A stretch of 64,000 nucleotides of DNA from a virus, in the IMG/VR virus record IMGVR_UViG_3300027151_000002, positions 32,001 to 96,000 of that record. One strand, 5' to 3'. Numbering within the stretch: the first letter of the stretch is position 1; every line of letters starts with the position of its first letter. The notes under the pieces are model-generated. The model did not search any database. It was not told the origin of the DNA and saw only the letters and a list, made by a program, of their open reading frames with translations. Positions 1 to 64,000 of the stretch are shown here, one piece after another. The translations under genes were made by a program, and so were the position numbers.

Positions 1-8
1 ACAATACA

Positions 9-236
9 GTGCATGCTATTAATTGCTTGATTGATGGCACCGCGTTGGAAGTGGGCATACTGTGCCTTATTTCCTGCAAAGAAACCACCATTAGAATAAG
101 CAACGACAATCATTCAATGCTGGTTGAAGTGCCGCCTGAGTTTCGTTCTTCCCATGAGCGAGTGAAGGTGTTCAACGCATTGTTAAACATTCTTGATCAT
201 GAGCAAATACAGCTTCCTAGTCCAAACCAAGACTGA
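9..236 (+). CDS. hypothetical phage protein (possibly 5'-truncated)
   Basis: 75-aa ORF whose frame is open to the window edge; overlaps start of the next gene. Confidence 0.45.
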   Translation: MHAINCLIDGTALEVGILCLISCKETTIRISNDNHSMLVEVPPEFRSSHERVKVFNALLNILDHEQIQLPSPNQD

Positions 237-732
237 AGGCTATTTTGAGCTGCTGCCCGAAATCCGCCTGAAGAAATATGGCAGTTGGCTTGTTGCTGAA
301 TCCATCGAACAGGAGGAAATCAGCAAGCTGCAAAGTCAAGCCACTATTCGCGCCGTTCAGCTTGCAAAGCGCATTGCTGCCTCGCGTGAGATTCCCCTGG
401 ATGAGGCCTTTGCACTGCTGCAAGGCGGTGGTTCCATTTCGGAAGCCGAGCTGCTCTCTGAATTCACAGAGGAGACACTGAGCATGATCACCAGTGGTTC
501 GTCAGTGGAAGCCACTAACGCTCGAATGGTCACTGCCTTCATCCGTTCTCGTGGGCAGGGTCTTATCGATGGCGAATGGCGCGATCTTGGCGATTGGGAG
601 ATTGAAGACACCAAAAATCTTCCTCGCAAAGCCATTGCAAAAGTGGTTGAGTTTATTGCTGAAGAGCAGAATGCTGAGACGCAGGAGGCTGCAGAAGCAA
701 AAAAAGCGACGAAGAGGAATTCTCCTCAGTAG
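199..732 (+). CDS. tail assembly chaperone (lambda gpG analogue)
   Basis: Acidic helical protein upstream of the TMP; ATG at 199; in-frame A AAA AAA slip site near its 3' end. Confidence 0.75.
   Translation: MSKYSFLVQTKTEGYFELLPEIRLKKYGSWLVAESIEQEEISKLQSQATIRAVQLAKRIAASREIPLDEAFALLQGGGSISEAELLSEFTEETLSMITSGSSVEATNARMVTAFIRSRGQGLIDGEWRDLGDWEIEDTKNLPRKAIAKVVEFIAEEQNAETQEAAEAKKATKRNSPQ
699..705 (+). promoter_or_regulatory. -1 programmed frameshift heptamer A AAA AAA
   Basis: GCA AAA AAA GCG in the gene frame; the -1 frame is open from here to 1172. Confidence 0.75.
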
Positions 733-1172
733 CAGAAAGGCTTGAAGCGCAAGCCAGAAAACAGCTTAAGAGCCTGACAGATTGGAACGAAATCTATTTC
801 AGGCTCTCAGCTTCTGACTTTAAAGACGAGCGATGGAGCGCCAAAAATTTTGGCCTCCAGAAGCTTGATGACGTTAAGCGTGCACTGAAATATCTTGATC
901 GTCATGACATTGCTAAATACAATGTCAGTAGCGTTGCTGTGGCCAAGCTTGGCACCATGGCAGCAGGAATGATGGCGGGCAAGAAGAGCAAGGTGAAGCC
1001 TGAAGATTTCCTGCCGTTTGATACGAAGCAGATCAAGAAGGAAGATGGCGTGACAGATGCAAGCTTGATTGTTCTGCAACGTTTAATGAAGACGAGAAGA
1101 ATGGATGGGCGCGTTATTGCATTGCTTGCTGATGAAATGAAGGCTTTTGCTGGGCGCAATCAGGAACAATGA
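705..1172 (+). CDS. tail assembly chaperone frameshift extension (gpT part of gpGT)
   Basis: -1 frame reads SDEEEFSSVAERLEAQARKQLKSLTDWNEIYFRL... without a stop into ORF 939-1172. Confidence 0.7.
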   Translation, partial: SDEEEFSSVAERLEAQARKQLKSLTDWNEIYFRLSASDFKDERWSAKNFGLQKLDDVKRALKYLDRHDIAKYNVSSVAVAKLGTMAAGMMAGKKSKVKPEDFLPFDTKQIKKEDGVTDASLIVLQRLMKTRRMDGRVIALLADEMKAFAGRNQEQ

Positions 1173-1206
1173 TTATAGAATGAAAGGAATGTAGACGTAA
1201 AGACAG

Positions 1207-4200
1207 ATGGCTCAAGACGCCGAATTGAAGCTGAAGGTAAGTCTTGACCTGGCATTTTTTAGGCAGCAATTAAGCACAATTGGCACGCAACTCGGCGGAC
1301 AGTCTGTTCCCATTGCCATCAGGTTTGACAAGAAAGCAATTGCAGATCAATATCGACTTCTTGATAGGTACATTCGCGGCAAAAAATTTACTGTTGAGCT
1401 GAATCTTGTCGGCGGATTAACAAAAAATGAGTTTGACAAAATCAAAGGAAGGCTTGACGATCTGCGCGAACTTCGCAAGGTAGAAATTCCTGTTGGCATT
1501 AAGAACGGTGCCACTGGTAAGGACGTTGATAAAGTTGTTGCGTCTATTAAGGAAAGGCTTGCTCAAAACCAGCAAATCAAGCAAGGCGGCGGCAAGCTAC
1601 GTATTGCAACCAGCATTAAACCGTCCATCACAAATGCAGATGTTTCGGAATTTAAGAAAGCAGTACAGCAAAAATTATCTGGCATTAGCGTTAAAGTTAA
1701 AGCGGAAGTTGAAAGAGGTTTTTCTGCCGGGCCAACTGGTGCGGCAGGGCTTTTTGAATACATGCGCTCACAGGGCTTATCGGGCGGTAATGTTCCGCAA
1801 GCCACGGAAGTAGGACGTTCTGAGCGACTGAAAAAAGCTCTTGAGGATTTAACCGTCAAGCAACTTCAAGCTCTTGCAAAAGAGCAGGGTATTGGCGGCG
1901 TTTCAAGGCTCAAGAAGGATCCGTTAATTGAAAAGCTTGTTACGGAGTTAAATCAAGACATTGCCGAGAATATTCTTGGTAATATCAAAAACCAATTGCG
2001 CGATGTTGGGAATGGTCCACTTAAAGGAGTTTTAGATACATTTGCGCGTGGCTTATTCAACATGCTTGGCATGGATCCGGCTGCGATGCGTCAGCAAATG
2101 GCTCAGCAACAGGCGGCGCAAGCGGCCAAACTTCAACCATTACCAAAAGTTGCCGGATTACTACCTAGCGTCACGCAGAAAACTTCTATCGCTCAAGGAA
2201 CAGAAGCAATTATTCAGCAACTTATTGGTCAGCAAGCGGGTGGCGAATCTGGCGTGCTAGTAGATACCAAGCGTATTTACGCTGCTTTACAGAAAAATAT
2301 TGAAGACTTCTTGCGCCGCACATTTACTGTAATCGAAGTGGATGTGACTCAGACGACCATGGGAATCAAAGATGCCATGGGGGCGTTCGCCTATTTAGCT
2401 CAAGCATTGCAAGATGCTGAGAGTAGAGCAGTAAAAGCAAAAATTGGAGATGCAGTTAGCTCTCTCATTACAAAGGTAGTAGGAGCTTTGCGCAGTGCAG
2501 AAGCTCAAGCGATAATTCCAGTAAAAGTCGTTGACTATACAGGGCAAAGGAGTGCTCTTCCTCCTACAAGTCCTCGCACTGGCTCTCCACGTTTGGCATT
2601 GCCTGCTACTGGCGGAACCACTCCACCCAGTCAGATGCGTTTCAACGCAGTAACATCCGCTGGCGGCTCTGGAGGCGGTCGTGGAGGTGGTTACGTTCCT
2701 CCGGGCGGTTTCCCGGAAGATAGCCCCCTTGGTGGTCGTCAAGGTCCAGCCACTTTTATTGGCGCTGGTAGCCAAATGGAGAAATTTAAGACTGGGTTAG
2801 ACGTGGCAAGTCAGTCAATGAAACAGTTTCGTGCATCCCAGATTCCTCTTGTTGGCGGCTTAAAGGAAATTGCAAGCGAATTTGGTTTTGCTGTTAAGCA
2901 AGTATTGCTATTTGGTACGGCATATAAAGGGCTTGCATTTGTACAAAGCTTACCGGGGCAAATTCTAAATGCAGCAAAGAGTCAGCAACAATATAACAAT
3001 GCCCTTCAGACTGCCACGCAAGACACTGGCACATTCGCGAAGGAACTTTTGTACGTTGATAACGTACAACGTGCATTTGGCTTAAATCTTGAGACAACGC
3101 GCTCTGGTTTTACAAAACTTTATGCCTCAATGGCTCCCGCTGACTTTGATTCGGGGTCCATTGAAAAGCTATTCACTGGCATCAGTGCAGCCACTGCTGC
3201 ATTGCAACTGACGCCTGATAAAGCCGAGCGCGTTATTTATGCCTTTGGGCAAATGGCAAGCAAAGGCCAAATCATGAGTGAAGAGCTTAAGGGGCAATTG
3301 GGTGATGTGCTACCTGGTGCTCTTGCGATTTTTGCAAAAGCTGCTGGTATGTCCGTCAAGGAATTTAGCAAGGCGATGGAGGACGGCGAGTTTGTTGGCA
3401 GTAAGTTTAGGGATACGTTTGCAAAAGTGGCTGATGAACTGATGACGCGCTTTGGCACCGGAGCGCAAGCGGCAGGACGATCATTGCAAGGTTTATTAAA
3501 CACAGTTCAAGGGGATTTTCAGCGTACTTTAGAAAGCTTTGCTCCTTTGGCAAACGCTGCTGCTCAGGCTATTTTGTTGCCACTTTCAAGCTCATTGTCT
3601 CAATTAAGCAAAGCTGCATCGTTGGCATTTGGAGAACAAGAGCGAGTGAAAAAACAGTTAGAAGATGCGAAATCAAGCGGGGCAAATGCTCAAAGCATTG
3701 CAGCTCTTGCCGCAAAACTTTCTGAGCTGAATGCTGCGGCAAGAGATCCGGCCATTGCTAATCAAGCGAAGGATATTGAAGATTTTGTTACAGAAGTAAC
3801 AAAAGCGGCAAGAGCGGTTAGTGATTTTGCGGGTGGAGTAGGAAGTATTCTCGGCCCAGTTTTTGTGGCTTTGGGAACAAATTTAACTGGCGTTGTAAAC
3901 ACTCTTGCAGTGCTTGCTTTGTCTTTCGCCGCCACGCGAGCGGCGGCAATGCTTGCCATGGGCACCTTGGCCACAATGAATGCAGTGGTCCAAGCGGGCG
4001 GGAGTATCAGCGCTGTTGCCGCAGCACGTGCAACTGTATTGGCTGGCGTTTTGCGTCTTGTTGGCGTTTCAGCCACTGGAGCACAAGTGGCGACGATTGG
4101 ATTTGGAATGGCGGTGAAAGGATTACTGGCTTCTACTGGCATTGGCCTGCTTGTCGTCGCGCTTGGCTCAGTGGCCACGGCATTTTTAAATGTTGGAAAT

Positions 4201-6636
4201 AAAGCCGCAGAAGCTGCAGAAAGAACAAAGACTGCAATGGCAAAAATGCAGGATGCTATCAGGACCGGCAACGTAGAAATTGCCAAGGCTGATTTATACG
4301 AGACTACACGGCGACGCAATGCCATTGAGGATTCAATTAAACTGCTGGACCGTCTTGAACAAAAAGGCAGGAAAGCAGGAAGAGGAAGTACTCAAATTTA
4401 CGCGCAGACGACTCTTGCAGAAAGAATGGAACTTGAAAGGGTTGGATATGACTTACAGGGCAGGACGGAGGTTGACGTTAATCAACTACGAGGGCAAGTT
4501 CCATTATTGCGCAATGAAGCAAAAAATCTAGAGCAGCGTCAAAAAGTTGGAGTGGGACTTGCCGAGCGACAAAGACAAAGAATTGGAATTAACGAGCCAA
4601 AACCCATTGCGACATTGCCTGCCGATTCGGGCACGCAAGGAAAGCGCGAACGTCAGCTTCGTGATTTCAATAGCGAAGCAATAGCTCAATTGCGCGACAA
4701 CCAAAGAATAGCGGAAGAAAAATTAAAGCAACAGCGCCAACTTGAAATTATTGATGAAACCGAGTACGAAATTGCGTCTGCTGCTAACAAGCGCAATTTT
4801 GAGCTGTTAATCATCGACGAAGCCTTGGCGCAAAAGAAGGCTGATATTGGCGAATATCAAGTGGGCGTACGCGAAAAACAATTGGCAGTTTTTGAGAAAC
4901 TAGCAGCAAATGAGCGAGAACTTGTCAAGGAAGAGGAAAAAACTGCAGTTCAAGGCGCAAAAATCAAATTAAAGCGTCCGTTTAAAGATGCAATTAGAGA
5001 TGAAAATATTGAAATACAGAAGCAAGCAATGCTGCTTGAGAATTTAAACAATGGTTATGAGGGATTGACGGCAGAACAAGAAGCAAATCTTATTATTGAA
5101 GATAAAACTAGGGAGTTAAAGGCTAAGCAGCAAAAACTTATTAAAACTGAAATTGAGAACCTAAAAGAAGTAACACTAGAGCGAATTAAAGCGGCGCGTG
5201 CATTGCAGATAGAGCAGACAATTAAAGGTCTCCGAGATCAACTATCCTTATTGAGAGCGATTAGCGAAGAAGAGCAGAAAAGACTTAGGATTGCCCAAGA
5301 AAATAAAGACGCTACGGCAGAACAATTAAATCGCATTTACGATCTTGAAAAAGTTCGCGACAATATTAAAGCTGTTCGCGAGACCATTGATAGCTTTGTC
5401 ACTGAAACTTCTTCCGACTATAAAGGTTTCCTCAAAGAAGTTATTAGCGGCGAAGACGCAGTGGAATCTCTCAAGAAATTCCAAGAAGGTCTCAAGGATA
5501 GAGTGCTGACAATCTTCCTTGACTTTGCCATGGCTCCTGTGGAGAAATTCTTTAAGGAAGGACTTTCTAAATTTGCCATTGAAAACTTCTTCCCGAAAGG
5601 CGCGGCTGAGAATATGCCTGAAGAAACGAAGCCTTCAACTACTCCTATTGAGGCTCAAGACAAAAATACCGAAGAAACTAGGCTTAATACAGAAGCCGTT
5701 AAAGCTAACACTGCTGCTTTAACTGGAACCGGAGGTGCCGCAACAGGCGCCGGACCATATACGCCTCAGTCTGGTGGCATGTTCTCATTGGATTACGCCA
5801 GCGGAAATGCGCTTCAGATACCAGAACTTGGCTCCCTCACTGAAAGCGCCAATGCCTACGCAGAACAATTAGGACAAGTGGACGCTTCAGTTTGGAATAG
5901 CGCAATGACAGTAGGCGCCGCCGGTGAAGAAATGGGACCAAATGGTGCTGCCGGCAAAACTTGGCAGAAAAGTCTGGCAGGTGTTGTTGGCGGTATTGGC
6001 ATGGCTGCTGGTAGCATCATGGGAATCATGGCTGGCATCAATCAAATCAAGGAGGGAGGCACGTCTAACGTGCTTGGTGGTATTGGCATGATTGCCTCCA
6101 TGGCCGGAAGTCTCCTGGGTGGATTTGGCGGCATGTTTGGAGGCGGATCTGCCGGTCAATTCGGAACTAGTTCTTCTTTCAATGGCACTGCAGATGCGCT
6201 CGGAGCTGCTCCATTTGCTCCAAAGCTAGGTGCAGTGTTTGCCAATGGTGGCATTGCCAAAGGAGGCTTCAGGGCATTTGCTAATGGAGGAGTTGTGGGA
6301 GGTCCCACTCTTGGCTTAATGGGCGAAGGCAAGTACAACGAAGCCGTTGTGCCCCTTCCAGACGGTCGCTCCATCCCTGTGCAGCTCGGTGGACGATCTG
6401 CTCGTGATCTCATGGGAGGCGGCGCTCCAGGCATGCCTCAAGCGCCTTCTCTGAGCATGAAGTTTGAAACTACAAAGATCAATGGCGTAGAATACGTTAG
6501 CCGGGAACAATTAGAGCAAGCAATGGCAGAAACTCGTCGCGCTTCCATTGTTGGCGGTGCTCAACGAGGCATGTCAATGACGCTCGATAAGATTAAGCAA
6601 AGCCCATCCACTCGCTCTAGCATTGGTATCCGCTGA
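1207..6636 (+). CDS. tail tape measure protein (1809 aa)
   Basis: Tape-measure motif AFGQMASKGQIMSEELKGQLGDVLPGA, Ala/Gly hydrophobic stretch, coiled coil, C-terminal FANGG...GEG...EAVVPL. Confidence 0.92.
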   Translation: MAQDAELKLKVSLDLAFFRQQLSTIGTQLGGQSVPIAIRFDKKAIADQYRLLDRYIRGKKFTVELNLVGGLTKNEFDKIKGRLDDLRELRKVEIPVGIKNGATGKDVDKVVASIKERLAQNQQIKQGGGKLRIATSIKPSITNADVSEFKKAVQQKLSGISVKVKAEVERGFSAGPTGAAGLFEYMRSQGLSGGNVPQATEVGRSERLKKALEDLTVKQLQALAKEQGIGGVSRLKKDPLIEKLVTELNQDIAENILGNIKNQLRDVGNGPLKGVLDTFARGLFNMLGMDPAAMRQQMAQQQAAQAAKLQPLPKVAGLLPSVTQKTSIAQGTEAIIQQLIGQQAGGESGVLVDTKRIYAALQKNIEDFLRRTFTVIEVDVTQTTMGIKDAMGAFAYLAQALQDAESRAVKAKIGDAVSSLITKVVGALRSAEAQAIIPVKVVDYTGQRSALPPTSPRTGSPRLALPATGGTTPPSQMRFNAVTSAGGSGGGRGGGYVPPGGFPEDSPLGGRQGPATFIGAGSQMEKFKTGLDVASQSMKQFRASQIPLVGGLKEIASEFGFAVKQVLLFGTAYKGLAFVQSLPGQILNAAKSQQQYNNALQTATQDTGTFAKELLYVDNVQRAFGLNLETTRSGFTKLYASMAPADFDSGSIEKLFTGISAATAALQLTPDKAERVIYAFGQMASKGQIMSEELKGQLGDVLPGALAIFAKAAGMSVKEFSKAMEDGEFVGSKFRDTFAKVADELMTRFGTGAQAAGRSLQGLLNTVQGDFQRTLESFAPLANAAAQAILLPLSSSLSQLSKAASLAFGEQERVKKQLEDAKSSGANAQSIAALAAKLSELNAAARDPAIANQAKDIEDFVTEVTKAARAVSDFAGGVGSILGPVFVALGTNLTGVVNTLAVLALSFAATRAAAMLAMGTLATMNAVVQAGGSISAVAAARATVLAGVLRLVGVSATGAQVATIGFGMAVKGLLASTGIGLLVVALGSVATAFLNVGNKAAEAAERTKTAMAKMQDAIRTGNVEIAKADLYETTRRRNAIEDSIKLLDRLEQKGRKAGRGSTQIYAQTTLAERMELERVGYDLQGRTEVDVNQLRGQVPLLRNEAKNLEQRQKVGVGLAERQRQRIGINEPKPIATLPADSGTQGKRERQLRDFNSEAIAQLRDNQRIAEEKLKQQRQLEIIDETEYEIASAANKRNFELLIIDEALAQKKADIGEYQVGVREKQLAVFEKLAANERELVKEEEKTAVQGAKIKLKRPFKDAIRDENIEIQKQAMLLENLNNGYEGLTAEQEANLIIEDKTRELKAKQQKLIKTEIENLKEVTLERIKAARALQIEQTIKGLRDQLSLLRAISEEEQKRLRIAQENKDATAEQLNRIYDLEKVRDNIKAVRETIDSFVTETSSDYKGFLKEVISGEDAVESLKKFQEGLKDRVLTIFLDFAMAPVEKFFKEGLSKFAIENFFPKGAAENMPEETKPSTTPIEAQDKNTEETRLNTEAVKANTAALTGTGGAATGAGPYTPQSGGMFSLDYASGNALQIPELGSLTESANAYAEQLGQVDASVWNSAMTVGAAGEEMGPNGAAGKTWQKSLAGVVGGIGMAAGSIMGIMAGINQIKEGGTSNVLGGIGMIASMAGSLLGGFGGMFGGGSAGQFGTSSSFNGTADALGAAPFAPKLGAVFANGGIAKGGFRAFANGGVVGGPTLGLMGEGKYNEAVVPLPDGRSIPVQLGGRSARDLMGGGAPGMPQAPSLSMKFETTKINGVEYVSREQLEQAMAETRRASIVGGAQRGMSMTLDKIKQSPSTRSSIGIR

Positions 6637-7031
6637 TGGCAGTATTTCCTTCCATTAAACCAACTGGGCGTTCTTATTCTCCAGGACAATTCCCCACTAA
6701 AACTTACCGTGGCCTGTCTGGCGCCACTGTTAAGCGAGTATTTGGTAATCGTTCATTTGGTCACGTTATTGATCTCCAGTTTGAAAACATTTCTGATGCC
6801 AATACGAAAGCCATCCTTGATCATTACTATGGCCAATATGGTAGCTATGCTCGTTTCACGCTTCCTGATACCGTATTCTCTGGCATAAGCACAGATTTGA
6901 AAAACGTTCTACAAGCTCCTGCTAATATCCTGTGGGAATATGCTGAACCGCCGCAAGTGGAAAGCGTGTTCAATGGACGCAGCACTGTTACAGTGAGACT
7001 TATTGGTGAGTTGGATTATTCTGGCGTTTGA
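6636..7031 (+). CDS. distal tail (Dit)/minor tail protein
   Basis: 131-aa beta-rich ORF translationally coupled directly after the TMP. Confidence 0.6.
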   Translation: MAVFPSIKPTGRSYSPGQFPTKTYRGLSGATVKRVFGNRSFGHVIDLQFENISDANTKAILDHYYGQYGSYARFTLPDTVFSGISTDLKNVLQAPANILWEYAEPPQVESVFNGRSTVTVRLIGELDYSGV

Positions 7032-7033
7032 TT

Positions 7034-7570
7034 ATGGCAACTACCACTGTCCACATTGCTAATTTTGCGCAGATAAAAATTCCAGCGACCAAGACTAGGC
7101 CAGAAATCAATCATTTTTATCAAAACTATTTTTTTGGTAAAGACTTTGCAGCAGTGCCAGTACCCGGCACTTCTTCGCCAGTGTATCGTTTTGCTCCTTT
7201 TAGAGCGGAAGGAGCGCTAGCGGCATTGAACGGAGACAATGAAATCTTACGCTTATTATTTCCTCATAGTGAATTTACAATTGCGATGGTCGAGGAAGGC
7301 AATGGCAATAGACTTAGTCAGCTTACGTTAAAAACAGTATGGATGGCAAGCACTGGTAATATTACTGATTACGCATCGTATAGTCTTGCTTCTGCTACGG
7401 CACAATATGAAGAATCCTACGTGGGAGTGGGCGCTTCATTTGATGATACAACTGTAGAACTGCGCTTTCGATCTGCAATGGATAGCGTGGGTGCGAGTTT
7501 TCCTCGTCGCACATTCACGTCTGAAAACGTTGGAATTTTACCGTTGAACGCAGAAGTTAATTTACGATGA
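7034..7570 (+). CDS. tail tip protein (gpL-like position)
   Basis: Position between Dit and the NlpC-like gene; C-terminal RSAMDSVGASFPRRTF. Confidence 0.5.
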   Translation: MATTTVHIANFAQIKIPATKTRPEINHFYQNYFFGKDFAAVPVPGTSSPVYRFAPFRAEGALAALNGDNEILRLLFPHSEFTIAMVEEGNGNRLSQLTLKTVWMASTGNITDYASYSLASATAQYEESYVGVGASFDDTTVELRFRSAMDSVGASFPRRTFTSENVGILPLNAEVNLR

Positions 7571-7962
7571 TTAACGATCTAATCGGACTCACCTATGAGC
7601 GCAGAGCCCGTTTTTGCGAAGGCAATGGAAAGAGTGATTGTTTTATGCTCGTATGTGAAGTGAGACGCCGCCTTGGGCTTCATGATTATGAAGATGAGTT
7701 TCGATGGGCATATGATGAATACGATTCTGGTAATCTACCAATGAAGCGAATTGTAAGATGGCTATTTGAAAACGGCACTAGAACAATGGAAAAAGAAAAT
7801 GGCAACGTTGCCATTATTCTTCCAAAGCCAGGAGGCGAGATAGCAGTTGGGGTGGCTTATGATGGAGGAATACTTACGGTTTCACGAGGAGGCAGATCTT
7901 ACTGGTCTCGCTTGTTTCCATCGTTAAAATTATTCAAAATGCTGCCAGATATTAAACAATGA
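7567..7962 (+). CDS. NlpC/P60-like tail tip assembly protein (gpK-like)
   Basis: LIGLTY...SDCFMLV motif and position before the central tail protein; the catalytic His is not evident. Confidence 0.55.
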   Translation: MINDLIGLTYERRARFCEGNGKSDCFMLVCEVRRRLGLHDYEDEFRWAYDEYDSGNLPMKRIVRWLFENGTRTMEKENGNVAIILPKPGGEIAVGVAYDGGILTVSRGGRSYWSRLFPSLKLFKMLPDIKQ

Positions 7963-10900
7963 GAAAGCTTCTTCCTTACGAGCGTGCTCTTATCGACGCT
8001 TTGCAAATTTCAGAGGAAGAATATTGGCAGTTTTATTTAGCAAGATTAAATTACAGGGACGAAAAACAAGGCACTATTCTTGATGTAAGAATGGGAACGG
8101 GTGCGGAGTGGGCATTGGCCGCCGCGATTGTCTCTATTGTCGGAACTGTTGCACAAGTCGCCGCGACTTTACTTGCTCCAAAGCCAGAGATTCCTGGTCA
8201 AAAGATGGGGAGTCAATCTCGCAACCCATTTTTTGCTCCACGTTACGGATTTAATTCTCTTCAAGAAGTGGCTCGCTATGGAGAGCCCATCAATCTCATC
8301 TATACCAATACTGACGAGAACAAAGCAGCAGGAGGCTTGCGCGTCAACACGTCTCTTGTCTGGTCTGCAGTACATAGCTTTGGTACTAGCCAATACATGC
8401 AAATGCTTGCAGTTATTGGTGCTGGCCCTGTTCAAAGCTTCGACTACGGACGCACCGCTTTTGGTCAAACGCCGCTTAGAGACTTGGCATCTCAACGGTA
8501 TTTTCTTTATGCCAATGAAGCAGAAGGACGACTTTCCTTCAAGGACAAAAAGTTTCCGTCTGATGTGTCAGTTGCGAGTGATCCAATTTATACCACTGAG
8601 AATGATTTAATTTGTTCTGTTATCAAAAACGGACAAAATAGAGCGCAAGGTTATAGTCAAGCCTTTTCACCTACTACAAGCTCTTCGCTGGGTCTGTACG
8701 ACGTGGTGCCATTAAGAGTGCAAGTAGAGGATCGAGACGATGAGGGGCGCCTGCGTCAAGACTCCCTGGGAATTAATGTAACTGAAGGACGAGGAATTTA
8801 TTGGCCGAGCACATGGCCGTCAACAGGTGTAAGGCCATCATTTCCTGTTGGGAATCGACTTACTATTTCTTTTTCGGAAGATGACAATAAACCTACAGAG
8901 CAAGTACAACGTGCAGCTCTTGATTTAAGGAGTGCTTATATTGGTGTGTTTGATTCTGCTAGCACGTACAAAATTGGAGCAGCAAAATTTAAACTTGTAG
9001 CGGATAACATTCGGAGCGGCGTAGACATTGAAGGAACTTTTATTTTTGAATGCACTGAAAGCGGCGTGCTATGTGAAGAGGATTATTCCACTCAACGTTA
9101 TCAGCAAAACGAAGAAGATTTAAGGAGACAGAAGCGAGAAGCAGAAGAACTAATTGCTACGCTTAACGCAGAAAAAGGGGCAGCTTTTGCAGAGCGCTTT
9201 ACTGGGCCTGGATCAGACAGGATTGCGGCGTTTGATGCGGAGCTAGAGGAGATTGATAATGCCATTGAAAGTGCTACTGCCGTTTTGAAGGGCAACCTTT
9301 CAAACAGTGAGCTTTTGAATGTAATCAAAGATGAAGGAGCTTTCAAGGATATTAGGGATACGATTGACAAGATAGAAAACGAAATCAAAGTATTGAACGA
9401 TGAGATTGAGAATTTACAGGACGAGATTTCTGACATCCTTGAAATCGCGCCTGGCAGTAGAACAAACAGACAGAAGGAACGATTAAAAGAAGCAAAAAAA
9501 GAAAAGAAGGACAAAATTAACAAGAAGAAAGAAAAGCGAGTGCAGCTTCGCGATGAATTCGCGAGACTTTCCACTCGCGCCATTGAACAGGGTCTTTATG
9601 ACAGCAATAAGAATACCAATCTCCGAGAAGAGCGAAAGGCGCTAAAGGCTAGGCGCCGTGCGATTACCAAAAAGAGAACTGAAGTTGCAAGCGCTGTTGA
9701 TCGCGATAGTTCAGCAGAAGCCGTGTCTCAATCTGCATGGACGGCAAGCTATGACGCAGCAGTTGCCAATTTAAATCAAATTACCAGGCTATTAAAAAAC
9801 GAAAATTCTTGGAATGACTATTTCAATACAAAATGTATTGCCAAGATTGACGAAATACGCTACGAATGCGTAACAAAATGTGAAGTGGTAAACTTTGCAT
9901 TCAAAGCGAAGGTGTTTCAGCGCATTCAAGGGCGCATGAATAAATATGCAGAAGAGGACCAGCAGGGGCACAAAGATAGTGACAATGGCGTGCGCAATCG
10001 CACTGCCATGTTTTGGTTGTGGTATAAAAAGTCTGATGAAGAAACGTATAAATTAGTCCCATATGTTATTGGCGTTAGGAACGGCAAAGAGCTTGACACT
10101 TATGTTGGGCTACGCTTTATCGCTCCATCGAAAGAAAAATGGCAATTTAAGCTAGAGCCCATTGTTGATCTAGCAGCAGAATTACGCACTCGTAACAATG
10201 GTGCAGATATGCCAATGATTTATCTACGCACTTCTGGATATGGAGGGTCAATTAACGGTCAAACGATTGACTTGGGAGGCGGTTTTTCCATTGTTTACAA
10301 AGGCAAGTCTGCTGAAAATACAAGGCGTGGCATTCCTCCATTGAATCGTGCTCCTAAGTTTGTTGATGAATGGGGGCTGTTTTCTCTGCGTAGCGACACG
10401 CAGATTTCCTTTTCCTTTGAAAGCGGAGCGGAAATCAACTTAGTTGCCGTGACAGAGCAGCAGCAACAAGATCTGACCGACTTCACTTATAAAGACATAT
10501 CTATGCTTGGTCTAAACATTTATAGCGGCCAAGGCGTAAGAGACTTGCGCTCACTTAGTGCATGGGTGAATAAAGGGAAAAAGGTTAGGAAAATTATTGA
10601 CGTCGATGGTAATTATGCGGATGTGCTTTCTGAATCTACAAGTTATGCGCCAGAAATCTTCTTGGATAGTGTGCTTGACAAGGAAAACGGCATTACGGCT
10701 TATGCCAATATCAATGGCATAGACAAAAAGCAGCTTGGTATTTCCCAACAATTTTGCAAAGTAAATGAGCTATTTATGGACGGCGTGATCGCCGATCCTG
10801 CGTCGTGGCGGGAATTTTGGTCGCAAGTTGCTCCATTTAGCCTGCTGGAATTTGCCCGCATTGGAGGCAAGGAAACTTTAATTCCTGCTGTGCCTTACGA

Positions 10901-11663
10901 CAGCCGCCTTTATACGATTTCACGGGAGGTGCAAATTTCTGCCCTCTTTAATCAAGGGAATATTTTAGAGGACAGTTATAAAGAAGAATTCCTTGACTAT
11001 GGCGATAACACGCAGGATTTAATTGCCACCATTGTTTATCGAGATACGGCGAATGATAAAGTTTTTCCTCAGAACACTAGCGTTCAAATTCATAAAGACG
11101 ATGCGGAGTTTGATGAAAGCTTGAGCATTCGTCAAACCTTTGACTTATCTGCTTTTGTAAGCAGCAGAGAGCAAGCAATTAAATATGGCAAGCTTCTTTG
11201 TCAGCAACGTCGATATTCTCGTCGTGCCATTGAATTTAAGACATTCCCCACTGAAAGTCCAGTTGCTCCTGGTTCATATATTTACGTGCAGCTAGATCAA
11301 AACCAATGGGATGACATTAGAAGCGGCATCGTTGAAGAAGAAGGCAAGCTTAATATTCCACTGGCTGAAGAAGCTGTAAATGGCAGTTTTACCGTGCTGC
11401 TTTACAACGGCCAAGACTCGCCCACAAAACTGTCTTCCGTTCCCATTGCTAATAACCAATCGTCTGAATTAGCGGGCTATGAAGGGTGGTTGTTTGTGCT
11501 TGGCATAGAGCTAACGAAAAAACGTGTTTTCCGCGTAACTGGTGTGTCAATGGAAGAAGAAGGAGAAATTACAATTAGTGCCGTCGAACATCAGTGCGAC
11601 GAAATTGGAGGAGCTACGTTGTCTAAGATTGCTCATTTTGATGACGTCTTCTTAGTTGAATAG
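7959..11663 (+). CDS. central tail / baseplate hub protein (gpJ-like) with a coiled-coil insertion
   Basis: 1234 aa; GEPINLIY motif, STSYAPEIFLD, C-terminal FRVTGVSMEEEGEITISAVEH typical of J-like hubs. Confidence 0.7.
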   Translation: MRKLLPYERALIDALQISEEEYWQFYLARLNYRDEKQGTILDVRMGTGAEWALAAAIVSIVGTVAQVAATLLAPKPEIPGQKMGSQSRNPFFAPRYGFNSLQEVARYGEPINLIYTNTDENKAAGGLRVNTSLVWSAVHSFGTSQYMQMLAVIGAGPVQSFDYGRTAFGQTPLRDLASQRYFLYANEAEGRLSFKDKKFPSDVSVASDPIYTTENDLICSVIKNGQNRAQGYSQAFSPTTSSSLGLYDVVPLRVQVEDRDDEGRLRQDSLGINVTEGRGIYWPSTWPSTGVRPSFPVGNRLTISFSEDDNKPTEQVQRAALDLRSAYIGVFDSASTYKIGAAKFKLVADNIRSGVDIEGTFIFECTESGVLCEEDYSTQRYQQNEEDLRRQKREAEELIATLNAEKGAAFAERFTGPGSDRIAAFDAELEEIDNAIESATAVLKGNLSNSELLNVIKDEGAFKDIRDTIDKIENEIKVLNDEIENLQDEISDILEIAPGSRTNRQKERLKEAKKEKKDKINKKKEKRVQLRDEFARLSTRAIEQGLYDSNKNTNLREERKALKARRRAITKKRTEVASAVDRDSSAEAVSQSAWTASYDAAVANLNQITRLLKNENSWNDYFNTKCIAKIDEIRYECVTKCEVVNFAFKAKVFQRIQGRMNKYAEEDQQGHKDSDNGVRNRTAMFWLWYKKSDEETYKLVPYVIGVRNGKELDTYVGLRFIAPSKEKWQFKLEPIVDLAAELRTRNNGADMPMIYLRTSGYGGSINGQTIDLGGGFSIVYKGKSAENTRRGIPPLNRAPKFVDEWGLFSLRSDTQISFSFESGAEINLVAVTEQQQQDLTDFTYKDISMLGLNIYSGQGVRDLRSLSAWVNKGKKVRKIIDVDGNYADVLSESTSYAPEIFLDSVLDKENGITAYANINGIDKKQLGISQQFCKVNELFMDGVIADPASWREFWSQVAPFSLLEFARIGGKETLIPAVPYDSRLYTISREVQISALFNQGNILEDSYKEEFLDYGDNTQDLIATIVYRDTANDKVFPQNTSVQIHKDDAEFDESLSIRQTFDLSAFVSSREQAIKYGKLLCQQRRYSRRAIEFKTFPTESPVAPGSYIYVQLDQNQWDDIRSGIVEEEGKLNIPLAEEAVNGSFTVLLYNGQDSPTKLSSVPIANNQSSELAGYEGWLFVLGIELTKKRVFRVTGVSMEEEGEITISAVEHQCDEIGGATLSKIAHFDDVFLVE

Positions 11664-11698
11664 AAACGTTGCTATCATAAACAAAAAGCTTTAAGACG

Positions 11699-12118
11699 AT
11701 GCCCTTTTATACCGGCCGTACTGGCAAGCTAAAGATTGGCACTAACCAAGTATCAAAAGTTCGCAACTGGACTCTTGATACTTCCGTAAACATGCTGGAT
11801 ACTACGGCTTTAGGGGATACTGCCAATACTTTCACTCCTGGCTTGTCTAGCGCCACTGGTAGCGCCACGTTGTCGTACTACAACGGCGATACCACTGATG
11901 TGACCGATCTTCTTACAAGGATTGCCAAAACTGGTGCGGTCACTGACGCTGACGTGGCTGCCCTCACTTTTGAAGTGGGACCGGATCAATACTTTACGGC
12001 TAATGCTTTCATTAACAGTGCAAGCATCACATCATCCACTGATGAGCTTACCACTGTCTCGTTTAACTTTACAATTAATGGCGCTCTAACTGCTGTTGTG
12101 CTTACTGGCACTGCTTGA
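11699..12118 (+). CDS. tail-tube-fold structural protein
   Basis: VRNWTLDTSVNMLDTTALGD and SFNFTING beta-sandwich pattern typical of tail tube proteins. Confidence 0.55.
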   Translation: MPFYTGRTGKLKIGTNQVSKVRNWTLDTSVNMLDTTALGDTANTFTPGLSSATGSATLSYYNGDTTDVTDLLTRIAKTGAVTDADVAALTFEVGPDQYFTANAFINSASITSSTDELTTVSFNFTINGALTAVVLTGTA

Positions 12119-12167
12119 TATGATGCTGTTATTGTTCGTACAATAGAATAATCAATGCTGAGGCGAA

Positions 12168-13178
12168 ATGACATTCTTTGTTGGCCATACAGGCGCGATT
12201 AAGCTTCAGCGTGGTGGAGAGAATGTTTTCACTGCTGCCATTTCGCCTGATGATGTTAATACCGCGTTAAACCGCTTTAGTTTTGACGATAGTGATAGGA
12301 ACATAATTGCTGGAGATTTTTTAGAAATTAGCACGGAAGACCCTAGGGGCCTTCTGTTTATGCCCGCTTCTTTTTGGAGCGTTCCGGGGCCGGATGTTGA
12401 TGGTTATAGCGAAGTGGTATGGAATGATAATGCCACTGTTGGTTTAGCTGGATGGCAAGATGATGAGATGGGCTTTTCATCTGAATTACCTCCGGAGGGA
12501 TACACTGAATATCGCATGAGTCCATATCAAGTGCCAAAAAATGCACGGGCCTATGCTCACATTAATCAACTAGGAGGTATTCGCCTTTTTGATAGCTTTG
12601 AAAGTGCCATTAATAATGAGCGAGCAGATGAATATGCGTTGGCCCAGTTTTACGGCGAATCATTGCCAGTTACGATTGGAGTGAAAGACACTAGGTATAA
12701 CACACTGGGCTCTGTTACATCGTTTGAAATAAATACTGACAGGGCTGCGATGGAGACGACAAGCTTGTCGGACACCTTTAAGCAGCAGTATTCAGCAGGA
12801 TTACTCAGTGGCAATGGAAGCATCGAATGTTTGTTTAGTTATGACACTATTCCAAGACAGGACACACCACTATTCTTGCTGCAAGTTATTAACAGAATAA
12901 ATATTGGCAGTGCATTTAAAGCTTTGCTTTCGATTTCGTCGGTAGATAGATCACCAAGCTTTAGAGAAGAAGTTTATTACGAAGTTGAGGCAGTTGTAAC
13001 AAGGGCGGGTGTAACTGTAACGTCTGACGCCTTAGTGGCTTGTTCCATTGATTTTGTTACCACTGGGGAATTCAAGCTTCGCGTGGGAATACCAACTGAG
13101 TTCATCTTGAAAGAAGATGATGATGCCATTTATCTTGAGCAAAGCCTTGATTATCTGCTGCAGGAACCCAGTGATTAA
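12168..13178 (+). CDS. tail-tube-fold structural protein with insertion
   Basis: N-terminus and VTSFEINTDRAAMETTSLSD...SIDFVTTG resemble the 11699 protein. Confidence 0.5.
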   Translation: MTFFVGHTGAIKLQRGGENVFTAAISPDDVNTALNRFSFDDSDRNIIAGDFLEISTEDPRGLLFMPASFWSVPGPDVDGYSEVVWNDNATVGLAGWQDDEMGFSSELPPEGYTEYRMSPYQVPKNARAYAHINQLGGIRLFDSFESAINNERADEYALAQFYGESLPVTIGVKDTRYNTLGSVTSFEINTDRAAMETTSLSDTFKQQYSAGLLSGNGSIECLFSYDTIPRQDTPLFLLQVINRINIGSAFKALLSISSVDRSPSFREEVYYEVEAVVTRAGVTVTSDALVACSIDFVTTGEFKLRVGIPTEFILKEDDDAIYLEQSLDYLLQEPSD

Positions 13179-13254
13179 TTTAAGGGATGAGGGGGAGTCA
13201 TAATAGCTATTATCGTTTAAGACTAGACTGTATTTAGCACTGCCTTTTTGAGAG

Positions 13255-16200
13255 ATGGCCGATCAAAGAATTACGGAACTCGTCGAACTTCCTCAGGGAG
13301 GCGTAGCTTCTAACGACGTACTACCCATTTCGGACGTTAGCGCCAGTCAAACCAAGAAGGTGCAAGTGAAGAGCCTGATCCAGGCAGGCTTTAACATTGC
13401 TGACGCTTCAACTCTTGATATTTCAAAGATTAATCAAGCCAGTATTGCAAAACTTACTGGCTCTTCCATTGCCCCTAATACGCTCACTTATGACAAGATA
13501 CAGCAAGTAAGCGCTAATAAGCTTCTAGGTCGCAGTAGTTCTACTGGCAATGTAGAAGAGATTGATTGCACTGTTTATATTCGCACTCTTCTTGATGATG
13601 CCAATGCTGCTGGTGCACGTTCCACATTGGAATTGGGAATAGTTGCCACTGGCAACACTATCAATACCAGTCTTCTTGAAGACTTAAGCATTACCACTGG
13701 TAAGATCAATAATTTAGCAGTTACGGCCGCAAAGCTTGCTAGCGGCGCGGTAGAAACAGCCAAGATTTTTGATGGTGCTGTCACTTCTGCAAAAATTGAA
13801 ACCAGTGGCATTACAGGGAATAATGTAAGTGCTGGCGCCATTGATACTGTTCATCTAGCTGCAAGTGGCATTACGCTTGCAAAAATGGCAGCCAATTCAG
13901 TTGGCACCATTCAATTAGTTGATAGTGGCATTACGCAGGCAAAATTGGCCAGTGGCGCCATCTCTTCAGCAAATATCGCCGACAGTGGCATCACGCAAAT
14001 TAAGCTTGCTAGTGGCGCTGTAAATACAATCAATTTGGTTGACAGTGGAATCACTGCCGCGAAATTAGCTTCCGGCGCTGTCACCATTGAAAAATTGGCG
14101 CTTGCTTCCGGCGAGCTATCGGGCGTAGTAATCACTGCGAGTTCCATTCCTTCTGGAAGCTATACAAGTGGTTCCATTCCAACTGCAGCCATTGAAGATA
14201 ATGCCGTCACTTTTGCCAAGATTCAACAAGTGGCAAGTGGCGTGCTGCTTGGTCGAGCATCTGCTGGTAGCGGCAACGTAGAAAGCATCACACTTACTGC
14301 GGCAGGCAGGGCATTGTTGGATGATGCTGATGCCACTGCACAGCGCACTACGCTTGGACTTGGTTCGTTAGCCGTAAAAAATACAGTAGGAAGTGGAGAT
14401 TATGACTCTTCTTCCATTGTCACTGGAAACATTGCCGACAGTGCAATCACCACTGCAAAGCTTGCTGATAGTGGCGTTACTACTGTCAAAATTGTAGATG
14501 CAAACGTTACGGCAGACAAGCTTGCTAGTAATTCTGTTACTACAGCCAAGATTATTGACGGTGGCGTTACAACTGCCAAGATTGCTGACGGAGCTGTTTC
14601 TTACGCAAAAATTCAAGCCACTTCTACAAGCAATGTGTTGCTTGGTCGCTCTTCAGCAAGTGGCGGTACTGTAGAAGAAATCTCTTGCACTTCTGCGGCG
14701 CGTTCTATTCTTGATGATGCAACTATTGCTGATATTCGCTCCACTCTTGGTCTTGGCACATTAGCCACGCAAAACGGCACCTTTACTGGTACGTCCACTG
14801 GTACTAATACTGGCGACCAGACCATCACGCTTTCTGGAGATGTTACAGGCACTGGCACAGGGGCGTTTGCTGCCACTATCGCCACTTCTGCAGTCACTTC
14901 AGCAAAGATTAATGACGGGGCTGTTACCACTGCAAAAATTGCGGATGGTGCTGTTACCAGCGCCAAGATGGCGAATAATTCTGCTGCCATTGTTGCTGGC
15001 TCCACTCCTGTTGGTAGTGGCATCTTTATTGGCCAGCAATGGCTAAATACTGGCACTGGCGTTGAATACACTTGGACGGGAAGTGAATGGCAGCGACAGT
15101 CTGGTCTTTCCACTGCTGTCATCTCTGGCGACACTGTTTACAGCTTTACCACCTCCTATCCTGATGCCTTCAGTGCATCCATTGTTCCTTCGTTAAACAC
15201 GCAAGTTGCCACGCGCTTCTTTGCTGGTCCTGCAAGCGGCAGTGCTGATGCTGCTCCGACTTTCCGTGCCATCACCGCCAATGATCTTCCTAGGGCTACC
15301 ACGGCAGCATTAGGCGTAGCTCAAGCTGGTACGGGCCTAGTAACTGTCAGCGGCATCTTTAACCACGCGAATAGCGTGGCGTCTGGCATCTATTACAAAG
15401 TAACAGTGGATGCACAGGGGCACGTTAGTGCTGGTCAGACAAGCTTGGTTGCGGATGACATTCCGTCTCTTCCTGCAAGCAAAATTACTACTGGCACATT
15501 TGGTAGTGGCTTAATTGCGGATGATTCCATTCTTGCTTCTAAACTTGCAAACTATTCAGTGAGTCAGTTTGGCGAAGCACCGCCGGTTGCTGATTTTATT
15601 GGACAATTCTTCTTCAATCCATTGGAGAAAGACCTTTACTTATGGGATGGTAACGTTTGGAACCCTGTTGGCATTAGCGTTGGCGAAATCATCTTTGGTG
15701 GCACATATAACGCAAGCGGAAATATTATTGCTAGCACCAGTAGCGATGGTGCTGCTGTTGGTTTAACCGTTGGGCAACCACTTCCCACTCCTTCTGCCAC
15801 GTTTAATCGTTATTACGTGGTGGTAGCAAGCGGTGGTACTGGCACTTCGCCTGCTCCTGCTACTACTTTGCAGCCGCCCGACATTCTGCTTTGCAATGGT
15901 GCTGCTTGGACTGAAGTGGATGTTAGCTCCACTTATCTTTCGCAGAGCGCTGCGCAGGTGTCCTTTACTCCTGCTGCAAGCATTTCTGCAAGCAACGTAC
16001 AAGCTGCCATTGAAGAAGTTAGCAACGAATGTAGGAATGTTAATAACGTAGCGAGCGGCATTCTTGCCACTGGTTATGGCGGAACAAGCTTTAATTCCTA
16101 CACGAAGGGTGATCTTCTTGTTGGCAGTGGAACCACTCTTGTCAAGCAAGCAGTGGGAACAAATGGGCAAGTATTGACGGCTAATTCTGCGTTTGGTGGC

Positions 16201-16803
16201 GGTGTTCAGTGGGTGACGCCTGCAAGTGGCACAGTTCTTTCAGTGAGCGTTAATGCTCCGCTCACTGTTGTTAGCGGCACCACAACGCCAGTTATTTCCA
16301 TCCCTGACGCTACGACAAGCGTGCGTGGCACCGTTCAGCTCACTGACAGCACGAGCACTACTAGCTCTACGCTTGCTGCCACTGCCACTGCAGTAAAGAG
16401 CGCTTATGACCTGGCTAATGCAGCATTGCCCAAAGCTGGTGGGACTATTACTGGTGCCGTTACATTCGGGACGACAGGCACGCTTTTCTTTGAGGGCGCC
16501 ACTGATAACGCTTTTGAAATTCAGCTTACTGCTGCTGATGCCACGGCGGACAGGACAATCACGCTTCCCAACGTCACTGGCACTGTTGTCACTACTGGTG
16601 ATACTGGCACAGTCACCAATACAATGCTTGCTGGCAGCATTGCTGATACCAAACTTAATACTATTTCCACCGCTGGAAAAGTTAGTAATAGCGCCACCAC
16701 TGCTACCAGCGCTAACACTGCTAGCGCAATTGTCGCTCGCGATGCAAGTGGTAATTTCTCTGCTGGTACTATTGATGCCATCATTGATGAAGGCACGTTC
16801 TAA
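13255..16803 (+). CDS. long tail fibre, repeat-rich (1182 aa)
   Basis: MADQRITEL N-terminus; many VTTAKIADGA/ITQAKLASGA repeats; three KIQ..LLGR..S.G.VE.I...R.LLDDA blocks; DATTSVRGTVQL fibre motif. Confidence 0.75.
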   Translation: MADQRITELVELPQGGVASNDVLPISDVSASQTKKVQVKSLIQAGFNIADASTLDISKINQASIAKLTGSSIAPNTLTYDKIQQVSANKLLGRSSSTGNVEEIDCTVYIRTLLDDANAAGARSTLELGIVATGNTINTSLLEDLSITTGKINNLAVTAAKLASGAVETAKIFDGAVTSAKIETSGITGNNVSAGAIDTVHLAASGITLAKMAANSVGTIQLVDSGITQAKLASGAISSANIADSGITQIKLASGAVNTINLVDSGITAAKLASGAVTIEKLALASGELSGVVITASSIPSGSYTSGSIPTAAIEDNAVTFAKIQQVASGVLLGRASAGSGNVESITLTAAGRALLDDADATAQRTTLGLGSLAVKNTVGSGDYDSSSIVTGNIADSAITTAKLADSGVTTVKIVDANVTADKLASNSVTTAKIIDGGVTTAKIADGAVSYAKIQATSTSNVLLGRSSASGGTVEEISCTSAARSILDDATIADIRSTLGLGTLATQNGTFTGTSTGTNTGDQTITLSGDVTGTGTGAFAATIATSAVTSAKINDGAVTTAKIADGAVTSAKMANNSAAIVAGSTPVGSGIFIGQQWLNTGTGVEYTWTGSEWQRQSGLSTAVISGDTVYSFTTSYPDAFSASIVPSLNTQVATRFFAGPASGSADAAPTFRAITANDLPRATTAALGVAQAGTGLVTVSGIFNHANSVASGIYYKVTVDAQGHVSAGQTSLVADDIPSLPASKITTGTFGSGLIADDSILASKLANYSVSQFGEAPPVADFIGQFFFNPLEKDLYLWDGNVWNPVGISVGEIIFGGTYNASGNIIASTSSDGAAVGLTVGQPLPTPSATFNRYYVVVASGGTGTSPAPATTLQPPDILLCNGAAWTEVDVSSTYLSQSAAQVSFTPAASISASNVQAAIEEVSNECRNVNNVASGILATGYGGTSFNSYTKGDLLVGSGTTLVKQAVGTNGQVLTANSAFGGGVQWVTPASGTVLSVSVNAPLTVVSGTTTPVISIPDATTSVRGTVQLTDSTSTTSSTLAATATAVKSAYDLANAALPKAGGTITGAVTFGTTGTLFFEGATDNAFEIQLTAADATADRTITLPNVTGTVVTTGDTGTVTNTMLAGSIADTKLNTISTAGKVSNSATTATSANTASAIVARDASGNFSAGTIDAIIDEGTF

Positions 16804-16877
16804 TCATTAGAAAACAAAAGCCTTTTAGAATTGCAAGAGACTAATTTGTCTCCTGTAATTCTGGAAGGCTTTTAATT

Positions 16878-18665
16878 ATGGCTGGTGTTCTTCAGCATCT
16901 GCGTTCATCGACGCTTAACAAGCGCCCTAATCCTGCGTCCATGGTTGATGGACAATTGGCCATTAACTATGCAAGTGGTAGTCCTGGAGCATTCTTTAAG
17001 GATACCAATGGTAATTTAGTGAAAGTGGGGCCTGTGCATGTTGGCGCAACGGCTCCTAATGTTAGTCCTGCAAGTGGCGGCACTGCTGGTAATAGCCTTG
17101 GCGAGCAATGGCTTGATACCAGTGGCGGCACTTATGTGTTTAAGATTTGGGACGGTGCTGCATGGCGCAGTGAGGCTGGTGAGTTTGTAAACGTCACTGG
17201 CGACACGATGACTGGTGCGTTTGGTGTTGTCGCGGGCTCAGATTCCACGCCAGGACTATTTATTAGCGGGGACGCAAATACTGGTATTTACTCTCCTGGT
17301 GCAGACCAGCTAGCTCTAACCACTAATGGCACTGGGCGACTGTTTATTGACAGTTCAGGTCGTGTAGGGATTGGCACTACGAGCCCCGCATCAAAACTCG
17401 ACGTATCTGGAGACATAAATTATTCGGGCGATATAGGCACAAGCGGAAATGGCTTTATTTACTCCTACGGTGGAGGATCGCTTGGTGATGTCCGAACTGG
17501 ACTTAAGCTTGATGGACAAAATAAAGCTTTCTTAGTTTTCACTGATGCTTTAGAACGCGCCCGCATCGACAGCTCCGGCAGGCTCTTAGTTGGTACGTCT
17601 ACTGCGGATACAGCAAATGGCACGGCGCCTTTGCAAATCAGCACTGAAGGTAATACCGCAGATAGCGGAATCTTTATCCGCAACAGTAGTTCAGTAGCCT
17701 TTGCGGCTCAATTAAGGCTTGGTAGTTCTCGCGGAACCAAAGCAAGCCCCTCAAGCGTGGCAAGCGGAGATACTCTTACTGAGATTCATGGAGCGGGATA
17801 CGACGGCAGCGCCTGGATTCGTGCTGCAAGCATAGGAGTTGTTGTAGACGGCACCCCTGGCACTAGTGACATGCCAGGCCGAATCATACTGAGCACGACC
17901 TCCGACGGGGCGAGTACTCCAACGGAGCGGATGAGGATTGGGAGTACTGGACGAGTTACTATTCAGAACAATACTGGTTCTTACGATGCCGGAGGCAGCG
18001 GTCCTGGCCTAGAAATATTTGCTGGCCAGGAAGTTGGTCGCTATTCATATCACTTCGGAGCTTACGTTACTGGGGGCGCAATTGGTCCTTATATTAGAAG
18101 CGCACAAAACAGTAATTGGGCATCACCAGTTAATCTCGCTATTTTACATAATACTGGCTCATCATTTTGGTCAAACTTACTACCTGCAACAGATAATACT
18201 TATTCTTGTGGGGGATCAGCAGCTCGCTGGACAGCTATTTGGGCTGTCAACGGAGCCATCCAAACATCAGATATTCGTGACAAAACGGAAATTCGGCCTA
18301 TTGAAAATGGTATTGATTTTATCAAGCGCCTCCGGCCTATTACCTACAAATGGAAGATTGGTGGATATGAAATAGAGCGCGATGAAGACGGTGCTCCCAT
18401 TCCAGACGAAAACGGAAATCCAAGGCAGCATCCCGTTCCCGGTAATCGTACGCACTGGGGATTTGCATCTCAAGAGGTCAAGACAGTCGCCGACGAGTTC
18501 GGTATTGACTTTGGCGGATGGGTGTTAACCGATAAAAACGATCCCGACAGCCAGCAGGCTCTGCGTTACGACCAGTTCATTGCACCGCTGACCAAGGCTC
18601 TGCAGGAGGCGTTGGCTGAGATCGACGTACTTAAGGCCAAAGTTGCAGCTCTTGAAAGCGCGTAG
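16878..18665 (+). CDS. tail fibre/receptor-binding protein with C-terminal peptidase S74 intramolecular chaperone
   Basis: RIDSSGR(V/L)..GT repeats; TSDIRDK...LRPITYKW...GFASQEV...LRYDQFIAPLTKALQE coiled-coil end. Confidence 0.85.
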   Translation: MAGVLQHLRSSTLNKRPNPASMVDGQLAINYASGSPGAFFKDTNGNLVKVGPVHVGATAPNVSPASGGTAGNSLGEQWLDTSGGTYVFKIWDGAAWRSEAGEFVNVTGDTMTGAFGVVAGSDSTPGLFISGDANTGIYSPGADQLALTTNGTGRLFIDSSGRVGIGTTSPASKLDVSGDINYSGDIGTSGNGFIYSYGGGSLGDVRTGLKLDGQNKAFLVFTDALERARIDSSGRLLVGTSTADTANGTAPLQISTEGNTADSGIFIRNSSSVAFAAQLRLGSSRGTKASPSSVASGDTLTEIHGAGYDGSAWIRAASIGVVVDGTPGTSDMPGRIILSTTSDGASTPTERMRIGSTGRVTIQNNTGSYDAGGSGPGLEIFAGQEVGRYSYHFGAYVTGGAIGPYIRSAQNSNWASPVNLAILHNTGSSFWSNLLPATDNTYSCGGSAARWTAIWAVNGAIQTSDIRDKTEIRPIENGIDFIKRLRPITYKWKIGGYEIERDEDGAPIPDENGNPRQHPVPGNRTHWGFASQEVKTVADEFGIDFGGWVLTDKNDPDSQQALRYDQFIAPLTKALQEALAEIDVLKAKVAALESA

Positions 18666-18685
18666 TCCACATCGCTACTAGCTCT

Positions 18686-18715
18686 GGCGGTTTCCCGAAG
18701 AAACCGCCTTCTTTT
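18686..18715 (+). terminator. intrinsic terminator
   Basis: GGCGGTTTC-CCGAA-GAAACCGCC hairpin followed by TTCTTTT. Confidence 0.75.
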
Positions 18716-18751
18716 CCATTGCTAAACTAACGAAGACCATTCTTTCTGATC

Positions 18752-19063
18752 ATGGCAATTACTTACACATGGGCGGTGGCCAATATGGACCGCACGCTTT
18801 CAAATGGTTACGTGGGCACTGTTCACTATACAATTTCTGCCGATGATGGCACCTATGCAAGTTCGGCCTATGGCAGTCTTGGTCTTGAAGCTCCTGACGA
18901 GGACAATGCCATTCCTTACGCTCAGCTCACTCCCGAAATTGTCATCGGCTGGGTGAAAGAAAAGTTTGGCGATGAGAAAGTAGCAGAAATTGAAGCTGCT
19001 CTTGCCGTTCAAATTGAACAGCAACGTACTCCCACCACTGGCACTGGTCTTCCTTGGGCTTGA
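18752..19063 (+). CDS. tail-fibre-associated small protein
   Basis: MAITYTW...IPYAQLT.E.V.GWVK...GLPW pattern typical of small genes following cyanophage fibres. Confidence 0.55.
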   Translation: MAITYTWAVANMDRTLSNGYVGTVHYTISADDGTYASSAYGSLGLEAPDEDNAIPYAQLTPEIVIGWVKEKFGDEKVAEIEAALAVQIEQQRTPTTGTGLPWA

Positions 19064-19066
19064 TAA

Positions 19067-19207
19067 ATGGCAGCAAAATCAAAGATTGGTATTAGCGGTC
19101 AAAAGCTACATCAAGCTGGCAAGCCAAAGCTTACAAAGCAAGGCCAAGGAAAACATAGCAAAGCATCTCACGGCCGCAAACTTTCTCGCGGCCAAGGCAA
19201 GGGATGA
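19067..19207 (+). CDS. small basic Lys/Gly-rich protein (46 aa, not in the ORF track)
   Basis: MAAKSKIGISGQKLHQAGKPKLTKQGQGKHSKASHGRKLSRGQGKG; homologue at 46256-46393. Confidence 0.7.
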   Translation: MAAKSKIGISGQKLHQAGKPKLTKQGQGKHSKASHGRKLSRGQGKG

Positions 19208-19214
19208 TTATTTC

Positions 19215-19236
19215 AAGGAGCGTTAGCTCCTTTTTT
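19215..19236 (+). terminator. intrinsic terminator
   Basis: AAGGAGC-GTTA-GCTCCTT hairpin running into a T tract. Confidence 0.65.
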
Positions 19237-19281
19237 AATGGCAAGAACAAAGCTATAATGAAGCTAATTAGCCAGTGAGCA

Positions 19282-19854
19282 ATGATTTATCCAGCCACTT
19301 ATGACATAGTGGTATTGCAAAATGCCACTTGGAAAAATCAGTTTAGAGCCACTGAAAACCAGAAGCAAACAACAATTGATATTTCTGGAAGCACATTTAC
19401 TACTAGCTGCCATGGCTTTAACAGTGGTCAGAAAGTGGTATTTGCTGGAGGCGCATTACCTTGCGGGATGACTGACAATACTGTCTACTATGTCATTGCA
19501 AGTGGTTTAACTAACGATTCTTTCAAAGTGTCAGCTTCTTCTGGGGGAACAAGCCTAGCTCTTCATGGTACCGCTAGTGGTACGCATTACGTGAGCACTC
19601 CCATTAATTTAAGTGGATATACTGTTGATTCTGATATTCGCGGGCTTCTTGAAAATCAATATGTGGGCACTTTCTCTCCATCGTTAATTGATGCAGCAAA
19701 TGGTTTGTTTCAGCTTGAACTTTCTCCTGCCACCACTTCTGGCTTTGAAACTGGACAGTTTGGTTATGACGTGAGTCTCACTTCATCTGGAGGCGAGCGA
19801 TATTATTGGCTTACTGGCAAGATGACTGTTCAAGCCACTTATTCACGCGCTTAA
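19282..19854 (+). CDS. virion structural protein
   Basis: PINLSGYTV...YDVSL...G.MTV adaptor-like pattern with an HGF.SGQKVVF insertion. Confidence 0.5.
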   Translation: MIYPATYDIVVLQNATWKNQFRATENQKQTTIDISGSTFTTSCHGFNSGQKVVFAGGALPCGMTDNTVYYVIASGLTNDSFKVSASSGGTSLALHGTASGTHYVSTPINLSGYTVDSDIRGLLENQYVGTFSPSLIDAANGLFQLELSPATTSGFETGQFGYDVSLTSSGGERYYWLTGKMTVQATYSRA

Positions 19855-19858
19855 TTTC

Positions 19859-20110
19859 ATGCCGGAAGTATCTCTCATTTCGACTGCTAATGGCAGTGTT
19901 GCATTAATTGGCGAAAATAATACAGGGTCTAGCGCCATCTTTTCTAGCGATGATGGCAATGCTGTTATCGTCAGTGCTTCAAGCACTAATGCAGCTATCA
20001 TTAATAGTGATTCCGTTGCTTCTTCTATGGTGGTTGCGTCTTCAGTTGGAGCGCAAGGACCACAAGGAGACAACGATAACGCTATTGCTTATTCCATTGC
20101 TTTAGGATGA
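19859..20110 (+). CDS. small structural protein
   Basis: Ser/Ala-rich, short GAQGPQG collagen-like stretch, C-terminal AIAYSIALG. Confidence 0.5.
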   Translation: MPEVSLISTANGSVALIGENNTGSSAIFSSDDGNAVIVSASSTNAAIINSDSVASSMVVASSVGAQGPQGDNDNAIAYSIALG

Positions 20111-22600
20111 ATGGCTAAATATCTCGTTTCTGGCTATACATTCTCGCCTGGCGTTGCTGGCTCTGGCAGTATTACGATTAGCGGTATTTTTCCGCTAGAG
20201 CAATTTTTGCTTGCTACAAATGTCACTGATAATGTAGTTATTTATCAATTCAATTCGCCGGCACGAGGCGGTAGTGTTAGCAGCGTTTCGGGAAATACGA
20301 CGCTATTCCTTAATGCTGACACTAGCGGCATGAACGCTGCAGATAAAGTGCAGCTTTTTGTTGATGATGGCGCAGATATTCAAGTGGAGATTGCTAATGC
20401 AAGCGTAGAGATTAGCAATGATAGCGGCAATCCAGTACCTGCAAGCATTGCAAGTTTACCATTACCGTCTGGAGCTGCGTCTGAAGCCACTGCGTCTGGC
20501 ATTAGAACTGCCATCGCTAGCGGCGTAAATGTTTACCCTGCGAATATTACTACTAAATTCAGGGAATCGTTTGAAAGCTTTTCTCCTGGAACTAATTGGA
20601 CTTTAACTACAGCTTCGGGGGACCTTGTTCAGCTAGATGGAAATGCAATGTCTGCGTCCTATCTAGTTATTTCTAAAGATCCTCTAGTCGCAGACGGAGA
20701 AACAGTTTTACAGGGAATCACTAACTATGACATGCCTTTAGAGGCTGCAGTTGGCTTAAGTATGTCCCAGCGAGTATTGGGACAAGAGCTGTCAGTAGAA
20801 ATTATTAGCACAGACGCAGGTCTCACCCCTCCTTCTGAATTAACCATTGCAAGTATTTCGCAATCAACTACCACTTTGACAGTTAATACGTCAGGCGCCC
20901 ATGGTCTTGTTCCTGGCAAGCGTATTGGTATTTATGGAGTGAGTGATAGTCGATTTAACTATCCGTCTTTAGTTGTTGCGACCATTCCTTCTACCACGCA
21001 GTTCACTTGCACTGCTGGACCTGGTGGTACCATTCCTTCTGTAACGGCAGGTCCATTTACTTCCGGTTTTGTTTACCAGCGCTCTGCATTGGGATATGCA
21101 AGGGATGGGATGTCGCAAATTTTTGAGAACGCTACTGCCACTAACTCATCTTTATACGTGCGCGCCAATAGTGGCGATGTTCTTCCTGGCGGTGCTGCGA
21201 ATGGTAACCATTCAACAACCGTCAACACGACTGTTGGAACACAAGGTATTAATGCTGCTTTCACTTACTCATGGTTTCCAGCCACTGAATTTAGATATAT
21301 TTTGCAGGCAGACAGGGCTCAGTATCAAGATGCTGCAGTTGACAGTATTGGTGCGTTGAATGCCAGGATATTTAGAACGCAGGTGGTTCCTGATTTTACA
21401 AAACAATATAAGCTGCGTTTTCGATTTACCAATAATAAAGGGCTTACTGTTCCAACTGCACAAATTGTTTCTGCAGTCAAAGCCGGCTCTACCACTGCCA
21501 CAATTACAACGTCAACAGCGCATGGTTTAACAACTGGTGATCAAATTGTCATCTATGGCATTCGTGATCAAACTAACTTCGCCAACTTGACTACTGCCAC
21601 TGCAGTTGCCTCCACCCCCACGTCCACTTCTTTCACCATTGCTTTTGGTGCTTCTGCCACTGCTACCAGTTATGGTGGCATGGTGGCGCGAGTGCAAGGC
21701 GGAAGCATTCCTGCCGCCTTTACAACTGTTGCCATTCAGTCTGCAGCCAACGATGGCACTGCATTAACTCTCGTTGGTAGCGGCAACTGGGCCGCTTCAG
21801 TTGGGGACTATGTGAATGTTTATAGCTGTAGAAACGATTCGACTGGTGCATCTTTAAATGTGGATGGCGTCTATAAAGTTGCAAACGTTGCTACTACGAC
21901 AATAACTTTACTTCCCATTGGAGGAACTGTTCTTCCTGCCACTTTTACCACTACAAATGCTGGCGGTACGATCATTAAACGTACAGACGCACGAATTGGC
22001 TTTGTTCGTATTTTTGATTATCTCCGTGAAAGAGTGGAGATTCAAGCTAATTCAACGCAAGCAGCTTCTGTTCCAGTACAGTTAACTCACCAAGCAAGCG
22101 TTAATGCGCTTAATACTGCAGGCTCTGCAGCGCACGATGCTGCGGTTGCTGGTAACCCTGTAAGGATTGCAGGACGTGCTCTCACTGCCAACTACGCAAA
22201 CGTTGCCACTGGCGATACGGCTGATCTAATCACCACTTTACAAGGTGCATTAATCACTCGTCCATATCAAATTCCTGAGCTTGAATGGTCCTACGCTGCA
22301 ACTAGTAGTGGCATTTCAAACACAGCAGACGTGGCATTAGCTGGCGCTGCCGGTGCTGGTTTAAGACGCTATCTCACTTCTTTGGCGGTTAAAAACGCGA
22401 ATGCTACGGTGACAGAAGCCGTAGTAAAGGATGGTAGTACTGTAATTTGGCGCGGACACCTCAGTGGAACCATGACATCAACAGATCAAATTGTTTTTAA
22501 TAATCCATTGAAAACGTCCGCTAATGCTGCTTTAAACTTTGCTTGTGTAGCCTCCGGCGCTCAAGTGTATGTCAATGCTCAAGGATATACTGCTCCATAA
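20111..22600 (+). CDS. large Thr/Ala-rich virion protein (829 aa)
   Basis: Two HGL..G..I.IYG repeats; VEISNDSGNPVP motif shared with the 60462 protein. Confidence 0.55.
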   Translation: MAKYLVSGYTFSPGVAGSGSITISGIFPLEQFLLATNVTDNVVIYQFNSPARGGSVSSVSGNTTLFLNADTSGMNAADKVQLFVDDGADIQVEIANASVEISNDSGNPVPASIASLPLPSGAASEATASGIRTAIASGVNVYPANITTKFRESFESFSPGTNWTLTTASGDLVQLDGNAMSASYLVISKDPLVADGETVLQGITNYDMPLEAAVGLSMSQRVLGQELSVEIISTDAGLTPPSELTIASISQSTTTLTVNTSGAHGLVPGKRIGIYGVSDSRFNYPSLVVATIPSTTQFTCTAGPGGTIPSVTAGPFTSGFVYQRSALGYARDGMSQIFENATATNSSLYVRANSGDVLPGGAANGNHSTTVNTTVGTQGINAAFTYSWFPATEFRYILQADRAQYQDAAVDSIGALNARIFRTQVVPDFTKQYKLRFRFTNNKGLTVPTAQIVSAVKAGSTTATITTSTAHGLTTGDQIVIYGIRDQTNFANLTTATAVASTPTSTSFTIAFGASATATSYGGMVARVQGGSIPAAFTTVAIQSAANDGTALTLVGSGNWAASVGDYVNVYSCRNDSTGASLNVDGVYKVANVATTTITLLPIGGTVLPATFTTTNAGGTIIKRTDARIGFVRIFDYLRERVEIQANSTQAASVPVQLTHQASVNALNTAGSAAHDAAVAGNPVRIAGRALTANYANVATGDTADLITTLQGALITRPYQIPELEWSYAATSSGISNTADVALAGAAGAGLRRYLTSLAVKNANATVTEAVVKDGSTVIWRGHLSGTMTSTDQIVFNNPLKTSANAALNFACVASGAQVYVNAQGYTAP

Positions 22601-22625
22601 TAGACTTAAATAAAGGGCTATTTTC

Positions 22626-23852
22626 ATGGGACAAGTAGTTAGAGGCGGTGACCAGTTTGAAACTGCAATTGCCGCCGATTATCGTGGTCAAATTATTCGT
22701 CGTGGTATTGACAGCGGAGAAGTGGATGCCTTTGCACGTAAGCGCGTAAGCCAGCCATATACGCTATTTGATTCCGTACTTCGTTACGACAAACGTAGTG
22801 ATGTGTGGAATGAAACCATCACTGGTTCTGCATCGTCTGTTCATGATGCGAATCAAAGCTCTATCAATATGACTGTCACCACCGCCTCTGGTGACAGCGT
22901 AATGAGGCGCACTCGGCGAAGGTTTCCTTATCAGCCAGGAAAGTCTTTGCTTTCCATTCAAAGCTTTGCTGGGTCAATGCCGGCGAGTGGTGTTATTCAG
23001 GAAGTGGGACTATTTGATGACAACAATGGAATCATTCTTCGTGCCAGTGGCACCACTCTTCAGCTAGTGGTAAGAGGAAAGTATTCTGGCGTTGTCACTG
23101 AAAACGTTATTAATCAGGATCAATGGAATATTGACACTGCTTCGTGGCTTGATTTTTCAAAGGCCAACATCTTTACCACTGATCTTGAATGGTTAGGGGC
23201 AGGACGGGCACGTTGTGGTTTTATTCTTGATGGCGAATATTATTATTGCCATGAATTCCTCCATGCAAATAATATTAGTAGCGTCTATATGACAGCGGCA
23301 GTATTGCCACAAACCTATCGCATTGCAAAATATGCAACAAGCGCTAGTGGCGCAACAATGAAGCAAATTTGCTCCACTGTTGCAAGCGAAGGCGGGTATC
23401 AACCCTATGGCGAAGTTTATGCAATTTCTCCTGCTCTTGGTTCAATTCCTAATATCACTGGTGAGCGTATCGTTGCCGGCATTCGCATGGCAAGTGGCCG
23501 CACTGATAATGTGATCATTCCAGTGAAAGTTGATTTAGTGACGGAGGATAATACCACGATTGAATGGAAGCTTCGTCGTAATCCAACCACTTCTGGCGTT
23601 ACTTGGACCGCTAGTGCCAATGGCAGGGGAAATGTGGAAACCACCTCTGCTGGCAGCATTGTTTCCGGCGGAACCACTGTTAATGCTGGTCTTTACTACA
23701 GCGCTGGTTCAGTGGAAATCGATGTGCAAGATGGGCTTAGCCTTTCCTTGGGCGTCAATGGAAGCGGAGTTAGCGATGAACTGTTCCTTACAGTGACAAG
23801 CTCTGGCAACGCTAAAGCAACTGGCATGTTGGGCTGGATTGAAACGCTATAG
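22626..23852 (+). CDS. beta-rich virion protein
   Basis: DAFARKRVSQPYTLFD and DLEWLGAGR motifs; end of the structural cluster. Confidence 0.55.
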   Translation: MGQVVRGGDQFETAIAADYRGQIIRRGIDSGEVDAFARKRVSQPYTLFDSVLRYDKRSDVWNETITGSASSVHDANQSSINMTVTTASGDSVMRRTRRRFPYQPGKSLLSIQSFAGSMPASGVIQEVGLFDDNNGIILRASGTTLQLVVRGKYSGVVTENVINQDQWNIDTASWLDFSKANIFTTDLEWLGAGRARCGFILDGEYYYCHEFLHANNISSVYMTAAVLPQTYRIAKYATSASGATMKQICSTVASEGGYQPYGEVYAISPALGSIPNITGERIVAGIRMASGRTDNVIIPVKVDLVTEDNTTIEWKLRRNPTTSGVTWTASANGRGNVETTSAGSIVSGGTTVNAGLYYSAGSVEIDVQDGLSLSLGVNGSGVSDELFLTVTSSGNAKATGMLGWIETL

Positions 23853-23873
23853 AAGCTATGCTGGGGCAGCACC

Positions 23874-24095
23874 ATGCTACCCCTTTCCATGGCTTTTCCT
23901 TTCGTTGCAGAAGGCGAGTGGTACAAGCAACAGACGGAGCATCTTTCGGACATTCTTGCTGAGCTACTGACAGACGATGATCCAGCAATGGCCTGTAAGG
24001 CACTGAGCGAAACCATCGCTTCTTGGGAGGACTACCACGAGAAGGAGCTTGCTAAATGGAAGCGCCTCAGGGTGCTTCTGGGCTTAAGTAATTAA
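23874..24095 (+). CDS. hypothetical protein
   Basis: 73-aa helical ORF preceded by a TATGCT box. Confidence 0.5.
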   Translation: MLPLSMAFPFVAEGEWYKQQTEHLSDILAELLTDDDPAMACKALSETIASWEDYHEKELAKWKRLRVLLGLSN

Positions 24096-25036
24096 CCTTC
24101 TTGATAGACGCTAATAAAGACAGTGCCGGTTTTGGTGAGCGGAAGGATTTTGTCGCGCAAGTCAATGTTGTGACAACGCACGCAACCATGAGTGGGGACT
24201 AATGGCTGCTTGGGAGCCCATGCTCCCGGCCAACCATTTGCGCTTCCGCCACCATGCACCATAATTCCAGCCCTACCATTGCCGGCTTCTTGATTTTCTA
24301 GTTCGACCATGTCAAAGCTGTACCAGCCGTAAGCCATGAGGGTGCGATCATAAGCAGGCTTGTCGCCCACTTTCTCATAGTCTTTGTAAATGGCACCAAT
24401 TTTATAGATCCCTGGAGGAGTGTCTGAATTTGTAATCTTCCATTCAAAATCACTATATTGTCCACGAGCAAGACAAGGGATTTCCCATAAGAGCTTCCCT
24501 TCAAATGAGAAAGCCTTCATGGTTTCCACTGCATCGTTCACAATTAAATGTGAATCGCCTTTCTTAAAGCCAAAATCTTGCGGACGTTTCTTGGGGCCAA
24601 TCATAGTAAAAGCAGTGCTCTCAGGAGCATATTCCTTCATGAGCTTAGACAGTTTTGCGGGGTAATCGGGATCCGTGGCATACGATTGCTCCTTGAGCAT
24701 ACGCGCCGCTGCATAGCGATTAGGGGCATTATTGATGCCCTTAAAGTGACGATAGTCTTTATACCATCGCGTGATTAAATATTCAATGCAAGCAGCAAGA
24801 CTAGGGAAATCAATAAAACCAGCTTTAATGGTCACCCATTGACCGTCATACCATTCTTGCGTAGAAGTGGTGGTGCCACTTCCTTTTAGGCCTAGATAAT
24901 TATGCTTTCCAGAAGTATGATTCCCAAAGCCACTTTCTAGGCAGCATTGTGCAGCTACCAGCTCTGGATATCGAGCGCCATATTTACGAGCAATTTGGAA
25001 GCATTCATCCCAGAATGCTCGATTTGACGGCCACAT
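24092..25036 (-). CDS. endolysin: GH73 glucosaminidase + YkuD L,D-transpeptidase-like domain
   Basis: AAQCCLESGFG...NYLGLK...YATDPDY (GH73); TPPGIY...GIMVHGG...THGCVR (YkuD). Confidence 0.8.
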   Translation of the reverse strand: MWPSNRAFWDECFQIARKYGARYPELVAAQCCLESGFGNHTSGKHNYLGLKGSGTTTSTQEWYDGQWVTIKAGFIDFPSLAACIEYLITRWYKDYRHFKGINNAPNRYAAARMLKEQSYATDPDYPAKLSKLMKEYAPESTAFTMIGPKKRPQDFGFKKGDSHLIVNDAVETMKAFSFEGKLLWEIPCLARGQYSDFEWKITNSDTPPGIYKIGAIYKDYEKVGDKPAYDRTLMAYGWYSFDMVELENQEAGNGRAGIMVHGGGSANGWPGAWAPKQPLVPTHGCVRCHNIDLRDKILPLTKTGTVFISVYQEG

Positions 25037-25040
25037 GGCC

Positions 25041-25184
25041 TCAGCCCTTCACGCGAAAAATAGTCTTCAAGCCTTCAAGAAGAAGCTGAAGAACGTTATT
25101 GCTTTTCCAAGGGGAACGATCAAGAATTTGGTCGGCGGCGGCAATAATGATGCCACCAATAACAAACCATTCTGCGCCGCTCAT
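25041..25184 (-). CDS. holin-like small membrane protein (47 aa, not in the ORF track)
   Basis: MSGAEWFVIGGIIIAAADQILDRSPWKSNNVLQLLLEGLKTIFRVKG directly upstream of the lysin; resembles the 62912 protein. Confidence 0.6.
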   Translation of the reverse strand: MSGAEWFVIGGIIIAAADQILDRSPWKSNNVLQLLLEGLKTIFRVKG

Positions 25185-25214
25185 GATGAACAATGCAAGG
25201 AAGATATAAATACG

Positions 25215-25433
25215 CTAGCGCTTAATTTCTAAACTGCGCACTCTAGTTTCAATGTCGCTCATCTTATCTGTGAGCACGCTTAGCTTCTCGGTGATGCTTT
25301 CAATTTGCACTGCCACTCTTGCTTGCTGAGTGCCCACTGCAATAAGCATGGCGCCTGTTGACAGCAACATGCCAGCCGTGATGGTGGCTACAAAATTTGC
25401 AAGGCCGTCCTTGAAACTGTCCATAGCCATCAA
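25215..25433 (-). CDS. membrane-anchored coiled-coil lysis-cassette protein
   Basis: N-terminal hydrophobic helix then coiled coil ending RVRSLEIKR. Confidence 0.55.
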
Positions 25434-25510
25434 TCAATACGCCTATTCTATACAAAATTCACGAGGCATTATTTAGCGTTAAACTATGGTCAAGACAATT
25501 TAATAGTGCC

Positions 25511-25993
25511 ATGCCAAGAGCGAATGGTCCTGATGAGCTGCTTTATTCTCTCATTGAACTTCGCCCTGGAGATGCAAAACGTAGATTTCGTAAGAGTATT
25601 TTTGAAGATTATTTTCTGAGGGGACCATTTGGGCAGTGTGCCTGTGCATATTGCGGGGAATGGAAAGAAAAGCTTACGATTGACCACATTGTTCCCAAGA
25701 GCAAAGGAGGCCCGCATTTCAGCCGTTGGAACATGCTTCCCGCATGCAAAAGCTGTAATCTTCGTAAAGGAAACCTTCCAATGCTGGAATGGTGGCGAGT
25801 GCAACCATTCTGGACCGAGAAGCGAGAGGAGATTGTGATGGCATGGGTGTATTGCAATAGCTTTGTTAGCGCCCACACTGACCAGAAGGAGCTTGAAGCA
25901 TGGTGCGAGAAGAAAGGGATTGTGCTGCCGATGCACCAAACAATTGAGCATGAAAAAGCCCCCTTATGGGGGCTTTGTTGCAATGCTGCTTAG
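25511..25993 (+). CDS. HNH endonuclease
   Basis: CAYCG...[12 protein letters not shown]...N...[10 protein letters not shown]. Confidence 0.9.
25953..25976 (-). terminator. intrinsic terminator for the leftward operon (possibly bidirectional)
   Basis: AAAAAGCCCCC-TTAT-GGGGGCTTT just past the stop of 25990-26358. Confidence 0.6.
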
Positions 25994-26358
25994 TTTTCAA
26001 TGGGAGCAAAAGTGATTTGCTTTCCGGGAAGATCGTAGCGAATGCCAGGAACCGGCTGAACCGAGCCAGGCATTGGACAGAATCCTCCTTCGCATTGTTG
26101 GGAAGCATTCTCAAGAGCCTCAACTGCTTCTTGCTGTGGCTCGTTTTCCATATTAAAAATGAGAAGATCAAGATACCAACTGGCTTTCTTCAAATCTTCC
26201 AGGCCATTTTTTTCTTCATAGCGCCAAACGTATTTCATTACATTCCCTTTCAGGAATCCACGAAATTCGTCTTGGTCCATTGAAGCTTCAATAGCCTCAA
26301 TACATTCAATGCCGCCATTCTTGGCATAATGACGGGGATGATTCACGGCGTCAGTCAT
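25990..26358 (-). CDS. DUF3310 family protein
   Basis: DAVNHPRHY...IECIEAI...[27 protein letters not shown]. Confidence 0.85.
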
Positions 26359-27071
26359 TAGAAAGAAGATTGGTGAAGATCAAAAGCCTCAAAGGCTTCT
26401 TTGAACAATGGACGGGCAAGGGAAGACAAGGCCTGAGCATAAGCCTGGATTTCTCCTTGGCTATCAGCCTTGTCCCGCAGAGAGATGAAATGCAAGAGAG
26501 CCTGAAGGCTGCAAGTCCAGGTGAAGGACGTATAGGTGGACATTGGCATGATGCCTCGTGCCTGCTCCTTGCTCACTCCTAGCGTCAGCAACGCCTTGTA
26601 AGCCTGCTTGGACTGCTCAAGGGCCTTGGCATATTCAATCATGGCCACTTGGTTCATGCTTGGCTCCAGAGGGCCGCTAGAGGCCTGTTTGTTGCTGGGG
26701 CTTTGCTGGCGGAATTCACGAGGCATGTAATAGGCCTCTTCATCAGCTTCGCAGTAGCGAAAGCTTTTCTCGTTCCAACCAAGCGTGTCATTGGCAAACG
26801 TACCACCAATAACATGCTTCCACCATTGCCGACAAACGAACAGCGGAGCCTTCACTTGCCATTTGGTGACAACGCCACGAAATGGACTGGTGTGTTGGTG
26901 CTTGACGAGATAATTAAGAAGCTTCTGGTCCTTTTCGGACCATTCGCTGCTGGTCTGATCAAAGCTCTGCCGAGCGTCGCAAACAATATCAAGAGAGCTT
27001 CCCATCCAATCAATGAGACGCACCATGCTGATGCCATCCATCAGCGGATCGATTTTTTCAGCAATAGCCAT
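26358..27071 (-). CDS. thyX: FAD-dependent thymidylate synthase
   Basis: HTSPF, RQWWKH, WNEKSFRY, EQARG, HFISLR...Q.EI motifs. Confidence 0.9.
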   Translation of the reverse strand: MAIAEKIDPLMDGISMVRLIDWMGSSLDIVCDARQSFDQTSSEWSEKDQKLLNYLVKHQHTSPFRGVVTKWQVKAPLFVCRQWWKHVIGGTFANDTLGWNEKSFRYCEADEEAYYMPREFRQQSPSNKQASSGPLEPSMNQVAMIEYAKALEQSKQAYKALLTLGVSKEQARGIMPMSTYTSFTWTCSLQALLHFISLRDKADSQGEIQAYAQALSSLARPLFKEAFEAFDLHQSSF

Positions 27072-27375
27072 GGATTAAAGCGAGAGGCCTGAGCCGTTGC
27101 AGACTGATTGTAGGAGCAATGTTCGTAGCCGAATGCCACCGTACTCGTGCCTTACGAGATCTTCCGCTTTCATCAAAGCCTTCAATGGTGCCAACAACGG
27201 AAGAGGGCATCCACCCTGCTGCCGTACGTTGTACGTACACCACATGCTGTCCTGGAAGCCATTCATGGTTGCGAGGAGTGCGAGGGAGTTTGTAAGGACG
27301 GTAGCCCGTCCCGCATTTTACGGCATCCTTCCCATCGTCCACCAGATAAACAAACTGCTTGCCAAATCGCTGCAT
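27058..27375 (-). CDS. hypothetical protein (SH3/KOW-like beta pattern)
   Basis: 105-aa ORF overlapping the thyX start. Confidence 0.5.
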   Translation of the reverse strand: MQRFGKQFVYLVDDGKDAVKCGTGYRPYKLPRTPRNHEWLPGQHVVYVQRTAAGWMPSSVVGTIEGFDESGRSRKARVRWHSATNIAPTISLQRLRPLALIHGYC

Positions 27376-27405
27376 GGCTAGGCTAAACGAAACAATGCAA
27401 GGACA

Positions 27406-27780
27406 ATGAGCACTTTCTCTATTCCCGTTGGCCTAAAATACAATGGTCAAGATTGTATTGGCGTTATGGGGCCTTTTGAACGGAGCATGGAGCGGGACTT
27501 CGCTCTCGTTGCGAATAAGAAGGCACTGAGTGAATGCAATGACATTGACAAGCTGCGTGAAGTGGCTTGCACGATGATGGAAGGCTGGAGCAATATGCAA
27601 GAAGCCGTCACTGCATTGGTCAAGGAGAATCTTGAGCTGCGGCAAGCTATGCAGCTCCAAGAGCGTGATTTACAAGCTGCTGATGAGCTGCTTGGTGAAG
27701 CTGCTGATGCAGTTAAGCGCTTCGCAGAAAAGCAGCAATCCGCTCAAGCCAAAAAGTTTCCTTGGCCGTTTGGGTGGTAA
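27406..27780 (+). CDS. helical protein with an NblA-like segment
   Basis: SMERDFAL...ALSECNDIDKLREVACTMMEGW helix-hairpin pattern; own TAGGCT box; opposite strand to its neighbours. Confidence 0.35.
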   Translation: MSTFSIPVGLKYNGQDCIGVMGPFERSMERDFALVANKKALSECNDIDKLREVACTMMEGWSNMQEAVTALVKENLELRQAMQLQERDLQAADELLGEAADAVKRFAEKQQSAQAKKFPWPFGW

Positions 27781-28075
27781 GAAGGAAGATCTTCCAGCCA
27801 CCCATCGTTGCCAAATTGAATTTGCGAGCATCACGCTCGTAGCCTGAGCCAGTTACGTGACGGCCACGATTGAACGTGCCGCCTTGTATTTCAATGAGAG
27901 AACGTGAGGGCAGATGAGCGAAGTCTGCCCTGTAACGCTTTGAACGCTTGCTTTTGGCATAGCGCTCTTGAAAATCAGCTTCCCACGTTTCTACGTCGCT
28001 GTATTCCCTAATCAATGGAAGATCTGGGAAATGAGCCTGCCATAGCCCGAGGAATTGATCTTCAAGAGCGCTCAC
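27713..28075 (-). CDS. PD-(D/E)XK endonuclease (Vsr/DUF559-like)
   Basis: RYRADFA...IEIQGG...GRH...GY.RD..KFN.A...GW. Confidence 0.75.
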   Translation of the reverse strand: MSALEDQFLGLWQAHFPDLPLIREYSDVETWEADFQERYAKSKRSKRYRADFAHLPSRSLIEIQGGTFNRGRHVTGSGYERDARKFNLATMGGWKIFLLTTQTAKETFWLERIAAFLRSA

Positions 28076-28078
28076 AAG

Positions 28079-28666
28079 CTATACGGCAGCAAACGTTACG
28101 TTAGCGCCTTGGTTTTGATACTTGCCATTTCCATAGTCACTTCGTGAGTCTTCATTGAGACGGACGAACATGACTTGCACGATGCCTTCGTTGGCATAGA
28201 TGCGAACGGGAAAAGCCAGGGGATTAACAATACAAATAGTGAGATGGCCAGACCAGCCAGGCTCAATTGGCGTAACGTTAATGATCGTACCTTGTCGAGC
28301 ATACGTTGATTTGCCGTCCGTCAGTCCCATAATGTTAGACGGCATTGTCAGGAGTTCCACACTCACGCCAAGAGCGCAGGAGAACGGCGGAAGGACAAAG
28401 AACGTGGAGCCATTCTCTTCAATTGGTTCAGCCTCGTACACCAGCTCCTTATTAAAAGCCTTTACGTCTAGCACTTCATCCGTGATGTGGGAATCATTGA
28501 TGACCATGAACCCCTTAGGGGATAAACGGAGGTCATACCCTGCATGACTTAAACCGTATGAGAGGGCTTTTGTGCCATTGGGCAGCTCTCTGGTTTTCTC
28601 TGCGACGAAAGGAAAAATAATATCATTTTCAGCAAGAACGCTGATTTCCTTGTCATTAAGAAGCAT
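28079..28666 (-). CDS. dcd: dCTP deaminase
   Basis: SYGLS.AGYDLRL, GKSTYARQG, TPIEPGWSG, YANEGIVQ, GKYQNQ. Confidence 0.92.
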   Translation of the reverse strand: MLLNDKEISVLAENDIIFPFVAEKTRELPNGTKALSYGLSHAGYDLRLSPKGFMVINDSHITDEVLDVKAFNKELVYEAEPIEENGSTFFVLPPFSCALGVSVELLTMPSNIMGLTDGKSTYARQGTIINVTPIEPGWSGHLTICIVNPLAFPVRIYANEGIVQVMFVRLNEDSRSDYGNGKYQNQGANVTFAAV

Positions 28667-28674
28667 GGTTCTGG

Positions 28675-28702
28675 AAAAAGAAAAGGGGCTCTTAAGAGCC
28701 CC
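28675..28702 (-). terminator. intrinsic terminator after the SSB-like gene
   Basis: GGGGCTC-TTAA-GAGCCCC with an A tract on its left. Confidence 0.65.
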
Positions 28703-28734
28703 GTTGTCAAGAAAAGAAAAGCTTCAAGAAGCGA

Positions 28735-29013
28735 TCAAAACGGATCGTCAGAGCCGCCAGAAAAGCTTTGCTTGGAGCCACTGCCGTTGTCCCACATCGA
28801 AGCATAAGCCTTGGGGCTCTCTGTCATTTCAGGCACTGTCACCAGACCCTTGAAATGAGGGGCAGTATCTTTATCGCGCTTGTCGTTGTTCCACAATGCA
28901 AAACGCAGCTTGTAGTTGCCATTTGCATTAGTCCCGGCCTTTTTCATGGCATTGAGAATGTCGGGAGTAAGATCAAGCGATCCAGAAAAAGAAGGAAGAT
29001 TGCCAGCGGGCAT
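28735..29013 (-). CDS. single-stranded DNA-binding protein-like
   Basis: NDKRDKDTAPHFKG...ASMW and C-terminal DDPF; next to exonuclease and recombinase. Confidence 0.55.
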   Translation of the reverse strand: MPAGNLPSFSGSLDLTPDILNAMKKAGTNANGNYKLRFALWNNDKRDKDTAPHFKGLVTVPEMTESPKAYASMWDNGSGSKQSFSGGSDDPF

Positions 29014-29060
29014 TGAGTGTTCCTCTGCGGAGTGTAGTAGGCCCTGGAAGGGGCATCAGA

Positions 29061-29088
29061 AGCATAGCGCCATAAACAGGGGAGTCAA
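29061..29088 (-). promoter_or_regulatory. sigma70-type promoter
   Basis: Minus strand TTGACT-N16-TATGCT upstream of the SSB-like gene. Confidence 0.55.
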
Positions 29089-29885
29089 GCTCCACGGTCC
29101 ATAGAAATTGTTAAGGGGCGCCCGCCTGGGTAGTGATCAAAGAAGAACTGCTGCACCTTCTGCACCATGATGCCTGCCTGCATAGCAAGCTCTGCTGCCG
29201 AAAGACTTACGATTTGCGCTTCCTGGCCGTTACCAGTGTCGGGATCGTAAATAGCAATGGCGCAATGTGCTTCATTGACTTCGATGTCATACATCTGTTC
29301 AATGGCTTGCACGTAGGCACCAAGCTGCATGCGGTAATCGGCCAGTTGAGTGTCAGGCTTTTCCTTGTAGCTCGTCTTCCAATCAAGCAAGGCATACGCC
29401 CCGCTGTTCATCTTGGCGAGCATATCGAACGTGCCTGAATAGCCAATTTCTTGCGCAGGATCGTACCAGGCAATGGCGCTTTCAACGAGCAGCGGACTAT
29501 CCACTCGCTCAAGAAAGCCAACAATGCTTTCAAAGTAGGGGACGTAATTCTCGTGCGAATCGAGGTGGGTTTGAATGTCTTCACCATTCCAGAGGTCTTC
29601 TAGAACACCGTGAAGCCAATTGCCTCGATCCACAGCATTACGAGTGCGACGATTAGCTTCTTCATCGCCCACTTTCCTGCGCCAATTCATGAGCGCTGCA
29701 ATCTTGCCAGGCGATGAACACGCGCTCGCAATAGTCGTCACAGAGGGCAAAACACACCCTGCGGGAACATTGGGAAAATCGTCGCAAACGTAATAGCGCT
29801 TCTTGTTCAGTTGGAGCCTGTTGGGTTCGTAGCGGGGAAACGCTGGCATTTGAAGGGCTGCAAGGCATAGATCGTAACAAGCCAC
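29085..29885 (-). CDS. PD-(D/E)XK exonuclease
   Basis: PSVTTI, NWR..VG.EEA, RG..LH, YSGTFD...LLDWKTS...QL.AY; start may be the ATG at 29849. Confidence 0.85.
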   Translation of the reverse strand: MACYDLCLAALQMPAFPRYEPNRLQLNKKRYYVCDDFPNVPAGCVLPSVTTIASACSSPGKIAALMNWRRKVGDEEANRRTRNAVDRGNWLHGVLEDLWNGEDIQTHLDSHENYVPYFESIVGFLERVDSPLLVESAIAWYDPAQEIGYSGTFDMLAKMNSGAYALLDWKTSYKEKPDTQLADYRMQLGAYVQAIEQMYDIEVNEAHCAIAIYDPDTGNGQEAQIVSLSAAELAMQAGIMVQKVQQFFFDHYPGGRPLTISMDRGA

Positions 29886-29888
29886 TTG

Positions 29889-30209
29889 TCATTTTTCATT
29901 CATGTCCCAGAAGTAGTCGCAGCCCTCTTCATCGCATGGAGGCGCAGCGAAATAGCTCTGCCAGCGATCCGCAGGCGCCATGTAACGCCAGCAATTTTCT
30001 TTAACAGGGCATTCACCCCCCGTGCACATCGCAATGTCAGGCATGAGAATAGTGCGAGCAGTTTGATAAAGGAATCGCTTATCAGCCAAAGGATGATTAG
30101 CAACGGCCTCAAGAACAGCAGCAATGCGACGATCACTGCTAAGCGTGTCTTCAGGAAAGCTCCAGAACGCTTCATGACAAGCATCAATTAGAGAGCGATG
30201 ATTTTGCAC
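29889..30209 (-). CDS. hypothetical protein with a Cys-rich C-terminal domain
   Basis: DIAMC.G..CPVKE.C.RY...QSYF...C..FW. Confidence 0.55.
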   Translation of the reverse strand: MQNHRSLIDACHEAFWSFPEDTLSSDRRIAAVLEAVANHPLADKRFLYQTARTILMPDIAMCTGGECPVKENCWRYMAPADRWQSYFAAPPCDEEGCDYFWDMNEK

Positions 30210-30447
30210 GCTTTTCTTCCATCATTTCATGCTCTTCAACCATTGTTTCCATGGAGGCCATTATGCAGCTCTCAAAGAAGCCACAAGCCAAAATAAACTG
30301 CTTGAAATGTTCAATGATTTCAGGCATGTAAATGTTATGGAAAGAATAGGAGACTTTGGTTTCTCCTTCTTCGTAAAGAAAAGTGAAACGACTCATGGGA
30401 GAATCAGCGAAAGAATCGCCAAGATTGACAGAGCAAGGATCAGGCAT
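30184..30447 (-). CDS. hypothetical protein
   Basis: ORF in the leftward operon; true start probably at MSRFTF. Confidence 0.45.
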   Translation of the reverse strand: MPDPCSVNLGDSFADSPMSRFTFLYEEGETKVSYSFHNIYMPEIIEHFKQFILACGFFESCIMASMETMVEEHEMMEEKRAKSSLSN

Positions 30448-30584
30448 GTAAAGGTAACGAGAAGGAACAGGCCAAGAGGATCATTCGCCAAATAGGGCGG
30501 GAGGAAGCTCAGTAATTGGTAGGGCATCATCATCAATGCAAACTGCTCCAGCAAAGGCCCGCGCTAAGCGGGCCGCTGCTAGAT

Positions 30585-31538
30585 CTACTGCTTTTTTGCG
30601 ACGAAAGCTTTCATGCCATCAATAATGGCAGCAGTATCTTCAAGGCCACGCACGGCATTGATTTCTTCAGTCATTTCAGCTTTGCTAATGGCAATTTGCT
30701 CTTGCTTTGCCCATAGCGTCATCATTGCTGCGACGACGTTTCCGAAGGCTTGCCAGCTTTTGACTTCCGTGGCGCGAGCAAGTCCAATGCTTTCAAGAGC
30801 AGCTTTACCTGCAGCCATAGAAGCTTTCTCGTCGCCATAGTTCAACGGATTGGCTTTACACACTGCTGTAAGAGCTGCTTTTGCGTCGAAAGGCTCACTG
30901 GTCCCTGTATCGGCGGCGGCAGTAGGCCCTTCTTCTCCAACATCAGAAGTGCCACCAGTAGTGGCCGTCGCAGCCTTCTTGGCCGCACGAGCAGGCTTTG
31001 GGGCATCTTGCTGCAGCGCCGGTTTCGGCGCTTCTTCCTTCGGGATGTCCTCTCCGGCATAGAGACGAAGACCAAGGCCCGTGAACGTAGCGATGGCCTT
31101 GACGCTCGCACGTTGGATGTTGTCACTAATGGCACGGCCATCAAGCTGTTGAATAGAGTTGTGCTTCCTGTCCATCACGGGAAAGACAAGAGCAGGGGTG
31201 CGACGAATGCCGTCCGTGAGGTAGGGGCGAAGGATAAAAGCACCAGGCTCACCGAAGACGGGCCAGCCAAGAGTTTTCTCTTCAAAGGCCACAAAGAGCG
31301 TCGGGAAATGCTCCTTCAAATAGCGGAATGCAAATGGCCAGGACAAATAGGACAAGCCTTTGTAGTCCTTTTCAATGTGAGGGCCAATGTCTGGAGTGTC
31401 ATACGCAGCTTTAAAAGCTTCGGCGCTGATTTCCAGCGGGGTGAAGATGCCGTTGTAACGGTCGAGCATTGCTGCTTTTGCGGAGTCTTCCATGCTGGAA
31501 AAGTCGGACGGAGAATAAGTGAAGATAGTGTGGTTCAT
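30585..31538 (-). CDS. DUF1071 (Sak3-like) single-strand annealing recombinase
   Basis: GLSYLSW..A, PVMD.KHN, IQR..VKAIA..GLGL.LYAGED. Confidence 0.8.
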   Translation of the reverse strand: MNHTIFTYSPSDFSSMEDSAKAAMLDRYNGIFTPLEISAEAFKAAYDTPDIGPHIEKDYKGLSYLSWPFAFRYLKEHFPTLFVAFEEKTLGWPVFGEPGAFILRPYLTDGIRRTPALVFPVMDRKHNSIQQLDGRAISDNIQRASVKAIATFTGLGLRLYAGEDIPKEEAPKPALQQDAPKPARAAKKAATATTGGTSDVGEEGPTAAADTGTSEPFDAKAALTAVCKANPLNYGDEKASMAAGKAALESIGLARATEVKSWQAFGNVVAAMMTLWAKQEQIAISKAEMTEEINAVRGLEDTAAIIDGMKAFVAKKQ

Positions 31539-31810
31539 TCAATTGAAGCCACTGCTTTGTAACCAAAACCACGAGGTTGATATTCGCCATACATGATGAC
31601 AAACATCTTGTCTGGGTTTTCGTTCTTGGTGATAAGACTGTCACCAGGGAGAGGCCAGTCATTAATCACCCTCACATCAGTGGGCTCTTCAAGGTATTCA
31701 GGATCGTAGTTTTCAGAAATGACGCCTTCTTCCCATAGAATCTTCACTTCAGAATCGGGATGCTCAAGAAGAAACTCTTCGCAGGCAAGTTTAAGCTGAG
31801 AAACCTTCAT
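31535..31810 (-). CDS. hypothetical protein
   Basis: MKVSQLK N-terminus; coupled to its neighbours. Confidence 0.55.
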   Translation of the reverse strand: MKVSQLKLACEEFLLEHPDSEVKILWEEGVISENYDPEYLEEPTDVRVINDWPLPGDSLITKNENPDKMFVIMYGEYQPRGFGYKAVASIE

Positions 31811-32063
31811 AGTTTTCGATGGTGATGTCAGAAATGGAATAATCCTCGATCATGGAAAAAGCACCATCAGAAAGAGTGGCGCTACCTTCCCAGATGGGAG
31901 TGGAGCGAATGAGACGCTCCACTGTTTCACTCAGGCTTTGCCTTGCATCATGAGCGATGTTCTTCAGATGGGCGTAGGCAGTATCAGTGAGGGTGAAGTG
32001 GCGGCTCTTCTTTAGCTCGCCGTGATCAATGGTCATAGAACAGAGGGCCGAGAAGGTAACCAA
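31791..32063 (-). CDS. ribbon-helix-helix DNA-binding protein
   Basis: KSRHFTLTDTAYAHLKNIA...SLSETVERLIR; start probably MTIDHG (32036). Confidence 0.6.
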   Translation of the reverse strand: MVTFSALCSMTIDHGELKKSRHFTLTDTAYAHLKNIAHDARQSLSETVERLIRSTPIWEGSATLSDGAFSMIEDYSISDITIENYEGFSA

Positions 32064-32126
32064 TGCTGAAACCGATGATGGCGGCCAGCAAGAGTTCCAT
32101 GGTTTTGCCGTGCGAGGGACATGGCC

Positions 32127-32154
32127 AATATAGCCGTCATAGCCAGAGCGTCAA
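32127..32154 (-). promoter_or_regulatory. leftward sigma70-type promoter
   Basis: Minus strand TTGACG-N16-TATATT. Confidence 0.6.
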
Positions 32155-32193
32155 GGCTTGAAGCTAAAGCTGGCATGAAGAATTGCGAAAGCC

Positions 32194-32222
32194 TTGCAGC
32201 AGCAGGATTCTGGTGCTAGAAC
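32194..32222 (+). promoter_or_regulatory. rightward promoter for the primase-helicase
   Basis: TTGCAG-N17-TAGAAC with an extended TG; divergent from the 32127 promoter. Confidence 0.45.
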
Positions 32223-32243
32223 ACCCCCATCTCACCATCGCCC

Positions 32244-34259
32244 ATGGCTTTTTCCATTCTTGAACACCTCGCCAAACTGGAGCCGAGCGACCATGCAGGC
32301 AAATACATCTGCCCTGCGTGCGGTGGCAACGACCTGTCCGTGAACGAAGGGAACGGAGCATACAACTGCTTCAATGACGACAGTCCGAAGCATCGTGCAG
32401 AAATTCGTAACATTCTTGCTCCTCTAGAGCGCTGGGAACGTCCCATGCGCGAAGCAAAACGCTATTCGTTCCCCTATCAAAATCGCAATCGCGAAGACGT
32501 GATAGTCGTCACGCGAGATGACACTTCTGGCAAGAAAAGCATTTCGCAAGACTATCCCACTGCCAATAATGTAAGTGGCAAGCGTTCTGAAATTGTCAAA
32601 CAACTTCGCAAGAACGTTCTTCCCTATCGCTATTACGATGCCATTGAAGCATCAGCAGCTTCAGGCCTGCCCATCTTCATTGTTGAAGGCGAACTGACTG
32701 CTGATAGGCTTTGGGAAATCGGCCTGCCTTCTAGCACGTTTCTTGGTGGCAGCGGACAATATCGTGCGAACGGTGACTATTCGCAACTGTTTCGCGGGCA
32801 GAAAGTAGTTCTATGTCCTGATCGTGATGAGCCTGGCGTGGCTCTCATGAAGGAGGTGGCTGCAGACAATCCCAATGCGCAATGGTGCTACGCGGATCCA
32901 AGCAGCTTTGAATGGGACAATCTGCCTCAGAAAGGAGGCTATGACTTAGCCGACTGGCTTGATGATGGTGCAGATCAAGATGCCATTCTTTCATCCATCG
33001 TCTCAAAGGATAGGCACGAAGGGAAAGACGGGCTCCCTTCTTACGAGGAGATCATTGGCACGTTTGAGCGCATGGTTGGTCTCTACAACAACGATGCCCG
33101 CATTGCCTATGAAGCTCGCCAATGGATGGATGCTCATGGCGTCAAGCTGAATTCACAAGAAATCGACAAGCTGCTTTCTGAAGCACGCGGTCGCGTACAT
33201 GGCAAAGAGGAAATGGAAATCCTCGATGCAAAAGCAATTGCACAGTCTGAAGACTCAAGGAAGTGGACTATTGCTGGCATTCTTCCTGAAAGTAGCGTGA
33301 TGCTGCTAGCTGCAGCTCCCGGAAGTGGCAAGAGCACAATCGTCTACAACTGGGCTTTGCACGTTGCCACTGGTAAAGATTGGAGCAATCGCCGTTGCAA
33401 GAAAGGGAAAGTGCTCATCATTCAATGCGACGAGCCAGTTGTTGATGCTGCAGAAAAGCTTCAAATTATTGGCTACGACGATGATGCACTAGGCAATGGT
33501 CAGATTGATTTCATTGATCGCTGGCGCTTTAGTAACATCCCCCAGCTCCTTTCTTACGTGCAGCGCCACCAGCCACAGCTCATCATGATTGATAGTCTCA
33601 CTTCATGCTTGGCTGGCATGGATGTAGATCTCATCCGTTCTGATGCTGGTAATTGCATTTACGAACTGCGCGACATTGCCAATCAATATGGTTGCTCCAT
33701 TGTCATCCTTCACCACTTGAATAAAAGTGGTGGTATTCGTGATAGCTCCAGCTTTGAAGCCAACGTTAGTGAAGTGGTGAAACTCTATCGCACTGACAAT
33801 AATCCTGATTCAACGCAGTTCATGTTTGAATGGACCAAGAGCCGAAGTGGCTTAGCTGGTAAGCATTTCATGCAGCGTGATCCTGCCACTTATGGCTGGT
33901 ATTACAAAGGGCCTGCAGTGGGTGGCAATGAGAGCATGGATAATCTCGTCAATATGATCAACTCTCGCAAGCACGAGCGTTTCGATAGGAAGGCTGCTGC
34001 TAATGCTTCTGGCTCATGGGACACGGTAAGCGTGGGACGTTTGCTGGAAGTGGCACGTCGTCAAGGCTTGATTGACACCAGCTTCATTGTTGGTCCCAAT
34101 GGTGAACGCACCAGGATGTACCAAAGCTGGGCTTATGAAGCTCCAGATGTTGATTTTGAGCCTGTTCCCGCTCAGGAAGAAGCTCCCCAAGAAGAGCCTG
34201 TTCCCATTGTTCCCAATGAAAGTCTTCCCGAAGGGGAAGACGATGATGAGTGGTTCTGA
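32244..34259 (+). CDS. DNA primase-helicase (Zn finger + TOPRIM + RecA-like AAA_25)
   Basis: CPACGG...YNCF; IVEGE; CPDRDEPG; AAPGSGKST; IMIDSL; ILHHLNK. Confidence 0.9.
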   Translation: MAFSILEHLAKLEPSDHAGKYICPACGGNDLSVNEGNGAYNCFNDDSPKHRAEIRNILAPLERWERPMREAKRYSFPYQNRNREDVIVVTRDDTSGKKSISQDYPTANNVSGKRSEIVKQLRKNVLPYRYYDAIEASAASGLPIFIVEGELTADRLWEIGLPSSTFLGGSGQYRANGDYSQLFRGQKVVLCPDRDEPGVALMKEVAADNPNAQWCYADPSSFEWDNLPQKGGYDLADWLDDGADQDAILSSIVSKDRHEGKDGLPSYEEIIGTFERMVGLYNNDARIAYEARQWMDAHGVKLNSQEIDKLLSEARGRVHGKEEMEILDAKAIAQSEDSRKWTIAGILPESSVMLLAAAPGSGKSTIVYNWALHVATGKDWSNRRCKKGKVLIIQCDEPVVDAAEKLQIIGYDDDALGNGQIDFIDRWRFSNIPQLLSYVQRHQPQLIMIDSLTSCLAGMDVDLIRSDAGNCIYELRDIANQYGCSIVILHHLNKSGGIRDSSSFEANVSEVVKLYRTDNNPDSTQFMFEWTKSRSGLAGKHFMQRDPATYGWYYKGPAVGGNESMDNLVNMINSRKHERFDRKAAANASGSWDTVSVGRLLEVARRQGLIDTSFIVGPNGERTRMYQSWAYEAPDVDFEPVPAQEEAPQEEPVPIVPNESLPEGEDDDEWF

Positions 34260-34350
34260 CTGTCTCGCAATAGGAGGGAGGCTCTATTGCACAGCCTCCC
34301 CGCTGCCTACCGTAGCGAGCAGCTTTCTTCAGTATAGACAAAAGACTAAC

Positions 34351-34372
34351 GGGGGCTCAAGCCCCCTTTTTT
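34351..34372 (+). terminator. intrinsic terminator
   Basis: GGGGGC-TCAA-GCCCCC followed by T6. Confidence 0.8.
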
Positions 34373-34517
34373 GTGCCAATTTCCTCACTGGCCCTCTTGT
34401 GAAAATTTGGCGGGGGTGAGTAAACTGGTTCCGGAATGTCCCGCGAGTATCCCAGAGATCTCAGACGAGCATTCCAGGGGGCTACAAGCCTACGCTGCCT
34501 GGCCATCCAGAGCAAGC

Positions 34518-34636
34518 GGAGCCCCCCAGGGCGAAGCGCCTCGATCATCAGGCCAAGATTCCCTAAAAGGAACAGGCCAGACGAGGCCTCAAACCTCCGC
34601 AATGCCGCTCTAGCCAGAGTGGAGCCCCACAGGGCG
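34518..34636 (+). repeat. imperfect direct repeat GGAGCCCC(C/A)CAGGGCG, 2 copies
   Basis: 15/16 identical copies at 34518-34533 and 34621-34636. Confidence 0.7.
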
Positions 34637-34714
34637 GAACGTTCCAGACGAAAGGCAAACAAGCCTTCAAACAAAAAGAACGTTACTAACATTGCAAAGG
34701 AAACTACCAAAGCA

Positions 34715-34951
34715 ATGCTTCTACCGCCTCAGCCAGTAGAAAAGCTCCCTCTGCTGGAGCACAATGGAGCAGAAATTCTGCCAATCATTCATCACGGCTT
34801 TTCAAAACCCGCTAAAGGGCCGCAACCAGCGGCCCGTACGCTTTACGGAGCCCGTGATAACAATGGTGAGCGCCATTGGCGCGGAAGCTTGCATGAAATC
34901 CAGCAATTGATTGATGGTGGTTTCGCCGTGCAGGAGCAAGCCAATGCGTGA
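34715..34951 (+). CDS. hypothetical protein
   Basis: ATG at 34715 after an A-rich leader; the upstream part of track ORF 34436 looks non-coding. Confidence 0.5.
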   Translation: MLLPPQPVEKLPLLEHNGAEILPIIHHGFSKPAKGPQPAARTLYGARDNNGERHWRGSLHEIQQLIDGGFAVQEQANA

Positions 34952-35159
34952 ATTCTGCACCAACCCAAAGGATTGCATGGCTCTTGCTTACGAGCGTGAA
35001 GCTGAGCATGAAATGGACTCTCGCGGGCTAGATGCTGCTTATGCAGAAATCGTTGATAGCTTCCACAAAGAAATGGAAGAATTTATTAGGAAGTATTGCC
35101 CTAAAAAGCTAAATGAGTTTGATGATCTGTTAGAAAAAGCTTTCTGGCAGTATCATTGA
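34944..35159 (+). CDS. hypothetical protein
   Basis: MREFCTNP..., overlapping the previous stop. Confidence 0.5.
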   Translation: MREFCTNPKDCMALAYEREAEHEMDSRGLDAAYAEIVDSFHKEMEEFIRKYCPKKLNEFDDLLEKAFWQYH

Positions 35160-35162
35160 ACC

Positions 35163-35336
35163 ATGCTTAATTCAGGCGATGATCTTCAGCGTCTCATTGA
35201 TGATGCCATTCGTCGCCATGAAATCAGAGTGGCACTATGGAGCGGCGCATTAGGCGCCGCTCTTCTATTAGGCACGTTCCATGCCATTGCATTGCTTCGT
35301 CATGAATTACACTCCCTCACCATTGTCACAAGCTGA
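35163..35336 (+). CDS. small membrane protein (57 aa, not in the ORF track)
   Basis: MLNSGDDLQRLIDDAIRRHEIRVALWSGALGAALLLGTF...; one hydrophobic helix. Confidence 0.5.
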   Translation: MLNSGDDLQRLIDDAIRRHEIRVALWSGALGAALLLGTFHAIALLRHELHSLTIVTS

Positions 35337-35472
35337 ATGGGAAGAGCTTTGTATGTTGAAGCAAGCCATTGATGATGCTCCGGCCACTGTCGTGGCCTCG
35401 CGCATGGAACGTTTCACAGAATTATTTGTTCGTACTCTCCATGGAAAGGGAGATACCATGAGGGGCGCATAG
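35302..35472 (+). CDS. small hypothetical protein
   Basis: EWEELCMLKQAIDDAPATV...MERFTELFVRTL. Confidence 0.5.
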   Translation: MNYTPSPLSQAEWEELCMLKQAIDDAPATVVASRMERFTELFVRTLHGKGDTMRGA

Positions 35473-35514
35473 CCAAAAGCTTCGCTTACAATGCGAGAAG
35501 CAAAATAATAAAGA

Positions 35515-36270
35515 ATGCCTCGTCCTGAAATTGAATTTGCTACGCCTGAAGAAGAAGAGGCTTATGCACGAAAAGCTTTAGCAAAGGCTGGCGTTCCAAT
35601 TTCACAATACGAAGCCATTCGTGAGCATAAATCAAAAGGCGGTACAGCCGGTCCTGGCATCTACACCAAAGAGATGCTTGGCGTTAGGCGATGGATGGTG
35701 CAGGAGCTTCTTGCAGCAAAAATGAGCAATCGTCAGATTGCGAATGTTCTTAAACTCAGCAAAGAAACAGTTAATGGTGATCGCCATTTCAACCGCGATC
35801 TCTATACGCAAGAAATCTTGAAGAATCAAGATACGCACAGGGCGCGTCTCTTGAAAGAACAAATGGAGCTAAAAGACTTAGCTCTTCGTAGCTTTGAAAA
35901 TAGTAAGCGCAAGAAAGTAGTCACCATTATGGACGGTGGTGACGATGGTAGCAAGGAGATGGTGAAGATTGAAGAAAGTGCTGGCGACGCATCGTTCCTT
36001 AACGTGGCCAAGAATTCCCTGGTGGAACAAGCAAAGTTGCTTGGCTTGAACGAAATCAAGCAAGTGGAAAACCAAGACACCTCCTATAGGAAATTCCTGA
36101 AAGATTTGTCTTCCACCATTGAAAAGGAGAAGGAAGCCAAAGCAACGGAAGAACGCCGAAGCAATTCTCTTCCTGCGTCTGCTGAGACTATTAGCTTCGA
36201 TGCAGAACCAGAAAACGAGCCACTTCCTGACGCCATGCCTTTACAAACAATTAATGAAGATGACTATTGA
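35515..36270 (+). CDS. HTH protein, candidate terminase small subunit of segment A
   Basis: MSNRQIANVLKLSKETVNGD helix-turn-helix; GDASFL...QAKLLGL. Confidence 0.5.
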   Translation: MPRPEIEFATPEEEEAYARKALAKAGVPISQYEAIREHKSKGGTAGPGIYTKEMLGVRRWMVQELLAAKMSNRQIANVLKLSKETVNGDRHFNRDLYTQEILKNQDTHRARLLKEQMELKDLALRSFENSKRKKVVTIMDGGDDGSKEMVKIEESAGDASFLNVAKNSLVEQAKLLGLNEIKQVENQDTSYRKFLKDLSSTIEKEKEAKATEERRSNSLPASAETISFDAEPENEPLPDAMPLQTINEDDY

Positions 36271-36295
36271 CAATGGTCCTTAATGGGACCATTAT
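36267..36295 (+). promoter_or_regulatory. sigma70 promoter overlapped by an inverted-repeat operator
   Basis: TTGACA-N17-CATTAT; AATGGTCC-N6-GGACCATT at 36272-36293. Confidence 0.6.
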
Positions 36296-36318
36296 GAGCC
36301 CATCTTCTCCCTTTTCCA

Positions 36319-36744
36319 TTGGACGCTTTTGATTCCGTCGACCAGTTTCTACGGCAAGCTGTAGCCGCTAAAGATGGCAAGCGGCAAGCTATCGGCGCTT
36401 CAATCTCGCCTCACTTGCAGGACCATGGCACTGTAGGCATTCCGCCGAAACTGGCCAAGACCATAGAAGCCATGCTGCAGAAGCATGGCGACGAAACCTA
36501 CCGGCAAGTGGCCCTGTTCTGCCTGGGCAAATGGTTTGAGCTGCACATTGGCATGTTTGAGGAACTCATTGGTGAAGAGCCCAGTATGGCTTGTAGCTGC
36601 CTAATGGACTCCACTCGCATTGCTGATGCTCTCCATCTCCTTTCAGAAATTAATAGCATTGGAGGCGACGGCGGATGGCGCACCATGCTTGAAGAAACGC
36701 TCAGTCAGCACATTCTTGAAGAGCTTGAAGAGGAGAGTTGGTAA
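36319..36744 (+). CDS. hypothetical protein
   Basis: 141-aa helical ORF downstream of the promoter. Confidence 0.55.
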   Translation: MDAFDSVDQFLRQAVAAKDGKRQAIGASISPHLQDHGTVGIPPKLAKTIEAMLQKHGDETYRQVALFCLGKWFELHIGMFEELIGEEPSMACSCLMDSTRIADALHLLSEINSIGGDGGWRTMLEETLSQHILEELEEESW

Positions 36745-36914
36745 TGGCTGCAACGTGCCGCACATTCTTGATCACCACTTACGAAGGCAAGAAAATCGCC
36801 CTTGGGGCGATTTCCGCAAAACAAGCTGAACACTTTATGCTTGCCATGCGTCCCGATGTGAGGATTGCAATGATTGAAGAAATTCCTCCGCTTCCCGAAG
36901 ACCCCAAATTATGA
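36744..36914 (+). CDS. small hypothetical protein (56 aa, not in the ORF track)
   Basis: TAATG coupling; MAATCRTFLITTYEGKKIALGAISAKQAE... Confidence 0.5.
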   Translation: MAATCRTFLITTYEGKKIALGAISAKQAEHFMLAMRPDVRIAMIEEIPPLPEDPKL

Positions 36915-37083
36915 TTTTCTCTTTCCATTGCTCTGACATCACTGGGCATATTCGCCTGGGAGATTTCTGTTTTCAATGGAGAAATAGTTTTCTTCTTGGC
37001 ACAATGTATGACGGCTTTGGTGAAAGCCTTCTAATCATCGGCAATCGTTCTTTTCGTTTCGGACAATTCCGTTTCATCTAATC

Positions 37084-37503
37084 ATGGACTTTCAGCTCTC
37101 CCTTGTTGAAGAGCATTCTCTGCCTCGCATGGTTCACATTTGCATTCCTCCTCAATTGCGAGAAGAAGCACAAGCTTTAGCCATGGAGAATCCGCCCATT
37201 CATCCTGCATGGCGAAAGGCTCAACAACGTGGTAGACATTTTGTCATTGCCACCAATGAGCTAGATGACATTACGGAACTTGCCGACTTTGCTCGTACCA
37301 ACATTGAAGAGCCTGAAGGGCCGATGAGCAAGCCAAAGCGACAGGCTTATCAAATCCTGCTGGATAGGGCATTCAGGCATGCTGAGCTAATGCCAGTGGG
37401 CTCTTGCCATGCCATTGCCATTAAATGGCGAGACAAGCCTTTGCCTATCACCAAAAATCTAAGCATCGCCACACAGGCTTTGCGCAAGCCACGAGCTTTG
37501 TAA
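37084..37503 (+). CDS. hypothetical protein
   Basis: 139-aa ORF followed by a terminator. Confidence 0.55.
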   Translation: MDFQLSLVEEHSLPRMVHICIPPQLREEAQALAMENPPIHPAWRKAQQRGRHFVIATNELDDITELADFARTNIEEPEGPMSKPKRQAYQILLDRAFRHAELMPVGSCHAIAIKWRDKPLPITKNLSIATQALRKPRAL

Positions 37504-37515
37504 CGATTTATGAAC

Positions 37516-37539
37516 GGCCCCCTTGATAGGGGGCCTTTT
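37516..37539 (+). terminator. intrinsic terminator
   Basis: GGCCCCCT-TGAT-AGGGGGCC followed by TTTT. Confidence 0.7.
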
Positions 37540-37550
37540 GCTGGCACACT

Positions 37551-37928
37551 ATGCACATGCGACGGCGAACGTCGCTAGCCCTCTGCTTCACCATCGTGAC
37601 CGTCTCCTTCAATCACCTACTGCCCAACCATCCTGTTTCTGCTTTTAAGGATGGAGAGCTTGCCATGCACTTTGGCCAGCCAATGGTGACGCGCAGCTTC
37701 TCCATGGGAGATCTGCAAGAATTCATTTGCACCATTGAAAAGGCTATTGATGAAGAGCCTAACGTCGTGCAACAACTGGCCCTGGAGCGCATTCGTTGTG
37801 CTTTTGTTGTGAGCTTGGACATGCTCAAGCAGAATCATGAAGAGCTTCAAAAAGAGGCTCCTCTTGGTGCTGATTTTGAAGAATATCTAATGAACTACAA
37901 CAATGCCATTAAAGGAGGCAAACTGTGA
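37551..37928 (+). CDS. hypothetical protein
   Basis: Helical ORF; start uncertain. Confidence 0.5.
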   Translation: MHMRRRTSLALCFTIVTVSFNHLLPNHPVSAFKDGELAMHFGQPMVTRSFSMGDLQEFICTIEKAIDEEPNVVQQLALERIRCAFVVSLDMLKQNHEELQKEAPLGADFEEYLMNYNNAIKGGKL

Positions 37929-38101
37929 GCACGCCCAAAGATGTGCTTTCAGACGCTATTTTTAATTACTTTGATAATGACAATGGCGATGAGTTCATCA
38001 AAGATCTCGCGGAATTGTTGGCGCAAGATAGGGATCATCATCTTAGGAAATTTCGCGCTATCTCTCATGCCTACGAACAACTCTTTGGCCAAAGCTTCTG
38101 A
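37925..38101 (+). CDS. small hypothetical protein (58 aa, not in the ORF track)
   Basis: GTGA coupling and AAGGAGG RBS; MSTPKDVLSDAIFNYFD... Confidence 0.55.
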   Translation: MSTPKDVLSDAIFNYFDNDNGDEFIKDLAELLAQDRDHHLRKFRAISHAYEQLFGQSF

Positions 38102-38277
38102 TCCATTGTTGGATTGGGATTATGACAAACGAAGCGTGATGCAACTTGCTACGGCAAAGCTTGAACGTAGGCTTCAATACTGGCGAGAGAAAGAGCAGGA
38201 GGAAATCCTGAAGCGATATCGTCTCGTCACTTCCATCTAGCCAAATTGCCAATTTCTACACACTACGAGGTTCAACA

Positions 38278-38487
38278 ATGACTCAAGAACATCCCATCAC
38301 CCCAATGAGCGACTTCCACCCCGCACCATTCGATGACTTTTCCACCGAACTGCGCGATCCGTGGCCCGTTGTGGAGCGGCTACGCATGGCACTGCGCGAG
38401 GCCGAGCGCTACTGCCTCGGCGCTGAAAACACCACCGGGCAGTGCATCACATCCCTTCTTGAAATTCTTCCTGACGAAGATGACTGA
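38278..38487 (+). CDS. small hypothetical protein in the junction cassette
   Basis: 69-aa ORF; GAGG RBS. Confidence 0.5.
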   Translation: MTQEHPITPMSDFHPAPFDDFSTELRDPWPVVERLRMALREAERYCLGAENTTGQCITSLLEILPDEDD

Positions 38488-38740
38488 CTTCCGAGCGCTG
38501 TGCGCCCGCATGGCTGACGAGCTGGACCATTACCGGCAGCTTTTGATGGATGACCGACGCGAAGCACATGCGTTGGCGACAGAAGCCCGCGCCGCACTTG
38601 CTCAGCCCAAGCCGCCGAGCTTGAGGGAGCAGGCGCTAGATGCCCTCACCCTTCTATGCAAAGGGCCGGACGCAACAGCTTTTGTGACGTGTAGAGACAC
38701 CATCCGCCGTGCTCTCGAACAGCTTCCCGACAACGAGTAG
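38480..38740 (+). CDS. small hypothetical protein in the junction cassette
   Basis: MTDFRALCA...ARAALAQPKPPSLREQAL...IRRALEQLPD; ATG overlaps the previous ORF end. Confidence 0.55.
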   Translation: MTDFRALCARMADELDHYRQLLMDDRREAHALATEARAALAQPKPPSLREQALDALTLLCKGPDATAFVTCRDTIRRALEQLPDNE

Positions 38741-38765
38741 TCACCTTCACTAATTACGCCAACCC

Positions 38766-38939
38766 ATGCCCACCAAGCTCAAAGCCAGCACCCTCCCCGT
38801 CAACCTCACCGCCTACCAGCGCGCCATCGACGCCGCCGCTCGCACCGTTTCCGGTATCCCGCGCTGCCAGCTAGAGGCCATCGTCGCCGCTGCCATCACC
38901 GCCATTGGCAAACCAACAGATGACAACCAAGCGGCCTGA
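38766..38939 (+). CDS. small hypothetical protein (57 aa, not in the ORF track)
   Basis: MPTKLKASTLPVNLTAYQRAIDAAAR...; first ORF of the C-rich segment B. Confidence 0.5.
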   Translation: MPTKLKASTLPVNLTAYQRAIDAAARTVSGIPRCQLEAIVAAAITAIGKPTDDNQAA

Positions 38940-39096
38940 AAACCAACCCTGTCGCCTTGTCTCCCTCTGCGGTCAGTTCCTCACCGTCAATGGCACCTTC
39001 TCCGCAGACCCTGCCAGCGCCCTCACAGCCGAACGCTGGTGGCTTGAACGAGAACAACGACGCATCAACACCCTCTCCATCATCATCCGCGCCTAG
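38920..39096 (+). CDS. small hypothetical protein
   Basis: MTTKRPENQPCRLVSLCGQFL... Confidence 0.4.
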   Translation: MTTKRPENQPCRLVSLCGQFLTVNGTFSADPASALTAERWWLEREQRRINTLSIIIRA

Positions 39097-39520
39097 TGCC
39101 ATCACCTTCAACGTGATCGGCATGGAACCAGCAACCCAAGGCTCTAAAAGCCATGTCGGTAACGGGATCATGCGCGAAACCAATCAGCGCCTCCGTCCCT
39201 GGCGCTCTCTCGTCACCGACGCAGCCCTAGCAACCAATACCCCACTCATCAATCACCCCGTCTCCATCTCAATAACCTTTCGCTTCCTACGCCCCAAAGG
39301 CCACTACAACAAATCCGGCCTATCCCCTAAAGCACCAGCCCACCTAACCTCTCGCCTAAAGGGCGACATCGACAAACTTTCCCGTGCCGTGCTTGATGCC
39401 CTCACTGGCTCACTTCTTCACGACGATTCTCAAGTGGTTCAACTGGCTGCCCACAAGCGCTACTGCACCGCAGAAGAAAAACCTGGTGCCCTCATCACCA
39501 TCATCCCGCTGGCAACCTAA
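38957..39520 (+). CDS. rusA: RusA-like Holliday junction resolvase
   Basis: PATQGSK, F.F.RPK.H, DIDKL.RAVLDALT...DDSQVV...KRY; true start probably downstream (~39040). Confidence 0.8.
   Translation: MSPSAVSSSPSMAPSPQTLPAPSQPNAGGLNENNDASTPSPSSSAPSAITFNVIGMEPATQGSKSHVGNGIMRETNQRLRPWRSLVTDAALATNTPLINHPVSISITFRFLRPKGHYNKSGLSPKAPAHLTSRLKGDIDKLSRAVLDALTGSLLHDDSQVVQLAAHKRYCTAEEKPGALITIIPLAT
39511..39520 (+). promoter_or_regulatory. segment B promoter box GGCAACCTAA
   Basis: 19 nt upstream of ATG 39540. Confidence 0.6.
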
Positions 39521-39539
39521 AGCAGCGGCACCCTGTGCC

Positions 39540-39854
39540 ATGGAACCCTGGTCCATCGTTGCTGAAGATCCCGCAACAGGCGAACCCTTCGGCCTGGTCC
39601 TTCAACACGACGTTGACCCAGAACTCGCTGAACACATCGCACGCAATCTTCTCGCTACCTTCCGCCTCACAGGTGGCTACCTCCCAACCAACGGCCATCG
39701 TTCCCTTAAAGGTCACTACCTCTTCCTCTACTTCGTCGCACCAGAACCCGTCGCACGCTTAGCCACCATCTGGGCACGCTCCTTTCAAGACGCTGAAGAC
39801 AAGCTCAATATCCTCGCCTCAGATGGCACCCTCCTCATGCCCTCCTCCGGTTAA
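39540..39854 (+). CDS. hypothetical protein
   Basis: MEPWSIVAEDPATGEPFGL..., following the promoter box. Confidence 0.55.
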   Translation: MEPWSIVAEDPATGEPFGLVLQHDVDPELAEHIARNLLATFRLTGGYLPTNGHRSLKGHYLFLYFVAPEPVARLATIWARSFQDAEDKLNILASDGTLLMPSSG

Positions 39855-39863
39855 ACTCCGGCC

Positions 39864-41075
39864 ATGGCAAATACAATCTCAGATCTCAAGTTTGACCATA
39901 AGAACGCCCGCAAGCGTACTGATAGTTCCGCACGCCTCATTCAGGAATCCCTGCAGCGCTACGGCGCAGCACGCTCCATCGTCATCGACGAAGAGAACCG
40001 CATCCTTGCGGGCAACGGCACCATCGAAGGTGCCAAGGCACTAGGGCTAACGAAGCTCAAGGTCGTTGAAGCCAGCGGTGACGAGATCATCGCCGTGCGC
40101 CGTAGCGGCCTCTCCGAAGATGAGAAGGTCGGCCTCGCTATCGCTGACAACCGCGCTGCTGAACTCTCGGACTGGGATGCCGAGATGCTGCAACAGCTCA
40201 GCGAAGAGCATGACCTAGAGCCTTGGTTTGAAGCAGAAGACCTAGACGAGCTGCTTAAGGAAGCCGAGCAACTCGATCCAGTCGAAGGCAACACCGACCC
40301 CGATGAGGTGCCTGAGGCACCCGAAGATCCGATCACCAAGCCAGGTGATCTCTGGATTCTCGGCAATCATCGCCTCCTCTGCGGTGACAGCACCAACCCG
40401 CAGCACGTTGAACGCCTGATGGATCAGCAGGAGGCGGACATGCTCTACTGCGATCCTCCTTATGGGATGAACCTCAACACCGACTACAGCCAGATCAAAG
40501 GCTCCGCAAAAAGCCCTAACGCAAAGGGCTACAAATGGAAAGAAGTAATAGGAGATGACAAAGATTTTGATCCATCGGCTCTAATAGCTTTGTTCCAAGA
40601 TGTGCCAGAGCAATTTTGGTGGGGAGCTGATTATTACTTTGAATGCCTGCCTCGCGGTGGCAGCTTGATTGTTTGGCAAAAACGGGACAAGGCTGATGCT
40701 GAGATGATCGGTAACGATTTTGAGATCTGCTGGTCTAAGAAGCGCCATAAGAAAGCAACATTTTGGAAGCGCTGGGTTGGTTTTGACTCTGTAGAACGCG
40801 GAGAGAAGCGCGTCCACCCAACGCAGAAGCCCGTTGACTTGCATTCATGGGTCTTCGATCAATGGGGAAAACAAGGTGACGTTGTAGTAGACCTCTTTGG
40901 AGGCTCAGGCTCCACCCTTATCGCCTGCGAAAAGACCAACCGCCACTGCCGCATAATGGAACTCGACCCCGCCTACTGCGATGTGATCGTCAAGCGCTGG
41001 GAAGACTTCACCGGTAACACCGCCATCTGCCAACCCTCCGCTACCCACTTTGCGGAGCAACAGGAGGCAGCCTGA
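39864..41075 (+). CDS. ParB-like N-terminal domain + N4C/N6A DNA methyltransferase
   Basis: NAR...SL.RYG...AGNG...IADNR; GDLW.LG.HRLLCGDS; DPPYG; HPTQKP; DLFGGSGSTLIACE. Confidence 0.9.
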   Translation: MANTISDLKFDHKNARKRTDSSARLIQESLQRYGAARSIVIDEENRILAGNGTIEGAKALGLTKLKVVEASGDEIIAVRRSGLSEDEKVGLAIADNRAAELSDWDAEMLQQLSEEHDLEPWFEAEDLDELLKEAEQLDPVEGNTDPDEVPEAPEDPITKPGDLWILGNHRLLCGDSTNPQHVERLMDQQEADMLYCDPPYGMNLNTDYSQIKGSAKSPNAKGYKWKEVIGDDKDFDPSALIALFQDVPEQFWWGADYYFECLPRGGSLIVWQKRDKADAEMIGNDFEICWSKKRHKKATFWKRWVGFDSVERGEKRVHPTQKPVDLHSWVFDQWGKQGDVVVDLFGGSGSTLIACEKTNRHCRIMELDPAYCDVIVKRWEDFTGNTAICQPSATHFAEQQEAA

Positions 41076-41398
41076 TGGCAGCCCGCGATTCCTACCAAGG
41101 TCAAGCTATCGAGCGGGCACGCCGCTTCGCTCGCATAATCGCCAATGGCGGCCGTAGGTCGGACTGCCTGCGCTATGCCGAAGAAAACTGGGGGGTCAAG
41201 GCAAGCTCCTGCGATCAATACCTCCGCATGGCCCGCGATCAGCTCAAGGCTGACTGGGACATCGAACGGCCCCAGATGATCGCTGACCTGCTCTCTCAGT
41301 GCTCCACCCTTCAGATGGAAGCCCGCCGCGCTGGGCAGTACCACATCGCTCTAGGTGCCATTAACACCGCAGCCAAGCTCGCTCAGCTCTGCTCGTGA
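41075..41398 (+). CDS. terminase small subunit
   Basis: HTH-like 107-aa ORF coupled directly upstream of TerL. Confidence 0.7.
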   Translation: MAARDSYQGQAIERARRFARIIANGGRRSDCLRYAEENWGVKASSCDQYLRMARDQLKADWDIERPQMIADLLSQCSTLQMEARRAGQYHIALGAINTAAKLAQLCS

Positions 41399-42744
41399 GC
41401 ATCCTTGCTGCTGCACCAACAGGCAACGTCCTTCAGCAGATCGGTCATGGCAACGGCGACCTTGATGTAGCCAACCTCCTCGCTCGCATCACAGCGGACC
41501 TGCACCCCGGTCAGCTCGCCTTTGTCGAAGACCAGACAACCGAGATCCTTGGCATTTCTGCCGGATACGGCGCTGGTAAAACCCGTGCACTAGCCAGCAA
41601 GGCCGTTCACCTCGCCGCCAGCAATCAGGGCTTCATCGGCATCGTCATGGAGCCCACCGGCCCATTGATCCGTGACATCTGGCAGAACGACTTCGACGAC
41701 TTCCTAGAGGCCTACGACATCCCCTACACGTTCCGCGCTTCACCGCTCCCGGAATACGTGCTGCACCTGCCCGGCGGCGACACCAAGATCCTCTGCCGCA
41801 GCTTTGAAAACTGGCAGCGCTGCATCGGCATCAACGCCGCATGGTGCCTCTGCGATGAAATTGATACTGTCCCACCCTCCACGGCCAACAAGGCCTTCCC
41901 CAAGATCCTTGGCCGCCTTCGTGCCGGCAACGTTCGGCAGTTCGGTGCAGCCTCCACACCTGAAGGCTTCCGCTGGATGTGGCAAACCTTCGCCTCAGAA
42001 GAGACCAAGGAACGCGCTGATCGCAAGCTGATCAAGATGCGCACGGCAGACAACCCCTATCTGCCGCCTGACTTCATTGAGCGTCTACAGGCCAACTACG
42101 ACCCGAACCTGCTGCAGGCCTACCTCAACGGTGAGTTTGTCTCGCTCACCACCGGCCAGGTGTACGACCGCTTCAACCGTGAGCTGCACGTTCAGACGGT
42201 TGACTGGGATCCAGAAGAGCCGATCCTGCTCGGCATTGACTTCAATATTGGCAACATGAGTGGCGTCTTAGCCGTGCGCCGTGGCCGTGAGCTGCACGTC
42301 TTTGATGAGATTACCGGTGCCCACGACACCGATGCCCTCGCTCAAGAGGCTCGCCGCCGTTACGGCAAAGCACGCATCCTTGGCTACCCCGATGCTTCCG
42401 GTGCCAACCGCAGCACCAATAGCTCCCGCAGCGACATCGCCATCCTGGAGAGCTACGACATCAGCAACATGGCACCCTCAGCCAACCCACCGGTGCGCGA
42501 CAGGATCGCAGCGGTGCAAGCGTTGCTGGAGAACGGCATGGCCGAGCGCCGTCTGTTCGTCGATAAGCGCTGCAAGAAGCTGATCGAGTGCCTAGAGCTG
42601 CAGAGCTACACAGAGCAAGGTGATCCAGACAAGAGCGCCGGCTATGACCACATGAATGATGCGCTCGGCTACATCGTCCACCGCTGCTTTGAAGTGGGCC
42701 GTGGCCACAGCGGTAAAGCAGTGCGCAATCTGCGCATCTACTGA
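41395..42744 (+). CDS. terL: terminase large subunit
   Basis: Walker A GYGAGKT, Walker B LCDEID, ASTPEG, RNase H-like GIDFN...DH.NDA. Confidence 0.95.
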   Translation: MSILAAAPTGNVLQQIGHGNGDLDVANLLARITADLHPGQLAFVEDQTTEILGISAGYGAGKTRALASKAVHLAASNQGFIGIVMEPTGPLIRDIWQNDFDDFLEAYDIPYTFRASPLPEYVLHLPGGDTKILCRSFENWQRCIGINAAWCLCDEIDTVPPSTANKAFPKILGRLRAGNVRQFGAASTPEGFRWMWQTFASEETKERADRKLIKMRTADNPYLPPDFIERLQANYDPNLLQAYLNGEFVSLTTGQVYDRFNRELHVQTVDWDPEEPILLGIDFNIGNMSGVLAVRRGRELHVFDEITGAHDTDALAQEARRRYGKARILGYPDASGANRSTNSSRSDIAILESYDISNMAPSANPPVRDRIAAVQALLENGMAERRLFVDKRCKKLIECLELQSYTEQGDPDKSAGYDHMNDALGYIVHRCFEVGRGHSGKAVRNLRIY

Positions 42745-42746
42745 TC

Positions 42747-42756
42747 GGAAACCTAG
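42747..42756 (+). promoter_or_regulatory. segment B promoter box GGAAACCTAG
   Basis: Intergenic, 11 nt before the portal GTG. Confidence 0.65.
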
Positions 42757-42767
42757 AAAAAAGGGCT

Positions 42768-44237
42768 GTGCACTTCAATCTCGCTGCCACTGAACTCAAG
42801 CCCGTCCTGTCCATTCAGGATCTCGGCGTTCACGATCCCGGCATCGCCTGGCAGCGGATGCAGCCCCGCTGGGAACTCATCGAAGAGCTGATCGGTGGCA
42901 CGCTGCAGCTGCAAGCCGCAGGCCGTCGCTACCTGCCGCAGGAGCCGAAGGAATCCGACGAGAGCTATCTCGCCCGCCTGCGCCGCAGCGTCTGCCCGCC
43001 GTACTACCAGCGCTTAGAGCAGATGCTGGCCGGCATGATCAGCCGCAAGCCAGTCCGTCTGGACAACGTGCCTGATCAGGTGCAAGAGCACATGATGGAC
43101 GTCGATCTGCAGGGCAACGATCTCAACGTCTACCTGCACAGCCTGGCCCGCACCTGTCTGCGCTACGGGCACGTCGGCGTGCTGGTGGACTTCCCTCGCG
43201 GTGATGAAGGCGACGACACACCGGTTACTGACTTCAACCGTCCCTACTGGGTGAGCTACAGCCCACGGGACATCCTTGGCTGGCGAACTGACGTAGTGGG
43301 CGGCACGCAAAAGCTCACGCAGCTGCGCCTGCTAGAGCGCGTCGTCGTGCCTTACTCGGAATACGGCGAAGAGGTGGTGGAGCAGGTGCGGGTGCTGACG
43401 CCCGGTGCGTTCCAGCTGTTCCGCAAGCAGGCCTCCCGCTCCCGTGATTGGGAACTGGTCAGCGAAGGCCAGACCACGCTCGACGAGATCCCCTTTGCGG
43501 TTGCCTACTCCAACCGCGTGGGCATCCTGGAATCCACCCCGCCGCTGGAAGAGGTCGCACACCTCAACCTGCAGAGCTACCGCGTCAGCTCAGACCTCAG
43601 CAATCAGCTGCACATCGCTGCTGTGCCTCGCTTCCATCTGTACGGCGTGCCAGCCGAACTAGATGAGATCACTGCTGGCCCTGACTCCGCCATGGCTCTA
43701 CCCGTGGATTCACGGGCTGAGTTTGTGGAGCCGCAAGGCACCAGCTACGGCTTCCAGTTCCAGCAGCTGGATCGCATTGAACGCCAGATCAATCAACTTG
43801 GCCTGGCCGCTGTGATGGGTCAAAACATGACCAACCAAGCGGCAGAAGCCAAGGCCATTGACCGCAGCCAAGGTGATGCTGCCCTGATGACCGTGGCGCT
43901 TGGCCTGCAGGATCTGATCGACAACTGCCTGCGCTTCCACAGTGCGTTCCTCGGTCTGCCCAACAGCGGCAGCAGCATGGTCAACAACGACTTCGTGGCC
44001 CGCACGCTGGAGCCTGGTCATGTAGCCGAGCTGATCAAGCTGCGCCTCAACGGTGACATCACGCAGGAAACCCTGCTGATCCAGCTAGCCGATGGTGAGT
44101 GGCTCTACGACGACTTCAATGTCGATCAGGAGATTGAAGCCACCGCAGCGCAACAGCAATCACGGCTTGATGCACAAGCTGCGCAGCTTGATGCAAATCT
44201 GCAACAACTTCCGGGGCAACCTAATCAGCAACCCTGA
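42768..44237 (+). CDS. portal protein (DUF4055-like)
   Basis: YLPQEP.E..Y.ARL, D.QGN.L, YG.VGVLVD, PPL..VA.LN; position after TerL. Confidence 0.85.
   Translation: MHFNLAATELKPVLSIQDLGVHDPGIAWQRMQPRWELIEELIGGTLQLQAAGRRYLPQEPKESDESYLARLRRSVCPPYYQRLEQMLAGMISRKPVRLDNVPDQVQEHMMDVDLQGNDLNVYLHSLARTCLRYGHVGVLVDFPRGDEGDDTPVTDFNRPYWVSYSPRDILGWRTDVVGGTQKLTQLRLLERVVVPYSEYGEEVVEQVRVLTPGAFQLFRKQASRSRDWELVSEGQTTLDEIPFAVAYSNRVGILESTPPLEEVAHLNLQSYRVSSDLSNQLHIAAVPRFHLYGVPAELDEITAGPDSAMALPVDSRAEFVEPQGTSYGFQFQQLDRIERQINQLGLAAVMGQNMTNQAAEAKAIDRSQGDAALMTVALGLQDLIDNCLRFHSAFLGLPNSGSSMVNNDFVARTLEPGHVAELIKLRLNGDITQETLLIQLADGEWLYDDFNVDQEIEATAAQQQSRLDAQAAQLDANLQQLPGQPNQQP
44215..44224 (+). promoter_or_regulatory. segment B promoter box GGCAACCTAA
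   Basis: 27 nt upstream of the scaffold ATG. Confidence 0.6.
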
Positions 44238-44251
44238 GCCTGTGGCTCTAC

Positions 44252-44935
44252 ATGCCCGACAACGACACCGCTCCTGTGGAGCAGTCTGCAAACAACGCTG
44301 ATCTGCAAGCCCTGCAAGCAGAACTCGATGCCATGCGCCGCAAGAATGCGGAGCTGCTGGACGAGAAGAAGAAGCTGGCCAAGAAGCTGCCTGAAGTGCC
44401 CGATGGCGTTGATGTCCAGGAACTGCTGGACTTCAAGCGCAAGGTGGAGCAGCAGCAGCTGGAATCCAAAGGCAAGTACGACGAAGCGCTTAAGACCTAC
44501 GAGCAGCAGTACCGCGAGCGTGAATCGCAGCTGCAGGCTCGTGTCGCTGAGCTAGAGGCCGAAAACCGTGAACTCAAGGTGATCGGTCCTGCCGTCGCTG
44601 CCCTGGCCGACACCGTGCACGATCCAGATGAGGTGATCAGGTTGCGGCTCAAGCCCGATCAGATTGAGCGCGAAGCAGACGGCAGCGTGGTCGTTGTCGA
44701 TGGCTACCAGCGCACACCAATCAGCGACTGGGCACGCACCAGCCTGCCGCAGTACCGCCTCAAGGCACCAAAGCCCGCCGGCACCGGCGCACCGGTTGGC
44801 CGTAGCACCGCTGAACTACCTGCCGGCAGCAAAAACCCCTTCTCGCGTGAGCACTACAACCTCACCGAACAAGCACGGATCTACAAAACAGATCCTGAAC
44901 TCTATGCACGCTTAAAAGCTGCAGCTAGTAAGTAA
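44252..44935 (+). CDS. capsid scaffolding protein
   Basis: Coiled coil, G.GAP linker and KNPF...NLTEQ...DPE C-terminus; directly upstream of MCP. Confidence 0.8.
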   Translation: MPDNDTAPVEQSANNADLQALQAELDAMRRKNAELLDEKKKLAKKLPEVPDGVDVQELLDFKRKVEQQQLESKGKYDEALKTYEQQYRERESQLQARVAELEAENRELKVIGPAVAALADTVHDPDEVIRLRLKPDQIEREADGSVVVVDGYQRTPISDWARTSLPQYRLKAPKPAGTGAPVGRSTAELPAGSKNPFSREHYNLTEQARIYKTDPELYARLKAAASK

Positions 44936-45030
44936 ACGCTTCTGGCATACTTACAAGCAAGAGGGAAGGCTGTGCTGACCCATTGGCCTGTGGCCGCACC
45001 ACAAACCCACTCTCTTTAGGAGCTTGAACC

Positions 45031-46086
45031 ATGGCGGCAACAGTCCGCTCGGATATTGTCATCCCGGAGATTTTTACTCCGTATCTGGAAGAGGCCACCA
45101 CTCTTCGCAATGCCTTTATCGCTTCCGGTGTTGTGCAGCCCCTTGAGGCTCTCAACGCTGTGGCCGATGGCGGCGACTACGTGAATGTGCCCTTTTTCGA
45201 TGCCAACCTCAGCGGCGACGCTGAAGTGCTGGCTGATAACGCCAGTCTGACCCCTGGCAACATCACCGCCGACAAGCAGCGCGGTGTGGTGCTGCACCGT
45301 GGTCGCGCTTGGGGTGTGCGTGAGCTGGCCAAGCTGGCTGCTGGTGCTGACCCCATGGCCGCCATCGGCAACAAGGTCGCTGCCTACATCGCTCACCAAC
45401 AGCAGAAGGATCTGCTGGCCACCCTCGCTGGTGTGTTTGGTGCAGTCGGTAGCAGCAACAGCTCGGCATCCTTTGTCGATCTGACCTTTGATGCCGGCGG
45501 TTCTGGTGAGACCCCTCTCACCCCTCGTCACGTCGCCAAGGCTCGTGCACTGCTGGGTGATCAAGGCGACAAGCTGAGCGCTATCTGCATGCACTCGGCT
45601 GTCTACTACGACCTCGTAGAGCGTCGTGCCATTGACTACGTGACCGCCTCTGAAGCTCGCGCTACCGCTGCTGCTTCTAACGCTGCTACCCCCGATGTGT
45701 TCGCTGGCTCTGTGGCTGGCGCATATACCGCTGACGGCAGCGTGCCCTTTTACATGGGCATGCGCGTGATCGTCTCCGACGATGTGCAGACCAGCGGCTC
45801 TGGCTCCTCGAAGAAATATGCAACTTATTTCTTCACTCCGGGGGCAGTCGGATCGGGCGAAGCCCAGGGCATCAAAACCGAAGTGGACCGCGACATCCTC
45901 GCGCTGGCCGACTACATGGCCGTGTCCTGGCACAACGTGTTCCACCCCATTGGTGCTCAGTACCAGACCGCCGGCGGTGCTAACCCCTCACAGGCAACTC
46001 TGGCCACTGTTGCCAACTGGACCAAGGTGTACGAGACCAAGAACATTGGCATCGTGCGCGGCACTGTCACCAGCAACTTCGACTGA
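45031..46086 (+). CDS. major capsid protein
   Basis: DIVIPEIF.PY, SGVV, RGRAW, G.DPM.AI, ALLGD, MHSAVY, GMRVIVSD, E.DRDIL. Confidence 0.9.
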   Translation: MAATVRSDIVIPEIFTPYLEEATTLRNAFIASGVVQPLEALNAVADGGDYVNVPFFDANLSGDAEVLADNASLTPGNITADKQRGVVLHRGRAWGVRELAKLAAGADPMAAIGNKVAAYIAHQQQKDLLATLAGVFGAVGSSNSSASFVDLTFDAGGSGETPLTPRHVAKARALLGDQGDKLSAICMHSAVYYDLVERRAIDYVTASEARATAAASNAATPDVFAGSVAGAYTADGSVPFYMGMRVIVSDDVQTSGSGSSKKYATYFFTPGAVGSGEAQGIKTEVDRDILALADYMAVSWHNVFHPIGAQYQTAGGANPSQATLATVANWTKVYETKNIGIVRGTVTSNFD

Positions 46087-46097
46087 GGTTGATCTTC

Positions 46098-46256
46098 ATG
46101 GGACTGACCGGGTTCAACCTGGCTCGTCGTGAAGAAGAAGAGGCTGCTGCTTCGGCAGTGGCCTCTGTTTCTACAGAGTCAGAAGTCTGCTCCATGCCTG
46201 AGCAGAAAGAAGCCCCCAAGCGCGGGCGCAAGAAGGCTGAGTCTGTCGAAGACTGA
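46098..46256 (+). CDS. small protein after MCP (52 aa, not in the ORF track)
   Basis: MGLTGFNLARREEEE...PKRGRKK; GAGGT RBS; TGATG coupling to the next ORF. Confidence 0.6.
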   Translation: MGLTGFNLARREEEEAAASAVASVSTESEVCSMPEQKEAPKRGRKKAESVED

Positions 46257-46393
46257 TGGCGGTCAAAGCTAAGGCGGGTGTTACTGCCCGCCTTTTTGGC
46301 AAGGGCAAACCCAAAAAGACCCGGCAAGGGTATGGCCAGCACAGCCGGCCAAACCACGGGCGCAAAAAGCTAAGAGGACAAGGGCGTGGCTGA
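46256..46393 (+). CDS. small basic protein (45 aa, not in the ORF track)
   Basis: MAVKAKAGVTARLFGKGKPKKTRQGYGQHSRPNHGRKKLRGQGRG; homologue at 19067. Confidence 0.7.
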   Translation: MAVKAKAGVTARLFGKGKPKKTRQGYGQHSRPNHGRKKLRGQGRG

Positions 46394-47399
46394 TCTGTCG
46401 CAGCAAGTTGAAGCGTTCCTGCGCAACGCGCTGCGGCAAAAACAGCTGGAAGATCGCCTGATCAGGCAAGCACTACGAGACCTGCGCACCACGCTGACAG
46501 CTGTAGAGCGCGTCGTTGGTCAGTCGGGTGTGCTGAGCTTTGGGCCGGGCCGTGAGCAGACCATCAATGCGGTGGTGGCCGCTGTGGCCCGCAGCGTGCA
46601 GGAGAGCTTCGGTGTGCCGCAACTGGCAGCGCTGCAGGAAGCCCTGCGGCCGTTTGTAGAGCAGCAGCTGAGCTTCGCCCGCCGCATGGTCACCATGGCC
46701 GGCGGTGACCTAATCAATGAAGGTGCAGCGTCAGCATCAACCGTTCAGGTGCAGCGCATCGTTAATGACGCGGTGGTGGCTGGCAAAACGCTGAGCACGC
46801 AGCTCACGCAGAGCCTGCCGGCGTTGGTGGCTGATCGTGTGGAGCGCTTTGCACGCCTTGGCCTCTCGGACATCGGCGGCGAAACCTTCGCCACCTACGA
46901 AAGCGCCGTGGTGCGCATCACCGAAAACAACGTTGAAGCCCTGATCCGCACAGGTGTGCAGGAAGTAGGCAGCGCCGCGCAGCAGGCGATCTATGAGTTT
47001 GAAGCCGATCCTGACTGGATGGGACCGGACGGGCTTGTCTGGACAGCAGTGCTGGATTCTGCCGTTTGCCCAATCTGCTTGAAGCTGGATGGCAAGCGAT
47101 TTCCAGCTACTTACCGGAAGGTATCACCGCATTTTCAGTGTAGATGTGTAATCCTGCCTTGGAAATGGCGCAACGAGACGATGACCGATCCACAGGGCAA
47201 CCCGGTGCAGCCCAATCGCCTGGCTGACGGTGATGGCGCCGAGGGTGCGTTGTCATTCAAAGTGGCTGCCAAGCAGTGGGTCAAAGACAACCCCGAGACT
47301 GCACAGGCCATCTTTGGCAAGAAGCTGGGCCAACGCCTTGTTGACGGTGAGATCAGCTTTGATCGTGCCGTCAAACTCTGGCAATCACCCAAGAAATAA
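46386..47399 (+). CDS. minor head / head morphogenesis protein (Mu gpF, SPP1 gp7 family)
   Basis: W.AVLD..VCPIC..LDG...PHFQCRC. Confidence 0.85.
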   Translation: MADLSQQVEAFLRNALRQKQLEDRLIRQALRDLRTTLTAVERVVGQSGVLSFGPGREQTINAVVAAVARSVQESFGVPQLAALQEALRPFVEQQLSFARRMVTMAGGDLINEGAASASTVQVQRIVNDAVVAGKTLSTQLTQSLPALVADRVERFARLGLSDIGGETFATYESAVVRITENNVEALIRTGVQEVGSAAQQAIYEFEADPDWMGPDGLVWTAVLDSAVCPICLKLDGKRFPATYRKVSPHFQCRCVILPWKWRNETMTDPQGNPVQPNRLADGDGAEGALSFKVAAKQWVKDNPETAQAIFGKKLGQRLVDGEISFDRAVKLWQSPKK

Positions 47400-47402
47400 G
47401 CG

Positions 47403-47412
47403 GGCAACCTAG
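47403..47412 (+). promoter_or_regulatory. segment B promoter box GGCAACCTAG
   Basis: Intergenic, 18 nt before ATG 47431. Confidence 0.65.
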
Positions 47413-47430
47413 CGGCAAGGGTGTGCCGCT

Positions 47431-47988
47431 ATGACCGTCACTGTCGTTGCTACTGCTGGCGCTGCTGATGCCAACAGCTATCTGACAGTGGCTGCTGCAG
47501 ATGATTTGGCCAACCTGTACCTCGGCACTCTCAACTGGTCATCGGCCAGCACCGATAACAAAGGCCGTGCGCTGATCATGGCCACGCGCTACCTCGATGA
47601 GCTGAGCTACATCGGTGAGCGTGCTGCCAGCACACAAGCGCTGCTCTGGCCCCGCACGGACGCCGAGTGTGGCGACTGGTCTTACAGCAGCACCGAGATC
47701 CCCAAGCCGATCAAGCAGGCCACCTTTGACCTGGCCGAATACCTGCTCGGTGATGGCAATGCCCTGTCAACTGGCGGTGCCGGCAGTAGCGAACTGATCA
47801 GCGGCATCCCCAACGCCAACCTCAAGCGTGCCCAGATTGATGTGATCAGCGTGGAGTTCAATTCCACCCCACAGGCCGAAAGCAAGAACGCTTTGAATGT
47901 GCTTCCGCACTTGTCTAAAGTGTTGGGATGCTTATGCACCAGCACCGCAGCATCAGCCTTCGGGTCGCGCCTCGTCCTGCGAAGTTAG
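47431..47988 (+). CDS. head-tail adaptor (DnaT-like family)
   Basis: ANSYLTVA.AD, RAL..AT.YLD, QAL.WPR, IP..IK.A..LA. Confidence 0.75.
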   Translation: MTVTVVATAGAADANSYLTVAAADDLANLYLGTLNWSSASTDNKGRALIMATRYLDELSYIGERAASTQALLWPRTDAECGDWSYSSTEIPKPIKQATFDLAEYLLGDGNALSTGGAGSSELISGIPNANLKRAQIDVISVEFNSTPQAESKNALNVLPHLSKVLGCLCTSTAASAFGSRLVLRS

Positions 47989-47993
47989 ACAAG

Positions 47994-48572
47994 ATGCGCG
48001 TTGCTGAAGGCCAGCTTGATTTCTTCAGCACTCCGGCCGCTGCACCGGAGAAAAAGCGCAGCGAAGGACACCTTGCTAAACCACTGACCCGCGAGGAACA
48101 GCGGCGGTTTGGGCGCATGTATGCCGAAAACATCGGCCTGATCAAGATGTTCGGCGGGAAGCTGTGCCGCAAGTACAGCCACTGCATGGCCAAGGAGGAT
48201 ATCTTCTCCTGCTGTGACATTGCCTTCTTGAAGGCGTGCCGTGCTTGGGATCCCGAGAAGGGAAAGCTGAGCACGATCTTCTGGAGCTTTGCCCAAGGTG
48301 AAGTGCTGCACTTTTTGCGGGGCCACAACTGGACGATCAAGGCCACGCACAAGGTCAGGCTGCTGGGCAACAACGCCAGGCGGCTGATGGCGTTGGGCTG
48401 GCAGCCGGCAGCGATCTGCAAGGAGCTGAGCTGCAGCAAGCAAGACCTCAAGGAAGCACTGCTAGCGACAGCAGGCGTGGCCCATGACGTGAAGGGCTTT
48501 GACCTACATGTATGCCCGCGCATGACGCCGTGGGAGGTACTTGAGGCCGAAGAGGAGGCTGCTGCTAGTTAG
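47994..48572 (+). CDS. phage sigma factor (sigma70 regions 2-3, SigF/FliA-like, no region 4)
   Basis: ENIGLI...EDI...AFLKA...WDPEKGKLST...GEVLHFLR...IK; region-3-like AICKELSCS..DL. Confidence 0.8.
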   Translation: MRVAEGQLDFFSTPAAAPEKKRSEGHLAKPLTREEQRRFGRMYAENIGLIKMFGGKLCRKYSHCMAKEDIFSCCDIAFLKACRAWDPEKGKLSTIFWSFAQGEVLHFLRGHNWTIKATHKVRLLGNNARRLMALGWQPAAICKELSCSKQDLKEALLATAGVAHDVKGFDLHVCPRMTPWEVLEAEEEAAAS

Positions 48573-48573
48573 G

Positions 48574-48583
48574 GGCAACCTAA
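48574..48583 (+). promoter_or_regulatory. segment B promoter box GGCAACCTAA
   Basis: Intergenic, 23 nt before the tail tube ATG. Confidence 0.65.
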
Positions 48584-48606
48584 GGCACACGCCACAGGTT
48601 TAAGTC

Positions 48607-49086
48607 ATGGCCACCGGTGCCTTTTTTAACTCGCTGGGGTATCGGTTCTATGTGAAGGCCGGCACCACCGCCAGCACCAAGCCAACCGCTAGCACCGGCA
48701 TGACTGAGGTGCTGTCCCTGACCAACGCTGGTATCCAGGGCACCAGCCAGACGCAGGAAGTGCAGGACTACGGCAGCACGCTGGGCTTTACCGCTTCGCT
48801 GGTGACCACGCAGGCTTACACCATCCCCTGCGAGATGAACCTCAACCTGAATGACGCCGGTTATGCCGTCCTCAAAAATGCTGCCCTAAATGCTGCAACC
48901 GGCACCACTGTTGAGTGGTATCGTGAATCGCCCGAGATGAGTGGCACCGGCAGCCCTGAATACCACTCCGGCGTCGCCTTCGTGACCGACTTCTCGGAGT
49001 CGATTGCTGCAGGCAATGTTGCAACTGTCAGTTTTACCTTGTCGGGCTACGGCTCGTATTCCTGGTCTGCCGAGACCAACGCCTGA
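48607..49086 (+). CDS. tail tube (major tail) protein
   Basis: 159 aa; G.AFVTDFSES..AGNVATVSFTL.GYG. Confidence 0.75.
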   Translation: MATGAFFNSLGYRFYVKAGTTASTKPTASTGMTEVLSLTNAGIQGTSQTQEVQDYGSTLGFTASLVTTQAYTIPCEMNLNLNDAGYAVLKNAALNAATGTTVEWYRESPEMSGTGSPEYHSGVAFVTDFSESIAAGNVATVSFTLSGYGSYSWSAETNA

Positions 49087-49114
49087 GCAACTTAGGTTGT
49101 CGGGTGGACAGCAG

Positions 49115-49143
49115 AGCGGCCAGCTGGAGATGGCCGCTTTTTT
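49115..49143 (+). terminator. intrinsic terminator between convergent genes
   Basis: AGCGGCCA-N8-TGGCCGCT followed by a T tract. Confidence 0.75.
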
Positions 49144-49147
49144 GTGT

Positions 49148-49597
49148 CTACAACCCGCCGATGCCGTCTAGGCGTCGCCACTGCTCAGCAAAGAAGCGAT
49201 CTAGCGGTTGCTTCTCTAGGGCTGGCTTGATCCAGTTGCGGCCTGGTACCAGTGTGCCCTTGCTGGTGGTGTAGCCCGTCAAGATGAGGCCGGCATACAT
49301 GAATCCGTCTTTGCTCTTGGGTTCCCATGTGAAGCGCAGCTGCGTTGCACTGGGGCGATCACGACGTTGAGAGCGCAGCAGACCGCCGAGGTCCACGATG
49401 TCGCGTGGGCTGCTGACGGTTTGCCCATTGCGGCGTTTGGTGGCACGCGGCCAACCGAACTGCGGCGTTTGGATCTCTTCCTTGAGCTGATCACCCAAGA
49501 CCTTCCCGTAGGTGGTCAGGATCTGCGGCACGCGCAGCTTGAGCTGATTGGCATTCCAGCCGGTCAGCTTGAAGTTGGCCTTGACCTGAACTGGCAT
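49148..49597 (-). CDS. neck/tail completion protein (HK97 gp10-like)
   Basis: PRDIVDLG.L.RS, YA..I..G, PGRNWIKPAL. Confidence 0.65.
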   Translation of the reverse strand: MPVQVKANFKLTGWNANQLKLRVPQILTTYGKVLGDQLKEEIQTPQFGWPRATKRRNGQTVSSPRDIVDLGGLLRSQRRDRPSATQLRFTWEPKSKDGFMYAGLILTGYTTSKGTLVPGRNWIKPALEKQPLDRFFAEQWRRLDGIGGL

Positions 49598-49992
49598 CAG
49601 CCCTGCACGTAGCGGGCCAGCCGGATCTTGTCGCCAATGACCTGCTGCACGGTGCTGCCAATCAGACCGGTGGTGCCGTAGGGGTAGCGGCTGTTGATCA
49701 CTTCGCAGTCGATGCTGCCTTGACCGGCGAAGTTCAGAGTGCCGACCACTCCGGGCTTGATGCGTGCATCCAGTGCTTGCGGGCTGACCGCATAGCCCTC
49801 GTAGGTCTCAACTTCAGTGTCAACGCCAGGAAAGTCCGAGGCCCTGGTGCTGCCTTGACGCAGGTACAAGCTGACCGTGACTGTTTCCGTGGCCGGCACA
49901 ACGTTGCCGGTGACGGGATCAGTGACTGTGCCAACGGTTGGAACCGTGAAGATTGCAGTGGCGTTGGCCAGTGCAGCGAGAGCGCTAGTCAT
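49597..49992 (-). CDS. head-closure-like protein
   Basis: DPVTGN motif, beta-rich 131 aa; coupled to the gp10-like gene. Confidence 0.5.
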   Translation of the reverse strand: MTSALAALANATAIFTVPTVGTVTDPVTGNVVPATETVTVSLYLRQGSTRASDFPGVDTEVETYEGYAVSPQALDARIKPGVVGTLNFAGQGSIDCEVINSRYPYGTTGLIGSTVQQVIGDKIRLARYVQG

Positions 49993-49995
49993 GGC

Positions 49996-50005
49996 CTAGG
50001 TTCCC
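49996..50005 (-). promoter_or_regulatory. segment B promoter box GGGAACCTAG (minus strand)
   Basis: 3 nt before the minus-strand ATG at 49992. Confidence 0.65.
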
Positions 50006-50014
50006 GCAATCAGC

Positions 50015-50024
50015 GGCAACTTAA
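50015..50024 (+). promoter_or_regulatory. segment B promoter box GGCAACTTAA
   Basis: 19 nt before the TMP GTG; back-to-back with the 49996 box. Confidence 0.65.
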
Positions 50025-50043
50025 GAGCACATGAAGGCGTGTT

Positions 50044-52269
50044 GTGGCGGAGAGTCTGGGCTCAGCTGTCTTAACAGTCAGCGTTGATGATGCCCAGCTC
50101 AAAGCAGGCCTGCAAGCTGCAGAACGTCAAGCAACAGCGACTGGCCGCGCAGTAGAAAAAGCCTTCACACCGTCCGGCAAGTCGGTGCAGACTGCTGCCA
50201 ACGGTCTGCAGTATTTCATTGATACGCAGGGTCGTGCCCGTGATACGGCTGGTAAGTTTCTGACCGTTGCACAGCAGCAGGCGGCTGGGATTGAAAACGT
50301 CGGCAAAAGTGCAAAGCGGGCAAGCTTTGACATCAGCGGCCTAGGTGATGCGTTAGCTGCGATTGGTATTGGTGCTGCCGCTGCTGGGTTTCTGCGTGGC
50401 TCCGTTAATGCTGCTGTAGAACTTGAAAGTATTAGCAAGAAACTCAGCAATACGCTCGGTGAGCAAGGTGCTGGGCAGGCACTCAGTTTTACCAAGGGCT
50501 TGGCTGATCAGCTGGGCCTCAGCTTCAAAACGCTGGCCGGTAGTTTTGGCAGCTTTACAGCCGCAGCCTCGGCGGCCAATGTTCCGCTTGACCAGCAGAA
50601 AGAGCTGTTCGCTGCTGTCGCTAAGGCGGCGCAGGCTCTTGGTCTGAGCAACGATGAAATCAATGGCTCACTGCTGGCCCTGCAGCAGGTTGCAGCCAAA
50701 GGCACCGTGCAGATGGAAGAACTGCGCGGTCAGCTTGGTGAGCGCTTGCCGATTGCTTTTGGTGCTACTGCCAAAGGGCTTGGCATCACACAGCAAGAGC
50801 TAATTAAGCTCGTGGAGTCTGGAAGGCTCACAGCATCTGAGTTTTTCCCTGCTCTGACCAAAGGCCTTAATGAGCTGACAGCAGGTGCTGGTGGTTCGGC
50901 AACTGCAGCTCAGAACTTCCAAAAGCTGGCTAATGCTTTTGACGAGCTGCAGACATCCTTTGGAAAGACTTTGCTGCCAACCATTACCGAGCAGGTCAAG
51001 AACCTGACCGGTGCGTTGAGTGGGTTGCAGATTGGAATTGATGCCAACAAGCTTGGCCTTGGTGGCCTCTTTGGCAACCTTGGCCTAGTTCCAGATGCAG
51101 GCATTGAGGCCGTTGCATCGGTGCGGCAACTTGCTGAGCAGTATCAGCTGACCGCTGAGCAGGCACGGGCTCTGTTCTTTGATGCGGCCAAGCTTGAAGG
51201 TCTAACACTTACCAGCACAGGCTTTCTCCCCGACGCTAAAGGTTTGGAGCGAGCGCTAGAGCGCTTGCCGCAACTAGCCGAAGAATTCAGGGCCAAAAAT
51301 AAGGATGCAGTCACAGAGCTGAAAGCACAAGCGGCAGAGGCTGCTCGTGTTGCTGCAGAGCAGAAAAAAGGACGTGACAGCGTTGAAAACATTCAAGAAG
51401 CCATTAAGGCTTTGTCTTCAGAGCAGAAGGCATTGGCGGTTGATAGTCAGCGCTATGCAGACATCTCGCAAGAGATCGTCAACAAGCAAACGCGACTCAA
51501 TGAGCTGAAGAAGACCGAGGGCCAGCGTTTTGCCGAAAGTATTGCTGCTGCAAATCAGCTTCGTAGTATTCAAGAGGAGATCGCCATCCAACAGCAGCGC
51601 GGCAGCTTGACTGGTACTGGCATTGGCGCGTTACAAGCTGTCAAAGCGCTGGAGGATGCCAAACGAGCTGAGCAAGAAGCCCAGGCTGCTCTTGGTGCTG
51701 ATCCTGGTAACTCCAGCCTCTTCAACGCCTCGCAGCAGGCAGCAGCCAATGTTCAGCTGGCTGCAGCTAAGACCAAGGCCGACCTTGAAGACGCTTTTAG
51801 GTCCGCACAAGATGCGGTGCGCAGCATCAGCCGCAGCATTGAGGATTCCGTCACTGCCCTGAACGCCGCACGCGGTAGCGCTGAGGGCATCAATAAGTTC
51901 ATCAATCCCCAGCAAGCCCGTGAGCGGCAACAGGCTGCCAACGTGACCTTGCTGCGTGAAGCAAGCGATCTGGCTAAGCAGCTTGGCGTCACTGCCACCT
52001 TCCGGGGTGGGCTGACGCAGCGCAACAGCCAGCTCAACGAGTTCATCACAGCTGCACGGCAAGAGCTGCGTGCTCCTGAGGACATTGCACGCTCCAACTT
52101 GGATTTAGCGCGTGCTCAGAACGATCTCGCCACCGTCAACGAGTCCCTAGTCAATGTGACTACTCAGCTGGCGGAAGCGACCGCAAACCTAGCGAGTAAG
52201 GACTGGAACGTTTACGTGAACGCTCCGGCCACTGCTGATCTGCCCCGTGGCGTGGAGGTTTACCAATGA
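50044..52269 (+). CDS. tail tape measure protein (741 aa)
   Basis: MAESLGSAVL.V.VD; ALQQVAAKGTVQMEELRGQLGERLP; Ala/Gln-rich coiled coil. Confidence 0.9.
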   Translation: MAESLGSAVLTVSVDDAQLKAGLQAAERQATATGRAVEKAFTPSGKSVQTAANGLQYFIDTQGRARDTAGKFLTVAQQQAAGIENVGKSAKRASFDISGLGDALAAIGIGAAAAGFLRGSVNAAVELESISKKLSNTLGEQGAGQALSFTKGLADQLGLSFKTLAGSFGSFTAAASAANVPLDQQKELFAAVAKAAQALGLSNDEINGSLLALQQVAAKGTVQMEELRGQLGERLPIAFGATAKGLGITQQELIKLVESGRLTASEFFPALTKGLNELTAGAGGSATAAQNFQKLANAFDELQTSFGKTLLPTITEQVKNLTGALSGLQIGIDANKLGLGGLFGNLGLVPDAGIEAVASVRQLAEQYQLTAEQARALFFDAAKLEGLTLTSTGFLPDAKGLERALERLPQLAEEFRAKNKDAVTELKAQAAEAARVAAEQKKGRDSVENIQEAIKALSSEQKALAVDSQRYADISQEIVNKQTRLNELKKTEGQRFAESIAAANQLRSIQEEIAIQQQRGSLTGTGIGALQAVKALEDAKRAEQEAQAALGADPGNSSLFNASQQAAANVQLAAAKTKADLEDAFRSAQDAVRSISRSIEDSVTALNAARGSAEGINKFINPQQARERQQAANVTLLREASDLAKQLGVTATFRGGLTQRNSQLNEFITAARQELRAPEDIARSNLDLARAQNDLATVNESLVNVTTQLAEATANLASKDWNVYVNAPATADLPRGVEVYQ

Positions 52270-52991
52270 GCGTCACCATCGGCGCGTTCAGCACCAGCAA
52301 GCTGATCGCCCAGCCCTTTGGCTACGACGAGACCAACACCCGCGACGGCCTCACCGCCCGCAAGTGGACCGTCAGAGGTCTGCTGAGCGTCTACAACACC
52401 TGGCGCGACGCACGCCTCACCGATGCCGACACGTTGAGCAGCGGCACGATTGGCACCACCGTCAGCCTGACCGCCAGCGCCAACGGCATCACCTGGAGCG
52501 GCATCGCCTGCTGGTTCAACAGCGCCCCCAGCGGTGATCAAGCCGGCCCTTACATCCAAGCCACCTGCGAGCTGGTGGATGCCGCCCAAGCCCTGGCGGT
52601 GCTGCTGCGGCAGGAAGAGAAGAATCGTCAGCGCAGCGAAGCGCTTGCCAATCCCAACCTCGGCACGGTGACGCTCGGCTCCGCCACGTTGACCCTGCTG
52701 GCGCCGATGGAAACCTACCAAGACACACCACAGCTGCAGCTCACCGCTAGTGGCACTCATGTGATTAACGGTGCCTTGAGCGCTACCCGTGTGCGTCGCA
52801 TCCGTGGCACCACCGACAGCAGTGGTTGGAGTGCCGTGCGCAGTTGGTACGAAACCAGCGTGGCCTCCGTGCCCAGTGTGGGCGCCTGGTATCCGATCTC
52901 AGCACCCACAGCAGAAGCCGAGGTGATCATCAGCGGCGGCGCCAAGAGCACCCGCTACACGATCACCGTTGACGCTGCGGAGGTGAAGTAG
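52266..52991 (+). CDS. distal tail-like protein
   Basis: Coupled directly after the TMP; two similar beta-rich halves. Confidence 0.5.
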   Translation: MSVTIGAFSTSKLIAQPFGYDETNTRDGLTARKWTVRGLLSVYNTWRDARLTDADTLSSGTIGTTVSLTASANGITWSGIACWFNSAPSGDQAGPYIQATCELVDAAQALAVLLRQEEKNRQRSEALANPNLGTVTLGSATLTLLAPMETYQDTPQLQLTASGTHVINGALSATRVRRIRGTTDSSGWSAVRSWYETSVASVPSVGAWYPISAPTAEAEVIISGGAKSTRYTITVDAAEVK

Positions 52992-55900
52992 ATGCCCATC
53001 GACATTCGCGCCGAAGTCAGCTGCAGCCTTGGCACCGTCATCAGCGGCAGCTTTGCCGACGACTACCTGCAGGGCAACGGCCTAATCAAGACCCGTGGCG
53101 AGGTGGTGCTGGACGGCACCCAAACGCCTGAGGTCGGCACTGAGGTCACCTTCACCTACGCCAAGGCAGGCGACACCTACACAGTGCCGCGTGTGCTGCG
53201 GGTGCTGAGCAGCTTTGCCGATCCATTCCGCCGCACCACCACGGTGCAGCTGGGATGCAAGCTGACCTACCTAGAAAACCGCAAGCCGCCGGTTGAGAAC
53301 CCAAGCAGCAAAGACGAGAACGCCGAAGTGCCCTGCAAGGTGTTCCTGAAGGCGACGCTGCCGATCACGGCCGAGTACGTGTTCCAGCAGTGCCTTGATG
53401 CGCTGCAGCTTGACGCCGCAAGCATCCCCCTCACCAACAAGTTCTCGGTTGAGGAGTTCGACCTGACGCCTGGCTACATCCAGGTGATGAGCGACCTGCT
53501 GCAAAGCGAGGGCTACGCGGGCTACCTCGACAGCGAGGAAACGCTGCAGTTCTTGGACCTGACCGAAGAGGCCAGCACCGGCCCTGTAATCACTCCGGCC
53601 GATGTGGTGGACCTCGGCCCGATTGGCAGCGGTGAACTGCCAGGCGAGAGCGTGGTGGTGCGCTGGAGCAACCTGCGCCTGCTGCCTCCTGATGAGCTGT
53701 ACGGCGACGAATACCTCAAGCGCAGCTGGGAGATTGAGGAAGTCTTCGGCGCACCGTCTGAGGTCACGGTCAGCTACACAACTGATGAAGGCAACACAGT
53801 CAGCGACAGCGACGTTTTCTACCCGTACAGCTTTGCTGCCACTCGCTACGACGTGTGGGACCGCAAGATCGAGTCAATTTCCTACAACCTAGTTTCTTCA
53901 GCGGAGACAAACAACCGCTGGGCTAGTGATGCGTTCCGCAAGGGGCGTTTGTGGAACTTGCCCACCGCCCGCCTGACGCGAGAGGTTGTTGAGTACGAGA
54001 AGGCGGCTGCCGCAGCCAACAACGCCAACCTGATGTCTGTGCAGCAGGTCGGTGGCGGCGTTAACGACATCAAGGCACAACTCGGCAGCGCAGCCGAAGC
54101 CCACACCGGCTTGGCCAATCTCTGCAAAAAAGAGGTGCCCGAGGGTGCTGATGTTGTCAAATCTCAGACGACATACAACTACTTCTCCGAGCTGGAGCTA
54201 GCGGGCAGCCTCAATATTGACACCTACATCAGCAACAGCGGTTCGCTGGTGGAGTTTGACACCATCGCAGCCGAACTGGATTCCTTCGTGGTCGTCGAAT
54301 ACGAGACGGACACCAGCTCTGGCATCTCCAAGACGATCACCAAGCGCTCGGTCTCGCGCTCGCAAACCGTGTCCGGTCAACAGGACTTAGCGACCCGCGC
54401 TCAGGAGCTTGACACTGCGAACCTGAGCAACAGCATCAGCTCGCTGCTGGGCCTTGCTCGCCGCCAGGTGTATGTCGGTGCCGAGACCAGCCTGCACACG
54501 CAGCGTGAGTACGGCCTGCAGAAGCGGCCCAGCGAAGCGGAGCGCAATAACACCGCCAACAGCAAGCCGCAGATCAGCGAATCCAAAGCCGAAATCACCT
54601 GGATCGTTGGTAGCCCCACCAGCACAGCGGTGACCGAGTTCACGCTGCCCTATGCGCCAGACGATGCGATCAGCTGGAACGAGACCACAGGTGAGTTCAG
54701 CAGCGAACCCAGCGATGCTGATCAGAAGGCAATGCGTTACGGCCGTGTGCAGAACGCGCTGCTGCTGGGCAACCGCAACGGCGTCAGTCTGCAGCTGGCC
54801 CCAGATCAACTGCCCAAGCGCCCCTTTGATCCGCTGTACCTGCAGGCCGGCGGCATCACCGGTGCCTACCGCGTCAACGGCACCAGCTGGGCCTTTGATG
54901 CCAACGGCATCGTGGCCTCCACCGATGCGCTGCTGTGGGGTGCGGTGAGTGCAGCCAGCGGCACCAACCTCGCCAGCAGCTGGGTTCCGTTAGTGCCTGG
55001 CACCACCAGCCTGCCGTTGCCTTACACGCCATCACCCGGCGGCACTGACTCAGAAACCGGTGTGACCCATTCCGCTGTGATTACACCTGCTGTGGTGCTG
55101 GCGCCATACCTGGAGAGCGTCAAGGTTGAGGGCATTAGCCGCAGCACCGTTGCGCTGACGGACTACCCGTACACCCTGGACCGTGGCACCGAGACACAGG
55201 TGGCCGTCACCAAGACAAAGCTGGTAGTGGGCAGCAAGGTGGTGGCCGACACTGCTGCGTTCACTCTCAGCGGTCAATCAGCTGGCTTTGGCTATGCCCG
55301 CAAGCTGATCGGCGGCGAAGGCAGTTTTGCTGCTACGGGCTTTAGTGCTGGCAGCGTGCGCAGCTACGGCATTGGCACCAACGCTGGCACCTTCACGTTG
55401 AGCGGCCAAGACGTTGTACTGAAGCGCGTGTTGACCCCGCTAACAGCTGAGCCTGGCAGCTTCGTGCTCGCCGGTCAAGACGCTACATCTAGCGGTGCTA
55501 CCACGTTGAGCGCAGCTGCTGGCACTTACAGCTTCAGTGGCGAGGCAGCCAACAGCATTCGCGGCTACCGACTTGCTGGCGATACCGGTACATACGGAGC
55601 AACTGGCCAATCGGCAAATCTCGGTTTGTCAGATCCGAACTTCAGCAGCGTGGTGTTGTTGTTGCATATGGACGGAACGAACGGCAGCACCACATTTATC
55701 GACAACAGCTCCAATGCCTTTACAGTTACAGCATTGGCTGACGCCAAGATCAGCACAACACAAAGCAGGTTTGGTGGTGCCAGCGCAGCCTTTGATGGCA
55801 CGGGCGATGCCTTGAGTCTGGCTGACAGCGAAGCGTGGAACTTAGGTGGCGGTAGCTTTACGATTGAATGCTGGCTTTACACAACTTCTACGGCGGCAAG

Positions 55901-56324
55901 CTTTGGCATTGCCTCTCAGCGAGGTACAGCCACGAGCAACCATGCTTGGAGCTTCTTGTGGTCTTTTGCTTCTGCGGCGATGCAGTTCCGTTATACAGCA
56001 ACTGGCACCGCTGAGATTGCCCGAAACTGGCCGTGGACGCCTTCTGTCAATACTTGGTACCACGTTGCGGTCAGCCGCAATTCCCCGACAAACGAATGGC
56101 GCTTCTTTGTTGATGGCGTTCAAGTGGGCACGCCTCAAATCAACTCAAACACAATTTTCAATGCGGCAAAACCATTGCTGATTGGGGCTGTAAACAACAG
56201 CACCACAACGACTTCGCCAAGCTCAGTGCTTAACGGCTACATCGACGACTTCCGCTTAACGAAAGGCGTAGCTCGTTACACAGCCAATTTCACACCACCT
56301 GCTGCAGCATTCCCAGACTTCTGA
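52992..56324 (+). CDS. tail hub/central fibre with C-terminal LamG (ConA-like) domain
   Basis: G.F.L.GQ repeats; VVLLLHMDG.NGST, FDGTGD, FTIECW, WYHVAVSR, GYIDDFRLTKGVARY. Confidence 0.75.
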   Translation: MPIDIRAEVSCSLGTVISGSFADDYLQGNGLIKTRGEVVLDGTQTPEVGTEVTFTYAKAGDTYTVPRVLRVLSSFADPFRRTTTVQLGCKLTYLENRKPPVENPSSKDENAEVPCKVFLKATLPITAEYVFQQCLDALQLDAASIPLTNKFSVEEFDLTPGYIQVMSDLLQSEGYAGYLDSEETLQFLDLTEEASTGPVITPADVVDLGPIGSGELPGESVVVRWSNLRLLPPDELYGDEYLKRSWEIEEVFGAPSEVTVSYTTDEGNTVSDSDVFYPYSFAATRYDVWDRKIESISYNLVSSAETNNRWASDAFRKGRLWNLPTARLTREVVEYEKAAAAANNANLMSVQQVGGGVNDIKAQLGSAAEAHTGLANLCKKEVPEGADVVKSQTTYNYFSELELAGSLNIDTYISNSGSLVEFDTIAAELDSFVVVEYETDTSSGISKTITKRSVSRSQTVSGQQDLATRAQELDTANLSNSISSLLGLARRQVYVGAETSLHTQREYGLQKRPSEAERNNTANSKPQISESKAEITWIVGSPTSTAVTEFTLPYAPDDAISWNETTGEFSSEPSDADQKAMRYGRVQNALLLGNRNGVSLQLAPDQLPKRPFDPLYLQAGGITGAYRVNGTSWAFDANGIVASTDALLWGAVSAASGTNLASSWVPLVPGTTSLPLPYTPSPGGTDSETGVTHSAVITPAVVLAPYLESVKVEGISRSTVALTDYPYTLDRGTETQVAVTKTKLVVGSKVVADTAAFTLSGQSAGFGYARKLIGGEGSFAATGFSAGSVRSYGIGTNAGTFTLSGQDVVLKRVLTPLTAEPGSFVLAGQDATSSGATTLSAAAGTYSFSGEAANSIRGYRLAGDTGTYGATGQSANLGLSDPNFSSVVLLLHMDGTNGSTTFIDNSSNAFTVTALADAKISTTQSRFGGASAAFDGTGDALSLADSEAWNLGGGSFTIECWLYTTSTAASFGIASQRGTATSNHAWSFLWSFASAAMQFRYTATGTAEIARNWPWTPSVNTWYHVAVSRNSPTNEWRFFVDGVQVGTPQINSNTIFNAAKPLLIGAVNNSTTTTSPSSVLNGYIDDFRLTKGVARYTANFTPPAAAFPDF

Positions 56325-56326
56325 TC

Positions 56327-56336
56327 GGCAACCTAG
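56327..56336 (+). promoter_or_regulatory. segment B promoter box GGCAACCTAG
   Basis: Intergenic; flank CTGATCGG.AACCTAG matches 42741-42756. Confidence 0.65.
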
Positions 56337-56354
56337 TCCCAAAGCCCTGCGTTC

Positions 56355-56777
56355 ATGGCTGCGTTCAATAAGTTCAACAGCTTCGTGGAGGCGTTGGCCG
56401 AGAAAAAGCATGACCTTGGCGCAGACACGCTGAAGGTGATGCTCACCAACGCCGCCCCTGTGGCCACCAACGCGGTGAAGGCTGACCTGACGGAGATCAG
56501 CGCCGGCAACGGCTACACCGCTGGTGGCAACACCGCATCGGTGACGAGTTCGGCCCAGACCTCTGGCACCTACAAGCTGGTTTTGGGTGACCCGGCCACT
56601 TGGACTGCTAGCGGCGGCAGCATTGGCCCGTTCCGCTATGCCGTCCTCTACAACGACACCGCAGCCAGTGATGAGTTGATCGGCTGGTGGGATTACGGCA
56701 GCAGCATCACCCTTGCTGCAGGCGAATCGTTCGCCGTTGACTTTGATCCGACCACCGGCGTCCTGACCTTGGCCTGA
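56355..56777 (+). CDS. virion structural protein
   Basis: DTLKVML, EI.AGNGYTAGG, WTASGG.I, YAVLY.DT, DYG pattern. Confidence 0.65.
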   Translation: MAAFNKFNSFVEALAEKKHDLGADTLKVMLTNAAPVATNAVKADLTEISAGNGYTAGGNTASVTSSAQTSGTYKLVLGDPATWTASGGSIGPFRYAVLYNDTAASDELIGWWDYGSSITLAAGESFAVDFDPTTGVLTLA

Positions 56778-57181
56778 TGGCACTCACCCTCTCGATTAGC
56801 CAATACGAGCTGCAGCGCCAAGCCGCCTTGGCGTTTGAGGGCAAGGCGTATGAGGTGTTTCTGGCCACCAACAGCGGCAGCCTCACCAGCAACTCCACCT
56901 ACACCGCATGGCAGGCGGTGGAAGTCGCTAGCGCAAACGGCTACGCCCCAGTGACCGGCACCATCGGCACCGGATCGTGGAGCGCGGGCAATGCTCGCTA
57001 TGAACTGCCGTCTATCACCGCCACCTTCACCAGTAGCGGCAGCGGCTTCAGCTACGACACGATCTGCGTGCGTATCGGCACGGAGACCTACCTGCACAGC
57101 ACCATTGCTGAATCGCCCAGCATCACTCTGGCCGCCGGGCAGTCCAAGTCCTACGTGATCACTTTGGTGCAGGACGACTGA
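56777..57181 (+). CDS. virion structural protein (paralogue-like of 56355)
   Basis: EV...NGY, FTSSG, SITLAAGQS vs SITLAAGES in 56355. Confidence 0.6.
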   Translation: MALTLSISQYELQRQAALAFEGKAYEVFLATNSGSLTSNSTYTAWQAVEVASANGYAPVTGTIGTGSWSAGNARYELPSITATFTSSGSGFSYDTICVRIGTETYLHSTIAESPSITLAAGQSKSYVITLVQDD

Positions 57182-57184
57182 TCC

Positions 57185-58717
57185 ATGAGCACCTACATCA
57201 CGGTCGCCAGCGGCACCGGCGCTCTGGTGAACCGCGTGAAGCAGGTGCAGCAAGCCAACCGCGAGGCGCAACTGCAGCGTGAGAGCGACGCTGCGCTGCA
57301 GGCGCAAGTCACTGAGGATGCGAAAGCGCAAGCCGCGCAGACCGAGCGCCCGGTCGGCGGCAACCCAGATACCAGCATTGAACGCCGCCCTGCTGCGCAG
57401 CGGGAGCTGGGCAGCGTCATGGGCGTGGAGTACACCACGACGGTGATTCCCAACGTCCCGCAACCCACGTTCCGTTTGACTGTCGGGCCACCAGGACAGC
57501 AGCAGACGGCACAGGCCGAAACGCTTGGCCCCAGCGGGGCAGCAGCCACCAATCAGCCCGCAGCGACTGACACCAGTAGCGGACAAGATTCGGTGCTTGG
57601 GTTCTTGATTCTGCACGACCCTCCCAACTTCTTTGGCAACGACTGGACTACGGAATACCCCTGCGGGTATTTCTTCCAGACGGGGAAAGGTGCAGCGCCT
57701 ACAAGCTCTTGGGCAGAATCTAGAATCTCTAGAGTTGTCACACAGGACTACGACGACTCGGCGTACTACCTGCTGCCGATTGGAGAAGAGACGTGCATCT
57801 TTGTCTACGTCTACAGCAAGCTCAGAACCCTAACGGTCTACGAGCGCCGGGACCGCACAGATCGCGTCTCCGTTAATCCACGCTTTACTGAGTTTGGCTG
57901 CGGCTTTCAGACAGGCACTTACTACGACCGAGAAAGCACGTTCCGCAGCGAGGACATCTTTAGCAACATTGAGGAACGCCAAGCGTATGCGGTGATGGCC
58001 TTTGTCGTCAGCCCTAAAGCGGTGCGGGTGTTGGAGGTGCCCCCTGAATTGGATGCACTGATGCGGCAGTTGCACCCGCCCATGGCGGTCAACGACACCG
58101 TAGAGGTGCTCGGCTCTTCCCAGTACACCCGTTATGAGTTTGCGGATGTGCGAGGCCAAGTGGATCCGCAGAACTACAACGGACCGGTGACCTACGGCAC
58201 AATCACAGTGCCGTACTTCAATGCAACGAAGCACCGCGAAGGCTCACTGCACGGCAACTATGCCAGCGGCAACGACGTACTGGCTAAGCAGTTTGGCCTG
58301 GGTTATCTCAACACCGACACCCACGACGGTGACTTCTTCACCCCAGCGGTGTATCGCTTCATCCGGGCTGCGATGAACCTGAGCAGCGCCAGCACCCAGA
58401 GTTACGCCTATATGCGCAGCACCTTTTTTGGCATTGCCCCCAAGAAGTACCTAGCCCCCTGCGCTGTTGCTGGAAGCTGCCCAGTTGACGGCAACGACGA
58501 GCCCACCACGGTGGTGTTTGACATTACCAAGACAGAGCCTGTGAATATCAGCACAGAGGTGTCTGCTGGTAGTTTCCAGCGCGGCCGCAAGTATCAGGTG
58601 CCGCTCAACGGTGCCGATCAGTATGACGTGGTGTACGGCTGGGATTGGGATAACGCCAACTACTGCCGCCAGCAGCTGACCGCCTTGGGTTTCGCCCCTG
58701 CTGACCTCAAACCATGA
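57185..58717 (+). CDS. candidate receptor-binding/tail protein
   Basis: N-terminal coiled coil then aromatic-rich globular domain; C-terminal W.W.NA.YCRQQL.ALGF..ADL.P. Confidence 0.5.
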   Translation: MSTYITVASGTGALVNRVKQVQQANREAQLQRESDAALQAQVTEDAKAQAAQTERPVGGNPDTSIERRPAAQRELGSVMGVEYTTTVIPNVPQPTFRLTVGPPGQQQTAQAETLGPSGAAATNQPAATDTSSGQDSVLGFLILHDPPNFFGNDWTTEYPCGYFFQTGKGAAPTSSWAESRISRVVTQDYDDSAYYLLPIGEETCIFVYVYSKLRTLTVYERRDRTDRVSVNPRFTEFGCGFQTGTYYDRESTFRSEDIFSNIEERQAYAVMAFVVSPKAVRVLEVPPELDALMRQLHPPMAVNDTVEVLGSSQYTRYEFADVRGQVDPQNYNGPVTYGTITVPYFNATKHREGSLHGNYASGNDVLAKQFGLGYLNTDTHDGDFFTPAVYRFIRAAMNLSSASTQSYAYMRSTFFGIAPKKYLAPCAVAGSCPVDGNDEPTTVVFDITKTEPVNISTEVSAGSFQRGRKYQVPLNGADQYDVVYGWDWDNANYCRQQLTALGFAPADLKP

Positions 58718-58839
58718 ACCAACCCACCAGCAATCCGTTGCTTGCACGGATCAAACAAGTGCAAGCCGCTATTCGCCAAGTGCAGCTGCGCAAGGAGAAA
58801 GAGCAACGCCTCATCAATAGGGCATTAGCCTCTAAGTAA
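58714..58839 (+). CDS. 41-aa coiled-coil peptide (not in the ORF track)
   Basis: MNQPTSNPLLARIKQVQAAIRQVQLRKEKEQRLINRALASK; ATGA coupling. Confidence 0.6.
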   Translation: MNQPTSNPLLARIKQVQAAIRQVQLRKEKEQRLINRALASK

Positions 58840-58852
58840 TCACCAAAAGCCT

Positions 58853-59437
58853 ATGCCCACGCTGCCCTTTGTTCAAGCACCCGAGACACCAACCTTGCGG
58901 CGTCTTGGCACACCCGCCAGCGGGATCCTTGAGATGCCGGTGCTGGGCGGTCTGACGGTGGGTGAATCGGCCGTGGTGAGTGAACTGCTGGCAGCAGAGC
59001 AGAGCGCCTTCGTCAAAGGTGCGCAGATCGCAGATGCGATTGCCAAGGCAGAAGAGATCAGCATCTCCGAGGCGTTCAGCATTATTGAAAGCGCCATCAG
59101 CGGTAAGGCGCTGGAGCCCGAGGCTGAAGCGATCCGCACCCGCCACGCCGAGCAGATTGAGCAGGTGGCACGGGTGTATGCCAGCGCTGGGCAGCGCAAC
59201 ATGGAGGCCACCGTCACAGCCCTTATTCGTTGCCGCTGCAACCTCAGCGACTGGCGCGTAGACGACACCCGCCAGATGCACCGCGCCCTGTTCAACGCGA
59301 TCTGGGCCTTGGCGCAAGAGGAGCAGGAAGCTGAGGCGATGCCGAATGAACCGCCGACGGAGGAGGAATTGGGAAAGCCGCAGCCGGCGGATGGCGCCGG
59401 AGCGAAACGGACTGGGCGCAAATCTTCTACGACCTAG
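58853..59437 (+). CDS. tail assembly chaperone (gpG analogue)
   Basis: Resembles 199-732 (A..IA...I...EAF, W...DT); ends with an in-frame G GGA AAG. Confidence 0.75.
   Translation: MPTLPFVQAPETPTLRRLGTPASGILEMPVLGGLTVGESAVVSELLAAEQSAFVKGAQIADAIAKAEEISISEAFSIIESAISGKALEPEAEAIRTRHAEQIEQVARVYASAGQRNMEATVTALIRCRCNLSDWRVDDTRQMHRALFNAIWALAQEEQEAEAMPNEPPTEEELGKPQPADGAGAKRTGRKSSTT
59371..59377 (+). promoter_or_regulatory. -1 programmed frameshift heptamer G GGA AAG
   Basis: TTG GGA AAG in frame; same heptamer as the lambda G/T site; -1 frame open to 60024. Confidence 0.85.
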
Positions 59438-60024
59438 CCCACGGCTATCCGGGTCAGTTCCATCGCACCAGCTACCAGCGTGAGCTGCGCGTCGTGGTGC
59501 TGCGGGCGTGGCGTGAATTGCAGCGCATCCGCCGCGAGCAGGTGCAGCTGCAGGAGCTGCCTGTCGCTCAGCTGGCGGCGCTGCTGGCCAACGTCAACCG
59601 CGACCCCAAGAAGGGCAAGCCCTTCAGCCTGCAGGACTTCACGCTGTTTGCGGAAGAGCGCAAAGACGAAAGCGTGCTGAGCCCGGAGGTCGCGGCTGTG
59701 GCGCTAGAGCTACGCCATGAGGACAAAGCACCGCCGCTGCTGATCACCTGCTGGCCGCAGGTGCTCGCCAGCGTCAAAGACGGCGCCAAGGTGCCGAGCC
59801 CCCGTGCGCTACACAGCGACGACAATGCGGTGTGGGTGCTGGCGCCTAAGTGGGAGAGCGCCAACGTGCGCGGCGGATTGGTGCTCGTTCGTGGGCGGAT
59901 CAGCGGCAGCATCACCGTGCGCGATCTCGACAAGCCACTGTTGAGCTACACCTTCAAGCTGCCTGAGCGCCCCGGTTTCGGCTGGATGGAGGCAGGCTGT
60001 CTCTTGGTTGCAACGGAAATCTAG
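59377..60024 (+). CDS. tail assembly chaperone frameshift extension (gpT part)
   Basis: -1 frame AAAGGWRRSETDWAQIFYDL... joins ORF 59494-60024. Confidence 0.75.
   Translation, partial: AAAGGWRRSETDWAQIFYDLAHGYPGQFHRTSYQRELRVVVLRAWRELQRIRREQVQLQELPVAQLAALLANVNRDPKKGKPFSLQDFTLFAEERKDESVLSPEVAAVALELRHEDKAPPLLITCWPQVLASVKDGAKVPSPRALHSDDNAVWVLAPKWESANVRGGLVLVRGRISGSITVRDLDKPLLSYTFKLPERPGFGWMEAGCLLVATEI
60015..60024 (+). promoter_or_regulatory. segment B promoter box variant GGAAATCTAG
   Basis: 4 nt before ATG 60029. Confidence 0.5.
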
Positions 60025-60028
60025 GCCC

Positions 60029-60430
60029 ATGGCAACCGTGCTCTCGTTTAGGACCGCGCTCCAGGTCACGCTGGCGTCCTACTTGGGCACCTACACCCTT
60101 GCCAACGGCAGCACCACGCCAGCCATCTCGGTGCGTGGGGCGGGTGAGAGCCTGCCGCCCAACACCACCGTCAGCGGCCTTGAGGTGGTGATCCTGCGGG
60201 AGCCGGAGCTGGTACCGGTGCGCCAGTACCAGAAAGAGCACGCCTTCAGCCGCTGGACGATTTACCTCGTCGATTGGGACGGCACCAACAGCCTGCAGGA
60301 AGTAGCTGGCAAGTTGCTCTGGGCGTACCCCGGCAGCAACGCCGTCTCGATCAACGTGCCAAGAGGCGTAGGCCCGCGTTCGCAGATGCGCGTTGACATC
60401 CAGACCGATCCCGACCTGATTGTGGGTTGA
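60029..60430 (+). CDS. tail terminator-like protein
   Basis: 133 aa; LGTY...TPA, GLEVVI, W.IYL..W; ATG 60029 preferred over TTG 60008. Confidence 0.45.
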   Translation: MATVLSFRTALQVTLASYLGTYTLANGSTTPAISVRGAGESLPPNTTVSGLEVVILREPELVPVRQYQKEHAFSRWTIYLVDWDGTNSLQEVAGKLLWAYPGSNAVSINVPRGVGPRSQMRVDIQTDPDLIVG

Positions 60431-60440
60431 GGAAACCTTG
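60431..60440 (+). promoter_or_regulatory. segment B promoter box variant GGAAACCTTG
   Basis: Immediately after the stop; 21 nt before ATG 60462. Confidence 0.5.
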
Positions 60441-60461
60441 GTGTAGAGCTTTTTGTTGGCG

Positions 60462-61154
60462 ATGCCCGTATTTCCAGGCGCTGGTGACGCCTCTGTTCGG
60501 CTGGCGTACAAAGACGCCGGGGGTATCGTTCAGAATGTTGATACCAACAATCCTCTGCCGGTCAACATTGGCAGCGCCACGCTCAGCGTCACTGCAGACG
60601 GCGTTGAGATCAAAAACGACACGGGCAACCCCGTACCCGTCAGTGATGGCGCAAGCAGCCTGACTGTCGATGGCAAGGCATACCGCTCAACGGTATCCAT
60701 TACCCGCCCCAGCAACACCACCGCTTACACCGCTGGTGATGTGGTTGGTGACACTGGCGGCAGCGCGATCCTGACGCTCACCAACGCCGGCCCCAGCGGT
60801 GGCTTCGTCATTGTGCAAAGCGCCTCGCTGATTTTTAGCGACAGCAGTGTTCCGAGCGGCATGGGCGCCTTCCGCGTTCATTTGTACTCAGCCAGCCCCA
60901 CCGCCATCGCGGATAACGTTGCCTTTGACTTAGCGAGCGGCGAGCGGGCCACCTACATGGGCTACATCGAACTGCCCACACCGCAGGATCTCGGCAGCAC
61001 GATCTACACACAGGTGGACTACCCAGGCCGCCTGCTTAAGCTCGCCGCAGCCAGCACCTCGATCTTTGCCGAGATCGAAACCCGTGGCGCTTACACCCCC
61101 GTTAGCGCCAGCACCGTTGAACTCCGCATCAACACACTGGAGGCTGGACTCTGA
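60462..61154 (+). CDS. virion structural protein
   Basis: NPLPV, VEIKNDTGNPVPV, RPSNTTAYTAGDV. Confidence 0.55.
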   Translation: MPVFPGAGDASVRLAYKDAGGIVQNVDTNNPLPVNIGSATLSVTADGVEIKNDTGNPVPVSDGASSLTVDGKAYRSTVSITRPSNTTAYTAGDVVGDTGGSAILTLTNAGPSGGFVIVQSASLIFSDSSVPSGMGAFRVHLYSASPTAIADNVAFDLASGERATYMGYIELPTPQDLGSTIYTQVDYPGRLLKLAAASTSIFAEIETRGAYTPVSASTVELRINTLEAGL

Positions 61155-62506
61155 TGCGCGGCTCTGCTGCTTTCCGCACCAGCGTTACCCCTGGTGGCGC
61201 ACTAGCTGGACCGTGGGTGCGTAACCCACTGTGGAACGCTGCCCGCAGTGTGCCGTCGCTGGACCTGCGCTTTGCCGACAACAAGAGCCTCGTTGACGCC
61301 ACCACCGGCCAGAACCTTGTCACCTTCACCCGCGCCAGTAGCGGCACCTATGTCGGCAGCGATAGGCTGATCAAGACGGCGACGACGAACGAAGCACGCT
61401 TTGATCATTCTCCCACCACGGGCGAAAGCCTAGGGCTGCTGGTGGAGGAAAGTAGGACGAATTTGTGTTTGCAAAGTGAGGCATGGGATACGTCTCCTTG
61501 GACATCCACTGCTCCGTACAGCGTAACCGCTAATGCAATAGCTGCACCAGATGGCACACAAACAGCCGATGCTTTGATTGTTGCTAGCGGGTCAAGTTCA
61601 TTCACTACTAATGTAACAAGGCAAATTATTACGAAAGCAGCATCTGCACTTCAATACACCCGAAGCGCATATTTCAAAGCACTAGGCTCAACGACTAGCG
61701 TTCGAGTCAGCGATTTTGGTTCCTCTGCAGCAAACGGTGCCTCCGCAGTCGTATCACTTGTTGACGGCAGTATTGTCACCGCTCCGTCTGTAGCGGGTTC
61801 CTTTTCTGGTGCTTCGGTTGCGGTGTCAAATGCCGGGAATGGCTGGTGGCGCGTTGCGTTTACTTATACCACTGATACGGCAACTTCATTAACTATCCGA
61901 TCTTTCCCGTATGTAGGCGCGGGCGTGCTTACGGGCGACGGGTCCAGCGGTCTTTACGTCTGGGGCGTTCAACTAGAAGCCGGCGCCTTCCCCACCAGCT
62001 ACATCCCCACCACCACAGCAACAGTCACCCGCAGTGCTGACGTGGCCAGTATTACGGGGAGTAACTTCAGCTCTTGGTATCGACAGGATGAGGGGACGGT
62101 GTTTGGAGATTTTACAAGAACTGCAAGCACGAATACGCAACAAGGGCGTGTTTTTAGTTTTAGCGATGGGACAAACACGAACCTGCTTGAGATTTATCAA
62201 ACAGGTGGGTCCAATCCAGCCGCTCAAATTATTGCAACTACATCACAAGCTGGGTGGATAGCATCTAACTTTACTGTTGGAACGTCAACTCGTGAAGTGC
62301 TTGGCTATCAGCTAAACAATACCAATGCTTCATTCAACGGCAGCTCTGAAACAGCGGATACAGTTTGCACTATGCCAAATGCATTAACGCAAGCACGAAT
62401 TGGAGATCGTCAAGATGGTGTCAGAACACTTAACGGCACCATCCGCCGCCTCACCTACTTCCCAACCCGCCTTCCCAACGAGACTCTCCAGGGGATCACG
62501 CAATGA
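61154..62506 (+). CDS. tail fibre/spike-like protein (lectin/CBM-like)
   Basis: PSLDL.F, TFTRASSGT, ARFDH...GLLVEE.RTN, GNGWWR, QLEAGAFPTSYIPTT. Confidence 0.7.
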   Translation: MRGSAAFRTSVTPGGALAGPWVRNPLWNAARSVPSLDLRFADNKSLVDATTGQNLVTFTRASSGTYVGSDRLIKTATTNEARFDHSPTTGESLGLLVEESRTNLCLQSEAWDTSPWTSTAPYSVTANAIAAPDGTQTADALIVASGSSSFTTNVTRQIITKAASALQYTRSAYFKALGSTTSVRVSDFGSSAANGASAVVSLVDGSIVTAPSVAGSFSGASVAVSNAGNGWWRVAFTYTTDTATSLTIRSFPYVGAGVLTGDGSSGLYVWGVQLEAGAFPTSYIPTTTATVTRSADVASITGSNFSSWYRQDEGTVFGDFTRTASTNTQQGRVFSFSDGTNTNLLEIYQTGGSNPAAQIIATTSQAGWIASNFTVGTSTREVLGYQLNNTNASFNGSSETADTVCTMPNALTQARIGDRQDGVRTLNGTIRRLTYFPTRLPNETLQGITQ

Positions 62507-62784
62507 CTTATTTTATCCGCTTCCCGAACGCTGAAACCGGCATGAATGCCTTGGATGATGCTGGTTTGCTTGATGATGACCAGCAATTCATCACTGCTTC
62601 CCACAACCATTCCCTTGATGTGATTGGCACCATTTTCAGTGGTGGTGAATGGGCTTTGGATGATAGCGTCATTACACCCCCTACTGTACTTGACGGCTGG
62701 CACGTCAACTTTCAAGGCGAGCTTCCTGAGGGGTGGGAGGAGTACGTGGTTGAGCCGCAGCAGCCGGTGAGGGTGTTTGCTTAG
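62503..62784 (+). CDS. tail-fibre-associated small acidic protein
   Basis: LDVIGTI...DGWHVN...P..P.RVFA; coupled to the fibre gene. Confidence 0.55.
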   Translation: MTYFIRFPNAETGMNALDDAGLLDDDQQFITASHNHSLDVIGTIFSGGEWALDDSVITPPTVLDGWHVNFQGELPEGWEEYVVEPQQPVRVFA

Positions 62785-62837
62785 TGGCGGTCACTAACGT
62801 GGTGGTGTTCCCGCTCTGCTTCGGCATCGGGCTGCTT

Positions 62838-62859
62838 AGCCCAGCTTCGGCTGGGCTTT
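62838..62859 (+). terminator. intrinsic terminator with a UUCG loop
   Basis: AGCCCAGC-TTCG-GCTGGGCT followed by a short T run. Confidence 0.65.
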
Positions 62860-62881
62860 GCTGTATCCATTACTTCAGAGG

Positions 62882-62891
62882 GGCAACTTAG
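62882..62891 (+). promoter_or_regulatory. segment B promoter box GGCAACTTAG
   Basis: 20 nt before the holin-like ATG at 62912. Confidence 0.65.
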
Positions 62892-62911
62892 CCATAGCAG
62901 ACCTGCTGGCT

Positions 62912-63085
62912 ATGACCCCAGAAGAATTCGCAGGCCTAGCCCTTGCGTTATTGGCTGGCAGTGAACTGCTGAGCTACATCCCTGGCGTCAGAGCCAACGG
63001 CTGGGTCCAGCTGATCCTGTCGGCACTGCGCGGTATCGCCGCTGCAGCGCAGGCAGATCAAGGCAAACCAAAGCGTCGCCGCTGA
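62912..63085 (+). CDS. holin-like small membrane protein
   Basis: MTPEEFAGLALALLAGSELLSYIPGVRANGWVQLIL...; basic C-terminus. Confidence 0.6.
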   Translation: MTPEEFAGLALALLAGSELLSYIPGVRANGWVQLILSALRGIAAAAQADQGKPKRRR

Positions 63086-63087
63086 TC

Positions 63088-63330
63088 GTGGTTGAAGTCT
63101 TGGCGGCCGTGATCGGTGCAGTCGTCGGCATCGGCGCTAGTGGCGTTGGCAGCTTTATGCGCAAAGACGAGGAATCCTCCAAAGCCGTGATCCGCCTGAC
63201 TTCAGCGGTGGAACACATCGCTGGTGAGGTCTCACTGCTGCGCCAGGAGATCAAGGAAGACCGCCAAGAGCTGTACCCACGGCTCAATGCGATTGAGCAA
63301 CGCCTTGCCGTTTTGGAGACCAAGGTTTGA
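63088..63330 (+). CDS. membrane-anchored coiled-coil lysis-cassette protein
   Basis: N-terminal hydrophobic helix; coiled coil ending RLAVLETKV. Confidence 0.55.
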   Translation: MVEVLAAVIGAVVGIGASGVGSFMRKDEESSKAVIRLTSAVEHIAGEVSLLRQEIKEDRQELYPRLNAIEQRLAVLETKV

Positions 63331-64000
63331 GCGCCATCCAGCTCCGGCAAGCCGCAAAGCACTTCAAGGAACTGCCGCATCAGCTCGCAGCGTGGGACTG
63401 GCTGCAAGGCCACATTCCCGATGGCGTGCTGGCGGACTTTGCGGAGCTGTACCGCGCAGACCCCAAACCGAAAGAACTGCTGCCAGCGCCGTGGGTTGCG
63501 CCTGCGCTCAAGATCATCCGCGAATTTGAAGGCTGCAAGCTGGAGGCCTACAAGTGTCCGGCAGGCGTCTGGACCATCGGCTGGGGCACCACGCGTCTCA
63601 TGGATGCGCCGGTGCGCGGCGGCGACAAGATCAGCCAAGCGCTTGCCGATGAGCTGCTGCAGAACGAAGTTGAAAACCTCTTTGGCCCTGGTGTGCTGCA
63701 CCTGCTGCCGTTAGCCAAGGGCTGGAAACCAGAGCAGGTCGCTGCCATCGTCAGCTTTGCCTACAACCTTGGCCTTGGTGCCTTAGAGGAGAGCACGCTG
63801 TGCAAGCGGCTGCTGGCCGGAGAAGAGCCCTGCAAGGTCGTCAGGGAAGAGTTGCCCCGCTGGGTTCATGCTGGTGAGGCAGTCTTGGCGGGCCTGGAGC
63901 GCCGCCGTGCTGCAGAGGTCGCGTTGTTCTGTGGTGACAAGCGCCTGCAAACACCACCGCAGCAAAAGCCCGGTCAGCCGCTGAAGGTGCCGTATTTCAG
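63327..64000 (+). CDS. endolysin, GH24 lysozyme (3'-truncated, not in the ORF track)
   Basis: TTG start overlapping the previous stop; EFEGCKLEAYKCPAGVWTIGWG (E-X8-C-X5-T), SFAYNLG, GLERRRAAE; open to the window end (LKVPYFQ). Confidence 0.85.
   Translation, partial: MSAIQLRQAAKHFKELPHQLAAWDWLQGHIPDGVLADFAELYRADPKPKELLPAPWVAPALKIIREFEGCKLEAYKCPAGVWTIGWGTTRLMDAPVRGGDKISQALADELLQNEVENLFGPGVLHLLPLAKGWKPEQVAAIVSFAYNLGLGALEESTLCKRLLAGEEPCKVVREELPRWVHAGEAVLAGLERRRAAEVALFCGDKRLQTPPQQKPGQPLKVPYF

Follow-up and report, generated by a model that had tools for sequence, protein, structure and literature searches.

The window (the whole stretch of 64,000 nt that was analysed) covers bases 32001-96000 of the 106,734-bp record IMGVR_UViG_3300027151_000002, which IMG/VR classes as linear and 100% complete. 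Its left part belongs to one phage, called phage A below, with tail and fibre genes inside the window and genes for TerL, portal, head protease, major head protein and ribonucleotide reductase upstream of it. The right part belongs to a second phage (phage B), whose genes, assigned by PHROG matches, also include those of tail proteins; past the window follow genes for a sigma factor, a dCTP deaminase, an Erf-like protein and a large serine recombinase. Two small ORFs, called ORF1 and ORF2, stand between the two gene sets (Table 1).

Table 1. Features of the window and the evidence behind them (window positions unless marked as contig positions)
Feature	Position	Strand	Basis or remark
Phage A packaging genes	contig 14778-16644		Outside window
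Phage A part	1-38240		PHROG matches, GC ~47%, collinear with the 73,391-bp contig G004, TerL 76% identical to S-CBS4
Phage A tape measure (1809 aa)	1207-6636		PHROG
Phage A endolysin	24092-25036	minus	PHROG
Phage A Sak-like annealing protein	30585-31538	minus	PHROG
Phage A primase/helicase	32244-34259		PHROG
Phage A small early ORFs	up to 38240		
Left part of the GC-rich module of phage A ('X')	38241-38497	plus	GC 0.56-0.60, B-like Markov score, contiguous with A-end/A-start in L003 and L004
ORF1 (69 aa)	38278-38487	plus	Overlaps ORF2 by 8 bases
ORF2 as printed (86 aa)	38480-38740	plus	Translations
Exact 127-mer, same as contig 1-127	38498-38624	plus	Base-by-base comparison; crossover zone
Phage B part	38625-64000		PHROG matches, TerL 70-73% identical to S-H1/KBS-S-2A, collinear with G006 from 38772
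Phage B small ORF	38766-38939		
Phage B RusA	38957-39520		PHROG
Phage B ParB-methyltransferase	39864-41075		PHROG
Phage B TerL	41395-42744		PHROG
Phage B portal	42768-44237		PHROG
Phage B major head protein	45031-46086		PHROG
Phage B tail-tube gene	48607-49086		
Phage B tape measure (741 aa)	50044-52269		PHROG
Phage B endolysin	from 63327, past window end		PHROG

Each half of the contig has exactly one set of genes for TerL, portal, major head protein, tape measure and endolysin. An earlier note on this DNA had described the window as holding two sets of virion functions. Its two tape measures are present, and of its two lysis cassettes an endolysin gene was found on either side; the small-ORF cassette that it had placed at 38278-38740 was recovered as two overlapping ORFs of 69 and 86 aa. 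The pair of TerS candidates that it saw in the window fails for phage A, whose packaging genes lie outside, and the pair of frameshifting chaperones fails for phage B. Tail chaperone genes are normally located after the tail-tube gene and before the tape measure. In phage B this slot (49148-49992) is filled by two genes that are read from the minus strand (149 and 131 aa) according to codon phase: counted in the two minus-strand frames, 54 of 91 and 62 of 109 substitutions relative to the related contig G006 fall on third codon positions. Among the ORFs preceding both tape measures, none had a PHROG match to a chaperone family.

GC content is ~0.44-0.53 in positions 1-38000 of the window (about 47%) and 0.52-0.65 beyond (about 59%). 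At 200-bp resolution it goes from 0.45 to 0.60 between 38100 and 38300, with the switch itself located between 38200 and 38300. Over the whole contig, GC is ~0.44-0.52 in most of bases 1-70240, one island of up to 0.73 excepted, and 0.55-0.63 from base 70241 to the end. We also built third-order Markov models of both halves and scored their log-likelihood ratio in 200-bp segments. The mean score was +13.1 (sd 7.0) for A-type segments and -13.1 (sd 7.8) for B-type segments; the sign reverses from the segment starting at 38101 (+12.4) to the one starting at 38301 (-7.7). The composition shift that the earlier note had seen across 38250-38770 is thus borne out, GC and Markov score both placing the step at ~38240. 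The GGNAAC-style motif claimed for the right side was found there as well: the pattern GG[ACG]AA[CT][CT]T[AT][AG] has 12 tight copies in 39511-62891, the A side having only 5 looser matches, and its total of 17 occurrences compares with 7.2 expected.

When the contig was searched with the junction region, a second copy of this region was found at the very start of the contig. Base-by-base comparison showed that contig bases 1-127 are letter-identical to contig bases 70498-70624 (window 38498-38624). The first mismatch between the copies falls at base 128 (window 38625); 12 further identical bases follow before the copies diverge, and in all 140 bp are alike at 99%. Self-comparison of the whole contig revealed no other internal repeat and no overlap of the contig end with the contig start. 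The JGI metagenome workflow uses metaSPAdes with k = 33, 55, 77, 99 and 127, and we presume that this was the assembler for the present record. The length of the repeat is the top k of this workflow, and its copies sit at the contig terminus and at the point where A switches to B, as is expected of a chimera arising at a repeat of the assembler's k length. MEGAHIT (k = 141), considered on account of the 140-bp similar stretch, was rejected as a candidate: no 140- or 141-mer survives the mismatch at base 128, and the exact run is 127.

Since the 127 bases at the contig start recur at window 38498-38624, contig bases 1-70497 form one closed circle, which is therefore the 70,497-bp genome of an S-CBS4-like Synechococcus siphovirus. 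If the contig had ended at base 70624, it would be a 'DTR' genome with 70,497 unique bases. One relative of phage A, G004 (IMGVR_UViG_3300047564_005433; 73,391 bp), is listed in IMG/VR with direct terminal repeats. Because its terminal repeat is exactly 127 bp long, this 'DTR' is an assembly overlap that marks circular closure and not evidence of physical terminal repeats.

The closure of phage A is seen in other assemblies too. When public metagenome contigs were scanned with a 46-mer taken from the repeat, two were found to match, L003 (Ga0255085_1012692) and L004 (Ga0255096_1013230). The former matches contig bases 69308-70637 at 99.9% and 1-854 at 100%, the two matches overlapping by the 140-bp repeat; the latter matches 70111-70637 at 99.8% and 1-1610 at 98.7%. 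In both, the order is A-end, GC-rich cassette, 127-mer, A-start, and this closed A form is the only one that the scan recovered. It follows that the cassette at 38241-38497 genuinely belongs to phage A and that, past the repeat, phage A runs into its own start and not into phage B. Two longer relatives of phage A (G001 and G004, 73-74 kb) agree: the homologue of the A-end (to contig base 70264) lies ~1-1.3 kb from the homologue of contig bases 696-948, with no phage B DNA between A-end and A-start. G004 is collinear with phage A all the way round, 51.2 kb of the 70.5-kb circle being aligned, and none of its matches falls in the B part.

The relatives listed with TerL 93-99% identical to that of phage A reach 70.3-78.8 kb, none being longer, and two of them have DTRs. 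The phage A side had no megablast match among 50,697 phage records and was placed by protein searches. Its TerL is 76% identical, over 100% of the length, to that of Synechococcus phage S-CBS4 (NC_016766, 69,420 bp, host Synechococcus sp. CB0101), so that phage A has both the hallmark gene and the genome size of an S-CBS4-like phage; its programme, too, is of the siphovirus type, and its tape measure is long. It differs from S-CBS4 in carrying a private GC-rich cassette at 38241-38637.

The right part of the contig is, judging by gene content and collinearity, about 36 kb of a temperate siphovirus of the KBS-S-2A/S-H1 type. Collinearity with G006 (40,962 bp), which matches the B part only, gives a genome size of about 37.5-41 kb. 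Positions 11540-11952 of G006 correspond to the last 400 bases of the contig, and G006 from 13519 onward corresponds to the window from 38772 onward. This layout implies that the B circle closes across the contig end, with ~1.5 kb missing just upstream of the repeat. Contigs with TerL 68-97% identical to that of phage B reach 40.5-46.9 kb at most among the relatives listed. As on the A side, megablast gave no match among 50,697 phage records. The TerL of phage B is 70-73% identical over 95-96% of its length to those of S-H1 (39,158 bp) and KBS-S-2A (NC_020854, 40,658 bp), phages of the same genome size class, and 63% identical to those of 38-kb Prochlorococcus phages (P-HS2/MED4-184). The genes of phage B include one for a large serine recombinase of 475 aa (phrog_95, integrase; locus L007:7414-8841, i.e. 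contig 102414-103841, minus strand), whereas KBS-S-2A is reported to have no integration elements (PMC3751600).

The cassette between the two gene sets was compared in both genomes. ORF2 starts with an ATG at 38480, and the C-terminal part printed in the window is the phage B version; phage A itself has an ORF2 of 83 aa, with its end at contig base 234. The two versions agree fully in codons 1-48, have K or R at codon 49 and cease to be similar at codon 53. On the A circle, B-like composition is confined to the interval from contig base 70241 to ~140, roughly 400 bp with A-like DNA on either side, and it ends exactly where the similarity of A and B ends. In the A relatives G001-G005 DNA matches stop at ~38236-38304, the cassette being absent at the DNA level; the slot holds other sequence, with ~50% protein similarity to the C-terminal part of ORF2 only. 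The B relatives G006-G008 have no ORF2 homologue at the corresponding position; a distant B-type contig, L187, has a gene of the ORF2 family just upstream of RusA and TerL. Families of both ORFs are common in IMG/VR, in contigs of many sizes and backbones, and the ORF2 homologues (loci L183-L262) often align with residues 1-45 only or with residues 42-84 only. At the sequence level this pattern suggests a recombination hot spot in ORF2 near codons 45-53, where the copies of A and B diverge. Many phage contigs have ORF2 residues 1-45 at 90-98% identity and unrelated C-termini. With respect to function, all matches of ORF1 and ORF2 in PHROGs, Pfam and the ESM Atlas were below useful thresholds.

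Taken together, these data indicate that the 106.7-kb contig is very probably a mis-join of phages A and B that arose when short reads were assembled on a de Bruijn graph. The true crossover zone is 38498-38624. Chimeric assembly through a module shared by both phages was one of the options named in the earlier note, and it gained support from the 127-mer within the ORF at 38480-38740, from the closed A circle and from relatives of either phage that stand alone. The two genomes close separately, phage A in L003, L004 and G004 and phage B by comparison with G006; among the 160 relatives listed none has both, the longest being 78.8 kb (A type) and 46.9 kb (B type).

The course of events may have been as follows. 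In the sampled community phages A and B would each carry a copy of ORF2, the first halves of which are identical over at least 127 bases. In phage A the copy would be part of a GC-rich module of ~400 bp (ORF1 and the first half of ORF2) in a variable small-gene slot, probably gained recently from a GC-rich phage such as phage B, if the transfer went in this direction. Phage B's own upstream sequence would end in the same 127-mer. In a graph with k = 127 this 127-mer would be a single vertex with two exits. The position of the first mismatch, exactly at base 128, makes it the last 127-mer that A and B share; identity of A and B may extend upstream of it, at most to about 38241. The path of the contig would start at this vertex, go once round phage A, come back to the vertex at 38498-38624 and leave by the exit to phage B. 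Exact-pattern scans of IMG/VR for the core of the 127-mer and for the B-specific junction gave no match; neither these scans nor the scan of public metagenome contigs produced an independent link from the 127-mer to phage B or a contig with phage B's upstream side of the 127-mer. That phage B owns the 127-mer we infer from the present contig.

Contigs of this kind have precedents. The authors of CheckV judged that IMG/VR contigs far above the expected length are probably artefacts of assembly (PMC8116208), and the present record, too, is longer than any relative. The CheckV cases consist of one genome repeated, which k-mer frequency reveals; here two genomes are joined, and k-mer frequency stays near 1. 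De Bruijn chimeras between genomes provide the closer likeness, with an exact repeat of length k at the terminus and at the switch, and with each side coherent when taken alone.

The same layout could in principle be produced in a cell. In a real cointegrate, A and B would have co-infected one Synechococcus cell and undergone homologous exchange in ORF2, giving a molecule of ~108 kb in which A lies inside B with one copy of the repeat on either side. The observed order of repeat, A, repeat and B and the topology of the graph are those of a Campbell-type cointegrate, and a graph with one shared vertex is expected from a true cointegrate as well. The two lineages also occur together in at least eight IMG samples, and their shared DNA is 99-100% identical, as opposed to ~90% or less in other carriers of the module, which argues for real contact between them. 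However, 108 kb would not fit the capsids, given that the genomes of relatives are 70-79 kb or 39-47 kb long. Phage A was found in two other assemblies, where its closed form stands alone, and the exact match of 127 bases, with the contig starting on its first base, points to an assembler and not to biology. Of the two novel junctions that a cointegrate has, only one is at hand: searches with the repeat found no contig leading from B's upstream side into the A start. We thus consider a cointegrate very unlikely, as it could be packaged by neither phage, only closed A is seen elsewhere, and the length and position of the repeat are those of an assembler. If it were true, an intermediate step of phage mosaicism would have been caught directly.

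A mis-join could also have occurred elsewhere, namely at 38240 or at another point around 38741-38771, in which case a third phage would have supplied 38241-38771. The limits of DNA similarity invite such a reading: similarity to A relatives ends at ~38240-38300 and similarity to B relatives begins at 38772, so that the cassette is private to this contig among the relatives listed. Nevertheless, L003 and L004 join the A-end to 38241-38637 at 99.8-99.9%, which makes the border at 38240 real within phage A, the contig has no second repeat, and the gene of the ORF2 family located upstream of RusA/TerL in L187 shows that ORF2 suits the layout of phage B. This version is very unlikely. A blunt mis-join at 38240 was rejected because L003 and L004 span this position. 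The join of the two genomes, for which the earlier note had given 38240-38770, falls inside 38498-38624, and what the composition marks at 38240 is a mosaic border within phage A, real but ordinary.

Two further options of the earlier note found no support. Tandem prophages, A and B lying side by side in a host chromosome, could be suspected from the large serine recombinase of phage B, but no host gene was seen in the examined ORFs of the 106.7-kb contig and there is no host flank; on the left the contig ends in the repeat, not in an attachment site. In other assemblies phage A forms its own closed circle, and one of its relatives is DTR-bounded. Comparison with G006, in turn, closes the B circle across the contig end and so puts the join in the small-gene region of phage B and not at an attachment site next to the integrase. 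A search with the TerL of phage B against 185,579 species genomes yielded just four small MAG fragments and no prophage context. We regard tandem prophages as extremely unlikely. A genuine recombinant phage with two complete virion programmes, for which contiguity in the record is the sole argument, has a next to negligible chance: every point against the cointegrate counts here as well, the halves differ in composition and regulatory motifs and are unblended, and 0 of the 160 relatives listed exceed 79 kb.

If the contig is a mis-join, the 'double phage' with two virion programmes has no biological existence and nothing should be built on such a genome. The entry stands in a public catalogue as a linear genome of 106.7 kb that is '100% complete', and the usual check for k-mer repeats would miss the mis-join. 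Splitting the record at the 127-mer would yield a complete S-CBS4-like genome of 70,497 bp and a nearly complete genome of a temperate KBS-S-2A-like phage (about 36 kb out of 38-41 kb).

The module common to both phages is a case of ordinary mosaicism, if a recent one. Its DNA is 99-100% identical between A and B and at most ~90% identical in other carriers, a difference that speaks for recent exchange and not for conservation. An identical module of 127 to ~400 bp would thus likely reflect very recent gene exchange between S-CBS4-like and KBS-S-2A-like phages, and hence a shared host. Two unrelated, co-occurring lineages of cyanosiphoviruses with a near-identical small-gene module probably have a common host. 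Among the contigs listed, phages of the A and B types occur together in the IMG samples 3300035703, 3300035670, 3300047564, 3300043446, 3300010354, 3300044701, 3300032293 and 3300034073 (at least eight samples), which fits a shared habitat or host.

The nin region of lambdoid phages is a mosaic region of small genes upstream of a RusA-type resolvase. The locus studied here resembles regions of the nin type in its short ORFs, which point the same way and overlap at their stop and start codons, in module borders that fall at or inside gene boundaries, in the presence of the cassette in unrelated phage backbones and in the position of RusA immediately downstream in phage B. It differs in that the hosts are cyanobacteria and that ORF1 and ORF2 have neither an assigned function nor a Pfam family.

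Some observations concern other parts of the contig. Phage A has a 2.3-kb island of 67-73% GC at L005:5500-7700 (contig 5500-7700) in a genome of otherwise ~47% GC. Most of the island is a 578-aa ORF (L005:5903-7639), the sole match of which is phrog_1617, a family of unassigned function; the island looks like a second, larger foreign insert in phage A. In phage B, a GGGAACCTAG box is located at 49996-50005 on the minus strand, directly upstream of the two minus-strand genes described above. Phage B also has two sigma-factor-like genes, one inside the head-tail module (47928-48572, plus strand) and the other at L007:2283-3197 (minus strand).

Follow-up and report, generated by a model that had tools for sequence, protein, structure and literature searches.

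A repeated GGCAAYYT box before the late genes of a temperate cyanosiphovirus and the small SigF-like sigma factor that may read it

What reads the short box that recurs before the late genes of an uncultured cyanophage, and does the phage's own sigma factor without region 4 do so? The window, a stretch of 64,000 nucleotides of a viral record, had been described in a first-pass annotation as holding a late-transcription system of its own, in which this sigma factor drives a -10-only promoter; enrichment of the box and its co-occurrence with the sigma factor in related phages were named there as checks. The record proved to be two phages joined, with phage B running from window position 38638 onward; neither the joining nor a second sigma factor outside the window was visible to that reader. 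Phage B is an uncultured temperate cyanosiphovirus and kin of KBS-S-2A, judged temperate by the serine integrase it encodes, and its genome is 91% coding.

The box before its late genes has the consensus GGCAACCTAR and the core GGCAAYYT, laid out as GG, a hexamer nAAYYT and then AR, and these 10 bp are the only conserved part. The window holds the following boxes, and one further match to the pattern, in phage B.

39511..39520, plus strand, box GGCAACCTAA: first box, where the late region begins; shares bases with the RusA stop codon (gene 38957-39520), 20 nt before ATG 39541; orthologous site kept in the B-group and the P0021 group
42747..42756, plus strand, box GGAAACCTAG: 11 nt before the portal gene start, GTG 42768
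44215..44224, plus strand, box GGCAACCTAA: inside the portal gene, at its 3' end; the scaffold gene ATG 44252 follows after 27 nt
47403..47412, plus strand, box GGCAACCTAG: 18 nt before ATG 47431 of the head-tail adaptor gene Ad1
48574..48583, plus strand, box GGCAACCTAA: 23 nt before the major tail protein gene ATG 48607
49996..50005, minus strand, box GGGAACCTAG: 3 nt before ATG 49992 of a 131-aa minus-strand gene
50015..50024, plus strand, box GGCAACTTAA: 19 nt before the tape-measure gene GTG 50044
51073..51082, plus strand, pattern match GGCAACCTTG: inside the tape-measure gene
56327..56336, plus strand, box GGCAACCTAG: 18 nt before ATG 56355 of a 140-aa tail-region gene
60015..60024, plus strand, box GGAAATCTAG: its TAG is the upstream gene's stop codon; 4 nt before ATG 60029
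60431..60440, plus strand, box GGAAACCTTG: 12 nt before TTG 60453; N3-ATG spacing in the relatives' orthologues
62882..62891, plus strand, box GGCAACTTAG: 20 nt before ATG 62912 of a small gene heading the endolysin cassette

Across the window, GGVAAYYTWR matched 16 times, compared to 6.1 +/- 2.7 in shuffled sequences, and none of 100 shuffles reached 16. The 36.1 kb covered for phage B contained 13 strict matches, where first-order Markov simulations gave 1.9 +/- 1.3 and at most 7, and 12 of the 13 lay 0-27 nt upstream of a co-oriented start. This enrichment is what the first-pass annotation had proposed to check, and its observations on the box also held up: all eleven 10-mers that it listed were recovered in place and on the right strand, and they end 3, 4, 11, 12, 18, 18, 19, 20, 20, 23 and 27 nt before their starts, in agreement with its range of 3-27 nt. 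It had not included the match at 51073, which is probably non-functional or due to chance, or one on the minus strand at record position 97107, beyond the window. Its remark that the intergenic gaps of segment A hold no box agrees with the four matches in phage A (10141, 10810, 10871, 34554), every one of which falls within an ORF, and its failure to see a shared -35 element was borne out by 123 non-redundant sites, in which no position upstream of the box was informative. No boxes were found before early genes in phage B or in the complete relative G001. The box is over-represented ahead of genes and points the same way as they do, and relatives retain it although the sequence around it diverges. 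It is confirmed as real and late-specific, and its most likely role is that of a -10-only late promoter, as predicted.

Two hairpins in the late region bear on the need for such a promoter.

49113..49140, plus strand: strong hairpin plus T-run, past the major tail gene at a convergent junction
62834..62856, plus strand: terminator-like hairpin with a T-rich tail, directly upstream of the lysis-cassette box at 62882

Everything downstream of the terminator at 49113-49140 needs a new promoter, and a divergent pair of boxes follows it: the minus-strand box at 49996..50005 and the plus-strand box at 50015..50024 stand back to back, 9 bp apart, in a 51-bp divergent gap, as had been described for the point where gene direction flips. 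An equivalent hairpin lies ahead of the lysis-cassette box in relatives, and the late region is poor in sigma-70-like promoters (2 observed vs 4.5 expected). Spacing to the start codon had two peaks: among the non-redundant sites, 13 stood at exactly 3 nt and 43 at 18-23 nt. At the minus-strand box the N3-ATG spacing was kept in 11 relatives while the N3 and the box itself varied. Terminator-then-box order, the back-to-back pair and the fixed 3-nt distance to ATG point to a promoter that would act at the DNA level. The 3-4 nt class further implies putative leaderless mRNAs, which the first-pass annotation, correct on the distances, had missed; such mRNAs are not known to be widespread among marine picocyanobacteria.

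Phage B encodes two sigma factors that could read the box.

47994..48572, plus strand: small sigma, 192 aa, with sigma-2 and sigma-3, without region 4, with a conserved acidic C-terminal helix
record 97283-98197, just outside the window: large sigma, full-length and RpoD-like, 304 aa

The small sigma matched PHROG 351 (1.4e-12), and a profile of its family searched against the PDB found SigF (1l0o, 4e-13), followed by SigB and FliA. With Pfam Sigma70_r2, the phage B protein scored 18 bits, below the cut-off, and the small sigmas of the P0021 group 37-45 bits, above it. The AlphaFold2 model (pLDDT 85) had sigma-28, SigB and sigma-S as top Foldseek matches. Both the sigma-2 domain (regions 2.1-2.4) and the sigma-3 domain (regions 3.0-3.1) were identified: the alignment to SigF extends to position 159 of the 189-position profile, helices span 119-133, 138-144 and 149-159 in the model, and mean pLDDT is 87-97 in the four ten-residue blocks of residues 121-160. 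A sigma-4 domain (regions 4.1-4.2) was not found, as the protein ends ~30 residues past sigma-3, nor did any of 18 homologues (127-311 aa; E < 1e-30, 1.8 billion proteins searched) contain region 4. Profiles, AlphaFold2 and Foldseek thus agree with the earlier description of a sigma factor with regions 2 and 3 only, and the label SigF-like fits its closest matches, SigF, SigB and FliA. Regions 4.1-4.2 contact both the -35 element, which they read, and the beta-flap; no beta-flap anchor is known for a sigma factor that lacks them. Provision of region 4 in trans by a 91-aa ORF after the lysis genes was considered and set aside: the ORF has a weak Sigma70_r4 match in the relative G004 only, and Pfam gave none in phage B. 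The family alignment was too diverse to serve as a locus query; loci of the distant homologues P0017, P0029, P0009 and P0012 were not found in viral contigs, nor that of P0025 in metagenome contigs, nor prophage copies in species-representative genomes.

The large sigma accounts for the sole Sigma70_r4 match in the record. It keeps the WWIRQxITR residues of primary sigmas, and these primary-type -10-reading residues would predict TAnnnT promoters. Its gene closes the early operon, where a late-gene activator is classically found. With this second, full-length sigma, which the first-pass annotation could not see, phage B has more than one candidate for reading the box.

Comparison with relatives favours the small sigma as the probable reader. 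Every lineage with a small sigma has the GGCAAYYT core before late genes, and complete relatives carry 8-15 boxes, compared to 1-4 for the reversed control, with a strong strand bias. In the P0021 group, a different phage group whose small sigma is ~37% identical to that of phage B (tblastn), unbiased 7-mer enrichment returned GGCAACT and GGGCAAC (p ~1e-10), and 10-17 cores lay on the late strand vs 1-3 on the other. KBS-S-2A and MED4-like relatives have a large sigma only (35% identical to that of phage B over regions 1.2-3 in the KBS-S-2A-like phages), and no box was found before any of their genes, where TAnnnT hexamers appear in its stead. Box and small sigma thus occur together in several lineages and are both absent from a sister clade, which upholds the co-occurrence part of the original proposal. 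On a capsid-protein tree the genomes lacking both form a single clade, so that their absence counts as one evolutionary contrast, confounded by the lower GC and different hosts of that clade. The large sigma is present in nearly all box-bearing genomes; G005, a linear record with box and small sigma, lacks it and alone separates the two sigmas.

On balance, we lean towards a scheme in which a -35-independent promoter recurs before the late genes and is read by the SigF-like small sigma on host core RNA polymerase. Many late genes of phage B would be fronted by copies of this extended -10-type promoter, and host polymerase carrying the 192-aa phage protein would start transcription 3-7 nt downstream of the box, giving most genes short leaders of ~15-20 nt and leaderless mRNAs where an ATG sits exactly 3-4 nt past the box. 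The small sigma gene lies in the first terminator-free late block, downstream of Ad1 and in the same unit as the box at 47403..47412. As a late gene behind a box, it cannot start late transcription alone and needs priming; it may drive the late genes, as had been proposed, but not as their sole starter. Read-through from the early rightward operon, which ends in RusA, could prime its expression, after which the small sigma would amplify itself and then switch on the units past the terminators (tape measure, tail and lysis). We infer promoter function, start-site position, the reading sigma and the priming route alike from sequence.

The box could instead be a late promoter read by the large sigma or by a SigF-type sigma of the host, with the small sigma employed elsewhere. 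The near-constant presence of the large sigma in box-bearing genomes and its location at the early-operon end would suit this, and a host SigF-type factor could read GGnAA; cyanobacterial SigF reads GGTAA at -12. However, KBS-S-2A-like phages have the large sigma and no box, G005 has boxes and no large sigma, its residues would predict TAnnnT promoters, and the box has no -35 element although the large sigma has region 4; a host sigma, for its part, leaves loss of the box where the small sigma is absent without explanation. We regard another sigma as an unlikely reader. A smaller chance goes to the box acting in RNA, as a translation enhancer, a start-associated sequence or a processing site in a long late transcript. 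It does lie just upstream of start codons on the sense strand, and its 3-4 nt class holds the Shine-Dalgarno position, but the bimodal spacing (3 nt; 11-27 nt) is unlike a ribosome-binding element and rules out a ribosome-binding or 16S-pairing signal. The box lacks anti-Shine-Dalgarno complementarity; its sole partial complementarity to 16S rRNA, seen by eye, is to what we take to be a structured part of helix 44/45 and not to the anti-Shine-Dalgarno tail. No box precedes the capsid gene, which uses an ordinary GGAG. Boxes stand right after terminators and in the 51-bp divergent gap, places that a transcript from upstream should not reach, and an Rfam search gave no match to a known RNA family.

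Repressor binding seems very improbable. The boxes would then be asymmetric phage-repressor sites like the stoperators of mycobacteriophage L5, silencing prophage late genes by blocking elongation. Phage B is temperate, and its sites, like L5 stoperators and the start-associated sequences of cluster K mycobacteriophages, are short, asymmetric, numerous, placed at gene boundaries and oriented with transcription. L5 stoperators are genome-wide repressor sites, and cluster K elements stand at a fixed distance and contain the Shine-Dalgarno sequence; the phage B box differs in being late-only, bimodal in spacing and linked to a sigma factor. A spread of sites over early and late regions as in L5, with the early lytic promoter among them, was not seen in phage B and G001, where the early/lysogeny region, in which the main operators would be expected, has no sites, and the box shows neither the single fixed distance nor the anti-Shine-Dalgarno complementarity of a cluster K element. 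A strict N3-ATG spacing would make no sense for a roadblock, and the box co-varies with a sigma factor and not with an identified repressor. A methyltransferase, pac or cos site was ruled out by the 13 strand-specific copies, nearly all before co-oriented starts, and a Q-type or ops-type antitermination site because those use one site per operon.

A -35-independent late promoter read by the small sigma would resemble the system of T4, where gp55 and its TATAAATA late promoters likewise combine a small phage sigma without region 4 and a repeated -10-only box before many late genes, with no -35 element. T4 gp55 consists of a sigma-2-like part alone and depends on gp33 and the gp45 sliding clamp, whereas phage B, a temperate siphovirus unlike T4, has a SigF-like protein of sigma-2 and sigma-3 and a G-rich box (GGCAAYYT) in place of an A/T-rich one. 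The analogy with gp55 drawn in the first-pass annotation fits the sigma and the box; neither a gp33 nor a gp45 homologue was found among the phage B proteins scanned with Pfam or PHROGs. The pair of box and sigma is most likely a variant of a known phage late strategy. More tentatively, and with slightly less than even confidence, we propose that a sigma of domains 2 and 3 plus host core polymerase may suffice for a late regulon that needs no -35 element and is run from a 10-bp GG-nAAYYT box, partly leaderless (start exactly at ATG), in a widespread uncultured temperate cyanosiphovirus lineage. Alongside T4 gp55, such a protein would be the second late sigma without sigma-4, of independent origin. 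Cyanosiphoviruses are little studied, and a sequence-defined sigma/promoter pair would let late regulons be called in metagenomic cyanophage genomes and, if true, would explain the two sigmas in these phages. So compact a -10-only module would also offer a way to study how a region-4-less sigma holds core polymerase, and the conserved 3-nt box-to-ATG spacing, if confirmed, would be evidence for programmed leaderless late mRNAs in cyanophage.

The pairing of a group-2 with a small group-3 sigma in cyanosiphoviruses is already known from phage P-SS2 (ORF113 and ORF003, respectively), whose authors proposed a specific regulon for the small sigma and reported no cognate promoter (PMC2784084). In both P-SS2 and phage B, a full-length group-2-type sigma adjoins dCTP deaminase and a ~200-aa group-3-type sigma lies among packaging/structural genes. 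P-SS2 is uninformative as an independent test: its first 50 kb showed TTGACA and TAnnnT-type motifs and no GGCAAC box, and its small sigma is only distantly related to that of phage B, with 34% identity over 42% of the query.

Contacts of the kind proposed here have a counterpart in the extended -10 of E. coli sigma-70, where regions 2.4 and 3.0 act at and just upstream of the -10 hexamer, and where the -35 element and region 4 are dispensable. The GG of the phage B box abuts its hexamer nAAYYT, whereas the E. coli element has TGn. The SigF of Synechocystis is full length and needs a -32 TAGGC element plus an AG-rich stretch (PMC2532724), whereas the phage B box has no upstream partner. Synechocystis SigF and the small sigma share one type of sigma-2 and sigma-3 sequence, and the -12 element of the pilA1 promoter, GGTAA(GTT), agrees with the phage B box at GGnAAnTT (PMC2532724).

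The record is 106,734 bp long (the window being its bases 32001-96000), and its positions 1-140 are repeated with 99% identity at 70498-70637 (window 38498-38637), where GC content steps from ~0.48 to ~0.59, indicating that the record fuses a circular phage A (~70.5 kb) to 36.1 kb from another phage, B. Phage B starts at about window 38638 and is unrelated to phage A; its portal protein is 53-56% identical to the portals of the cyanosiphoviruses KBS-S-2A, S-H1 and MED4-184. Complete relatives of B measure 41-43 kb and have terminal repeats, so ~5 kb of B is absent from the record, and the CheckV label '100% complete' is misleading as regards B. Since it encodes a serine integrase, B is probably temperate. 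Its main features are:

Phage B gene order, part 1: RusA, ParB-methylase, terminase, portal, scaffold, capsid, MuF-like protein
Phage B gene order, part 2, after the MuF-like protein: Ad1 adaptor, small sigma, major tail protein, tape measure, tail genes, endolysin
Window 47994-48572, plus strand: small sigma, 192 aa
Outside the window, opposite strand: early operon with serine integrase, ERF, dCTP deaminase and a full-length sigma
L037:8414-9841 (locus L037), outside the window: serine integrase, 475 aa
Record 97283-98197 (L037:3283-4197), minus strand: full-length, RpoD-like large sigma, 304 aa

The first-pass annotation had described a 10-base box, GG(C/A/G)AAYYTWR, just before late genes and oriented with them, and every box it listed was found in place. 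The strict pattern GGVAAYYTWR matches 13 times in B compared to 1.9 +/- 1.3 expected, and although B is 91% coding, 12 of the 13 matches precede a start codon of the same orientation by 0-27 nt. All four matches in phage A fall within ORFs. Across 123 non-redundant sites from relatives, information is confined to the ten box positions, strongest at G1, G2, A4, A5 and T8, and no position upstream of the box is conserved, supporting the earlier view that a -35 element is lacking. Box-to-start spacing is bimodal: a majority of sites fall at 18-23 nt, whereas others form a sharp class at exactly 3 nt. The 3-nt spacing before a 131-aa gene is kept in 11 orthologues, in which the spacer bases and the box sequence vary.

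Relatives were collected both via the small sigma and via the capsid protein. In small-sigma relatives (64-99% identity to the B protein) the box is retained between orthologous genes although its flanks have diverged, and complete relatives carry 8-15 boxes compared to 1-4 for a reversed control. Among capsid-protein relatives, the box occurs in every lineage with the small sigma and both are absent from the sister KBS-S-2A/MED4 clade, the co-occurrence that the first-pass annotation had proposed to look for. All eight GGCAAYYT cores in KBS-S-2A are intragenic, and none is closer than 163 nt to the next start. Genes of this clade (KBS-S-2A, NC_020854.1, locus L036; loci L071, L089 and L111) are enriched upstream for TAnnnT hexamers (TAGGCT, TAGAAT, TAAACT, TAGACT) of ordinary -10 style, presumably read by a host sigma or the phage group-2 sigma. 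In the capsid tree, the clade lacking the small sigma branches from among four lineages that have it, so the absence is best interpreted as a single joint loss of box and sigma, which makes one contrast, confounded with GC content and host. In a second phage group (P0021), the small sigma is ~37% identical and its gene has terminase on one side and portal on the other. Here an unbiased search for 7-mers found GGCAACT and GGGCAAC enriched in upstream regions (p ~1e-10), and the late strand of complete genomes carries 10-17 cores compared to 1-3 on the other. We are nearly certain that the box is a genuine cis element, conserved and specific to late genes.

The small sigma is one of a small family of ~190 aa proteins known solely from environmental sequences. 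The family profile matches SigF (4e-13), SigB and FliA across regions 2 and 3, and region 4 is absent from every member. Both the domain content and the SigF likeness given in the first-pass annotation were upheld. An AlphaFold2 model (pLDDT 85) retrieved only sigma factors as related structures. Where region 4 would begin (residues ~170-192, window 48500-48572) there is a conserved C-terminal TPxExLE motif with an acidic helix, which may serve as a minimal point of contact with core polymerase.

The late region of B is depleted of sigma-70-type promoters. Its first late block ends in a strong hairpin and T-run (49113-49140); the genes that come next point away from each other across a 51-bp gap, in which nothing is conserved except two back-to-back boxes. 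Likewise, the box at 62882 comes immediately after a terminator (62834-62856). We consider the box likely to be a promoter and lean slightly towards the region-4-less small sigma as its reader. Extended -10 promoters, recognized via regions 2.4 and 3.0 alone, are a known precedent for the recognition proposed here. A leaderless mRNA requires a fixed distance from box to ATG, and leaderless transcripts in the 3-nt class would put the box between about -13 and -4. The box would then be parsed as GG directly followed by the hexamer nAAYYT; in this inferred alignment, the invariant A and T of the hexamer would take the places of A-11 and T-7 in TATAAT. Transcripts reading through from the RusA operon would prime small sigma expression. 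In Synechocystis, the -12 element of SigF, GGTAA(GTT), agrees with the box at GGnAAnTT (PMC2532724). The box and the small sigma are a new take on the phage late-sigma theme.

The box could instead be read by host SigF or by the phage large sigma, which the first-pass annotation missed because the gene lies outside the window. The large sigma has regions 1.2, 2, 3 and 4, most resembles primary and RpoS-type sigmas and retains their -10-reading segment WWIRQxITR; its gene adjoins dCTP deaminase where the early operon ends. It is present in all these box-bearing genomes except the relative G005, in which the small sigma occurs with eight boxes but no Sigma70_r2 match at all was obtained, hence no large sigma; this one linear record is the sole case separating the two phage sigmas. 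A start-associated signal acting at the RNA level would account for the position of the box but not for the bimodal spacing, the placement of boxes after terminators, or the ordinary GGAG of the box-less capsid gene. Likewise, a stoperator-type repressor array fits the asymmetry and orientation of the boxes but not their restriction to late genes, and we favor a promoter over both of these readings.

Several other elements lie near boxes. Small hairpins with a CTGTG-type loop stand between box and start of several head genes (window 39521-39543, 42757-42775, 44225-44254; GAGC-CTGTG-GCTC before the scaffold gene) and may be a translational operator or 5' stabilizer. At the major tail gene stop codon, just before the 49113-49140 terminator, the near-palindrome AGCAACTTAGGTTGTC (window 49086-49101) consists of two degenerate box-like halves face to face. 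A conserved 167-nt stretch separates the large sigma stop from a minus-strand box, GGGAACCTAG (record 97107-97282; L037:3107-3282), and its length is unchanged across at least four genomes (B and its relatives G001, G003 and G004). Some relatives have an ATG directly after this box at record 97107, which may lie inside a small conserved ORF reading through it.

The pairing of one large and one small phage sigma was previously described in P-SS2, where a group-2 sigma adjoins dcd and a small group-3 sigma, with no promoter assigned to it, lies among packaging genes (PMC2784084). P-SS2 also has three consecutive 'transcriptional regulator' genes, gp012-gp014 (locus L142:9428-10791), with identical 60-nt upstream sequences that each contain agaTTGACAtaagg; these are a tandem triplication that includes the promoter.
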